Assembly (NCBI GenBank): GCA_046563655.1
Contig: CM102285.1
Location: 1,674,001-1,738,000, forward strand
DNA from: Yuukianura sp. NJ FZ-2021
Lineage: Eukaryota
Reading direction: 5' to 3'
Length of the DNA: 64,000 nt
The position numbers were made by a program, and so were the translations under genes. Under the pieces are notes generated by a model. That model had not been told where the DNA came from and searched no databases. It saw only the letters and a program-made list of their open reading frames with translations. Positions 1-64,000 of this stretch are shown here, piece after piece (positions within the stretch are counted from its first letter, which is position 1; each line of letters starts with the position of its first letter).

Positions 1-1170
1 ACGTTCCAGCAACATCAATCGCTCGGAAGCCGTTTCAGCCCCTACTGGCAACGTCATATTGAATGGGTAACTGAAAGTGTGGATTGTTTTTTAAAACCAA
101 ATTTTTGAAAATGTGGTCTGAAGATTTTCTAGTGTACATAAATTGACAAAGTAGCAAAATTTAAATTACGTATTGTCGTTTTACATTTGATTTGTCAGTT
201 GGTTTGAATGGTTCGGAAAAGTTGTGAACGTGAGGCATTGCATTTCCTTTGGAATTGGTTTCTCTTCGTTTTGAAGCTTCCGCCGAATTGCTCCTGTGAA
301 TACCTCCATCATCACGGTCGACACGGAAACGTTGACCTTTGACCTTAACTGTTTCACTTCACCAAGGTCAAATGTCCTTGACATAGGTAAGTACCTAACA
401 GTAGAGATTCCAGGATTCCAATATGATTGTGATTTGCACACTGCACGGTAGATGAGGTCCAAGTACGATCCGATGCAGTACCACACACGCCGGAAAAAAC
501 CGAAGCAAGATTTTGGCGGTTCTTCTGGAAGTTGAAGTCTTTGAACTTCCGAGTCAGCAGCAAGCATCAAAACTTTAAAAATTGCTTCACCATCGGACAA
601 GCAATGGTCAAATTTGAAACAAATGAAGTGACAATTTGAGTTTTCGCCAAATTCCAAAAATGTAAATTCCCACGGACTGGATTTTTCCGGGAATGGAGTC
701 TGGAGCAATTGCTCGAACTGCGCATGAGCGTCAGCCTCTTGGTCCAACGTCACGTGATGAATGTGTTTGTCCATGTCGAATGACTCCTCCCACTTCCAGA
801 AGGCGTATCCACCAAACATAGTTGGATACTGCTGGAATTCGGGATAAACGAAGTCACCCGAGTCATTCCGAGCGAAAATGCACTTCGTTCGGAATCGCTC
901 TTTTACTAAATCAGAGTCTAATTTTCCAGAAACTTTGAACCAAATGAGGACCTGGAATGCTGGATGAGATACCTTCGAAAACAGAAATTGACTCTGCGGG
1001 GATAAAATTTTGCACAACTTTTTTGAAAGGCATGGCACAAATTTTGCCAAAATTTGTCTGTAGATCAAAATTGGCGATGTGAGAAAGACGAATAAAAGGA
1101 ATGCAAATCCTAGAAGAACTTTTAAAACACAAGTATGCAACTGTTTTAACTTTTTTATATTTGAACACAT
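1..1170 (-). CDS. W1: WS/DGAT-like O-acyltransferase, subfamily A, 3' end outside the window (exon 1 1170-185, exon 2 from 70 to the window edge)
   Basis: ATG at 1170 (MCSNIKK), DHCLSDG motif. Phase-2 GT-AG intron 184-71 joins NQ-IYPFNMTLPVGAETASERL, as in paralogs. Confidence 0.85.
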
Positions 1171-1369
1171 CGCCTCTACTTTTAGTAACAGTTGACAACA
1201 GTTGACCAATGAAAAACGAAAGTTGAATTGATTACGAATTTTGTTTGTATAATGTTTTTGTCATTGTTTTCGAAAGTTGATCGAAAGCCAAAGCTTTTTC
1301 TTGTATCATCTTGCATAATCTTGTATCTTCACGAATCACATCGAAGCCAGTTAGCTCAACAGCAATTAC

Positions 1370-4267
1370 CTAAGCACTTTTCGTTAGCTCGGACACAATT
1401 GAACTTATGTTAGAATGAAGTACATATAGCTCTTGTAGTTCTTCTTCTATGTAGGCTGTAAATTCCGCTGAACTTTTTTCCGTTGAACAAACACTTCCTT
1501 CCACACCAATCCAGTAGCGAAAGGTTCCGTTGTAAGACATAATGCTTGCTCCCAGCGCTATACAAAACATTTTAAGTAATTTATGCATTTAATTTAAATT
1601 GAACACGCTGTATATTTTTTGTTTGTTGTTTTTTTTGTACAGGTAATATATCAATAATATGTGTGACATGGGTCCTTGCCATTAGCTCAAAAAATTAGGT
1701 AAGCAGCTTTATGCTAGAGGTTGCATGAAAATACTATATTTATGAAAGCATTGTAATTAAATAAGCTAGAATTTATACGTAACCGTGAATAAAATTGAGT
1801 AAATTTTTACCTAATTGCATTTTTGAATTGCTTCCCTAATTTTTCTGATCTAATAGAATGCTTCGTGTTGTCGATGTAGTATATTGTTAGCATTCAAGAT
1901 ACTCGATATTGCATACTGTGTGTTACAAGTAATATCCATTTGCTCCATACCTTGAAAAGGACCTTCGCTGATATATGCCATGTCTTCCACGACGTTTCCA
2001 CAAATAGAAATTGGTTTTATTGGTCCAGGGAAAATGCTTACGGTTGCAGAAACACTGCAATTGGCCAGAATTTTGGAAAGGAACCAGTGAAAAGGGCTAC
2101 AAGGTGGCCAACCAATGACGATTTCCTTTGACGTTCCGCTTGTGCTTGGTTTTCCAGCAACATCATTCGCTCGGAAGCCGTTTCAGCTTCTACTGGCAAC
2201 GTCATGTCAAATAGGTAGCTGAAAATTTGAATTTTCTTTTAAAACTGTTTTTTAAACCCAAACTTTCGAAATTGTCCTCTTAGGTTTTTCAAAGTGGACA
2301 AAAATTTACCAACTAGCAAGATTTAAATTAAGTACCGTAAATGCTCTAATGCAAGCGCGTATTCTAATAGAAGCGCATACTCTAATGCAAGCGCGGTTTC
2401 AGCGGGGGCAAATTGCGATATAAGCGCGGTAGCTAACTTGAGTTTAAAGCAGAGCCTAGAGCAAAGTGACATCATCTGTTTAACTTCTATGATGCTAATT
2501 TGACTCAAATCAAAATGTAGCACTTAAATACAAGTTTTAAAAATGGTGTAACTAAAATACGATCGTTTGATCTCAGTTAAAAGTGGTTCAGTACGCTTCT
2601 ACTAATACCACGGATGGTAACACAGCTCACTTCGGAATACACCGAAAACAAGTCTTCAGTTGGCTGAAGCAAAAGGATAATATCGGTAAAAATTTAACTA
2701 ATTTTACCTTTCGACTCGAGAAAACAACTTTCTAAAGAAGCAGACAAAATGGTTTACGATTGGATTTTAAATCAGCGCACCAACCAGCAAAGTGTCTCCT
2801 TCAAATCTATTCGTGTGAAAGCTAGGGAAGTCTACTCTGCAGTGCTTCAAACAAACGAATTTCATGCCAGCAGTGGTTGGCTACAAAAATTTATGAAGCG
2901 CCATGACCTCAGTTTGAGAAAGAAAGCGTCGTTGGCTCAAAAAGATCCAAATTCGTTATTTGAGTAGCTTGTCGAGTTCGTCATGTACACTTCCAACCTC
3001 GCTGTTACGAATAAAATTTCCAACCCAAATATTATTGCCATGACTGGAATATTTTTTGACATGCCAAGTATTACTACAGTGGGCACATTTGGAGGAGGCT
3101 TGAAGAAAGCAACAGTGACACCAGCGACGAATGGGATCACTATTAATTGAATTTGATCTCACCTAAAACTTATTAATTATTGCGGTAATAAATAGTGTTC
3201 TAATAGAGGCGCGTCCGAAAGGTCGAAAATTCTTATAAGCGGCGCGCTTATATTAGAGCATTTACGGTATTGTCGTTTTACATTTGGTTTGTCAGTTGGT
3301 TTGAATGGTTCGGAAAAGTTGTGAACGTGAGGCATCGCATTTCCTTTGGAAATGGTTTCTGTTCGTTTTGAAGTTTCCGCCGAATTGCTCCTGCGAATAA
3401 CTCCATCATCACGGTCCACACGGAAACGTTGACCTTTGACCTGATTTGTTTCACCTCACCAAGGTCAAATGCCCTTGACATAGGGAAGTGCTTAACACTA
3501 GAGCTTCCAGGATTCCAATATGGTGGTGATTTGTAGACTGCGCGGTAGATAAGGTCCAAGTACGATCCGACGAAGTACGACACTCGCCGGAGAAAGCCGA
3601 AGCAAGACGATGGCGGTTCTTCTGGAAGTTGAAGTCTTTGAACTTCCGAGTCAGCAGCAAGCATCAAGACTTTAAAAATTGCTTCACCATCGGACAAGCA
3701 ATGGTCAAATTTGAAACAAATGAAGTGACAATTTGAGTTTTCGCCAAATTCCAAAAATGTAAATTCCCACGGACTGGATTTTTCTGGAAATGGATTCTGG
3801 AGAATCCGTTTGAACTGCGCATGAGCGTCAGCCTCTCGGTCCAGAGTCACGTGATGGATGTGTTTGTCCATGTCGAATGACTCCTCCCACTTCCAGAAGG
3901 CGTATCCACCGAACATAGTTGGATACTGTTGGAATTCGGGATAAACGAAGTCACCCGAGTCATCCCGAGCGAAAATGCACTTCGTTCGGAATCGTTCCTT
4001 TACTAAATCACGATCCAATTTTCCGGAAACTTTGAACCAAATGAGAACCTGGTATGCTGGAGAAGATCCTACGGAAAATAGAAACTGACTCTGCGGGGAT
4101 AAAATTTTGTACAACTTTTTTGAAAGACATGGCACAAATTTTGCTAAAACTTGCCTGTAGATCAAAATTGGCCATGTGACAAAGAAGAATAGAAGGAATG
4201 CAAATCCTAGAAGAACTTTTACAACAGACGTATGCACCTGCTTTAACTTTTTTATATTTGAACACAT
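1370..4267 (-). pseudogene. W2: WS/DGAT-like gene, subfamily A, frameshifted in exon 2 (exons 4267-3282, 2218-1951, 1557-1370)
   Basis: Exon 1 is open with DHCLSDG. Exon 2 is 268 bp rather than 278; the net 10-bp loss after GSFPK gives a premature TAA at 2040-2038. Intron 1 holds a 933-bp transposon. Confidence 0.8.
2335..3267 (+). mobile_element. Non-autonomous pogo/Tigger-like DNA transposon with a CENP-B-type HTH transposase fragment
   Basis: TIRs CCGTAAATGCTCTAAT(GC/AT)AAGCGCG, 23/25 match. TA duplication at 2333-34 and 3268-69. The W1 intron shows the empty site (ttaaattacgTAttgtcg). ORF 2749-2967 contains FHASSGWLQKFMKRHDLSLRK, typical of the pogo/Tc5 HTH. Confidence 0.9.
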
Positions 4268-4719
4268 CGCCTCTGCTTTTAGTAATGGTTAACAATAGTT
4301 GCCCAATTAAAAACGAAGGTTCAATTGATTAGGAATTTTTTGTAATATTTTTTGTCTTTTTTTCGAAAGTTGATCGAAAACCTGAAAAGCTTCTTCAAAC
4401 CAGCCAAATTTCAACATTTTCATAAGGAACAGGTTTCCTCATTTTTCTGTTCAAAGACAAAATTAGTATGAACATAAAATGATGTTGTCAAGTTACATTA
4501 TGTTAGGCAGTTTTACGTCACTTAAAAGACTGTACTCGTACTTGTTCTGATATGTTAATTTATGCTAATCATCAGCTTTTGCTAAATCTCATAAATAAAT
4601 GGATTAGGTATGTGGCGCGTGGCAATAATCTCTCTATAATTCACCTCACAAGAGGATGATAGTTGCATAGAACAGATAAGCTAGGATAGCCGCTCCTCCA
4701 ATTGCTCCATCCTAGATTA

Positions 4720-4792
4720 GAACGTGATAGCCGAAGTGGTATAGAGCATATTCACACCGTGAGGAGACGCGGTTTCGAATCCCGCTTCGTTC
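4720..4792 (+). other. tRNA-like sequence (tRNA pseudogene or tRNA-derived SINE head)
   Basis: A-box-like TAGCCGAAGTGG, T-arm GCGGT-TTCGAAT-CCCGC and partial acceptor stem GAACG/CGTTC. The anticodon arm is not canonical. Confidence 0.5.
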
Positions 4793-6133
4793 TTAATTTT
4801 TCCTGCACTCTCGCGGCACTATCTTCCAGCACATGGAAACCCTGAACTTCACTATTACTATTAGTCCACTTATGTAACGTTTCATTGCTCCATGGTTAGA
4901 ATATACTGAACTCTGTTACTTACAAAATAGTAGATGAAGAATTTTTATTTGTTCCGATTTTGAAAAAAGTCTTATGAAACCGTGTAATTTTTATGTTCAT
5001 TTTTTGTGAATTTTTTTTGTTCTGCACACTCTGATAAGAAAGTACGAAATAAGGAAGCTGGAACAGAATTTAAGAGTTGATTCGGGTGATTCGAGAGTAA
5101 ACGAAAAGAAGAATTTTCGACGGAAAAATTATGCTTTGTTCGCATACGGAAATTACCACAACAAATGCACATGCTTTGGATATGTTTGTGCAGGCATCAA
5201 GGGATACTTTGCGTCAACTATTTTCATATTCAAGAAATGAATCTACGATATGACAAGGGAGAACGCTATTAATTCCAAATTGAATTCGTTCAAGAGCTCA
5301 AATAGTTCAAAAACATTACGGTCAATGCGTATTTAGGATAGGTGTATGAACTAATTTGTTGAACCAATTTAGTTGAACCATTAACATGGAAATATGTCAA
5401 CTGGCTCTAAAATTTATATTTTTCCAATGCTTAAATTCCATCAACATGATTTCTGTCAATGTTAAACAGTCGTATTCGACTCCAAGTGTATAATTTTGAT
5501 GCTGTTTCAACTTTCAGCCATTTTGTGAGAATTGACCTTGAACATCATTTAGCTTTTTGCACAATTTGTTTTTGAGTACAGAAGACGCTAGTTTACAAAA
5601 AATTCGATTTACGGAAATGCTGGCACCAATTTTCATAGCATTAAATAGAATAGCCCTATCCATTTTAAAAGTCAAAAACAACTTCTGAATTGGAATACAA
5701 AATTGCATACGCCGCTAATGTATGCAAAGCTTAAAATCGCTAGTGCTGAATTGAGTTAGCTTCACCATGCAGTTGAAGCTTGTAGAGGTGTGTCTCATAC
5801 GTTTTGTTTCCAAATGGCTTTGTCTAATTCTAAGAGTTAAGATAAATTTAACAATTGCAATAATCAGCCAAATTATTATCTCATCTTACATCATTAACTT
5901 TTTTTTTAGTTTTAGTTTTGACTACTGAAATCTTTACTACCATACCCTGTAACCAGACAAACTTAACACTTTATGATTGAATGAGCATCGCTATGGTGTA
6001 AAACCGAAAAGCTGTGAACGGAAATAAAATTGTGAAATGATGTTTTGTCAATTTTGGACAAAACGTTAAAATACAGAAAATTAGGTGAACATACCATTGG
6101 AAACTAAAATAATATATTTTTGCTATATACATA

Positions 6134-7975
6134 TTAAACAAGTCCGCCCTCTGTGTCTGAAAGCATGTCATCAAGCTCATCTGCGATGTAGCCAGCAAAT
6201 TCTGTTGAGCTTTTTTCTGTTGAACAAATCTTGCTATCCACTGATATCCAGTAACGGAATGTTCCATTGTAGGAAATAACGCATGCAGTCAGCTCTACAA
6301 AGAAAAAGTTTGCTAAATAATTTATGGAAAGCTATAAGTATATGTTGTAATATATCAATAATTTATGTTATAAATGTTAATACGAAAATTTATGTTAGAG
6401 TAAAGTTATAATATGACAATTATGTTCACATATCAAACATTTTGTCGTACACTAACTTGTTAGAATTTATGTTTTAGTATGTTAATATCCTTCTATCGGT
6501 TTAGCATAATATATGTACATGTTTCAATACTTTACTGTGTTTTGCATATTACTAGTATACCGAATTGTTGCATACCTTCAATACAACTTTCGACAGCGTA
6601 CGCCATATCTTCAACAACATTTCCACAAATAGAAATTGGTTTTGTTGGCCCAGGAAAAATGCTTACCACCGCCGAACAGCCCGGGAACAGTGGAATTAAC
6701 CAGCGCATTGGAAATGAACCAATGAAAAGAGATACCAAATAGCCAACTGATGAGGATTTCCGTTGACGTTCCGCTTGTGCTTGGCTTTCCAGCAACATCA
6801 GTCGCTCGGAAGACGTTTCAGCTCCTACTGGCAACGTCATGTCAAATATGTAACTGAAAGTTTGGAATTATTTTTAAAAGGACTGTTTTTTGAAGCTTAA
6901 AAATTTAAAAAATTTTTCAAGCAGTGCTCGATGTTTTTAAAAGTAAATTAACTAGCTAGCCAGATTTAAGTTAATTATTGTCGATTTACAGCTGGTTTGT
7001 CAGTTGGTTTGAATGGTTTGGGAAACTTATGAACGTAACGCATCGCATTTCCTTGGGAATTGGCTTCTGTTCGTTTTGAAGTTTCCGCCGAATTGCCCCA
7101 GTGAATAACTCCATCATCACGGTCCACACGGAAACGTTGAACTTTGACCTCAACTGTTTCACTTCACCAAGGTCAAATGTCCTTGACATAGGTAAGTACC
7201 TAATCGTGGAAATTCCGGGCTTCCAATATGATGGCAATTTATAGACTCCGCGGTAGATAAGTTCCAAGTACGATTCGATGCAGTACGACACACGCCGGAA
7301 AAAGCCGAAGCAAGATTTTGGCGGTTCTTTTGGAAATTGAAGTCTTTGAACTTCCGAGTCAGCAGCAAGCATCAAAACATTAAAAATTGCTTCACCATCG
7401 GACAGGCAATGGTCAAATTTGAAACAAATGAAGTGACAATCTGAGTTATCGCCAAACTCCAAAAACGTTAGTTCCCACGGACTGGATTTCTCTGGAAATG
7501 GACTCTGGAGCATCCGTTTCAACTGCGCATGAGCGTCAGCCTCTTGGTCCAACGTCACGTGATGAATGTGTTTGTCCATGTCGAATGACTCCTCCCACTT
7601 CCAGAAGGCGTATCCACCAAACATAGTTGGATACTGCTGGAATTCGGGGTAAACGAAGTCGCCCGAGTCATTCCGAACGAAAAGGCATTTCGTTCGGAAT
7701 CGCTCTTTTAATAAATCAGAGTCCATTTTTCCAGAGACTTTGAACCAAATGAGAACGTTGAATGGTGCATAAGGTCCACAGGAATAGTAAAGTTGGCTTC
7801 GCGGAGACAAAATTTTTCCCAACTTTTTGAAAAAGCGTGGTCCAAATTTCGCTAAAATTTGTCTGTAGATCAAAATTGGCCATGTCAGAAAAAAGAATAG
7901 AAGAAATCCAAATCCTAGAAAAACTTTTACAACACATCTACGCAACTCCTCAAACTTTTTTCTGTTTGAACACAT
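6134..7975 (-). CDS. W3: WS/DGAT-like O-acyltransferase, subfamily A, 474 aa (exons 7975-6990, 6853-6576, 6294-6134)
   Basis: Spliced frame open (986+278+161 nt). DHCLSDG, SIFPGP and ISYNG motifs; canonical splice sites. Confidence 0.88.
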
Positions 7976-8751
7976 TGCCTCTAGTTTCCGTATCACTTGG
8001 TTAACTAATTAAACAGTGAAAAGCAAAAGTTAATTTGATAAGAACTTATAACAATCTTTGTATTTTTGCCCCAAGTTGAACAAAAACTTGAAAAAAAAAT
8101 TGTGAAACCAGTTCACCTTGTTGTAACCTTTTCAAACTAGTAAACTTCACTTTTCACTTTTTCAAACTAAACTGGTTTCCACATTGTCCTGTTTAACAAG
8201 AAGCACAAAGAATGACAAAGAATGCAAAAGATGTGGCATTCCACAATTCGCAATAACTTTACCTCTTTACAACGTTAGTTATGCTTTTAGTATTAATATA
8301 TTAATTTGCGCAAGTTATGTTAGAATTAAAATGTGATGTAGTTGATTAGATTACTAATACATTTGTGTTGGTTTTAGAAAGTGAAATTTTGAAACGGAAT
8401 TCTGTAAATTTTTCAAAACATAACGTATAACAGTACAGAAGACTATGCAAACAGGCGTTTGTGAATTTTACAAACGCCTATTGAATAGCTAAATGAATAT
8501 TTACACTATTTTCTGTGTACATAAGTATTCAGTGTTACCTATACCGCAATACCAACTAAAGTAGGCGTAGCCATTACATACACCGTTTTTGTAAAAATGA
8601 CTTTACAAAATTTAACTTGCGGAACAAATTTCCAACCCTGCCAAACCTGGAAAAGAAAAGTTTAATTTTCCTTTAAAGAACATCATAATTAAATTATAAT
8701 TAGTAACATTTCACTTTGAATAGCATAGCTTAAGCATGATTTCTGTCAAAG

Positions 8752-10728
8752 TTAAGCAGTCATGCTTGACTCCAACTGTAGTAGCTCACGAAGTTCATCA
8801 TCAAGGTATCGAACAAATTCCGCTGAGTTTTGTTCTGTGTAACAAATTTTACCATCGACTCCCAGCCAGTACCGAAACTTTCCGTTGTACGAAGAAATGT
8901 TAACCATCAGTGCTAAAGAACAAAGTAATTTCAGGTTAACCAAATATGTTTTAGGTATAATATGTTGTGTGGTATATATTGTGTATTGCTGTTATTTTGC
9001 CTGAGTATGATTCAAGCTGTACACATAATATGTTACATAACCGAACGTCTTTACTATACGTTTCGTTACTTGTTTTGAGGATAACGCACAAGGCTGTCTG
9101 ACAACAAAACGCGAATTTTCTTTAATAGATTAGATACTACCTCATTTGTTGACAAAAAAAAACAAGAATTGGTATCAATCCAAAGAAAATGGCGCCAATT
9201 TGTATGCAAAATTTAAAAATTCGGCTGTATCGTTATGACTATAATGCCTCGAAATGAAGGGACACTTTTGTTTTGCGAAATCAAAAAAAAAACATGAGGT
9301 ATTATGCAACCTATTAAAGAAAATTGAAGTCAACAAACCTCGATAACGCATGTCTTTGAAGTGTTTTTATCGTTTTCATAAAATTACGCACCATGAGTGC
9401 CACCATGTACAGCGTATGCCATATCCTCCACAAGGTTTCCACCAATAGAAAATTGTTTCGTTGGCCCAGGAAAAATACTTGTGACTATCGAATTTACAGG
9501 AAGGAGAGGAGCCATCCAGCATGTTGGCATGGAACAATTGAGAAGTTGTAAGAAATATGCCACCAAACTAGACTTCACTATACGTTCTCTTTGTGTTTGA
9601 CCTTCAAGCAACATCAAACGTTTTAACCCACTCGCAGTTTCAACTGGTAGTGCCATGGCAAGCATCATACTGAAAAATAATCAAAACTGTACTAAAGTTA
9701 CAATGGAAACTATAATGTTTCAACGTATATGAATCAAAATCTGAACTTTACACTTTGTTTGTCAAGTTCTTCGGGTGGTTTGGAGCCAAAACGGTAGTCA
9801 TACAAAGCATGTGGCTTGGAATTGGCTTTTTCTCAGTTTGGAGTTTCCTTCGTATGGCTCCTGTGAGTACTCCTACCATCGCCATGGACACGGACACATT
9901 GACCTTTGACTTCAACTGTTTCGCTTGACCCAGGTCAAATGACCTTGACATTGGAAAACGGCTGACCCCGGTAAGATTTGAACCATCGAAAATCATTGGA
10001 GTTGTGTCAGTAGCATTGTAAATTATATTGAAATACGAACTGATGAAATAAAAAATGTTTCGGAAAAAACCGAAACAGGAAGTTTGTGGCTCTTTTGGAA
10101 ACTGAACTCGATGGGGTTCGGAGTCCGCCATACGCATCAAAGCATCAAAAATTGCTTCACCGTCACACAAACTGTGGTGAAATTTGAAGCAAATGAAGTG
10201 ACAACCTGAGTTATCGCCACACTCCAAAAATGTCGCTTCCCACGGACTAGATTTTTCTGGAAGCGGAGTCTGGAGCATCCGCTCGAACTGCGCATGAGCG
10301 TCAGCTTCTTGGTCCAAAGTGACGTGATGAATGTGTTTGTCCATGTCGAATGACTCCTCCCACTTCCAAAAGGCGTATCCACCAAGCATAGTTGGATACT
10401 GCTGGAATTCGGGATAAACAAAATCACCCGACTCATTCCGAACAAAAATGCATTTTGTTCGGAGCCGTTCTTTGATTAATTCACAGTTCGACTTTCCAGA
10501 AAGTTTAAACCAAATGAGAACATTAAATGCTTCTGGGCGTTTGAAGCTAAAGAAAAATTGGCTTTGCGGAGATAGAATTTTACCCAACTTTTTGGAAAAG
10601 TATGATCCGAATACACTTAGAATTTGTCTGTAGATCAAAATCGGGAATGTTAAAGGAATAAACAGAAGAAATCCCACCCCAAGAATAAATTTTAAAACAC
10701 TAATACGTAACTTGCTGATCGAGAACAT
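8752..10728 (-). CDS. W4: WS/DGAT-like O-acyltransferase, divergent subfamily D, 471 aa (exons 10728-9752, 9669-9392, 8912-8752)
   Basis: Spliced frame open (977+278+161 nt). HHSLCDG, SIFPGP, SSYNG. Confidence 0.88.
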
Positions 10729-12220
10729 ACTAGACTGCAGATGTATATTGCCAATAGTTAAGTTCGAGTTTTACGTGTAGTGTGCAAGACGGGAAGTGAT
10801 TTGTCAGGAAACAGCCTCTTTTAGTTAATCACTAAGTTTTTTCAAGTTTGAAGTTAGATTAGCAGTGCACTACAATACTTGTAGTAAATTGAAATGATAT
10901 TTCAATACAAATAACGAAGGAAAATTGGAAATGGGTCAGAAAATTTTGTAAATGGGAAAATTACATTACTTATTATTATTACGAAAGGAATTTTCCTTGA
11001 ATTTTGTTTCTTTTTTCGGAAGAAATTATTACGTAAACTTCTCCGAAAGTTGAATTGAATGGAACGTTGAATTAAATTAAAAGAAAAGAAACAGGTATAG
11101 ACCTGAACTTTATTCAAAATTATTTTTTTATATTGTCAAGTCAACATTATTTGCTCAGTTTTTTTTTTCTTTAAATAACTTTTTTTTTTTCGAATGATGA
11201 GGTAAACGTTAATTAAATTCCCAAGCCAGTTTAGTTTCATTACTCGTTTTCCTAATAATGTGGTATAAAAATGTTACGAAAAAAAAAGCTGAGTTGCGCA
11301 ATTACATACTTTGCATTAACTGCGCAATAAAAAAATTATTTTTTGTAGTACGTGTCAATAATCTTGTAATGTTTAGCTTACACGCTCTATCACAATAGAA
11401 TTGTTGAAATTTTGCACTGGTGACAGAAAAATTTTTGTGGTAAATTCAACATCACATGCCTGTCCAAAATACCAAATATGGAGTAAATAGCGTAAAACTT
11501 CTAGTAAACTGTGAATCGTTATTACACGCCAGGCCTGAAGGCTCGCAAATTTAATAAAAGCCACTTTCACTTATTTGATGTTTTACATAACGAACAGCAA
11601 AACTGAGTTGTAACAAGTGTCGTTGACTATCCACGTTTTCGACATTTCATCCACGGTTGATATATGTGGAAGAAATAGACGAAATGGATGAATCTAAACA
11701 GGCGGAGCTTTGCCCGCAAGGTTTTAAATTTTAATTAACTAAATAAGTAGCAATAAGCCACTGGACGTTTCCGACTGCTGCAACACTGGTTATAACATAC
11801 GCAAAGTGGATGTCAATAAAAACACGCATATTCAAATCAACAAAGTTAGTTGGCGTTGCCACTAAAACAGTTTTTCAATAAAATGTATATTATTTATATT
11901 ATTTTAAACTATTATTATTAATTAATAAAATAAAATTTGTTTTTATTTAATTTGTCGTTGTTAAACTTATGATATTTTGTTCATATTTAAACAAATGAAT
12001 AGATTTATTTCCGTGACAAGCCCTAAAAACTTTTAGCCGACTAAATTATGATTTTGTGGGTTGAAGGTTTTCAGGTTTTGTTTATTTCTGAATTACAAAT
12101 GCATAACTTGAGAAATTAACTTGTTTCTCGGAATATTCCTTTTTTCAAAATTTTCTTGTATTGACTTTCCCTAACCTTCACCAGAAATCATGTTGAGGCT
12201 ACTAGCTCAACAGCAATTAC

Positions 12221-13959
12221 CTACACATTTTTCGTAAGTTTCGACACCGTTGAAGGAATGTTAGTGTGACGTATTTCTTGTAGCTCTTCGTCTATATAGT
12301 CCGCAAACTCGGTTGAACTTTTTTCCGTTGAACAAATACTTCCGTCTACTCCAATCCAATAGCGAAAGGTTCCGTTGTAGGACACAATGCTTGCTCTCAG
12401 CCCTACAAAGTGTAGGTTCAATTAATCGGCACGGCATCAAGCTTGTTTAACTCGAAATTTTGTTTATTTCTTCTTACGCCACTTTAGTATAAATGGTCGC
12501 TATAGCAACCTTGATCGGCGTAAACGCGGATGTTAAAACTGTCATCGATGTAGTGTATTGATAGCATATGTCGCAATACTTTAAGGTAATAGTGTAAGCT
12601 AATAGTATACACATTTGTTCCATACCATGAAATGTGCTGTCGGCAGCATAGGCCATGTCTTCCACAACGTTACCACAAATAGAGATTGGTTTTGTTGGTC
12701 CCGGAAAAATGCTTACTACTGCCGAAATGCCCGGGAACAGTGGAATTAACCATCGCATTGGAAATGAACCAATGAAAAGGAAGATAATGTAGCCAACTAG
12801 CGACGATTTCCTTTCACGTTCAGCTTGTGCTTGCCTTTCGATCAACGTCAATCGCTCGGAAGCTGTTTCAGCTCCTACTGGCAACTTCATGTCGAATGAA
12901 AAACTGAAAATAATAAGTTTAAAAATTTTTGAGTTTTTTCTTAAGTTTGAACAAAAATTGAACAACGGATTTAAATTAAGTGTTTTCACCTTACATTTGG
13001 TTTGTCAATTGGTTTGAATGGTTCGGAAAAGTTATGAACGTGAGGCATCGCATTTCCTTTGGAATTGGTTTCTGTTCATTTTGAAGTTTCCGGCGAATTG
13101 CTCCTGTGAATAACTCCATCATCATGGCCCACACGGACACGTTGAACTTTGACCTCAACTGCTTCACTTCGTCAAGGTCAAATGTCCTTGACATAGGTAA
13201 GTGTCTAACCATAGAAATTTCAGCATTCCAGTATGATGGTGATCTGAACACTGCGCGGTAGATGAAGTCCAAGTACGATCCGACTAAGTACGGCAATCGA
13301 CGGAAAAAAGCGAAGCAGGACTTTCGCGATTCTTGTGGAAGTTGAAGTCTTTGAACTTCCGAGTCAGCAGCAAGCATCAAAACTTTAAAAATTGCTTCAC
13401 CATCGGACAAGGAATGGTCAAATTTGAAAGAAATGAAGTGGGTTTCGCCAACATCCAAAAATGTAAATTCCCACGGACTGGATTTCTCTGGGAATGGAGT
13501 GTGAAGCATCTGTTTGAACTGCGCATGAGCGTCAGCCTCTTGGTCCAAAGTGACGTGATGGACGTGTTTGTCCATGTCGAATGACTCCTCCCACTTCCAG
13601 AAGGCGTAGCCACCAAACATAGTTGGATACTGCTGGAATTCGGGATAAACGAAGTCACCCGAGTCATTCCGAGCAAAAATGCACTTCGTTTGGAACCGCT
13701 CTTTTAGTAACTTAGAATCCAACTTTCCAGAAAGTTTGAACCAAATGAGGACATTGAGTGGTGCGTGAGGTCCAAAAGAAAATAGAACCTGGCTTTGCGG
13801 AGATAAAATTTTCCCCAATTTTTTGGAAAGGAGAGGTCCGAATTTGGCTAAAATTTGTCTGTAGACCAAAATCGGTAATGATAGAAAAATGAATAGTAGA
13901 AATCCTATGCCTAGGATAACTTTTAGGATACCCCTGAACAAGTTATTATTTAACCTCAT
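12221..13959 (-). CDS. W5: WS/DGAT-like O-acyltransferase, subfamily A, 474 aa (exons 13959-12995, 12903-12626, 12402-12221)
   Basis: Spliced frame open (965+278+182 nt). DHSLSDG motif. Confidence 0.88.
12438..12513 (-). mobile_element. ~75-bp short member of a CAA...TTG-ended non-autonomous element family, in W5 intron 2
   Basis: Reverse-complement match to both ends of the element at 55181-55474, lacking its inner inverted-repeat segment. Confidence 0.6.
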
Positions 13960-14066
13960 AATGCTAGGCAGTTAGCAAACCAACGTTTCGTGTAATTTGG
14001 AATTCCATAAATGGACGAACTCCTTTTATATACCTTTAGACCAAAAAAATGATCACAGTTTTTGTA

Positions 14067-14425
14067 GGTTCCATGCCATAACAGCCAAACCAAAAACAGC
14101 CGATGCCATAAGAGCCAATCAAAAAGAGCCAATTTCGAAAAGAGCCGATGCTATAAAAGCGAATCAAAAAGAACCAATTTCCAAAAGAGCCTATGCCAAA
14201 AGAGCTAATTCCAAAAAGAGCCAAAGCCATAACAACCAATTTCGCAAGTGCTGATTGTTAAAATTAGATGAAAAAAAATCTGCAAACAAGCTTAAGTTTG
14301 AATGCAACCGCATAAATGTGCTTAGAATTTGAATTTAACTTCTAAACCCTGGTTTCCCCAATGTCTAGGATTAGGCTCTTGTGGAGTTGGCTCTTATGAC
14401 ATTGGCTCTTTTTAAAATGTATTCC
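14067..14425 (+). mobile_element. Foldback/MITE-like element with ~15-bp AAAAGAGCC tandem subterminal repeats, inverted at the other end
   Basis: Starts GGTTCCATGCCATAACAGCC followed by about 10 AAAAGAGCC-like units; GGCTCTT units near 14375-14410. Related copies at 33218, ~56150 and ~59050. Right boundary approximate. Confidence 0.65.
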
Positions 14426-14599
14426 ATATTCGCTGCATGCTGATTAGTAAACATATAATGCTACGTTTTATACTGCATCCCAGGTATTGCGCGACGCTTA
14501 TTTTTATCTTATTTGCATATTAAGGTTCGGTCTGTCGTTCTTTTATAATTAACTATCAACCGGCTAGACTTGGACGCCTGGAGTTACGTTGTCGTTATG

Positions 14600-15635
14600 T
14601 TTCCTGTTCCGTGACATCAACCGTTGATAGCATACGCCATGTCCTCCACCACATTTCCACCAATGGAAAATGAACTCGTGGTCCCAGGAAAAACCTCTTT
14701 ACAACCAACTATTTAAGCCCGAATACTGGAAGGAACCTAACTATGAATTCAGCCAATCGGAATACAACAGCCGATTTCCTTGGTTCCATGCCATTTATCA
14801 AATGAATATCTGAGAAAGTCGAATTACTGCGAATGAATTATTTCGAAAGGTTCTCAACTGGGAGCGAAAGGAACTACGAATCGGATTACCGCGACAGTAG
14901 AATTATTACGAAAGTATTCCTTGGAAAGGCGTATTACTATGAAAGTTGAACAATGAAAGAGATGAAGTCATAACCTAACCCAAAAATTGTACTCACTATT
15001 GTCCAGTTAATAACGTAACTCACTGTGAGTTACTCACAGCGCGGGAAAATATAATGACTATAGTCATTAGAGGTTTTTGGTTAGGCTAGGTTATATTCGT
15101 ATCTCTTTCGTTGTTCAACTTTCGCAGTAATTCGATTCGTAGTAATTCATTCGCAGCGAATCGTTTTGCAGTAATTCTTTCGATGAAATGCCGTGCTACC
15201 ATTTCGTTTTGAGCTCTGCATTTGCGTTGCCTTCAAGCAATGTAAGTAAATCTTTCACGCGTACTTGCACTTATGATTGGCAAGGGCGAATCAAGGATGT
15301 ATTTCAAAAAGTATATAGAAAATCGCTTATAAAGGTACAAATTTTTCAAAAAAAAAATATCGAAATAGAATATGTTTGTATACACTCTATTCCTGGGTTT
15401 CTTGGGATGATTTGGTGCAGAAATCAATGTGTTGAATTATATTTCCCGGGGAACTAATTTCCTTTTGTTTTTAAGCTTTCTTCGAACACGCACACTTTGA
15501 GTTTTGGACTGTTTCGCCCGATCCATGTCAAATGACCTTGAAATTGGAAAACATCTCACCCCGGTAAAATTTGAAGAATCAAAAATCATTGGAATTGCAC
15601 CCGCTGTGCCATAAGTGACATTGGAATAAGACGTT
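14600..15635 (-). pseudogene. R1: decayed WS/DGAT-like remnant, subfamily C-like (3' part of exon 1 plus exon 2, split by a transposon)
   Basis: Recognisable GGNVVEDMAYAING- and APNHPKK-coding DNA with indels. The 5' two-thirds of exon 1 is deleted, so the family upstream motif (15700-15745) abuts directly. Confidence 0.8.
14782..15200. mobile_element. Foldback-like insertion in exon 2 of remnant R1
   Basis: Imperfect long inverted ends built of GAATTACTGCGAA units. Flanked by the near-duplicated exon sequence ATTTCCTT / ATTTCGTT (~8-9 bp TSD); internal TAACCTAACC. Confidence 0.65.
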
Positions 15636-16299
15636 ACGTGGTTACTTCTACTTCTCCTACAACATGGTTATTTGTCAAGCCTAATTTCATAAAAACATGG
15701 AATTTTGTCTTAGAAAAGAACAAGACTTCAAAACAGGTTTCATCTTCGAGTGTTATTTAATATTCATAAGGAGTTTGAAAAATTAGCGATAACCAATGTG
15801 TAATGTGTCATCCCGCTTCTGAAATTTAATAAGTGTGACATTAACAAGGATTGGCTTTCAGTCGTTTCTCAAATTAAATTATGGGACTAGTCACAAAAAA
15901 AAGTTTTTCGAAATAAAAAAAAAGTTTTACACTAATTTTGTTTCATAGCGCGAAAACGAGTTAACACGCGGTAGCATCGAACACCAGCGAGAACACCATA
16001 ACTATTATGTACTATTTATTAAGCATATTAAGTGTACCGCCATTTCCATTAGAAATATTACAATATATTAATGTATTTTGTGTATATATTTTTTTTTTTT
16101 TTTTGATTTATTTAGCACAACAGAACTGAAAAAACTTACACCTGCCAGAGGCGGGTTGAGGTATTTAAAGAGGTATTGAAAAAATATATATAAAATATAA
16201 ATATAAATATAAAATAATTTGTGTATATATTATTTATACAACTACACCCTGGGATTGAAACAGTTCATCCGCAGTGTCTGTTTTAAAATAATAATTATT

Positions 16300-17085
16300 T
16301 CAGTCCGCAAGTCTTGCATTGACTTTCAAATGAACCTAAACATGTTGTCTGACGTTGGCGTTAGGATTGTTGTCCAAAAATGCAAAACTTGGTAATACTG
16401 GTTATAAATTTTGAGGCTTTATTGAATAATTCTGTACTGTATTTATTTTATTTCCAACATGAAAGTTTCATAACAGGGCGTTAACAAGGAATTTTGTAAG
16501 ATTCAAGGCGAATAATGACGCTGCTGCAGATGTTATGGTTGTACTATTTTCCATACAAACTGGAAATATTTGCGTTTTGGAATTTTTTTTATGAGCCAAC
16601 ACTGTCCGCATCTACAAATTTGTTGCTATCACTTGCATCGTTGCATTTGCATATGGCATACATGATTGCTCGATCTAACTAGGAGTGGCTTACAAACGTC
16701 CGGCTCGTGTTCGATCCCACTTTTAGAGTTTTTTTTCTTTTTTGAAAAAAGAAGCTGGTGTCAAAATGTTTCTTTAATTAAAGCAATTTTTGCGACACTC
16801 CTATAATTTATTTTGAGAAGTGCTTGTAAGCCACTCCTCGTCTAAGTCAACTACGTCAATGAACTATTTTTTTAAACAAGGTGTCGCAAATATGGATCCA
16901 AATGTTAGAAAAAGAAATACATGAGAATGTTTAATTGCATGGGAACTCGCTGTTGTGTTTCGGATTAATTTGATAAATTTAACATTCGAGTATGTGTACA
17001 TTAAATTGAAAAAGCATCCGGCTTCTCACTTTTTATTGGGAACCAATAGGATTTGCGAGCCCAAAATTTACAAATTTTGGTCCAC
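16300..17085 (-). pseudogene. R2: orphan 5' end (first codons plus upstream region) of a subfamily B copy
   Basis: Colinear with 22445-23210 (start and upstream region of W7); the rest of the gene is missing. Confidence 0.7.
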
Positions 17086-17352
17086 TAGCATACTTCAAGT
17101 GTTAATTATTGCTCTAATGGAATTTTAGCAGTTGCTAAAACTTGTTCAAAGCTGTAAGAAAATCATAGTTTTTCAATTATTTTAACGAGGTGTAACATTT
17201 TCGTTTAATTGAATAATAGTGCTTTACACTACTAGCTAAAACCTTATTGCCTAAATTCAATCTAAAATTAAAGCTTAATACGACATAGCACATTTTGTGT
17301 AGTGTATAATGTTATCACGATTCAAGGTTTGAAAACAAACAAAAAATTTCTA

Positions 17353-17516
17353 CACTAGGTTGTCCAATAACTCGGAGTTTTAAAATTTATTTGAAAGTAA
17401 GAAATCTGCGTTTCCATGGTAATTTTTTGCCTGTACTGTAAATGGGATTGGTGCTAAAAGCAATTAAATATTTGAAGCAAGATTTTGGAAACCCTTAGTT
17501 ATTGGACAAACTGTTG
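17353..17516. mobile_element. TA-flanked MITE, Tc1/mariner type
   Basis: Inverted ends share TTGTCCAATAACT, with TA on both sides. The right end plus flank recurs at ~58855-58900. Confidence 0.65.
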
Positions 17517-17645
17517 TAGGAAGTACAATTCGTTTGTCAAGAAACCTTGTTAAGATTAGTATGCATATTAAATAAAAAATATAATCATGTTCATATTGTA
17601 TGTATATATTAATATAATTAGTGCACATAAACTTGTAAAACTGTC

Positions 17646-19363
17646 CTACACAAAGAGTTCGTATCCAACACCAGTTGAGCGAGTAGTCTCATCAAGTTCA
17701 TGCGCAACGTAGTCAACAAATTCTATTGCACTTTTTTCTGTTGAACAAATTTTGCCGTCTACTCCCATCCAGTAGCGAAATTTCCCATTGTACGAAATAA
17801 TATTCACCATCAGACCTGTACAAAACATATTTTTGTATAACAGTTATGCAAGCTTATACAAGAAATATTTACGCTGTACAATAGAAATTGTACAAATTGT
17901 GTTACGCGTTATGAACCCTGATTGGGCATTGCTACATTTACATATAACTAATTAAAAAGAAGATATTTGCATAAAAATAAATAGTGGCACGTATTTAGTG
18001 TACTAATAATTTTTATCATTTTTTTCTCTTTACCATGACGACAACCGTTGACAGCATACGCCATGTCTTCAACAACATTTCCACCAATGGAAAATGCTTT
18101 CGTAGGCCCAGGAAAAACGCTGAAAGTCACCTTGTTAAGCCGGGTCAACGGAAACATCCACCGTATTGGCAAAGAACCAATAAAATTAACCAATAGAAAT
18201 CCAACCGCAGCCGATTTCGTTCTGCGCTCTACTTGTGCGTAACCTTCAAGCAATGTATGTCTTTCACGAGCACTGGAAGTTCCAATTGGCAAGGGCAGTA
18301 CAACGAGGTACCTTAAAAAGTATAAGAAAAGCTCATTAATAAAATAACAACTTTTTCAAAAAAATTGAATTAGAATATGTTTGAATACACTTTATTTGTG
18401 AGTTTCTTGGGGTGATTTGGCGCCAAAATCGGCATGGTACATCGCATTTCACATGGAACTGACTTCCCTTCGTTTTGAAGTTTTCTTCGAATTGCTCCAG
18501 TGAGTAGCCCAATCATCGCAATGGACACGGACACGTTAAGTTTTGAACTCAACTGTTTGACTTGACCCAGGTCAAATGACCTTGACATTGGAAAGTATCT
18601 CACCCCGGTAAGATTTGAAGAATCAAAAATCATGGGAGTGGAATCCATTGAATCAAAAATGAGATTGAAATAAGAGGCGATGAAATACAAGATGCGTCGG
18701 AAAAAATCCAAACAGCATGTACGCGGTTCTTCTGGAAATTGGATTCGTTGCGGCTCGGAGTCTGCCACACGCATCAAAACATCAAAAATTGCTTCACCAT
18801 CACACAAGCTGTGGTGAAATTTGAAACAAATGAAGTGGCAATTTGAGTTATCGCCAAACTCCAAAAATGTAGCTTCCCACGGACTAAATTTTTCTGGAAG
18901 AGGAGTCTGGAGCATCTTTTCAAACTGCGCATGAGCGTCAGCCTGTTGGCCCAGAGTGACGTGATGAATGTGTTTGTCCATGTCGAATGACTCCTCCCAC
19001 TTCCAGAAGGCGTATCCACCACACATAGTTGGATACTGCTGGAATTCAGGATAAACGAACTCACCCGAATCATTCCGAAGAAAAACGCACTTCGTTCGGA
19101 ATCTCTCCTTTACTAAATTACGGTCCAACTTTCCGGAAACTTTGAACCAGATGAGAACATTGAGTGCTGTGTGTGGGTTACAAGATAAAAAATTTGGCTT
19201 TGCGGAGACAAAATTTTGCACAGCTTTTTTGAAGCCCGGGGTATAATTTTTGCTAGAATTTGTCTGTAGAGTATAACGGGCAAACTTAACAAAATGAGTG
19301 AAAAAATCCAACACCTACAATAAATTTTACGACTAATTTTACAATTGATTTGATGAAATCCAT
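17646..19363 (-). pseudogene. W6: WS/DGAT-like gene, subfamily C, with two 1-bp frameshifts in exon 1 (exons 19363-18389, 18311-18034, 17815-17646); pseudogene or assembly error
   Basis: Exon 1 is 975 bp versus 977 in W10/W12/W14/W16. The missing bases map to the A6 runs at 19301-19306 and 19187-19192. The remainder is intact with HHSLCDG. Confidence 0.7.
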
Positions 19364-20255
19364 TGTACGTTGATAATCTCAGTGCGCAAGAGCTGCCAGC
19401 CAAGAAAAATGAAAACTGAATTTGCTACGAAATTTCTTATTTCCTTTAACTATTTTGGATGGATGTTTGTTAGTTTGTTATTAGTTAATATTACATTTTA
19501 ATTTCACAAGAAAAAAAGCTAGCCTTGAAAGAAAACAAGAATTGAAAACCGGTTCATATTACTTATATCACACACACATTCGTACTTTAGATATAATGTA
19601 CTATAGTACTACATGCTACACGCTAGTATGTCTATGTATTTAATGTGTTAGTATATTTTGTAGGTGTATAGCAATTCCATTATAAAAAATAGATATTTTT
19701 TGGGTGTTTAGTATTTTTTATTTGTGTATTAGTGTATTATTATTAAAACCAGATTAGAAATATTTATAACGTCTGTCTTATTGTTAGAGTAGATGCGTAC
19801 CACGTTATTGAGTCAATCAAATTGTATCAACTGTATTGTGTCAACTAGAATTGTGTAAACTGGTCAATTTGTTGTAATCAAATTGAGTAATTGAATCAAA
19901 GACGAATGAATCAAAAAAGTTATTTTGATTGATTGATCTTTTGTGAGGTTCCTAGGCATAGTTGTACAATTTTTTTATGAAACTTGGTGTAAAACGTTTG
20001 AAGCAGCATCTTTAAAACGTCATTTCAGCGCATAGATAGCCATTATTTACCGTGACTAACTGAAATTTTATTGCCAAAACTTTGCCTTAAGTTAAATCCA
20101 AATACGATATTATGTGTAGTGGGTTGTGACACGTAAATTAAACACTGGAAAAATAATGCATTTGTTTATTTACCAAATTATAGAAAGAAATTGTAGCAAA
20201 TATTATAAAAACTAAAAATTTCCTTTACAAAATTTGGAAATAAAGGTTTTTATCC

Positions 20256-20500
20256 TTATTAAGTAGCGAAAGTATGAGCTACTTGATGTTTTTCTTCTAG
20301 TCTGTCTGTCTGTGTGTCCGTCTGCTGGTCAATCCAGTTGTGCAACCACTGATCCGATTTTCAATCTTTTTTCTCTAATGAACTTCACATGGTCCAATAA
20401 TCGGTTTTCAATTTGACCGAAAGTGCACAACTTCCGTACTGTGCACTCCAATTTATTTACGCTACTTATAAAAGGGTTTACAACAGTTTATTCGGTACGA
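20256..20500 (+). mobile_element. DINE-1/HINE-like (Helentron-associated) non-autonomous element
   Basis: Subterminal inverted repeat TAAGTAGCG / CGCTACTTA, a short 5' partial inverted repeat, and a (GTCT/GTCC)n microsatellite. Boundaries approximate. Confidence 0.55.
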
Positions 20501-20651
20501 TTTTCCCTTCATTATTTTGTTCGAAGTTGCCCATATCAACAAATTTCCGGGGTTTATTTTACGTGCCACACCCTGCACATGTATTAGTGTAGGTTATTAT
20601 GATTATGTAGGTATTATTGTAATTACGTGTATTTGAACAACTAAAACCTTC

Positions 20652-22483
20652 TCATGGAACTAATTCGTATCCTACGTCTTTTGTGCGAATAATCTCCTCA
20701 AGCTCATCTGCAATGTAGTTAACAAATTCTATCCCACTTTCTTTTGTTGAACAAATTTTCCCGTCTACTCCCATCCAGTAGCGAAATCTCCCATTGTACG
20801 AAACAATATTCACCATCAGCCCTGTTGAAAGAAAAATTTTATCAGTTACGTTGAACGATATATTATTCGATGTGTAGTACATTATTTGTGTATTCTATAA
20901 TATACATTATTTATCAAACTATGTTGCGTCAAATGTTCTTGTCAAATCTTCTCTTGTAATTCATTACAATTTACATCGTATATGTAAATATTGCTATATT
21001 AATTCACAATACGTTACACACTTGATATCATACTTTTGCGCAGTAGTACAAAACTTGCAAGTACCACCATATGCATGTAGCAGTATAATATGTATATAAA
21101 CTATGTCAAACAAATAGCTCAACTATTTTGTCGTGTTTCGGGTTATTACCATGAGAACCGCCATTGGTTGCATACGCCATGTCTTCTACAACTTTTCCAC
21201 CAATAGAAAACAGTTTTGTTGGTCCAGGAAAAATACTGACAACTATTGAATTTGCCGGGAACATTGGAATCATGCACCGTTTCGGAAATGAACCAACGAA
21301 TTCAGCCATCAGAAATCCTACCGCAGTCGAATTTGTTTTACGCTCTGCTTGTGCTTGAGCTTCAAGCAAATTCAATTGCTCAGAAACATTGGCGGCTCCG
21401 ATCGGCAAGGTAATGTCAAACATAAACCTGAAAAAACATAAATTGTTTTGTAATACTTCGAAATTTACAAACCGATTTTTGCATTCCATACACTTTGTTA
21501 GTAAGTCCTTTCGGGTGATTTGGTGCCATAATGGAACTGATACAACGCATTTGATCTGGAACTGATTTCTCTTCATTTTGAAGTTTTCTGCGGATCGCGC
21601 CTGTGAGTAGTCCCATCATAACTGTCCACACGGACACATTGAACTTTGACCCAACCCATTTTGCTTGGCCCAGGTCAAACGACCTTGACATCGGAAAGTG
21701 CCTTACACCAGCAAGATTTGAAGCGTCGAAAATCATTGGCGTCGTATCAGTTGCGCTATAAGAGAAATTGAAATACGAACTGATAAAATAAAAAATGCGA
21801 CGAAAAAAATCGAAGCAAGACGTTCTCGGTTGTTCCGGAAACTGGAGTCGGTGCGGTTCCGAATCCGCTGCACGCGTCAAGACATCAAAAATTGCCACAC
21901 CGTCACACAAACAATGGTGAAATTTGAAACAAATGAAGTGACAGTTTGCAATTCCGCGAAATTCCAAAAATGTGAATTCCCACGGACTGGATTTTTCTGG
22001 AAATGGAGTCTGAAGCATCCGCTCGAACTGCGCATGAGCGTCAGCCTCTTGGTCCAGAGTCACGTGATGAATGTGTTTGTCCATGTCGAATGACTCCTCC
22101 CACTTCCAGAAGGCGTATCCACCAAACATAGTTGGATACTGCTGGAATTCGGGATAAACAAACTCACCCGAATCATCCCGAACCAAAATGCACTTCGTTC
22201 GGAATCGCTCTTTCACTAAATCACGGTCCAATTTTCCAGAAACTTTAAACCAAATTAAAACGTTGAGAGCTGGACGAGGTTCGCAAGAAAAGTAGATTTG
22301 ACTTTGTGGTGCTAAAATTTTGACCAACTTTTTTGAAAAACAAGGTACAAATTTTGCTAAAATTTGTCTGTAGACTAAAATTGGGGAAGTTACGCAAATG
22401 AGTAGAAAAAACACAATTCCTAGAATAATTTTTGTGACAAAACTTCGCAAGTTTTGCATTGACTTTCTAATGAACCTCAACAT
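20652..22483 (-). CDS. W7: WS/DGAT-like O-acyltransferase, subfamily B with a C-type last exon, 479 aa (exons 22483-21492, 21427-21150, 20821-20652)
   Basis: Spliced frame open (992+278+170 nt). HHCLCDG. Confidence 0.88.
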
Positions 22484-23611
22484 GTTGGCTGAGGTTGTGG
22501 TTGTCAAAAAATGCAAAACTTTGAAGTGGTAAGACTGGTTACAAATTTCGAGGTTTTATTGGATAATTCTATACTGTATGTCTTTACTTTAACTTGAAAC
22601 TTTCATAACATGGCGTTGACAAAGAATTTTGTAAGATTGAAGCCGAATAATTACGCCACTGCAGATGTTGTGGCTGTGCTACTTTCTATACAAACTGGAA
22701 ATAATTGCGTTTTGGAAATTTTTTTATAAACCAATGATGCCTACGTCAACAAATTGCTTGTTATATAACTTGCTCCAGGCATACGAGATTGCCAGATCTA
22801 AAGAGGATTGATGATTGCAACAGTCCGGGGTCGTGTTCGATTCCACTTGAGGTAACTTGTTCTTCGTGAAACGGAACTGGTCAGAAAGTTTAATTAATTA
22901 TATGCAATTTTCGATTCTAGGACTAAAACTTGTTTTGAGAAGTGGTTGCCACTCCTATTACGTCAAACGTCAATTTAAAAGTCAACTACGCCAATGCAAC
23001 TATTTTTTTTAAAAAGGGTATCGACAAGACAAATCTCATAATTTAGTCAAAATTTAAAAAAAAACAGGTGAGAATGTATGAGTTTTACTGCATGGAAATT
23101 CGCTGTTGTGCATTAATTTTATAAATTTATATTATTCAAGTATCTGTGAATTAGTTTGTAAATGTATCTGGTTTCTCAGTGTCTGGTGGGAACCAATAGA
23201 AATTGTGAGCAATAAATTAATTTTTGGAGGTCAACTTTACCTCAAACGTTAAATTCTTCAAACCTTATGTAGCTTCGCTATTTAAATAAATTTGGTTTTG
23301 ACGAGGTAACATGTTTGTCAACTTCTTTAGTACATGCAGGGTCCGACTTGTGCTAACTACAGTTTAGCTGTAGTCGATTTCATTTAATTTTACGTCGTCG
23401 AACATGGACTAAAATCTCAGACATTCATAACAAGTCAATTACAAAAACTCACGTAAACCAAAGTTAGAACAAATACATCTTCTTTTTTCAAATTTTTTTA
23501 TAACCACAAATTCAAAATTTCGTAAAATTACCGTGGCTAAGTTAAACCATGTTGCACAAACTCATTCTGAAGTTGAATCTTAATCGCACATTGTATATTA
23601 TGTTTGGTATA

Positions 23612-24100
23612 CCACCAAACATAGTTGAATACTGCTGGAATTCGGGATAAACGAACTCACCCGAGTCATTCCGAACGAAAATGCACTTCATTCGGAATCA
23701 CTCTTTTACTAACTTAGAAGCCAACTTTTCAGAAACTTTGAAACAAACTTAAACAGTTAATGCTGGACGAGGTTTAGATCTGACTTTGCGGAGATAAAAT
23801 TTTGACTAACTTTTTTGAAAAACAGAATTTTGCTAAAATTTGTCTGTAGAATAAAATTGGGGAAGCTACACAAATGAATAGAAGAAACACAACTCCTAGA
23901 AGAATCTTAGTGACAAACCTGCGCAATTTTTGCATTGACTTTCTAGTGAACCTCTGCATGTTGGTTGATGTTGCGGTTAACAGTGTTGTCCAAAAATTCA
24001 AAAGTTTAAAGTGTTAAGCCTGCCTACAAATTTCGTGGTTTTATTGCATCAAATCTTAACCAGATTCCTTTTATTTCCAACTTGAAACATTCATAGTTAA
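23612..24100 (-). pseudogene. R3: truncated 5' fragment of a subfamily B copy (ATG at 23959)
   Basis: MQRFTRKSMQKLRRF...SPQSQI then a deletion and stop. Homology ends after YPEFQQYSTMFGG; there is no catalytic motif or downstream exon. Confidence 0.8.
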
Positions 24101-25296
24101 CCTGGTGTCAAAATGTTTCTTTAGTTTGCATTTTTTGCAACTAGTCCCATAACTTATTTGGAGAAGTGGTTAAAAGACACTCCTACCACATCAAACGTCA
24201 ACCAAAAGTTAACTTCGTCAAAGCAACTATTTTCTTTAAACAAGGTATCGAGAAATCTGAATTTTTGGTCAAAATTTTTGTCACTTCAAGTTTCACGGCT
24301 GACTATGAAAAAGTAAAACTCAAACTTGTATCACATGCAAATTGGATTACAATAAAAGCACACTTTGGCAATTCAATAATAAATTGAAGTTCACAACCAA
24401 GGTACGCTTCTTCGACAACGAGAAGTCAATTTTCTTTAACAACTTAACACCTTACATAATCGTTGACATAAAAATGAAACGAGCAAAAACTTTGTAGGAA
24501 TTAATTCCTACATTTTTTTGAATTGGTACCATTGGTATCAATTTGTATACAAAATTTAAGAGTTTAGTCTACATGGTGATGTAATTTTTTAAAATCGCGT
24601 TATTCCACTCGTCGTCCCTCCACAGTTGTGTAAATTCAACAAACTATACTGATTTTTGAGGTGTACCCTTTGAGCTTTGCGGAATAAAGACTCAGAAAAC
24701 GAGAAGTGGCTTAACAGGAAACAAAGCTTACTTCCTTGGTTAATCGCAAGGTTTTTGTTGTGAGGTTGGATTAGCAGGAGCGTCCTAGGGTGACCTTCAA
24801 CGTATAAAAGCGTTTCCTGTTCATGTAACACAACAAATACCGATTGAATTTCACACAAGTGTAGTTTACAGTTTTTCCTTAAAATTTTTATAAGCTTTTA
24901 TCCTTGAAGAAGAACAGAGATCGTGTTCGAAAGCTAGGGTCTTTTCTGCAAATAAAAATTAAAACATCAACTGGCGTATTCCGATCTAAAATGCAACTTA
25001 TTAATACATTTTATTTTGTAAATACGAAATGACACCTAATAGAAGTAAAAAGAAGGAAATTGTATACAGTGCAAGTCGTTTCGTCTACAAGGCGAATTTC
25101 CCTGAAGGAATTTTTTTCGAAAGAAAAAACCCCGAACGAAGACCACTGACAGCGTACAAGTAGATTGTTTTTCTCAAATGTGACAAAACTGAAAACCTTC
25201 AATGCGTTACATTACTATAAGCGTAACTTGTCTCTTTCAATACCAATTCTTCTCGTTTTATTTCCCATAACTTACTAGTAACTGAACAGGAATTAC

Positions 25297-27009
25297 CTAC
25301 ACATTTTGCTTAAGTTTCGTCACTGGTGAACGTATGTTAGAGTGACGTATTTCTTGTAGTTCTTCCTCTATATAGTCCATAAATTCGTTTGCACTTTTTT
25401 CCGTTGAACAAATACTTCCGTCCAATCCAATCCAATAGCGAAAGGTTCCGTTGTAAGACACAATGCTTGCTTTCAGCACTACAGAAAGTTAGGAAGAATG
25501 AATTTATATTATTGTATGTTGATATATTGTTATCGATGTCGTATATTGTTAGCATTTGCTACAATACTTATTGTATTCTGTATGTTACTAATTTCCGGAT
25601 TGGCTCCATACCTTGAAGACTACATTCCGTAGCATACGCTATGTCTTCCACAACATTTCCACATATCGAAATTGGTTTTGTTGGTCCAGGAAAAATGCTC
25701 ACCGTTGCCGAAATGCCCGAAAATAGTGGAATTAACCAACGTTTTGGAAATGAACCAAGGAAAAGCGCTGCAAAGTAGCGAACAGCTGACGATTTACGCT
25801 GACGTTCCGCTTGTGCTTGACTTTCCAGCAACATCAATCGCTCTGAAGACTTCTCAGCTCCTACAGGCAAACTCATGATGAATGGATAACTGAAAATTTG
25901 AAAATTTTATTAAAAACTGTTTTTGAAACTTAAAACATTAGAACTTTTTTGTGATTTGAGGTTTTTAGAAGTAAACAAAAATTAACAAAATATAAAGATT
26001 TAAATTAAACACTGTCGTTTTACATTTGGTTTGTCAGTCGGTCTGGATGGTTTGGAACAGTTGTGAATGTGAGGCATTTCATTTCCATTGGAATTAGCTT
26101 CTGCTCATTTTGAAGTTTCCGCCGAAGTGCTCCTGTGAATAACTCCATCATCACGGCCCACACGGACACGTTGAACCTTAACTTCAACTGTTTCACTTCA
26201 CCAAGGTCAAATGCTCTTGATATAGGAAAGTACCTAACCTTAGAACTTCCAGGAATCCAGTATGGTGGTGATTTGTAGACTGCACCGTAGATGATATCCA
26301 GGTACGCTCCGACGAAATACCAAACTCGACGGAAAAAATCCACGACTTTGGCTATCCATGACTTTTGCGGTTCTTGTGGAAGCTGAAGTCTTTCAACTTT
26401 TGAGTCAGCAGCCAGCATCAAGACGTTAAAAATTGCTTCACCATCGGACAAGCAATGGTCAAATTTGAAACAAATGAAGTGACAATTTGAGTTCCCGCCA
26501 AATTCCAAAAATGTGAGTTCCCACGGACTGGATTTTTCTGGAAGAGGAGTCTGGAGCATCCGCTTGAACTGCGCATGAGCGTCAGCCTCTTGGTCCAGAA
26601 TCACATGATGAATGTGTTTGTCCATTTCAAATGACTCCTCCCACTTCCAGAAGGCGTATCCACCAAACATAGTTGCGTACTGCTGGAATTCGGGATAAAC
26701 AAACTCACCCGAGTCATTCCGAACGAAAAGGCATTTCGTTCGTAATCGCTCCTTTACTAAATCACGGTCCAATTTTCCGGAAACTTTGAACCAAATGAGT
26801 ACTTTCAGTGATTTTTGTGGGTCGCGAGATAACAAAAATTGACTTTGGGAAGGCAAAATTTTGCTCAACTTTTTTGAAAACAGAGGTACAACTTTTGCTA
26901 AAATTTGCCTGTATAATAAAACGGGCAAGGTTAAAAAAATGAGTAGAAGAAATGCAACGCCTAGAAGCAATTGTATGACTACTTTGACTATTGATTTGAT
27001 GAAATCCAT
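25297..27009 (-). CDS. W8: WS/DGAT-like O-acyltransferase, mosaic (C-type N-terminus, A-type body), 481 aa (exons 27009-26024, 25889-25612, 25478-25297)
   Basis: Spliced frame open (986+278+182 nt). DHCLSDG. An in-frame upstream ATG at 27138 could add 43 aa. Confidence 0.88.
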
Positions 27010-27440
27010 TGTTCCTTGATAATCGTATTGGACAATAGCTGCCAGACAAATGAAATCTGGAACATACTTAAAAATTCTGCGCTTCCTTGAATTATTGGGA
27101 TACAACTTTTCATCCTTGCTTGGAGTTTGGATTGGCATTTTCTTTCATGCAGTTACTATCCCACTGTACAAGTTTAATTTAAAAAATACAGGAAAACCTT
27201 CAAAAACAAGATTTGAAAACAAGTTTTACTAATAGCAACTTTTACATGAGTTCAAAAATTAACACTAACCAAAGCATGATCCTGCGTCATTAATAAGAGT
27301 ACGCAGTAGGGTATAACGTATGTGCTATATACTTAACATATTGTATTCGTTTTATGTCGAAGGCATGCATATAATGTACCATATAGTACTATACATATTA
27401 AGTATATTATAAATATTTGAAATTTTTGTGTAATTATTAT

Positions 27441-29429
27441 TCAAACAATCAAATCCTGGTTATGAAACGCTTCATCTTTCTTATAACACATGTTGTCGTT
27501 CATTTCTTCTGCAATATAGTCAACAAGCTCTGTTGCACTTTCTTCCGTTGAACAAATTTTGCCGTCCACTGCAATCCAGTAGCGAAATGTCCCATTGTAC
27601 GAAGCAATATTCACCACCATCCCTGTTAAAAGAAATTCCGTTATTTACACACTTTGAACGCAATATTGCTGGATATGTAGTTCACTGCATATATTGTACA
27701 AAGTATTGATCGAAACATTTTTTCATATTGTATCTATTATGTATTATACATGTGCCGTTCATTCTAATTTACACTGAACATTGTACATGTACATGAAAAC
27801 ATATATTGGGCAATGTATTCTCACTCAATACCATAGTTTACGCAGCAGTGCAAAACTATCGGGTGTTCCAAAAGTTAGTTTCATCTTTTTTATCCTTGTG
27901 TAACTTCTCCATCTCATTTCTCATCTCCCTCCAATGGAGACTTCATTGGGTGTTTTTCTGCAGAGGAAGACTAAACTAACTTTTGGAATACCCGATAGTA
28001 CATGCTACATTGTGTACATGTGGCAACATTTATTTGGTATATTAATTATGCAAAATAAGTATATTTTAACTATTTTGTTGCTATGATTCAGTTACCATGA
28101 GAATTCCCGTCTGTAACGTACGATATGTCTTGTACAACATTTCCACCAATAGAAAACGGTTTTCTTGGTCCAGGAAACATACTCACAACTATTGAATTTA
28201 CCGGGAACATTGGAATCATCCAGCATTTCGGAAATGAACCAATGAATTCAGCCATCAGAAACCCCACTGCAGTTGACTTTGTTTTGCGCTCTGCTTGCGC
28301 TTGGGCTTGAAGCAAATTCAATCGGTCGTAAACCTTGGCTGTTCCGATTGGTAAGGTCATGTCAAACATAAACCTAAAAAAACATAAATTGTTTTGTAAT
28401 ATTTGAAAATGTGAAAACTGGTTTTTGTTTTCCATACACTTTGTTAGTGAGTCCTTGTGGGTGATTTGGTGCAATAACGGTAGTAATGCAACGCATTTGA
28501 TGTGGAATTGATTTCCCCTCATTTTGAATTTTTCTACGAATCGCGCCTGTGAGCAGCCCCATCATAACGGTCCACACGGATACATTGAACTTTGACCCCA
28601 GCAATTTCGCTTGACCCAGGTCAAACGACCTTGACAATGGAAAGTGTCTTACACCAGTACGATTTGAACCGTCAAAAATCATTGGTGAAGTATCAGTTAC
28701 ATTATAAGTCAAATTGAAATATGAACTGATGAAATAAAAAATGCGTCGCAAAAAACCGAAGCAAGAAGTTCTCGGTTGTTTCGGAAACTGGAGTCGATGT
28801 ACTTCCGAATCAGCAACAAGCATCAAGACATTAAAAATTGATTCTCCATCGGACAAGCAGTGGTCGAATTTGAAACAAATGTAGTGACAATTTGAGTTAT
28901 CGCCAAACTCCAAAAATGTAACTTCCCACGGACTCAATTTTTGTGGAAGAGGAGTCGGGAGCATTCGCTCGAACTGCGCATGAGCGTCAGCCTCTTGGTC
29001 CAACTTCACGTGATGAATGTGTTTCTCCACGTCGAATGACTCCTCCCACTTCCAGAAGGCGTATCCACCAAACATAGTTGGATACTGCTGGAATTCGGGA
29101 TAAACGAGATCACCCGAGTCATCCCGAGCAAAAATGCACTTCGTTCGGAATCGCTCTTTAACTAAATCGGAGTCCAACTTTCCAGAAACTTTGAACCAAA
29201 TTAAAACATTTAGTGCTGAATGAGGCTCGCAAGAAAAGTAAATTTGACTTTGCGGAGATAAAATTTTGACCAACTTTTTTGACAAACGGGGTCCGAGTAT
29301 TGTTAGAATTTGTCTGTATAGTAAAATTGGGGAAGTTAGAAAAATGAAAAGAAGAAATACAGTTCCTAGAATAACTTTTGTAACACAACTCCGCAAGTTT
29401 TGGATTGACTTTCTAATGCACGATGGCAT
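27441..29429 (-). CDS. W9: WS/DGAT-like O-acyltransferase, subfamily B with an A-type active-site segment, 483 aa (exons 29429-28438, 28373-28096, 27622-27441)
   Basis: Spliced frame open (992+278+182 nt). DHCLSDG. Exon 3 translated by hand, ending HNQDLIV*. Confidence 0.88.
27859..27995. mobile_element. 137-bp mariner-type MITE in W9 intron 2
   Basis: TIR TCGGGT(G/A)TTCCAAAAGTTAGTTT with TA on both sides; absent from the paralogous introns of W7 and W11. Confidence 0.8.
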
Positions 29430-30351
29430 GTTGTATAATCTTGTTTCTAAGATTATGGTGTCCAAAAATTCAAAACTTTAAGTGGAGAATGGTTGCAAAT
29501 TCCTTGGTTTTATTATATAATCTTGGACTGAATTTTTTAAATTTCAACTTGAAACTTTCATAACAAGGCAATTACAATGGATGTTGTAAGATTCCAGGCG
29601 ATTAATTACGTTGCTGCATTTTGATTTTCTTATGCACCAACGCTGTGTGCATAAACAACTCATTTGTTATCTAGCATAAACAATTATTGCCCTAAAAACA
29701 ACTGTCAAACGTACGTCAGCGATACTCTTTCTACAACTTATCGGCAAATCTGAGTGAGAAAACTGAAAAAAAAACAAGTGTGGGAATGTCTAAGTTTTAA
29801 TTGAACGGGAAGTCGCTGATGTGCTGCTAATTTTATAAATTTAACATTTAGGAATATAATAAATCAGTTAGTAAAATTATCCAGTATCTAGTTTCTCACA
29901 GTCTGATGGGAAAGTATAGGATTTGCGTACGTAATGTTTACAACTTTTCCGAACGTCAACAATGAACGTCAAGCGTCAGATTCTCACCATTATTCATCAA
30001 AATTGAAATTGTAAGCATATAATTGGAATTGTGTCAATAGTAAAGTGTGTTCGAATTCAAAAACAAAGTATGTGATTTGGAATTTCCTATGATTTTGAGC
30101 TTGATTTCAAGTAACATTATTCGACAAGTATCGAGTGTCAGGACATACAATTGGATAATTTTTTTATGTCCCCGCCAAGAATAAACAAAACTTCAAGTAG
30201 ACGAAAGTTGACGTAAGGATGCTCGATCTCGTTGTAAACACAGTATAGTCAACTCCAAAATTAACCCTAGGTTACGCCGATTTGTGCTTCTTGCTGCTAA
30301 ATATTTTTGTGAGCAATGCTTTTCAAATTGTACGGAAAAAATAAACAATCG

Positions 30352-30424
30352 AACCGTGTGTATCGAACCCATATCTCCTTACTCCGGGAGGACGCTCTCT
30401 CTACCAATCGAACTAATCAGGTTC
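30352..30424 (-). other. tRNA-like sequence (probable tRNA-derived SINE head)
   Basis: Minus strand has A-box-like TAGTTCGATTGG and B-box GGTTCGATAC at tRNA spacing; stems are degenerate. Confidence 0.45.
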
Positions 30425-31101
30425 TATGCACACATGATGCAATCCGAAGGCTACCATACTAGGCACCAAGGTAGCTATAGCAACAGTGGTTTAAGAGGTT
30501 AAGCTATAAGTCCTGTTTCCAAATATGTCGCTACAAACAATTTTTTACTCTGATTTTACTCTGAACTTGTTTATCGGTCTTTTCGTGCAAAAATTTAAAA
30601 GTTTGTACCAACCGGAACGTATGTTTGAAATGAAGAAAAAAAAGTTCTGAGGAAAAATTTCCAGGGAAACGAGAGATGCCGATATGCGTTTTAATTTTTT
30701 GAATTCCGAAGAGGAAAAATAAAAAAGTGACTTATTGCCTAACCTGTTTAAGAAAATACTATTTTCTTGTTTACACACCTTGCATGGCACAGTCTTTATT
30801 ACATTGTTCGCAATTTCGTTAATTTTTTAGCTGTTCAACTTGGCCTAAAACCAAAAATTTTCATAAGAAAACAATTGCAAAGTGTGTTAAGTATTGCTCT
30901 CAGGCAACTTTGGCAATTGGTAAAACTTTGGAATTTATCAAACCAAGAAGAAAAAACATCTTTTTCCAATTCTATTAACAAGATGATGATACTGTCTAGT
31001 TTATATGAGAAATAGTGCGTTATATGCATGCATAACAAACATGTTATTCTAATTATATAGATATTAATGTAATTACGTGTATGTGAACAACTAAACTTCT
31101 C

Positions 31102-32918
31102 CTATGGATCCAGGTCGTATCCAACGCCCGTTGAGCGGATAGTCTCGTCAAACTCATCTGCAATGTAGTCAACAAATTCTATTGCACTTTCTTCTGTCGA
31201 ACAAATTTTGCCATCTACTCCAATGCAGTAACGAAATGTTCCATTGTAAGATGCAATAATCACCGACAGCCCTGTACAGACATATTTCATTATACTAATT
31301 ATACATGATGAATAATATATTTGATATTATAGTGCTATACCTGTTGTGTTATATACATACTTACGCGTTGCGCACTACAATTTATATTGCGCAAAACAAG
31401 TATTAAAAATTGTATTTAGTGTTATGAACTCTGATATCACCGTACGATACTTACATATAGCTAAATATTATACCTATACCACGTAACCTAAAATATTAAA
31501 ACGGATACATACACAAATATATAAATAGCACTTAACATGTATGTATACATGTATTAATGTAATTAGTTTCATCGATAATTTCTTTTTACCATAACAACAA
31601 CCGTTGATAGCATACGCCATGTCCTCCACCACATTTCCACCAATGGAAAATGTTTTTGTAGGTCCAGGAAAAGCGCTCATGACCACCGTGTTAAGCCGCA
31701 CAACTGGAAATATCCACCGCATTGGCAATGAACCAACAAATGCAGCCAACAGGAATCCGATCGCAGCCGATTTTGTTCTGCGCTCTGCATTTGCGTAGCG
31801 TTCGAGCAATGCAAGTCTTTCATGAGCACTAGTAGTTCCGACTGGCAAGGGTATGTCAAGGATGTACCTTAAAAACAAACAAGTCGGTTATAAAATTATT
31901 ACATATCCAAAAAATTAAAGTATCTTTGTTTGTTCGCATACACTTTATTTGTAAGTTTGTGTGGGTGATTTGTCGCAGAAATTGCAGTGATGCATCGCAT
32001 TTCCTGTGGAACCGACTTTCCTTCGTTTTGAAGTTTTCTTCGAATTGCTCCTGTGAGTAGCCCAATCATCGCAATGGACACGGACACGTTGAGTTTTGAC
32101 CTCAACTGTTTGACTTGACCCAGGTCAAATGACCTTGACATGGGAAAGTATCTCACCCCGGTAAGATTGGAAGAATCAAAAATCATTGGAGTGGAATCCA
32201 TTGAATCAAAAATGAGATTGAAGTAAGAGGCGATGAAATATAAGATACGACGGAAAAAATCCAAACAAGATGCTCGCGGTTCTTCTGAAAATTGGATTCG
32301 TTGCGGTTCAGAGTCCGCCACACGCATCAAAACATCAAAAATTGCTTCACCATCACACAAACTGTGGTGGAATTTGAAACAAATGAAGTGACAATTTGAG
32401 TTAGCGCCAAACTCCAAAAATGTCGCTTCCCACGGACTAAATTTTTCTGGAAGAGGAGTCTGGAGCATCCTCTCGAACTGCGCATGAGCGTCAGACTCTT
32501 GGTCCAACGTCACGTGATGGATGTGTTTGTCCATGTCGAATGACTCCTCCCACTTCCAGAAGGCATATCCACCAAACGTAGCTGGATACTGCTGGAATTC
32601 GGGATAAACGAGGTCACCCGAGTCATCCCGAGCGAAAATGCATTTCGTTCGGAACCGCTCTTTTACTAAATCACTGTCCAGTTTTCCCGAAACTTTAAAC
32701 CAAATGAGAACATTCTGTGCTGTGTAAAGTCCAGAAGATAAGTATATTTGACTTTGAGGAGGCAAAATTTTGCGTAACTTTTTTGAAAACAAGGGTACAA
32801 ATTTTGCTAGAATTTGTCTGTAGAGTAGCACGGGGAAAGTGAGGAAAATAAAAAGAAAAAATCCAATACCTAGAAGAAATTTTGCTACATATTTTACTAT
32901 TGATTTGATGAAATCCAT
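31102..32918 (-). CDS. W10: WS/DGAT-like O-acyltransferase, subfamily C, 474 aa (exons 32918-31942, 31867-31590, 31271-31102)
   Basis: Spliced frame open (977+278+170 nt). HHSLCDG, SAFPGP, ASYNG. Confidence 0.88.
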
Positions 32919-33217
32919 TTTAAGTTAACTATTTAGTATTCTTATTGCGATAGGACTGAAGTCGAAAGAATTCGAAACTGAAATTTGCTGTAAACTTCTA
33001 CATTTCTTTGAAGCGTTTATGATTGAAACTTATTAGAAATTTAAATTTATGATTTTCTACGCACTAGTTGCTTGTAAAGTTTAATTTCTCAAAAACATGA
33101 AATTTTGCCTTGAAAGAAAACAGGATTTATGGCGAGTGGACAGAAAGTCCCCACTACCAATCGCCCAAATGAAAAGTCTACGAAGTGGCACGTGTCTCAC
33201 TCCCGTCACATACACCA

Positions 33218-33805
33218 GGGTTCCATGTCATAACAGCCAAATCAAAAAGAGCCGATGCCATAAGAGCCAATAAAAAGAGCCAATTTCCAAAAGAGTCTAT
33301 GCCGAAAGACCATATCCCAAAAGAGCCAATTACAAAAAGAGCCTATTTCAAAAAAGCCGATTTCGAAAAGTATTTAGGAAAAAAATTACGATGAAAGAAA
33401 AACTTAACAGAATGTGAAGTGAGCAAACCTAACCTCGAGATGGAATCAGTATTGCGAATTTTAAAAAACCTAACCTACTATAACCTAAACCGTCGAGACG
33501 TAATCAGTATTGTGAACTTTAAAAAACCGACCACCCCGCCATAACACCAATTTTGAGCTAAATCGAATACAAAAAATCAAAAAAATTTTTTCAAAATTTT
33601 GAAAAAAAATTATATTTTCGTGATCCGGGATATATAGGGTGTTTACAAAAAGAAGTGTAAAAAATCGGTGCTTGCACGCTAGTCTACACTTCTATCAAAC
33701 ATTTTACTAGAAAAAAATTCATCCGTTTCAAATACTTTTCGAAATCGGCTCTTTTGAAATCGGCTCTTTTTGAAATTGCCTTTTTTTGGTTTAGGCTCTT
33801 ACTAT
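33218..33805 (+). mobile_element. Foldback/MITE-like element with AAAAGAGCC tandem repeats (same family as 14067)
   Basis: GGGTTCCATGTCATAACAGCC start, tandem AAAAGAGCC units, inverted GGCTCTTTT units at 33740-33800 and internal AACCTAACCT. Confidence 0.65.
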
Positions 33806-33924
33806 CGTTTCTAGGGATCTGAAAATTTGCAAATATGGTGCCAGTAATGAACTTTTACAACTGGCAAAAATATCGTTCGAATACCACCAAGCCCACTTTC
33901 TTAAGGACTTTGGGCCTTTCCCTT

Positions 33925-34412
33925 TATTGTACGTTGATCAAGAGCTGTCATCAAAAGACAATTGAAAACTTGAAGTTGTCGCAAAGTTCAGCATTTCCTT
34001 GAACGATTTTGAACTAGGCTTTTCTTTCAATTTAGCAGTTTCTATTAGAATTATTTTCAAATAGTTACAAAACTAGTTTCTAGCAATAAGTTTTGTTAAC
34101 AAAGGAAACAAAAGTTCAAGTTTAATTTTGCAAAAACATGCCATTTTGCCTTGAGAGACAAGATTTGAAAACAGGTTTCACCATCGAACTTTAATTAACA
34201 TTTACTTAATCTTAAGGTGTGCTCTTCATTCTACGAATTATATGATAGTATTAAATAAAATATTTACATTTGTATCATCGCTTTTCACGGACTTGATTTT
34301 TCTGGAAGAGCAGTCTGGAACATCCGCTCTAACTTGGCATGAACTCCAGCGTCATGTGATGGATGAGTTAGTTGAAATCGAATGACTATTCCATCAGGCG
34401 TAATCACCAAAC
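33925..34412 (-). pseudogene. R4: orphan subfamily C upstream region plus a ~130-bp decayed exon 1 fragment
   Basis: 33925-34250 matches the upstream regions of W12 and W14 (TTTGAAAACAGGTTTCA motif). 34285-34412 matches the PLPEKSSPW...FGGYAF coding block with deletions. Confidence 0.6.
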
Positions 34413-34692
34413 CAAGGTTGCTATAGCGGCTACTTGTACAAATGCCGTAACAGAATGTTCTAACTCCGATTTAAAAAAACACACACACAAAAGAAAACAA
34501 TTTTTAAAACAAATGGAAAACGGAAACAATGTAATTTCCACGTTCGGATTCAATAGTTTTGAATTCGAATTGCTAACGCAACGGAACCGTTTTAAATGTG
34601 TGATTTGAAAAATTTAGAAAAAAGGACTGAGTGAGTTAGGCTATAACCGGTTAAGAAAAAACAAACAAAATTTCGATTTAAACAAACCAAAG
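34413..34692 (+). mobile_element. Diverged copy of the CAA...TTG composite element family
   Basis: CAAGGTTGCTATAGCG start and shared core TTCGAATTGCTAACGCAACGGA with 55181-55474. Confidence 0.6.
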
Positions 34693-34772
34693 TAACCTAA
34701 CCTGTTCTCCATTTTGTTCATTTTTTAGTTCTTCAAATCTGTATTGGATATTTTTTGTGTATTTATCATTTA

Positions 34773-36614
34773 TTAAACAGGTAAAACATGGTTGTGCAAC
34801 AGTTCCTTTGTATTTTCCGTCTTATAGTGGATGTTGTCCTCAATTTCATCTGCAATGTAATCAACAAATTCTGCTGAACTTTTTTCTGTTGAACAAATTT
34901 TGCCATCAACTGCAATCCAGTAGCGAAATGTCCCATTGTACGAAGCAATATTCACCACCAGTCCTTTTGAAAGAAAAATTTCGTTAGATACACATGTTGA
35001 AGTGTAATATATTACATATATTATGCAAAATACTGATCATAATATTACTGTAATATTGCATGACATGTTGAATTATACGTGTATAATTCATTCCAATTTA
35101 CATCGTAGTATTTGCAAATTTTACAATAGTGTTGCAAAATAGGTTACACAGTCAGTAGCATAATTCAGTAGTGGAAAACTTGCTCATATTACAATGTGTT
35201 TATAAAAATATAATAATTTGTGTATTAATTAATTAAAATAAAGTATAGTTTAACTATTTTGTTGTTATATTTCTCTTACCATGAGAATTTCCGTTGGTAG
35301 CGTACGCCATGTCTTCTACAACATTTCCACCAATAGAAAACTGTTTTGTTGGTCCAGGAAATACACTGACAACTATTGAATTTGCCGGGAACATTGGAAT
35401 CATCCAGCTTCTCGGAAATGAACCAATGAATTTAGCCAGCAGAAATCCCACTGCAGTTGAATTTGTTTTACGCTCTGCTTGTGCTTGAGCTTCAAGCAAA
35501 TTCAATCGCTCAGAAACATTGGCGGTTCCGATTGGCAAGGTCACCCCAAGCATAAACCTGAAAAGAACATCTACTGTTTTATAGTATTTTAAAATTTGAA
35601 AAACGGTTTTTGTATGTCATACACTTTGTTTGTGAGTCCTTTCGGGTGATTTGGGGCTATAATGGGAGTGATGCTACGTATTTCCTGTGGAACTGATTTC
35701 CCCTCATTTTGAAGTTTCTTGCGAATTGCGCCTGTCAGTAGTCCCATGACCACGGTCCACACGGACACATTGAATTTTGACCCCAGCAATTTGGCTTGAC
35801 CCAGGTCAAATGACTTTGACATTGGAAAGTGTCTTACACCAGTAAGATTTGACCCATCGAAAATCATTGGTGACGTATCAGTTACATTATAAGTCAAATT
35901 GAAATACGAGCTGATGAAATAAAAAATGCGTCTGAAAAAACTGAAGCAGGAAGTTGTCGGTTGTTCCGGAGACTGGAGTCGGTGAATTTCCGAATCCGCT
36001 ACACGCAACAGAACATCAAAAATTGCAACACCGTCACACAAGCAATGGTGAAATTTGAAACAAATGAAGTGACAGTTTTCGTTCAAGCCAAATTCAAGAA
36101 ATGTGAATTCCCACGGACTGGATTTGTCTGGAAATGGAGTTTGGAGCATCCGTTTGAACTGCGCATGAGCGTCAGCCTCTTGGTCCAAAGTCACGTGATG
36201 AATGTGTTTGTCCATGTCGAATGACTCCTCCCACTTCCAGAAGGCATATCCACCAAACATAGTTGGATACTGCTGGAATTCGGGATAAACGAAGTTACGC
36301 GAGTCATCCCGAGCGAAAATGCACTTCCTTCGGAATCGCTCTTTTACTAAATCTGAATCCAACTTTCCAGAAACTTTGAACCAAACTAAAACATTTAATG
36401 CTGGACGAGGCTCACAAGAAAAGAAGATTTGACTTTGCGGAGATAGAATTTTTACTAACTTTTTTGAAAAACAGGGTACGAATTTTGCTAAAATTTGCCT
36501 GTATAGTAAAATTGGGGAAGATACAAAAATGAATAGAAGAAACACAAATCCTAGAATAATTTTTGTGACAAAACTGCGCAAGTTTTGCATTGACTTTGTA
36601 ATGCACGTCGACAT
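34773..36614 (-). CDS. W11: WS/DGAT-like O-acyltransferase, subfamily B, 486 aa (exons 36614-35623, 35557-35280, 34963-34773)
   Basis: Spliced frame open (992+278+191 nt). HHCLCDG. The exon 3 acceptor is AAG rather than CAG. Confidence 0.86.
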
Positions 36615-37764
36615 GTTGTTGCAAAGATTGTTGCTAATAAGACTGTTGTCCAAAAATTCAAAACTTTAAAGTGGTGAGGTGACTGGTTGCATATTTCTTG
36701 GTTTTATTGGATAATCCCGGACTGTATTTTTTTTTACTTTCAATTTGAAACTTATATAACAAGGCAACTAGAATTGGTGTTGTAAGATTACACGCGATTA
36801 AGCACGTTGCTGCTCTTTGAATTTTTTTTTTGAGCCAACGCTGTATACATGAGCAAGTAATTTGTTAGGCTCCTTGAATTTAGCATACACAATTATTCCC
36901 CTGAAAACAACTGTCAAACATAAGCCAGCGATACTCTCTTTTTTAACAACTTATCGGCAAATCTGAGTCAGAATTTAAGAGAAAAAATACAGGCGTGAGA
37001 AAGTATGGATTTTAATTGCATGGGAAGTCCCAATAGTTGCTGATTAATTTTACAAATTAACATTCAAGAATATAATAAATTACTTTTAGTAAAATTATCC
37101 AGTATTCAGTTTCTCACGGTTTGGTGGGAACGTATAGGATTTTTGTGGTTAATATTTTCAACTTTTCCGAAGGTGAACTATGAACCTCAAGCGTCAAAAT
37201 CTCCCCATCCTACATCAAAATGCAAATTTTAGGCATATTTTTGGAATTGCGTCATAAAAATGTGTTCAAGTTCAAAACAAAAACTGTGTGATTTGGAATA
37301 TCCCAAAATTTTGAGCTAGATATGAAATTCCAAATGTTATTCTACAAGCGGCAACCGTTAATGACGCTACAGCTTTCGAGTATTGTCTATCTCCTGCTCT
37401 GTAAATAATAAACAGAAGGCATGCTTACTTGCATAACTTGATCTCATTTCATAATAACAATGTCGCCTAATGTACACCAAGTGTATATTGTGTTGTTTAT
37501 ATAAATTTAACAATTGTTAAACCTTTGAAATTTCTTCAAGCTAGAGGAAGAACATATTTTTTTTCAAATTCTTTTAACCATGTAATACTTATAGTTTAAA
37601 TTTGCTTTACCTAAATAACTGAAATCTTATAGCCCAAATTCAATCTAAAATTAAGTCCTAATACCACGCTGGAAATTATTTGAAGTATAAAGTAGTGTAT
37701 AACGTATGTTCATAATTATTGATATATTAATGCAATCACGTGCACATTAACTACTAAAACCTTC

Positions 37765-39943
37765 CTACGGAACGAGTTCGTATCCAACGCCGGTTGAGCG
37801 GATTGACTCGTCAAACTCATTTGCAATGTAGTCAACAAATTCCGTTGCACTTTTTTCTGTTGAACAAATCTTGCCGTTTACTCCCATCCAGTAACGAAAT
37901 GTCCCATTGTACGAAACAATATTCACCAACATTCCTGTGCAGAAACATAATTTGTTATAATATTTATACATGCTGAACGTGATATTTGATATGTAGTACA
38001 TTAAATGTTGTGCTATGCAGTTCACGCTGAATTGGTATATTATGTTATGTAGTTCACAAAGAAGAAAGCATCCGCCTGCTTACGCAGGTTGGATGGACAA
38101 GGTAATGTACTCCCGCGTAATAGAGTTTTTATAAGTAGGTTTAGATATAGAACCAATCAGGCTCTCAGAATCGGCCTCATCAGCCAATCGAAGCGTCAGA
38201 ATCGGCCTCCGTATATCACCATATATCCAGTGATGGCGGGAAACTAATTCACTCGACATTGCACCTAAGCTATACCATCGATCACCCCAGAACTCAAACT
38301 CCCACTCTTCCAAATCGCGGGGAGGGAGAGGGGGGAAGAGAAAGTTTTCATTAACAGTATTCCTTACCCTTTGTCTGTTCAACTAAGATGCTTTTTTCTT
38401 TGTGTAGTTCATGACAATGCACATTGCTCAAAACAAATATTACAAATTGTATTATATGTTCTGAAATCGGATGACACAACACATATAACTTGACCATTAC
38501 GATGCGGACTTATATAATTACATAATATTATATTATTATAATATTACATAATTATATATTTTTGACTACTACGTGGCGTGTATTTAATTTAATGTAATTA
38601 ATTTCATCGGTATTTTTGACTTACCATACAAACCACCGTTGAGAGCATACGCCATGTCCTCCACCACATTTCCACCAATAGAAAATGCTTTTGTAGGTCC
38701 AGGAAAAACGCTCACAGCCACCGTGTTAAGCCGCACAACTGGAAATATCCACCGCATTGGCAATGAACCAACAAATGCAGCCAACAGGAATCCAACTGCA
38801 GCCGACTTTGTTCGGCGCTCTGCATTTGCGTAGCGTTCGAGCAACTCAAGTCTTTCATGAGCAGTAGAAGTTCCGGTTGGCAATGATAATTCAAGAAAGA
38901 ACCTTAAGAAGTAGAACAAAAAGTCGTTTATAAAATTTCAACTTGAAACAGGATATTTTTGCTTACACTTTATTTGTGAGTTTCTTGGGGTGATTTGACG
39001 CCAAGATTGGCGTGATGCATTGCATTTCACTTGGAACTGACTTCCCTTCGTTTCGAAGTTTTCTTCGAATTGCCCCTGTGAGTAGCCCAATCATCGCAAT
39101 TGACACGGACACATTGAGTTTTGAACTCAACTGTTTGACTTGACCCAGGTCAAATGACCTTGACATTGGAAAGTATCTCACCCCAGTAAGATTGGAAGAA
39201 TCAAAAATCATCGGAGTTGCATCAAGTACGTTATAAATGGCATTGAAGTAAGAGGCGATGAAATAGAAGATGCGTCGGAAAAAATCCATACAGGAAGTTC
39301 GCGGTTGTTCCCGAAATTGAAGTCGCTGAGGCTCAGAGTCTGCTGTCCGCATCAAAGCGTCAAAAATTGCTTCACCATCACACAAACAGTGGTGAAATTT
39401 GAAGCAAATGAAGTGGCAATTTGAGTTATCGCCAAACTCCAAAAATGTCGCTTCCCACGGACTGGATTTTTCAGGAAGAGGAGTCTGGAGCATCCGCTCG
39501 AACTGCGCATGAGCGTCAGCCTCTTGGTCCAAAGTCACGTGATGAATGTGTTTGTCCATGTCGAATGACTCCTCCCACTTCCAGAAGGCGTATCCACCAA
39601 ACATAGTTGGATACTGCTGCAATTCAGGATAAACGAACTCACCCGAATCATTCCGAAGTAAAACACATTTTGTTCGGAATTTGTCTTTTACTAATTCAGA
39701 GTTCAATTTTCCAGAAAGTTTAAACCAAATTAAAACATTGAATGCTTGACTTGGTGGGCAAGATAAGAAAATTTGACTTTGCGGTGGTAAAATTTTGCAC
39801 AGCTTCTTTGAAAACATCGGTACAAGTTTTGCTAGAATTTGTCTGTAGAGCAAAACGGGCAGATTTAAAAAAATGAATAGAAGAAATCCAACACCTAAAA
39901 GAAATTTGAGGACAAATTTAACTATTGATTTGAAGAAATCCAT
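37765..39943 (-). CDS. W12: WS/DGAT-like O-acyltransferase, subfamily C, 474 aa (exons 39943-38967, 38902-38625, 37934-37765)
   Basis: Spliced frame open (977+278+170 nt). HHCLCDG. Confidence 0.88.
38057..38402. mobile_element. 346-bp non-autonomous DNA transposon in W12 intron 2
   Basis: TIR CAAAGAA(G/A)AAAGCATC with a perfect 9-bp direct repeat TGTAGTTCA at 38048-56 and 38403-11. Absent from paralogous introns. Confidence 0.8.
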
Positions 39944-40433
39944 TGTACGTTGATGGTCGTAGTGCGTAAGAGCTGCCAGCCAAAAAATTAAAAACTAAAA
40001 TCTGCTATAAAATTCTTCATTTTAAACCAATTTGAGGTAAATTTTTGTTCCTAGTTTGCAGGTCGGATTGAAATCTCTTTTACGTAATTATAATTCCAAC
40101 TTCAATTCACAAGAGCGTGGAATTTTGCCATGAAAGAAATCAAGATTTGAAAACCAGTTTCGCTATCCAACTTTAACTAACTATTCTCAGGAGTTTAGGA
40201 AATTAATCCCAACCAAGGTGTGCGTGCTCCTGATTCAGCAATTAATTTAAATAGAGTATTACATATGCATTGTTTTCTTCTACATACGAGGTAGAATTTA
40301 TATCGCATAATGTTTATGTTATCGTATGAGATAATGTACTATATCAATATCTACCAAATATATCTATATACCCAGCTGTACATATTAAATGTATAACATT
40401 TTTATGTTTGGATATTAGATTTTTTTTGTGTAA

Positions 40434-42145
40434 TTAGCATTTAATCAAAACCTGGTTATGATATAGTTCTTCTACAACGTCTATCTTATAGTCGGTGTTG
40501 TCGTCAATTTCCTCTGCAATGTAGTCAACAAATTCCGTTGCACTTTTTTCTGTTGCACAAATTTTGCCGTCTACTGCCATCCAGTAGCAAAATGTCCCAT
40601 TGTACGAAACAACAGTCGCAGTAATTCCTGTTGAAAAAAAATCGTTAGTTGCATACGTCGAATGTAGTGAAATTAGTATATCACATAAACTTGCACGCAC
40701 GTATATAAAAATGTAATATGTGTAAAAATGTATACGTATGCAAAAATATATTATGTATATATAGATATGATGTAAAATAAGTATATGGCTTAACTATTTT
40801 GTTAAGTTTCGTTTACCAGTAGAACTGCCGTTGGTAACAAAGGCCATGTCCTCTACAACGTTTCCGCCAATAGAAAACGCTTTTGTTGGCCCAGGAAAAA
40901 TACTGACATAAATTGTATTTTTCGGCAACATTGGAATCAACCAGCGATTCGGAAATGAACCAACAAATTCAGTCAATAGAAACCCGACTGCACACGAATT
41001 TGTTTTACGCTCTATTTGTACTTGGGCTTCCAGCAAATTCAAGCGCTCGGAAACACTTTCGGCTGCGATTGGCAAGGTCATGTCAAACAAAAACCTGAAA
41101 AAAAAACATAAATTGTTTTGTAATATTCCAAAACCAGCTTTTGTTTTTCATACAATTTGTTTGTAAGTCCTTTCGGGTGATTCGCGGCCCTAATGGTAGT
41201 AATGCAGCGCATTTGATCTGGAACTGATTTCCCCTCATTTTGAAGTTTCTTCCGAATTGCGCCTGTGAGTACCCCCATCATCACGCTAAACACGGACACA
41301 TTGAACTTTGACCTCAGCAATTTCGCTTGGCCCAGGTCAAATGACCTTGACATCGGAAAGTATCTTATACCAGCAAGATTTGAACCGTCGAAAATCATTG
41401 GCGCCGTGTCAGTTGCGCTGTAAGTGAAATTAAAATACGAACTGATGAAATAAAAAATGCGTCGAAAAAAACCGAAGCAAGAAGTTCTCGGTTGTTCCGG
41501 AAACTGGAGTCGATGTATTTCCGAATCCGCAGTACGCATCAGAACATCACAAATAGCCGCACCGTCACACAAAGTATGGTGAAATTTGAAACAAATAAAG
41601 TGACAATTTGCCTTCTCGCCAAATTCCAAAAATGTGAGTTCCCATGGACTGGATTTTTCTGGAAATGGAGTCTGGAGCATTCGCTCAAACTGCGCATGAG
41701 CGTCTGCCTCTTGGTCCAACGTCATGTGATGGATGTGTTTGTCCATGTCGAATGACTCATCCATCTTCCAGAAGGCGTATCCACCAAACATAGTTGGATA
41801 CTGCTGCAATTCGGGATAAACGAAGTCACCCGAGTCATTCCGAGCGAAAATGCACTTCGTTCGGAATCGCTCTTTTAATAAATCAGAGTCCAACTTTCCA
41901 GAAACTTTGAACCAAACTAAAACATTCAGTGCTGTACGCGGTTCGTAAGAAAAGAAAATTTGAGTTTGCGGTGATAAAATTTTAACCAACTTTTTCGAAA
42001 AACATGGTCCGAATTTTGCTAAAATTTGTCGGTAAACTAAGATTGGGGACGTCACGAAAATGAACAGAAGAAACGCGGTTCCTAGAATCGCTTTTGTAAT
42101 ACCAGTACGTAAGTTTCGTATTGACTTTCTAATGCACCTCGGCAT
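40434..42145 (-). CDS. W13: WS/DGAT-like O-acyltransferase, subfamily B, 487 aa (exons 42145-41154, 41094-40817, 40627-40434)
   Basis: Spliced frame open (992+278+194 nt). HHTLCDG. Confidence 0.88.
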
Positions 42146-42799
42146 GTTGCCTGAAATTTTTGTTAGGATTGTTGTCCAAAAATGCAAAATTTTAAACTGG
42201 TAAAACTAGTTACAATTTTCGCAGCTTTATTGGAGAATCCTGGATTCATTTGTTTTTAGTATTTACAAGTTGAAACTTTCATAACATGCCATTAACAAAG
42301 AATTTTGTGTTTCAAGGCGAGTAATCGTGTTGTTGCTTTTCCAATTATTTTTAAAGAGCCAATGCTAGAAGTACAAGCAGTCTAAATCAACAAGTAGTTT
42401 TTTATACTATTTGAATCTAGCATAAAAAATTGCCCTGAAAACAACTGTCAACATACGTCAGCGAAACAGTTTTTGTGAAATAGATCGTGTGAGTTTTAAT
42501 TGAATGGGAACTCGCAGTTGTGTTGTTGCTGATTAGTTTCGCGTTGTTTTGCGTTTTGTTGTAGTAGCATTTTTCACGCAAATTGGAATTTTTTGCGTAT
42601 TGGAAAATTTTAATGAGCCAACGCTTTTTGCATCAACAAATTATTTGTTATCCTCCCTGCACTGACGAACATTATTTCCCAATCTTAAAAGGAGTGGCTT
42701 TGAACCGCAGAAAATAAGATTTATTTTTGACATTTTTAAAAATTCTGAACTTTAATTATTAGAGAGTTTGTGTTAGAAATCATTTGTAGCATTTATACC

Positions 42800-43072
42800 A
42801 AGAAAGTGTAGAATTTACTATGAGAAGTGACGTCAGTTTCAATTTCAAAAAAATAGTTAGCACAAGGTTGATTCAAAAGCGGCGTCATAATGCTTATTGA
42901 TTTCTAGGGTTTGAAGGGATTTTTTTTCGACAAAATTTTGAAGAATTTCACCAATATTTTCTTTGTAAAGCAAAAACGGTGGGAAAAAAATAAACAGGCG
43001 AAACGGAATTCCAAAAATATATTTTGTAACACTTGTGTTTAAATTCACTGTTGAGTTTTTAATAAATCCCAT
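42800..43072 (-). pseudogene. R5: heavily decayed 5' fragment of exon 1
   Basis: ORF MGFIKNSTVNLNTSVTKYIFGIPFRLFIFFPPFLLYK resembles the family N-terminal hydrophobic segment. Confidence 0.55.
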
Positions 43073-43098
43073 CTGATCTTTGTAACAGTTTTTTTAAG

Positions 43099-43137
43099 TT
43101 GGTTGCCTGAGAAAAATGCGTTTTCTCAGGCAACCAA
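43099..43137. repeat. Perfect 17-bp hairpin
   Basis: TTGGTTGCCTGAGAAAA-ATGCG-TTTTCTCAGGCAACCAA. Confidence 0.9.
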
Positions 43138-43280
43138 AATGGCAAATGATATTTCTTAATTTTTGGGACTTTTCGTACATGTTTTTAGAACTTTTTTGGA
43201 ACTTTTTGGCCCAATTTTTAAGGACTTTTTAAGTGCTTAAAACGCCTTTTTTTGGAGCGTACTTTTCCGATCCTTGTTTA

Positions 43281-45362
43281 TCAACCTTGAGCAAAACCTT
43301 CCTTCGGAACCAGCTCATATCCAACACCCGTTGAAAGGATTGTTTCGTCAAGCTCATTTTCAATGTAGTCAACAAATTCTTGTGCACTTTTCTCTGTTGA
43401 ACAAATTTTGCCGTCTACTCCCATCCAGTAGCGAAATGTCCCATTGTACGAAACAATATTCACCAACATCCCTGTACAGAAATATATTTTGTTATATGAA
43501 TTATACATATGCTGAACGAACTATTTGATACGCAGTACTTCATGTGTTGTGTTATACGTATGCAGTTCATTACAATATACATTGTACAAAGCAAATATTA
43601 CAAATCCTATTACGTGTTATTATAGTTTGTCTCTTTTTAAAAGACACTTTTTACTTTGCTCGTTTTTTCGCTTCCAATGCGACGCTTATGGAAAAAATTC
43701 GGCTTTCAAAAAACACTTTTGCCATTTACTTTGTACACAAAATTTCAAAAAAGTGATAATTTCAATGTTAACGGTCCATAAGGTGACTGGAATAATTCCA
43801 GTCACCTTAAACAATTATTGTTTTCAGATTTGAAAAGTGTCTTCTAAAAAGAGACAAACTGTAACAATGATTTCACAACACTTTATACAAACGTATATTA
43901 TAATGTCTAATTATAATTATATACATACTAAATGTATAACTAAACTAATAAGATGCAAATTTATATAAATATATGAATATTAAGTGGCATCTGTTGAATT
44001 TAATTATTTCTATTTGTATTTTCTTGTTACCATAACAACCACCGTTGATAGCATACGCCATGTCCTCCACCACATTTCCACCAATGGAAAACGCCTTCGT
44101 AGGGCCAGGAAAAACGCTCACGATAACTTTGTTAAGCTCGAATACAGGAGGTATCCAACGCATTGGCAATGAACCAATGAATGCACCCAACAGGAATACA
44201 ATCACAGCCGATTGAGTTCTGCGCTCTGCATTTGCGTAGCCTTCAAGCAATGACAATCTTTCAGAAGCACTGGCTGTTCCGGTTGGCAAGGGTAACTGAA
44301 AGGTGTACCTTAAGAAGTGTAATAAAAAGTCTTTTATAAAATAACAACTTTTTCAAAACAATTGAAATAAGATATATTTGTATACACTCTATTTGTGAGT
44401 TTCTTGGGGTGGTTTGGCGTGGAAATCGGCGTGATGCATGTCATTTCCTGCGGAACTGACTTCCCTTCGCTTTGAAGTTTTCTTCGAATTGCTCCTGTGA
44501 GTAGCCCAATCATCGCAATGGACACGGACACATTGAGTTTTGAACTCAACTGTTTGACTTGACCCAGGTCAAATGACCTTGACATTGGAAAGTATCTCAC
44601 CCCAGTGAGATTGAAAGAATCAAAAATCATTGGAGTTACATCCAATAAGCTATAAGTGACATTGAAATAAGAGGCGATGAAATGTAACACAAGTCGGAAA
44701 AGTTCAAAACAGGAAGTTGGCGGTTGTTCACGAAGTTGAAGTTGTTGAGGCTTGGAGTCTGCTGCACGCATCAAAACATCAAAAATTGCCGCACCATCAC
44801 ACAAATAATGGTGAAACTTGAAACAAATGTAGTGACAATTTGAGTTATCGCCAAACTCCAAAAATGTCACTTCCCACGGACTCATTTTTTCTGGAAGAGG
44901 AGTCTGGAGCATCCGCTCGAACTGCGCCTGAGCGGCAGCCTCTTGGTCCAAAGTCACGTGATGAATGTGTTTGTCCATGTCGAATGACTCCTCCCACTTC
45001 CAGAAGGCGTATCCACCAAACATAGTTGGATACTGCTGGAATTCGGGATAAGCGAGCTCACCGGAATCATCCCGAGCGAAGATGCACTTTGTTCGGAATC
45101 GCTCTTTGACTAAATCAACGTCCAATTTTCCGGAAACTTTGAACCAAATGAGAATATTGAATGCAGTACGTGGTTCGCAAGAAAAGTAAATTTGACTTTC
45201 CGGGGGTAAAAGTTTGTACACCTTTTTTGAAAACCGGGGTACAACTTTTGCTAAAATTTTTCTGTAGAGCAAAACGGGCGAAGTTAACAAAATGAGTAGA
45301 AGAAATACAACACCTACAAGAAATTTTATGACCAATTTGACTATTGCTTTGAAGAAATCCAT
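43281..45362 (-). CDS. W14: WS/DGAT-like O-acyltransferase, subfamily C, 481 aa (exons 45362-44386, 44308-44031, 43471-43281)
   Basis: Spliced frame open (977+278+191 nt). HHYLCDG. The ancestral TAG has changed to AAG, adding KEGFAQG. Confidence 0.88.
43623..43861. mobile_element. 239-bp Tc1-type MITE in W14 intron 2
   Basis: TIR (C/T)AGTTTGTCTCTTTTTA(A/G)AAGACACTTTT, TA-flanked. Confidence 0.8.
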
Positions 45363-45559
45363 TTCACGCTGCAATTCTAGTGCACAGGAGCTACCACCTG
45401 ATATAATTGAAAACTGGAATTTACTGCAAAATTATGCATTTCCTTGAACCATTTCAGATGAAAATTTTCTAATTACTTCGTTTTACTCTAGTAGTTCGCA
45501 GTTTGTGCTGAAAATTTCCTCTACTTAGTTGCTATTCCAGTTTTATTTCACAAAAACAT

Positions 45560-45603
45560 GCAGTTTTGCATTTAAAGAAAACAAGATTTGAAAACAGGTT
45601 TCA
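45560..45603 (-). promoter_or_regulatory. Conserved upstream element of the array genes (representative copy)
   Basis: Plus-strand motif TTTTGCCTTGAAAGAAAACAAGATTTGAAAACAGGTTTCA lies ~160-240 bp upstream of the ATG. It recurs at ~15700, 19520, 27200, 33105, 34140, 40120 and 58390 despite divergent flanks. Function is inferred. Confidence 0.5.
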
Positions 45604-46717
45604 TTAGGTAGTTTTAATTTTTGTTAACCGAGGTGTGCTCCTGCCTTTGCAATTAAAAATAAGCGTATTAATTACAGTATTCGATATGTACTAATATATA
45701 CTTAACATGTTGTATGCATTTTATATAATATGAATACCTGTATAATATAATGTATACTATATATTACAAATACATACTAAGTGTATAATGTTTACATTTT
45801 AAATATTAGATATTTTTGTGTTATAATTTAAACCGTAGCAGGTTATATGGGCTAAACCAAAAATGGCTACCGTTTAAGGGCGGCATAGTGCGACTAATAT
45901 GCAGCAGAAAGTTTACATAGACAGTACCAAGAATGTGAATAATTCTTCTAGATTTCAAAATAATTTTGATGCTCGTTTCTGTATTTTCTTGACGTTTCCT
46001 AGAATAAAAAAACAAAAATAATACGCGGCCTGCAGGTCAAATTCAGGCGCCTGCAGAGCGTTGCAGGTTGAACAGACACGCTTACAATATTTTCAAATAG
46101 AAACCTGCACGCCATTTTAGCCTGCAAGGTTCCCTCGCAGCAGGTTTAGGCTCAAGCTACCACCACCTCTGCATCAGACATCACAAGAGTAAATTTTCAC
46201 ATTGTTATTTTTACGGGTACGTTAATTGCTAAGTGATTAACACTAACGCCCTAAGTTGAAACGGATGGCGGTGGTTGATTAACTAGGAAACATGCCATAA
46301 GTTATTAAAATGGATTGGTTCTAAAGGCGAATTGGTTCTAACCTAACCTAACTTTGTTTGCTTGTAATGTGTTAAAAGAAAGTTTTTTTTGGAAATAATC
46401 TTTACAAACATTTCCTTTAGAAGCGATTCATTTGATACAATTGCATGGAGCCGATTAATAACTCGGGGGTTAGGGTGACGAGTACAAATGGTACAGGAGG
46501 GCTTGCCTGCCGCATTTCAACCAGACATACTAAGGTGTAACCGGATGCATACCATAACACAGGAAGTTTATTTGTCATCATTTTGAAATTCAATCAACTT
46601 TAATTTAGATATAAATTAGTTATATCGTTTATTTAATTCCAGCGTGGTTGTTTGTTTTGTAAAGAAGATTCCAGTGACACTGTCTTGTCTATTGTTATAC
46701 ATACGAATTTTTAGAAC

Positions 46718-48754
46718 ATGGCTGGAAGACTGCCTGCATGTGTCATCGACGTTGGGACTGGGTGAAACATTCATTTATTCATCATCAGTTTAATTACTTT
46801 GATTTCCAATTACTTTGGGATGAGTAATTGAATGATCATCAACATAGATTTTGATAATCTAGGTATACCAAATTGGGATTTGCTGGAAACAAGGAACCAC
46901 AATTCATATTTCCATCGGCAATTGGAATTAAGGAAACTGCCAAGGTTGGTGATCAGAGTAGTCGACGATTGACGAAGGGCGTTGAAGATTTAGACTTCTA
47001 CATAGGCGATGAGGCTTTTGAGAATCCTGGATATGCTGTGAAGGTAATGCAATATGGAAATACCTGTACACTGTAGAACAATGGTAGAATAGGGAACATG
47101 CAATATGCAAGAGATTGGGTGATTTAGGTTTCTTGTGTTTTACAATTTTCAGTATCCTGTTCGTCATGGGCTTGTCGAAGACTGGGACTTGATGGAAAAG
47201 TATTTTGAGCAATGCATTTTCAAGTATTTGAGAGCTGAGCCCGAAGACCACCATTTTCTACTCACCGAACCACCGCTCAATACCCCAGAGAACAGAGAAT
47301 ATACTGCAGGTTAGTATGGTCAAGATCATACACAAAACTTCAACTTTGCTTTCCTGTAACCTTGTGCTAAGAATTAGGCATGATTCTAGTTCATGATTAA
47401 TGATTCAATGTGATGAATATCGTGTTTTCAATTTTTCAGAAATCATGTTTGAATCCTTCAATGTTCCTGGACTTTACATCGCAGTTCAAGCTGTTCTTGC
47501 TTTAGCTGCCTCTTGGGCTTCACGACCACTCGAAGAAAGAACTTTGACGGGAATCGTAATTGACAGTGGAGATGGTGTCACCCATGTCATTCCAGTAGTA
47601 AGTTTACTTTTAACCAAAAGTTGAAATTAAGTCATCCGTGATCCGTATTACGGAATCAGTAACGAATCACAACTTCGCACTCTCCATGTATCCATGTACT
47701 GATTAGGCAGAAGGCTACGTCATCGGAAGTTGTATCAAGCACATTCCCATTGCGGGGAGAAACATCACCTACTTCATCCAATCGCTGTTGAGAGAGCGTG
47801 AAATTGGAATTCCACCGGAACAATCACTGGAGACGGCCAAGGCAATCAAGGAGAAGTTTTGTTACATTTGCCCCGACATTGCAAAGGAATTTGCCAAATA
47901 CGATGCTGATCCATCAAAATGGATCAAGAGATATGAAGGCATGAACTCCGTGACAAGACAACAGTTTAGCGTGGACGTCGGCTATGAACGTTTCCTCGGG
48001 CCAGAGATTTTCTTCCACCCTGAAGTAAGTAAAAATTGAAACCTTAACTGGATCAGCTGTCTATCGGTGCATTAAATCCTTGTTATTTTTTATGATACAG
48101 TTTGCGAATCCAGACTTTGTGACACCAATTTCTGAAACAGTGGATACTGTGATACAAAACTGCCCGATTGACGTCCGGCGTCCACTTTATCAAAGCATTG
48201 TTCTCTCTGGCGGATCCACAATGTTTCGTGACTTCGGCAGACGACTTCAGCGGGACATCAAGCGAGTTGTCGACGGTCGCCTCAAATTGAGTGAAGAACT
48301 GAGTGGAGGAAGAATCAAGGTAACTAAAGTCATTCTGTTAATCTAACTAACCTAACAATCTAAGTTAGGATCGTTAGATTATCTAACCTAAACTTACTTC
48401 CTGTTCGGAGTTCGTCGGAACCTCCGGAAATATTCTATTCTGTTTAAGGTAGAAGATACACTTTGTGTATTTTTCATTTTTAGCCTAAACCAATGGACGT
48501 CAATGTCATCACGCATCATATGCAGCGGTATGCTGTGTGGTTTGGCGGAAGCATGTTAGCATCCACGGTAAGGAATCACGGATTACTCCAATTAACAACT
48601 AATTTCGAATCTTAATTTTTGAAAACCACAAATCAAAATTAATTTTCGATATTTCCAGCCCGAATTTTACAAAGTGTGCCATACGAAGCAAGCATATGAA
48701 GAATACGGTCCAAGTATTTGTCGTCACAATCCAGTCTTTGGTAACATGACGTGA
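46718..48754 (+). CDS. Arp3: Actin-related protein 3 (Arp2/3 complex), 418 aa; exons 46718-46761, 46863-47043, 47153-47309, 47440-47597, 47707-48024, 48101-48319, 48484-48567, 48659-48754
   Basis: [29 protein letters not shown]...[30 protein letters not shown]...[14 protein letters not shown]...[12 protein letters not shown]. All introns are GT-AG and the total is 1257 nt. Confidence 0.98.
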
Positions 48755-49032
48755 GTGAATGTAAAAAACGGAAGACCATAAGTGGTCAATTGTCCTTAGT
48801 TTAGTCAATTGGCATGCACAAATTACAGACGATTATAAATCAACAAACAAAACATCAAATCGAGTAAATAATTTTAATGCAACATTTTTCAATATTGCGA
48901 AGTACTAGATTTGCTTGCACTTTTTCCTGGTTACGCAACTCTTTCGTTGCATTGTACTACCCGCGAGGATGAGGTATTTTAGGTTATGTCGTAGCATTGA
49001 TTCGGATCAGATTCGCATCATGTGATGGATGA

Positions 49033-50124
49033 TTACTTCTTGCGATGTTTTCCCAGGAATGGGTTGTTGTCCAATTCGTAATCCAGACTAGCAAACGTGT
49101 GATTGACATCTCTGTGATTTGCTTCATCTGCGCGAATGCATAGGATAACGTCCTTGACAGTTGCGTCTTCTGGAAGTTTGTAGTACTTCCGAGCAATAAG
49201 TGGAGCTTGTTCCTGTTTCCATGGTAGCAGTTTCTGATTGGTTTCGATATCTTGAAGGAGCGTAGAGTAGGTCTTGACAGCCTCTTCCTCAAGGTATCCA
49301 ACGAAACGATGACAAGTTCTTGGAGTAAAGAGATAAGTTAGGAAGAATACGTTGAAGAAGATTCCTTGTGCTCCGATAACCATCAGACGAAAGAAGAGAT
49401 TTGGATCCTTCAAGGTCATGAAGATGAGTAAGTGCATTCGTTCGTTTTCAGCCTCTTCGAGTAACGTGTGTATCCAACCATGGTCTCTCTTCATGGACCG
49501 AAGAGACTTCAAATGTCGGGCCATTCCCGCCACCATTCCTAAACATCAACGAAGTTAATTCGTATAAGATCCAAACTTAACAAAAGTTAAACTTAACATG
49601 AATGTTTGCGTACCAGGAACTCCTGCGACGGTCTCGAGGAAAAGACACCGATTCAGCCAGTCATTTCGAGTCATTTCTCCTCCAGGTCCTCTGTAGCGTG
49701 AAACAAAGTCGAAGCCACTTCGCATCAGCTTTACAGCAAACAGGGCCAACCGGTCCTTGACCTTGGCTGGTTCATGATGTGTTTTCTGGATGTGAACGAG
49801 GTCATCTTTGGTGTAAATGGGATGAGGAACTGGGTTGTCCCAGTAGGATGTGGTCACCTTCTTGGTAATGTCTTCTCCGAGAGGATGTTTGGACGTGGAT
49901 AACTTGAAGTGGACATCTCCAGGTTCCTGTGTCGAGGTGCTTCCAGTTCCGGTACTGCCCGTGGTGGTTGAAGAGGAAGTGGTTTTGGAGTTGTGTCGAC
50001 ACTGATTCAATGATGGATTGTAATGAATATGTTTGTAAGCGATAGAAGCAACTGATGGAACGGGAAATGAAAGTCTGGAGAGCTGGTCGACAGATTGGCG
50101 CAGAATGAATACTGACAATGACAT
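49033..50124 (-). CDS. AOX: Mitochondrial alternative oxidase (di-iron ubiquinol oxidase), 338 aa; coding exons 50124-49614 and 49538-49033; probable 5'UTR intron 50349-50280
   Basis: All four iron-ligand motifs present: LETVAGVPG, EEAENERMH, GYLEEEA, RADEANH. The N-terminus is Ser/Arg-rich like a transit peptide, and the phase-1 GT-AG intron joins VPG-MVAGM. Confidence 0.97.
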
Positions 50125-52527
50125 CTTCACAATGCACTGGACAGTTTTCAGTGAGTGAGTTCCACTAGGTACAACGTCTTGTAAAACAGCTACGCAGGAG
50201 GATACACTGAGATCCTCTGCGGTATTTTGTCGCCCATAGTGTAGGATTTCACGTTAGGTCGACGCTTTGTCCTCCGAATCTAAAAAAAAAAAGAAGCAAA
50301 ATGAAATTCCCTGCCTTTTTTACGTAATTTCTAAAATAAGATTGCTTACCTTGTTTTCTTCAGTTTCAATTCGTATTGAATGCCGTTGCTCTTTGTCAAC
50401 CTACGTCAGAGATGTTACTGTAAGATGCAAGTCAATGGATGAAGTTGCAGTCAAGTATTGTTGCCTGTATAAGGAAAAAATGTTCGCTTTATGTAGACCA
50501 ATTTATTCAAAGAAAATTATGATGAAAGTTTTGACAACTATTGCATATGCTGCTGTAGGTCATGAGATTTGGAGTGGAGATACGCACGGTCGGATTGTCG
50601 GGTATTCGATGTATTTTCGCACAATCTCGTGATTTTTGACGTCATTCCGAAATGCAAAAGAAAACAAGTGATCATCTTACAAAAGCAACTCACAAGCCCG
50701 ATGTCAATTTTCCTTGAGCACATGCTGGTTTAGCCTGAATGTGTCTACGTTCGTTTTCGTCCAGAACCAGATTCGTGACCTACTTTACAACGTTATCTCA
50801 TCAGTAAAGTAAACCTGATGTCCTATTATGTAATTTACGTACTTTCCAGTTTCCAGTTTGCGTGACTAGACTAGACTACAATTTCTGTGTTACTGCTACT
50901 GGGTTTCCTTTTCCTATCCTAATGTGAATTTGACTTGCGACGCGACTAGTGCTCTAGAATGGAGACTGAAAAATGATAAATACTTAGATAAATGCAGAAT
51001 TAATATTACCTTACAATACAGTCGTTCAACTCACTTGACCTTTGTTATGAATTTAGTACGATTAGCTTATGCAAATTTTCTCGCATCTTCCATCATTATC
51101 TTTTTCAGGTGGTAGACGAATCGTCAGAATATAGGAAGGAACAGACATCGTTCGTGTGCGCAGAAAAATGAAGTTGAAACAAATGCCACTTTGAGAATTT
51201 GTGCCAAGAGTTGGCGATTCGCGCAAATGTAATTTACGCCTCTGCAAAAGCAATAGAAATTGGTTTACAGTTAATTGGAAATCGATGTACAAAGTTGTCA
51301 AGCTATGCATAAATTGGACATTATTGAGTTTTTAATTTCCCCTGCCACGGACAAGGAGTAGTATTTTTCGCGTAGCGCTATCATGCGATCCTAACCTCGG
51401 AAATTTCAAGTCAGGAGCTATATGGTGTCAATTGCAGCAACACCGCATCATAATACCGTAGTTGTTTTATCTATTAGGTTAGGTTGTGTTTTGGTCAAAG
51501 AGTGTTGAAAATGTTCATTTTTAGTTTCTTTGACCTAATGATTCATGGCTTCTTCTGCGAATATCTACAATTTGACCTTTTCTGTACTTTGAATTCTTTC
51601 TGGCCACGTCAAGTGCCCTGTTGTTGATGTGTGTATTTTCTTTTTCGTTAATCTCCACTCCAATGCAGGAGTAACTTGTAACTCCTCGCACTAAAACTCA
51701 TTGTTCTCGCTATCGCTTCTCAGCGTTTTTAAGTTAGTCTGTATTCCGACTCTGCCCTTCTCTGCCTCTTGATTTTGAAAATATCAATTCTACATTGAAA
51801 CTCAATTATTAAGAGCCAATTCGAGTTCTCAATTTCCAACAAAGACTAATGTCATATTAGACTCGAGAGTCCAAACCGCTAACAATCGGGTATTACAACT
51901 ACGCAACACGGTAGGGTGTAACGGTAGGGGTGTTACCATTGGTGTTAGGTTAGGTTACCAACCTTACTCCAGCCAATTTCTGTATTCTCTGGTGTTTTCC
52001 GAGTATTAGGCTGCCTCATACTCATCCGTGGAGAGAAATTAAATACTAAGCAAAACACAGAACGTGAATATCGTCCGTTGTGAAAGGTTCAGAAGACACG
52101 CACGCAGTGCAAAGTGGCAAAGATCTCCAGGTCAGGAGAATCCAGAAGCAGATACTGTGGCTGGCTGTCGTTTGTTTAATGAGTCACTCTATCTCAATAT
52201 CAATCGGAGGTGTGTGAGGACAAAAGCAAATCAGGTCGGACGTCCTACTAACGATTCCTTTTCGTTTTTGGATATCAATATCGTCTTTAGGTTGCTAGCC
52301 TTCAACGTACTGTACTTACTGACGTTTGAGTCTGACTGACGATCATTGGACGGAAGTTCGTGAATCGGTTCTGGGGACATAAGGCGGACGGGGGATCAGT
52401 GTTCAACTTGAAAACTTAGGTAGGGAAAAAAGGTTGACCAGCGGATATGGTGCTGGTGACATGACATGATCGACGGAATCCTTCTAAAATCGAAATTGCT
52501 AAATTGATTCTAACTTTATCTCATAGA

Positions 52528-54367
52528 ATGGCGACTCTGACGGCAGTTTGCTCCATCTGCAAGGACTCGATAATAAAGCTGCAAAATCCGGAGCCTCGAC
52601 CTCAGCTCCACCCGTCCCTCCAAATCCCCGATAATGTCAACGCAGTGGTGGCTCTGTGTGGCCATACTTTCCACTCATATTGCATTATGCGATGGATGCA
52701 GTAAGAATATTTTATTTATTTGCACATATTTTTCATTTCATAAATACTTGAAGTTTGGTTATTTCTAGATAATCGGTTAACTCTTTGTAAATTGTTCCGT
52801 TTAATTGATTTTTGTAGTAGCAGCATCAATCCGTCTTGTCCGAATTGTCGAAAGGCTATCTCTGGAAGAGGGAATTGTATCCCCATCTACTTCGATACTT
52901 ATGACATGAGCTTGGACTCGTCAACAGCTGGTTCGGCAGACACTGATGCTTTGCAAGAAGAAAACGCTGCTTTGAAACGCGACATTCGAAAAGTTCAAGC
53001 TGACATGGACCGTCTCAATGCTACCACCACTAGTCTTCGTCAGATAAATCAAGTGCTAAGGTATTTTCGTGATTTCTTACCAAGCCAAACTTTCTTATGA
53101 TTTCGATTTCGGCTTATTTCGTTATTGCTAAACTTTCTTTTATTGTGTCTTTTTTTGTTGGCAGTCTTGAGAATTCGAGTTTGGTTCAGCGATTACAAAC
53201 CGAGGAGGCAAAGAGTGACGCCTATATGATGCGATGCCAAGAGGCTGCCAGTTATAAGTCCTACGCTGAGCAGAAGGAACGTGAATGCAAGAAAGTTAAA
53301 GATGAACTCGAGACACTGCAATAGTAAGCTTTTTTTTAAATGTCATCATGGGTGACTGACAGTCATTTCATTCTGTAATACAAATTCTTAGCGTCAAGGC
53401 GATTGTCGAGGGAGTCCGTTTCAATCCAGAGGAGGAGTTTAAGACGTTCCCTGTCACAAACGAATCTATCAAAAGTCTCATTCAACTCAAGAATGTTCTT
53501 CAACAGTATGTCAGTTTTAAGTTTACAGATTGTTTACATAAACTAATTACTTTTTTTTCATCACGATAAAGGGAGATTGAGAATGCTAAGATCAAGCATC
53601 AGAAACATAATGTTCAAAAGGAGGAGAGTAGAAAGGAAATTCTAAAACTCCGTAGTGAAATTCGAAAACTGACGACGGACAATGATGATCTCAAGTTTCA
53701 GTTACAAAATACACAACGTAGTAGGAGGGTCGCTGTAAGTTTGCATAACTTATTGGTGCACTTTGCTGTACATGCATAAATTAAGATAGTTTAGGCAAAT
53801 ATTTTCAGAATGCTTTATGTCATTTTTCCAGCCGACTTCTACGTTTACGTCCGCTGCTGGTTCATCTGAATCCGATGATTCTCCGATTATTACGCCCAGG
53901 CCAAACCGTTTAGCCACGCTTGATGACAGTATTGAAATTCTTGGTGTCTTCAATGGGGATGACAACGATGATGATGTCGGACTTATCACAGGATTAGGTA
54001 CAGGACTCAAGCGAAGTCGAAGCAAAGTTGAGAAAACCAAACCGCCACCAGTGCCCAATAAAAGTGTTAAACGAGCTGACTCTTTGGTTGCCACTCGACG
54101 TGGTCGAGGTGTTCCCGCTGTAAGTCACGAGTCAAACATACTACGCAATTGAAGTAATCGAAGTCACTAAATTACTGAATTACTGATGGTAATCGAAGAC
54201 TGGAGAGTTACGTTAATCATTTATCCTTACCATTTCATTTGTAGGAGCCACTTTCTCCTCTGAATGTGCGTTACCGATGCGGAGTTCCCGGAATGCCTAT
54301 CGACGGACTCGTTCGTTCGACGAAAGGTTCGACTAAATCGTCGGCCAGACCTAACTGGAAACTTTAG
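52528..54367 (+). CDS. RING-H2 plus coiled-coil E3 ubiquitin ligase, TRAIP/NOPO-like, ~420 aa; exons 52528-52700, 52818-53060, 53165-53323, 53392-53505, 53572-53734, 53832-54119, 54245-54367
   Basis: N-terminal CSIC...CGHTFHSYC...W...CPNCR, then a long charged heptad region and a low-complexity tail. Frame consistent (1263 nt). Orthology to TRAIP is not proven. Confidence 0.82.
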
Positions 54368-55180
54368 ACTGCCTTTGGTCTGACTTGGATACTTAAACTG
54401 CCCGTTGCGTGCTTTTGACATCGACTTTGTAATTCTATACTGCTAATATACTTGTAAGACCACTTTTGTACTTGCACTTAATTTTAGTTTTTGTAAGCAC
54501 GTAACTCAACTGGATTAGTTGCGTCCTAATCCACATTTTGCTCAATTTCGTTGCTAATGCTAAGGCTCTCAGTTCAAGTACTGAGATTTGTCCAGGTTTT
54601 TTTTGTAAAAGTGGAAATGAGAAATTGACTTTGACGTGTATGGTGATCCTAACTTAAAAGCGTCTAAAAATAGTAAAACTTTTGTGATTGACATTTTTAA
54701 AAATTCTAATTGTCCGAGATGGTATTATTTTTTGGTTTTGATTTTAATCAAGTACAATAACGAAAGGAAGCTTTTCAGCACATGGCACTTGCGAAAGGGG
54801 TTTTTTCCACTTGCATTGTACGGATATGCGTTCATAGAATAATTTAACAATTTAAATCTCTAACAGCTCATTAAATTTTCAAGATTACGTTATGAAACCT
54901 AACATTTTCAGGCTAGATTATACCTAAGCTAATCTGGTAGTGGTAACGTTGTTTTTTTCGAGACCCGTTGAATTTCAGAGGTAGGAGTCCTACCGTAGAA
55001 TGGCATCGCTCGAGCGTTTTCAGCCGCTCATTTGGTTTTGGCTTGGTCATCATCCTCACTATATACGGAGGTTAGAACAAATATACTTAAAGTTTAAACT
55101 ACTTTTAAACTAACGTGTAGTTTGCTCTGTTTGTTGATCTTCTAGTTTTTCATCAGACCCGTGACCCTGACGACGCAGTT

Positions 55181-55474
55181 CAACGTTGCTATAACGACCA
55201 TTTATACTAAAATGGCGTAAGAGGTTATGTCATAACTCCGAATTTAAAAAAAAAACAAGAAAAACAACTTTTGGACCAATTTTGGACCAATTTTGTTGAT
55301 TTTCACAATAATCTTTTAAATTTCACGTTGCTGAGTCATAGTTTTGATTTCGAATTGCTAACGCAACGGATCCGCGTCAGAAGTGCGGTTCAAAAAATTT
55401 GAAATAGAAAATAACGGAGTTTTGACATAACCTTCTAAGAAGAAATACACAAAATTTCGAGTTAAACAAGCTTG
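55181..55474 (+). mobile_element. Composite non-autonomous element with a 9-bp TSD and an inner inverted-repeat MITE
   Basis: Perfect direct repeat GACGCAGTT at 55172-80 and 55475-83. The empty site is visible in the duplicated segment at ~63066 (GACGCAGTTGGATTGACG). Inner inverted repeat AGGTTATGTCA(T/A)AACTCCG. Confidence 0.8.
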
Positions 55475-56464
55475 GACGCAGTTGGATTGACGAAGTGTTT
55501 CGAACGGTTTTTTTAAATGGTGAAGTTGTTTATGGTTTTAAGCGGGGGCTAAAAGGTACTTCAGCTATAATATTTTCCGTGTTTACGCACACGCATTGCA
55601 TACTTAAAAATTTCATGTCGAGTTACACCTTATTGTTCCTTTTTTTTTTCTAAAAATTGACTACTTTATCAGCAAAACAGAAGTAGCAAAGTAGCGAAAT
55701 CGGCATGAGCTGTATTGCTGTCTTTACGACTAGTGGAGTGAAGGGGCAGTACAGAAGAATCTGTAGAATCACCTTTGGTTAAAAGAGTCAAAGTAATTAA
55801 ACCAATCAATTTTTTTCAATTGTTTCCGGAATCAAGTAGTATAGGCATTTCGCCATATTTGAACAATTTTTTAATGCGATCCAACTATACGCTGCTTTGT
55901 TTTTAAAATTTGGGAATTGGTTCTACTAATCCCCATAGTGGGCTCCGTCGATATAGTCCGGGAGTGAGTTGAATTGAATCGGCGCTTATTGTGATTTACC
56001 GATGAAAACAATTAACATAAAATATTTTCCCTTCCGCAACCTTGTATCAACCCAATTATTACAATCTGTTAATATATAATATTGGTACTGTTCGCAGAGC
56101 GTAATTGAAATAAAAAAAAACACTCAAAAAAACCATGAAAAATAGGCCATTCCAGAGGAGTCGATGCCATAATAGCCAATTCCAAAAAAAAATCCGATTC
56201 TTAGAACATCGGCCAACAATAGTTTAGCACCTTCAGTTCGATTTAATTAAGTTAGATTAAAAACCCTTTAAATGAGCTGATATCATAAATAGTTGTCTTC
56301 CGTACAAGATGAAATTTTATTGCACAAAGCCTATGTAAGTTAATTCCTTATACAACATTGTACAGTATGTGCAGTATACAAGTATAATGCATGTTATCAT
56401 AATTATGTATATATTAATATATTACTATTATATTAATACCTGTACTTAACCATGTTAAACCTTC

Positions 56465-58228
56465 CTATGGAACCAGTTCGTATTTAACACCCGTTGATCG
56501 GATAGTCTCGTCGAGCTCATCTGCAATGTAGTCAGCAAATTCTATTGCACTTTTTTCTGTTGAACATATTTTGCCGTCTACTCCAATGCAGTATCGAAAT
56601 GTTCCGTTGTATGAGGCAACAAGCACCGTCAGCCCTGTACAGATATATATCTCGTTATAATAATTATACATGCTGAACACTATAGTTGATATGTATAACG
56701 TTACGTGTTGTGTTATACACATGTTGCTCAGTACAATTTACATTGTTAAAAACAAGTAAGTGTTGATATCACAACACGATATTTACAGATAACTTGACAA
56801 GTTAAAACGGACATTTATATAAATGAATATCCATATAAAGGTACATGAGTAGCACATGACATGTATTTAATTTAATTAATAGTTTCATCGATATTTTCCG
56901 TTTACCATAAGAACAACCGTTGAAAGCATACGCCATGTCCTCCACCACATTTCCACCAATGCAAAATGCCTTCGTAGGTCCAGGAAAAACACTGATGACC
57001 ACCGTGTTAAGCCGGGCAACTGGAAACATCCACCGCATTGGCAATGAACCAACAAATGCAGCCAACAGGAATCCAACCGAAGCCGATTTCCATCGGCGCT
57101 CTGCATTTGCATAGCCTTCCAGCAGTGTCAATCTTTCATGGGCACTGGCAGCTCCGACTGGCAAGGGTATGGTAAGGATGTACCTTACAAACAAACAAGT
57201 TGGTTATAAAATTACTACGCTTTCAAAAAAATAAAATCTCTCTGTTTGCTCGTATACACTTTATTTGTAAGTTTATTGGGGTGATTTGGCGCGAAAATCG
57301 GCGTGATGCATGGCATGTCACGTGGAACTGACTTCCCTTCCTTTTGAAGTTTTCTTCGAATTGCTCCTGTGAGTAGCCCAATCATCGCAATGGACACGGA
57401 CACGTTGAGTTTTGAACTCAACTGTTTGACTTGACCCAGGTCAAATGACCTTGACATTGGAAAGTATCTCACCCCGGTAAGATTGGAAGAATCGAAAATC
57501 ATTGGAGTTGCATCCATTGAATCAAAAATGAGATTGAAGTAAGAGGCGATGAAATACAAGATACGTCGGAAAAAATCCAAACAGGATGTTCGCGGTTCTT
57601 CTGGAAATTGGATTCGTTGAGGCTCGGAGTCCGCCACACGCATTAAAACATCAAAAATTGCTTCACCATCACACAAAGTGTGGTGGAATTTAAAACAAAT
57701 GAAGTGACAATCTGAGTTATCTCCAAATTCCAAAAATGTCGCTTCCCACGGACTCAATTTTTCTGGCACAGGACTGTAGAGCATCCTCTCGAACTGCGCA
57801 TGAGCGTCAGCCTCTTGGTCCAGAGTCACATGGTGAATGTGTTTGTCCATGTCGAATGATTTCTCCCACTTCCAGAAGGCGTATCCACCAAACATAGTTG
57901 CGTACTGCTGGAATTCGGGATAAACGAAGTCTCCCGAGTCATCCCGAGCGAAAATGCATTTCGTTCGGAACCGCTCTTTTACTAAATCACTGTCCAGTTT
58001 TCCCGAAACTTTGAACCAAATGAGAACATTCTGTGCTGTGTCGCAAGATGCGTATATTTGACTTTGCGGAGGCAAAATTTTGTGTAACTTTTTTGAAAAC
58101 AAGGGTGCAAATTTTGCTAGAATTTGCCTGTAGAGTAAAATGGGCAAAGTTAGGCAAATAAATAGAAAAAATCCAACACCTAGAAGAAATTTGGCTACTA
58201 ATTTGACTATTGATTTGAAGAAATCCAT
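56465..58228 (-). CDS. W15: WS/DGAT-like O-acyltransferase, subfamily C, 472 aa (exons 58228-57258, 57183-56906, 56634-56465)
   Basis: Spliced frame open (971+278+170 nt). HHTLCDG. Confidence 0.88.
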
Positions 58229-59405
58229 TGCAAGTTGAATAAGTGTTCTTATTGCGATGGCGCTGCAAGCCGAGAGAATTGAAAACTAAAATTTACTGCA
58301 AAATTTATCATTTTCTTGCACCTTTATGGATTGAAGTTTTTTTTATGTATCTACTAGTTGATTTTCCTGTTTAGTTTCTCAAAAACTTGAAATTTTGCCT
58401 TGAAAGAAAACAGGATTGTAAAACCGGTTATCCTGTATCCTGTGTTGGGTTTTATAACTAATAAAGAAAACTTCGGTTATATAGTGAGTTCAAGGAATCA
58501 ATCAACAAAATCAAGTAACTCAACCGGATTGGTTGCGTACTGATCTATATTTTACTCAATCTCGCTACAAATGCTAACGTTTTCAGTCAAAGTACTGAGA
58601 TTTGTCCACTTTTTTTTTGTAAAAGTGGAAATGAGAAATTGACCTTGACGTGTATGGTGATCTTAATTTAAAAGCGTCTAAAAATAGTAAAACTTTTGTG
58701 ATTGACATTTTAAAAAATTAATAAAAAAATCAATAACTTGACATTTTTTAATTTTGTTAAATAATTTATAAAATTTGCTACGCCGTATCTTTCTATCGTA
58801 ATGATTTGTGTGTAATGTAACGGAATTGGCGCAAAATTGTTTTCACTCAAAATTTGGAAAACCGCGAGTTATTGAACAACCTCTTGTAGGAAATACAATT
58901 TTGTTGCTATACCAACCTTGAGTGGGAGCATTTGATGACATCTTGCTCTCAATATTCATTGTGTGCTTGAAAGTGTATAGACTTGACACTAAAGTTCTTC
59001 GGGTATAATTACATTGCCCTCCATTTCATTTATTTTTTAGTTCAAACGGAGTATACCATAACAACCAAATCAAAAAGATCCGTTTGCCAAAAAAGCCCAT
59101 TCGAGAGGAGCTACCATAATAGGTATAATACCATAATACCATAGGTATAATAGCCAATTCTGAAAAAAATGCGATTCTTAGAACATCGGTCAACAATAGT
59201 TTAGTACCTTATGTTCGATTTAATTAAGTTAGATTAAAAAACTTTAATGAGCTAATAGGATATAACTTCTATAATTTACGAGATGAAATTTTATTGCACA
59301 AAACCAGTGTAAGTTAGATCATTATACCACATTGTACAGTATGTGCAGTATACAAGTATATGATGCATGTTATCATAATTATGTATAGATTAACATATTA
59401 CTATA

Positions 59406-59626
59406 CAGTGAGGTCCAGCTAAAAGAGTACACCCAGAAATCAGTAATTTGTTTAATTTCGAAACTATGGAGGGAAAACCGGCGAAATAATGCGATTTACA
59501 AAAATTCCATCATAGCAGTTTACTAAAGTTTCAAATTTTGAGCTACCTTTTCCCTCATGTTTACATAAGTTACAACTCGTCTCTATGGAAACAAAACAGG
59601 GGTGTACTCTTTTAGCTGGACCTCAC
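59406..59626. mobile_element. Tc1-type MITE just downstream of the W16 stop
   Basis: Perfect 27-bp inverted repeat GTGAGGTCCAGCTAAAAGAGTACACCC after TA-CA. Absent from the homologous W15 flank (~56425). Confidence 0.85.
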
Positions 59627-59659
59627 ATTGATACCTTTACTTAAGCATACAAAACCTTC

Positions 59660-62221
59660 CTATGGAACCAGTTCGCATCCAACCCCCGTTGAGCGAATAG
59701 TCTCGTCGAGCTCAGCTGCAATATAGTCAACAAATTCTACTGCACTTTCTTCTGTCGAACAAATTTTGCCGTCTACTCCAATGCAGTAGCGAAATGTTCC
59801 ATTGTAAGATGCAATCATCGCCGTCAGCCCTGTACACATATATATTTCGTTATAATAATTATACATGCTGAACAATGTATTTGATATGCAGTACGTTACA
59901 TGGTGTGTAATACAAATGTTGCTCATTACAATTTACATATTGCTCAAAACAAGAATTAAAAATTGTATTAGTGTTATGAACTCTGATATTACCACACGAT
60001 ATTTACAGAAAACTCGACTATTAAAACGGATATCTATATATAAACATATCGTGTGTTCATTAAGTAAGTTAAACGCTTGAAGTGAAAGTAGAAAGTGAAA
60101 TGGGCGGAGCGAACAGGGCGAGAGCTACACCATGGGGGGAAGTTCGTGCAACTCCCCATATTATGGTTAGGACCTATGTTCCCTATAAAACCGATCATGT
60201 TTCAAAAGGTAATAATACAGGAGTGACATGGAAACCTGCATACCATAAATTTGTTTCCCTGGCAACAGCTAAAATTATGGAGGCGAAAAGTAACTTTTGC
60301 GCTGACAACTTTGATTCTGTTTGAAAAACTATCATTTCGGTGGTTTTCATGAAACCGATTACCCCCCCCCCCCTTGCAGGTTTTCGCGTGGCACTCACTG
60401 TATATATAGGTTAACCAATTATTATATATTCTATTATTATATATTTTATTATATATTATTATATAATAGTTTATATTATATTATAATTAGAGATAATATT
60501 ATTCCAATATAGAATAATATATAGTAGCATATTATAATTAAATATGATATTATATAATAATTAGTATTATTCTTATATACCATTAAAATCTAATTAAACT
60601 ACATCATTATTATATACTTATATATAATATACATTATTAGTATAATAATTAATTAATAATCAATTATACATAGAATGAATGATTTCATGTGAAAGTCAAA
60701 GTCAAACGGGCAGGCTATCGCCAAAATTTTCCCTCGATGACTCCCTTTCCCGCTCAGATTCCACCCCAAGCTGCAACCTCCTTATCCACATGAAATGAGG
60801 GAAGCGTCTAACTTACATTCTGAACACACGATATGAATAGCACGAGACACGAATGTAATTTAATTAGTTTCATCGAAATTTTCTGTTTACCATAACAACA
60901 ACCGTTGATAGCATACGCCATGTCCTCCACTACATTTCCACCAATGGAAAATGCTTCCGTAGGTCCAGGAAAAACGCTCACAATAACCGTGTTAAGCCGG
61001 GCAATTGGAAATATCCACCGCATTGGCAATGAACCAATCAATGCAGCCAACAAGAATCCAACAGCAGCCGATTTCGTTTGGCGCTCTGCATTTGCGTAGG
61101 GCTGGAGCAACGCAAGTCTCTCATGAGCACTAGCAGTTCCGACTGGCAAGGGTATGTCAAGGATGTACCTTATAAACAAACAAGTCGGTTATAAAATTAC
61201 TACTCTTTCATAAAAATTAAAATAATCTCTGTTTGTTCGTATACACTTTATTAATAAGTTTCTGGGGGTGATTTGGCGCATAAATTCCAGTGATGCATCG
61301 CATTTCACTTGGAACTGCCTTCCCTTCGTGTTGAAGTTTTCTTCGAATTGCCCCTGTGAGTAGCCCAATCATCGCAATGGACACTGACACGTTGAGTTTT
61401 GAACTCAACTGTTTGACTTGACTCAGGTCAAATGACCTTGACATTGGAAAATATCTCACCCCGGTAAGATTAGAAGAATCAAAAATCATTGGAGTGGAAT
61501 CCATTGAATCAAAGATGAGATTAAAGTAAGAAGCGATGAAATAAAAGATACGTCGGAAAAAATCCAAACAGGAAGTTGGCGGTTCTTCTGGAAGTTGGAT
61601 TCGTTGCGGCTCGGAGTCTGCCACACGCATCAGAACATCAAAAATTGCTTCACCATCACACAAACTGTGGTGGAATTTGAAACAAATGAAGTGACAATCT
61701 GAGTTATCTCCAAACTCCAAAAATGTCGCTTCCCACGGACTGGATTTTTCTGGAAGAGGAGTCTGGAGTATCCTCTCGAACTGCGCATGAGCGCCAGCCT
61801 CTTGGTCGAACGTCACGTGATGAATGTGTTTGTCAATGTCGAATGACTCCTCCCACTTCCAGAAGGCGTATCCACCAAACATAGCTGGATACTGTTGCAA
61901 TTCAGGATAAAAGAGGTCACCCGAGTCATCCCGAGCGAAAATGCACTTTGTTCGGAATCGCTCTTTTACTAAATCAGAGTCCAACTTTCCAGAAACTTTA
62001 AACCAAATGAGAATATTGAATGCTGTGTGGAGTCCGGAAGATGAGTATGTCTGACTTTGCGGAGGCAAAATTTTGTGTAACTTTTTTGAAAACAAGGGTA
62101 CGAATTTTGCTAGAATTTGTCTGTAGAGTAGAACGGGCAAAGTTAGGAAAATAAAAAGAAGAAATCCAACTCCGAGAGCAAATTTTGCTACTATTTTGAC
62201 TACTGATTTGATGAAATCCAT
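59660..62221 (-). CDS. W16: WS/DGAT-like O-acyltransferase, subfamily C, 474 aa (exons 62221-61245, 61168-60891, 59829-59660)
   Basis: Spliced frame open (977+278+170 nt). HHSLCDG. Confidence 0.87.
60049..60831. mobile_element. 783-bp TA-flanked element in W16 intron 2 with a nested 183-bp MITE (60218-60400)
   Basis: Outer TIR TCGTGTGTTCA....GTAAGTTA.ACGCTT. Inner imperfect TIR CAG(T)GAGTG..A..G..AAACCTGCA, also TA-flanked. Confidence 0.8.
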
Positions 62222-62247
62222 TGCAAAGTTAATTCGTGTTCTTATAG

Positions 62248-63085
62248 CTCTAAACTGCCTCTTGTCTGACTTGGATACAGCCCGTTGTGTACTTTTTACA
62301 TCCACTTTCTAATTTCCTACTGCTAGGATACTTGTAAGACTACTTCTGTACTTGTACTTAATTTAGTAGTGTTTGTATGCAAGTAACTCAACCGGATTGG
62401 TTGCGTCCTAAACGATATTTTGCTCAGTCTCAATACTAATGCTAAGGTTCTCAGTCCAACTACTGAGGTTTGCCTCTTTTTTTTTTTTGTAAAAGTGAAA
62501 ACGAGAATTTGACTTTGACGTTTGTAGCGTTCCTAATTTATTCAAAACCGTCAAAAATAGTAAAATTTTCTAGATTAACGTTATGAAAACTTCTGATTGT
62601 GCGAGATGGCAATATTTTTTTGGTTTCGGCTTTAATCAGGTACGATAACGAAATGAAGTTTTTCTGGACATGGCACATGGCAAAAAGCGAAAAAGAAATT
62701 AATTTTTTCGAAAATTTTGACCAAAAAACTTAGAAAAAGTTTCACTGGCCCAGAAACGGAAATCTAACCACAAAGTTAGGTTACAAAACCTAAAATTTTC
62801 TGGTTAGATTATATTATACCTAATAGATTTTTTAGATTATGCCTAACCTAATCTGGTAACATTGTTTTTTTGAAGAGCCGTTGAATTTCAGAGGTAGGAC
62901 GGCCTCACTCGAGCGTTTTCAGCCCCTCACTTGGTTTTCGTTTTTCTTTACTTTATGCGGAGGTTAGAACAAATAAGCAATTTTTAAACTACGTTTTAAA
63001 CTAAAGTTTTGTTTGCGTTGTATGCTGATCTTTTTGTTTTTCTTCAAACCCGTCGTGACCATGACGACGCAGTTGGATTGACGTG
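62248..63085 (+). repeat. Duplicated copy of the RING gene's downstream region (source ~54362-55180 plus 55484-55495); shorter copy at ~58515-58715
   Basis: Colinear similarity starting at the RING stop codon: TAGACTGCCTTTGGTCTGACTTGGATAC versus TAAACTGCCTCTTGTCTGACTTGGATAC. Confidence 0.85.
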
Positions 63086-63192
63086 ACCTGCTCACTGGTA
63101 GTGCATGTTATCATAATTACGGGTAGATTATTGTAATTACTATACTTAATACTATACTATACTAAACCTGTACTTAATTATGTTAAACCTTC

Positions 63193-64000
63193 CTATGGAA
63201 CCAGTTCGTATTCAACGCCCGTTGAGCGGATAGTCTCGTCGAGCTCAGCTGCAATATAGTCAACAAATTCTATTGCACTTTCTTCCGTCGGACAAATTTT
63301 GCCATCTACTCCAATGCAGTAACGAAATGTTCCATTGTAAGATGCAATAGTCGCCGTCAGCCCTGTACAGATATACATTTCGTTATATCAAACCTTGCAA
63401 AGACGATATAAATAAGTATCGTCAGATTAATTATAGTGAATTCCCGTGCAAAATATTGTCGACCTTGGAAATTAATAATACTAGAGATCACTTTGAGATG
63501 AATCCGAAAACTGATTTTTAGTCAGGAGGTCAGCAGTTACTAATTATTAAAGAAAACCGCTTAGAAATCAGAGTAGTGGTTATTGAGTTATAAGCGTTAC
63601 AGACGGACGGACGGACAGACACGGACGGATGGACAGACGGGCAATACAATCCCTATCTGACGATACTAAATAATTATACATGCTGAGCAATATATTTGAT
63701 ATGTACTAGTTATTCACACGATATTTACAGATAACTAGGCTATTATCGATATTTTCTGTTTACCATAAGAACAACCGTTGATAGCATACTCCATGTCCTT
63801 CACCACATTTCCACCAATGGAAAATGCCTTTGTAGGTCCAGGAAACGCGCTAGCGACCACCGTATTAAGTCGGACAACCGGAAACATCCACCGCATTGGC
63901 AATGAACCAATGAATGCAGCCAACAGGAATCTAACTGCAGCCGATTTCGTTCGGCGCTCTGCATTTGCGTAGCGTTCAAGCAATGCCAATCTTTCATGGG
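63193..64000 (-). CDS. W17: WS/DGAT-like O-acyltransferase, subfamily C, 5' part outside the window (exon 2 from the window edge to 63764, exon 3 63362-63193)
   Basis: SAFPGPTKAFSIGGNVV and ASYNGTFRY...YELVP*; canonical splice sites. Confidence 0.82.
63385..63669 (-). mobile_element. DINE-1/HINE-like element in W17 intron 2
   Basis: 13-bp subterminal inverted repeat AGTATCGTCAGAT, (GTCC/GTCT)n microsatellite and a 3' stem-loop TTATATC...GATATAA. No clear TSD; absent from the W15 and W16 introns. Confidence 0.75.

What the first reader, a model, noticed from the sequence alone, without database searches (positions are those of the whole stretch)
1..64000. Large tandem expansion (17+ copies, open at both window edges) of membrane-anchored WS/DGAT-type acyltransferases in an animal genome
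Seen: 13 intact, 2 partial and 2 frameshifted three-exon paralogs plus remnants, all co-oriented, with an N-terminal hydrophobic segment, (H/D)HxLxDG, FPGP and SYNG. Known: these motifs define the bifunctional WS/DGAT (AtfA/WSD) family, characterised mainly in bacteria, plants and protists, whereas vertebrates make wax esters with unrelated DGAT2-type enzymes. Inference: this is a lineage-specific ester-synthesis cluster under birth-and-death evolution, possibly making cuticular waxes or defensive/pheromone esters. It is the best candidate here for an undescribed system.
Basis: partly seen in the sequence, partly recalled or inferred. Interest (0 to 1): 0.85.

Follow-up and report, generated by a model that had tools for sequence, protein, structure and literature searches.

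The report
Springtail-type wax synthase gene array
A soil arthropod, most likely a springtail, carries at least 17 side-by-side copies of a membrane-anchored ester-making enzyme of the bacterial and plant wax-synthase type; the array is real, such expansions are already listed for springtails, and what the enzymes make is still untested.

Summary
The array is real: 17 co-oriented three-exon genes, 13 intact (471-487 aa), 2 frameshifted, 2 cut by the window edges, plus remnants. It is not continuous: an 11 kb block with an actin-related gene, an alternative oxidase and a RING gene splits it 14 + 3. Copies are 56-87% identical with dN/dS 0.23-0.40, so they are paralogs under purifying selection, not uncollapsed haplotypes. 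PF03007, PF06974, the HHxxxDG motif and the fold place them in the WS/DGAT (WSD) family. It is not an undescribed system: all 20 organism-named relatives looked up are springtail proteins, and genome papers list this expansion (Orchesella 24, centipede 14; Folsomia 116 'putative DGAT'). This scan saw a three-gene version in another invertebrate genome. Specific here: a distinct subfamily, a DHxxxDG variant in 6 copies, and a ~300 bp tract ahead of the catalytic motif homogenised across all copies, probably by gene conversion. Most likely ER-anchored acyl-CoA:alcohol O-acyltransferases with diversified acceptors. The cuticular-wax idea is weakened because Folsomia and Orchesella cuticles are reported as terpene- or alkene-dominated. 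No expression or activity data.

The parts
63193..64000 (-). U01, WS/DGAT copy cut by the right edge (part of exon 2, exon 3); clade C-like
59660..62221 (-). U02 intact, 474 aa, HHSLCDG; exons 62221-61245, 61168-60891, 59829-59660
56465..58228 (-). U03 intact, 472 aa, HHTLCDG
52528..54367 (+). Interrupting gene: N-terminal RING finger plus coiled coil (TRAIP/NOPO-like label is recalled); ends read by eye
49033..50124 (-). Interrupting gene: alternative oxidase, about 339 aa, one intron, oomycete-associated type
46718..48754 (+). Interrupting gene: intron-rich actin-family gene (Arp3 label is recalled); ends read by eye
43281..45362 (-). U04 intact, 481 aa, HHYLCDG
40434..42145 (-). U05 intact, 487 aa, HHTLCDG
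37765..39943 (-). U06 intact, 474 aa, HHCLCDG; homogenised tract at about 39359-39661
34773..36614 (-). U07 intact, 486 aa, HHCLCDG
34147..34412 (-). Degenerate exon-1 remnant
31102..32918 (-). U08 intact, 474 aa, HHSLCDG
27441..29429 (-). U09 intact, 483 aa, DHCLSDG; mosaic: clade B gene with a clade A catalytic-motif segment
25297..27009 (-). U10 intact, 481 aa, DHCLSDG
23607..24095 (-). 5' remnant with stops and frameshifts
20652..22483 (-). U11 intact, 479 aa, HHCLCDG; clade B body with a clade C-like C-terminus
17646..19363 (-). U12 frameshifted (two single-base deletions in exon 1), HHSLCDG
14592..15655 (-). Degenerate remnant of late exon 1 and exon 2
12221..13959 (-). U13 intact, 474 aa, DHSLSDG
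8752..10728 (-). U14 intact, 471 aa, HHSLCDG, most divergent copy
6134..7975 (-). U15 intact, 474 aa, DHCLSDG; exons 7975-6990, 6853-6576, 6294-6134
1370..4267 (-). U16 frameshifted (10-nt deletion in exon 2), DHCLSDG; intron 1 enlarged to about 1.06 kb
1..1170 (-). U17 cut by the left edge (exon 1 whole, start of exon 2), DHCLSDG

Best explanation
A tandem radiation of one subfamily of arthropod WS/DGAT (WSD-type) acyltransferases in a soil hexapod, most likely a springtail (about 85%). Each intact gene encodes a ~475 aa protein: an N-terminal hydrophobic helix (shown as hydropathy and predicted helix; ER anchoring inferred) followed by the two-lobed CoA-dependent acyltransferase fold (shown by profile and predicted fold). 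By analogy with bacterial and plant WSD enzymes (recalled, not tested), the second His of (H/D)HxxxDG activates a lipophilic alcohol that attacks an acyl-CoA thioester and releases an ester. The copies arose by tandem duplication and unequal crossing-over, some decayed, and gene conversion keeps a ~300 bp stretch ahead of the catalytic motif alike while the rest drifts apart (pattern shown, mechanism inferred). I infer that paralogs differ in acceptor or donor preference and supply a range of specialised esters (fatty alcohol, terpenol or sterol acceptors) rather than bulk storage fat.
For: PF03007 in 15 of 15 exon-1 translations at E<=0.01; PF06974 in 14 of 14 exon-2 pieces at E<=0.05, 7 of 14 above the gathering score on exon 2 alone. 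Only PDB sequence hit of the window profile: Acinetobacter WSD 7nxg, E 6.6e-08; a profile of 66 relatives hits 7nxg at 1.3e-36 and 6chj at 4.6e-29 over the whole length, next hit 0.051. Full-length springtail relative P0022 folds best onto Marinobacter WS/DGAT 6chj (Z 30.5, rmsd 2.8, 346 aligned). Second His, Asp and Gly of the motif kept in 16 of 16 copies that include it. dN/dS 0.23-0.40 in 78 of 78 pairs. Synonymous diversity at invariant residues 0.129 inside alignment columns 100-200 (46 columns) against 0.358 outside (87), scan-corrected permutation p=1e-4; within- and between-clade values are equal in the tract (0.149, 0.151) but not elsewhere (0.204, 0.397), and U09's motif segment groups with another clade at bootstrap 97. 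Host: 20 of 20 organism-named relatives are Collembola; the neighbouring AOX is of the oomycete-associated type reported for springtails.
Against: No activity, localisation or expression data. Identity to characterised WSD enzymes is only 15-18% in structural alignments. The exon-1-only model of a window copy cannot tell WS/DGAT from NRPS condensation domains (Z 14.4 for 4jn3, 13.1 for 6chj), and AzeD dehydratase scores Z 28.0 for the full-length relative, so the fold does not fix the reaction. Six of 16 copies have Asp for the first His, and the Asn of the bacterial SNVPGP motif is a hydrophobic residue in all 13 intact copies. The tract folds better than codon shuffles in 5 of 5 copies tested (z -1.5 to -4.2, not independent), so an RNA-level constraint is not excluded. 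No named springtail AOX was among the 120 listed AOX hits; the best named ones are sciarid flies.
Confidence: 0.68

Rival explanations
1. One reading: the array makes cuticular wax esters (fatty acyl + fatty alcohol) for the water-repellent surface, or ester pheromones.
For: Wax esters occur in the cuticle of Tetrodontophora bielanensis (linoleyl palmitate); Anurida maritima has a multi-methyl-branched ester as a major epicuticular compound and Sminthurides has two alkyl acetates. Membrane-anchored plant WSDs make cuticular wax esters.
Against: Springtail epicuticles typically hold two or three major compounds, 16 of 23 species use higher terpenes; Folsomia candida shows terpenes and Orchesella cincta methyl-branched alkenes, yet these are the species with listed expansions. 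That study left out glycerides and compounds under C20. No fatty acyl-CoA reductase gene was seen among the ORFs examined in the window.
Confidence: 0.27
2. The family is a conjugation or detoxification system: it acylates dietary, fungal or microbial alcohols and phenols (or the animal's own defence compounds), expanding like P450, esterase and GST families do in soil hexapods.
For: Birth-and-death pattern with divergent non-core regions; expanded alongside P450 families in O. cincta; one O. cincta gene model joins a P450 and a WS/DGAT (P0141); the fold is shared with trichothecene and BAHD acyltransferases.
Against: No P450 or similar partner in this window. The F. candida paper does not name this family among the largest stress-responsive expanded clusters, and the metal-tolerance column was empty in the O. 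cincta rows seen.
Confidence: 0.25
3. The enzymes are DGATs or wax synthases for internal storage lipid, amplified for dosage.
For: Many bacterial WSDs are bifunctional and make TAG; RefSeq and UniProt name relatives 'diacylglycerol O-acyltransferase'.
Against: Those names are transferred by similarity. Dosage would favour whole-gene homogenisation, but copies differ by 13-44% in protein outside a short tract. Animals already carry DGAT1 and DGAT2.
Confidence: 0.12
4. Some or all copies do a different reaction on the same fold (N-acylation, transacylation) or the DHxxxDG copies are weak or non-catalytic.
For: Same fold as NRPS condensation domains, AzeD and BAHD N-acyltransferases; first His replaced in 6 of 16 copies.
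Against: Sequence profiles point to WSD, not to condensation domains (PF00668 in 1 of 15 at E 0.0054). First-position substitutions occur across the family: among 157 relatives the pattern matched 126, with H in 102, S in 10, D in 5. DH copies are intact and under the same purifying selection.
Confidence: 0.1
5. Assembly artefact: uncollapsed haplotypes or misjoined reads.
For: No reads or genome were available to check the assembly.
Against: Closest intact pair is 87% identical in protein with dS 0.22; the best long self-match is 91% over 1.1 kb; introns and spacers differ in every unit.
Confidence: 0.02

Closest known systems
Collembolan WSD1-type O-acyltransferase expansion (O. cincta cluster orthomcl285, PMC4987106 Table S5; F. 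candida 'putative diacylglycerol O-acyltransferase', PMC5490193; Allacma fusca and O. dallaii proteins)
   Same: Same domains, N-terminal hydrophobic helix, length 470-530 aa, alignable over the whole length; large copy numbers; three O. dallaii relatives have near-consecutive accessions on a contig of one length, suggesting an array there too.
   Different: Only 21-27% identical to the named proteins; the window copies fall in a separate group with unnamed metagenome proteins (34-39%; bootstrap 100 for the group). DH variant and homogenised tract are seen here.
Bacterial WS/DGAT: Acinetobacter baylyi AtfA/WSD1 (7nxg), Marinobacter aquaeolei WS/DGAT (6chj)
   Same: PF03007 + PF06974, HHxxxDG, PGP and SY motifs aligned in register, same fold.
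   Different: 15-18% identity; extra ~50-residue N-terminal hydrophobic helix; introns; SNVPGP reads S-[VIAM]-FPGP; first His is Asp in 6 copies.
Plant WSD (Arabidopsis WSD1, Petunia WS1, Klebsormidium WSD1)
   Same: Same two Pfam domains, membrane-anchored multi-gene family, some making cuticular wax esters.
   Different: No direct sequence comparison was made; function in the animal is untested.
NRPS condensation domains, AzeD, PapA5 and BAHD acyltransferases
   Same: Same CoA-dependent acyltransferase fold and HxxxDG-type motif.
   Different: Lower whole-length scores than WSD for the full-length relative (Z 28.0 AzeD, 22.8 and below for the rest, against 30.5) and no significant sequence-profile match.

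Membership tests
WS/DGAT (WSD, AtfA) family | N-terminal PF03007 domain | tested here: met
   15 of 15 exon-1 translations at E<=0.01, best 1.3e-11; 3 of 3 shown above the 23.6-bit cut-off.
WS/DGAT (WSD, AtfA) family | C-terminal PF06974 domain | tested here: met
   14 of 14 exon-2 pieces hit at E<=0.05, 7 above the 20.7-bit cut-off although exon 3 was not joined; 0 of 2 exon-3 pieces hit alone.
WS/DGAT (WSD, AtfA) family | HHxxxDG catalytic motif | tested here: met
   HHxLCDG in 10 and DHxLSDG in 6 of the 16 copies that include it; aligned to HHAMVDG of 7nxg. The canonical double His is not met in the 6 DH copies.
WS/DGAT (WSD, AtfA) family | Two-lobed fold closest to solved WS/DGAT | tested here: inconclusive
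   Met for the full-length springtail relative P0022 (6chj first, Z 30.5). The window's own exon-1 model (pLDDT 90.8) gives 6chj the best query TM-score among listed rows in Foldseek (0.51-0.52) but ties with condensation domains in VIA-align. A spliced window protein could not be folded.
WS/DGAT (WSD, AtfA) family | Wax ester synthase and/or DGAT activity with acyl-CoA | not testable with these tools
   Needs an enzyme assay.
Collembolan/arthropod membrane-anchored WSD group | Whole-length similarity with N-terminal hydrophobic helix | tested here: met
   U07 aligns to the C-terminus of 27 of 157 relatives, best E 2e-46; hydropathy; nearest Atlas clusters are mostly Arthropoda.
Collembolan/arthropod membrane-anchored WSD group | Shared intron after the LTN-x-x motif | tested here: met
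   Same position and phase in 8 of 8 metagenome loci with a whole exon 1 (10 loci fetched); 81 of 157 database relatives end at N-x-x, as unspliced gene calls would.
NRPS condensation domain | PF00668 match and place in an A-T-C assembly line | tested here: not met
   PF00668 in 1 of 15 members at E 0.0054; stand-alone genes with a stop after exon 3; no adenylation or carrier domain among the ORFs scanned.
DGAT2 / MBOAT-type animal wax synthases | DAGAT or MBOAT Pfam domain | tested here: not met
   No such family in any Pfam scan of the copies.

The most novel reading that the evidence does not exclude
Springtails run a large, untested ester- or amide-forming chemistry on the WSD fold: paralogs share one gene-converted catalytic cassette, swap HH and DH versions of the active-site segment between clades, and diversify the acceptor-binding parts, so the array works as a recombining library of acyltransferases for unusual branched, terpenoid or defensive compounds. 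It would be the first such enzyme class shown in animals.
Probability: 0.2. Interest if true: 0.68.

Novelty: new member of a known kind. Interest (0 to 1): 0.33.

Why it matters
WSD-type enzymes are studied in bacteria, plants and protists and are wanted for wax-ester biotechnology; my 10 literature searches found no biochemical test of an animal member, although springtails hold tens to more than a hundred copies. Thirteen intact paralogs in three clades with a natural His/Asp contrast at the active site are a ready panel to ask what animal WSDs make and whether they build the unusual springtail surface or defence esters. The locus itself is one more example of an expansion already listed in genome papers, so the gain is a testable panel and not a new system.

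Tried and rejected
No whole genome is held, so the true copy number and the array's ends are unknown. A single-sequence homolog search found nothing (0 of 364 candidates); profiles were needed. No RNA holder was listed for 47,000-53,000, the only stretch asked about, so expression was not examined. The first metagenome scan, with the window profile, confirmed 0 of 156 stretches. Rfam: 0 matches in the window. Uncollapsed haplotypes rejected. NRPS condensation domain rejected on profile and context. A sciarid fly host considered because of the AOX hits and set aside: the window AOX is 70-72% identical to the two sciarid AOX over 265 columns while those two are close to each other, and the WS/DGAT relatives are collembolan. 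Horizontal origin of the WS/DGAT family was not tested; the O. cincta table shows best hits in Nematostella, Capitella and Strigamia, which fits an old animal family with losses. Antisense ORFs over exon 1 of three copies were treated as shadow frames and not pursued. Literature searches that returned no paper on arthropod WS/DGAT function: (others: 27, 45, 63). The F. candida supplement was cut when stored and did not show gene lists, so the identity of its 116-gene family with PF03007 proteins is inferred. Two papers on WSD catalysis were not held; residue roles are recalled. My hand-read Arp3 exon coordinates were off and gave no usable model.
Full report
Observation. Spliced models give 13 intact proteins of 471-487 aa with GT-AG introns at identical positions (intron 1 59-136 nt, intron 2 133-1061 nt). 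U12 has two single-base deletions in exon 1 and U16 a 10-nt deletion in exon 2; U01 and U17 run off the window. The count of 13 + 2 + 2 is right.

Not an artefact. Among the 13 intact copies protein identity is 56-87% (median 65%), the smallest dS is 0.22, and dN/dS is 0.23-0.40 in all 78 pairs. The best long self-match at DNA level is 91%. These are diverged paralogs under purifying selection. The assembly itself could not be checked against reads.

Family. PF03007 matches 15 of 15 exon-1 translations and PF06974 14 of 14 exon-2 pieces, 7 above the curated cut-off. The window profile finds one PDB sequence, Acinetobacter WSD; a profile of 66 relatives matches both solved WS/DGAT enzymes end to end, with HHxxxDG, PGP and SY in register. 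The predicted structure of a full-length springtail relative ranks Marinobacter WS/DGAT first (Z 30.5, rmsd 2.8 over 346 residues), then AzeD (28.0) and condensation domains (22.8 and below). The window's own exon-1 model is confident (pLDDT 90.8) but, lacking the C-terminal third, ties WS/DGAT with condensation domains. All 13 intact copies have a strongly hydrophobic N-terminal segment, predicted as a long helix. Two departures: Asp for the first His in 6 of 16 copies, and no Asn in the SNVPGP-equivalent motif. First-position changes are not rare in the family (H 102, S 10, D 5, other 9 among 126 matched of 157).

Host and distribution. The profile search found 949 representatives at E<=0.001, 150 listed. 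I looked up 29 of these, mostly full-length; 20 carried an organism name and all 20 are springtails (Allacma 12, Orchesella dallaii 4, O. cincta 2, Folsomia 2). Full-length relatives are only 21-27% identical to a window copy. The closest relatives (34-39%) are unnamed and form one group with the window copies (bootstrap 100; 7 of the 13 copies were put in that tree). Ten loci of that sister group, all from one metagenome assembly, were fetched; they have the same three-exon layout, with intron 1 at the same base in 8 of 8 loci with a whole exon 1. ESM Atlas clusters nearest to the family are mostly Arthropoda. The AOX in the interrupting block groups with oomycete and sciarid AOX (bootstrap 93); a 2026 preprint (10.64898/2026.06.01.729305; abstract and passages read) reports an oomycete-derived AOX in 48 springtail species and notes one in fungus gnats. 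A springtail host is therefore likely but inferred; no named springtail AOX was in the listed hits.

What is already in print. The O. cincta genome paper (PMC4987106; one main-text passage and rows of Tables S3 and S5 read, one supplement file not searchable) lists cluster orthomcl285, annotated with InterPro WSD1 N- and C-terminal domains, as expanded: 24 genes in O. cincta, 14 in the centipede Strigamia, 2 in Aedes, 1 in Tribolium, 0 in the seven other species, with best hits in Nematostella and Capitella. The F. candida paper (PMC5490193; passages and one section part read) names a 116-gene 'putative diacylglycerol O-acyltransferase' family among its largest expansions; that it is this family is inferred from the matching RefSeq name of P0057, since the stored supplement was cut. 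PMC13161914 (passages) also says WSD1 occurs in some invertebrates. So an animal WS/DGAT expansion is not undescribed. Ten searches found no biochemical study of an animal member; the library lacks most subscription journals.

How the array evolves. The copies form three supported clades plus U14, interleaved along the DNA. Columns of about 95-200, ending at the catalytic motif, are far more alike than the rest at silent sites: 0.129 against 0.358 at invariant residues, in both two-fold and four-fold codons, scan-corrected p=1e-4. In columns 95-165 clade structure vanishes (within 0.149, between 0.151). U09 is a clade B gene whose motif segment, DH included, groups with clade A (bootstrap 97); U11 has a clade C-like C-terminus, with weak tree support. 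A PHI-type test of my own gives p=0.001, though rate differences along the gene can add to that. Among eight sister-group loci the same tract is not clearly depressed (0.474 against 0.491 and 0.572, close to saturation), which favours local gene conversion. Against that, the tract folds better than shuffles (z -1.97; -1.5 to -4.2 in 5 of 5 copies against values from -3.5 to +1.5 in other windows), so an RNA-level constraint remains possible; Rfam finds nothing. The three right-hand copies arose by tandem duplication of a unit that includes the 3' flank of the RING gene: 54,362-55,180 recurs at 62,248-63,074 (73% over 870 nt), replacing U02's usual upstream region.

Mechanism. Shown: domains, motif, fold class, hydrophobic N-terminus, purifying selection, mosaic evolution. 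Inferred from bacterial and plant WSD (Introduction and passages of PMC12062176; residue roles recalled): an ER-anchored enzyme in which the second His activates a lipophilic alcohol for attack on acyl-CoA. I put 0.68 on acyl-CoA:alcohol O-acyltransferases with diversified acceptors. The product is open. Cuticular esters exist in some springtails (PMC10284698 passages; PMC11321324 passages), but that survey finds two or three major compounds per species, mostly terpenes, and reports terpenes for F. candida and branched alkenes for O. cincta, which does not call for dozens of wax synthases. Conjugation of dietary or defensive compounds is about as likely as cuticular wax; bulk storage lipid less so.

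Verdict. Observation confirmed; family call right; novelty overstated. A new, well-preserved member of a known but enzymatically untested arthropod expansion, with a gene-converted catalytic tract and a His/Asp variant as its particular features. Interest 0.33.

Noticed in passing
window 49033-50124 (-): Alternative oxidase, about 339 aa with one intron, grouping with oomycete and sciarid AOX and not with the mollusc AOX in the tree; fits the horizontally acquired springtail AOX of a 2026 preprint. The F. candida gene is reported with three introns, this one has one in the coding part.
   Followed up: partly
window 54362-55180 and 62248-63074, 58509-58719: The 3' flank of the RING gene, starting at its stop codon, is duplicated directly upstream of U02 (ending about 27 nt before the ATG) and in part upstream of U03; U02 lacks the upstream block shared by U03, U04, U06, U08 and U12 and may be regulated differently.
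   Followed up: partly
window 2333-3269: About 0.9 kb insertion in intron 1 of U16 bounded by 27-nt inverted repeats, like a non-autonomous DNA transposon.
   Followed up: no
window 33316-33789, 14073-14413, 14930-15134, 59408-59626: Several short elements with inverted-repeat ends in spacers between units; probably MITE-like.
   Followed up: no
about 30-45 nt upstream of the ATG of U03, U04, U06, U08, U10, U12: A conserved pyrimidine-rich stretch ending in AG suggests an intron in the 5' UTR and a non-coding first exon, so the genes may have four exons.
   Followed up: no
protein P0141 (Orchesella cincta ODM94569): A 937 aa gene model joining a cytochrome P450 and a WS/DGAT; probably neighbours merged by annotation, echoing an earlier scan note of WS/DGAT genes beside P450s.
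   Followed up: no
L001 722-1210 (-): A second, divergent family member on the opposite strand of the same short contig.
   Followed up: no
window 21722-22093, 35874-36224, 41384-41755 (+): Antisense open frames of 116-123 codons over exon 1 of three clade B copies; treated as shadow frames.
   Followed up: no
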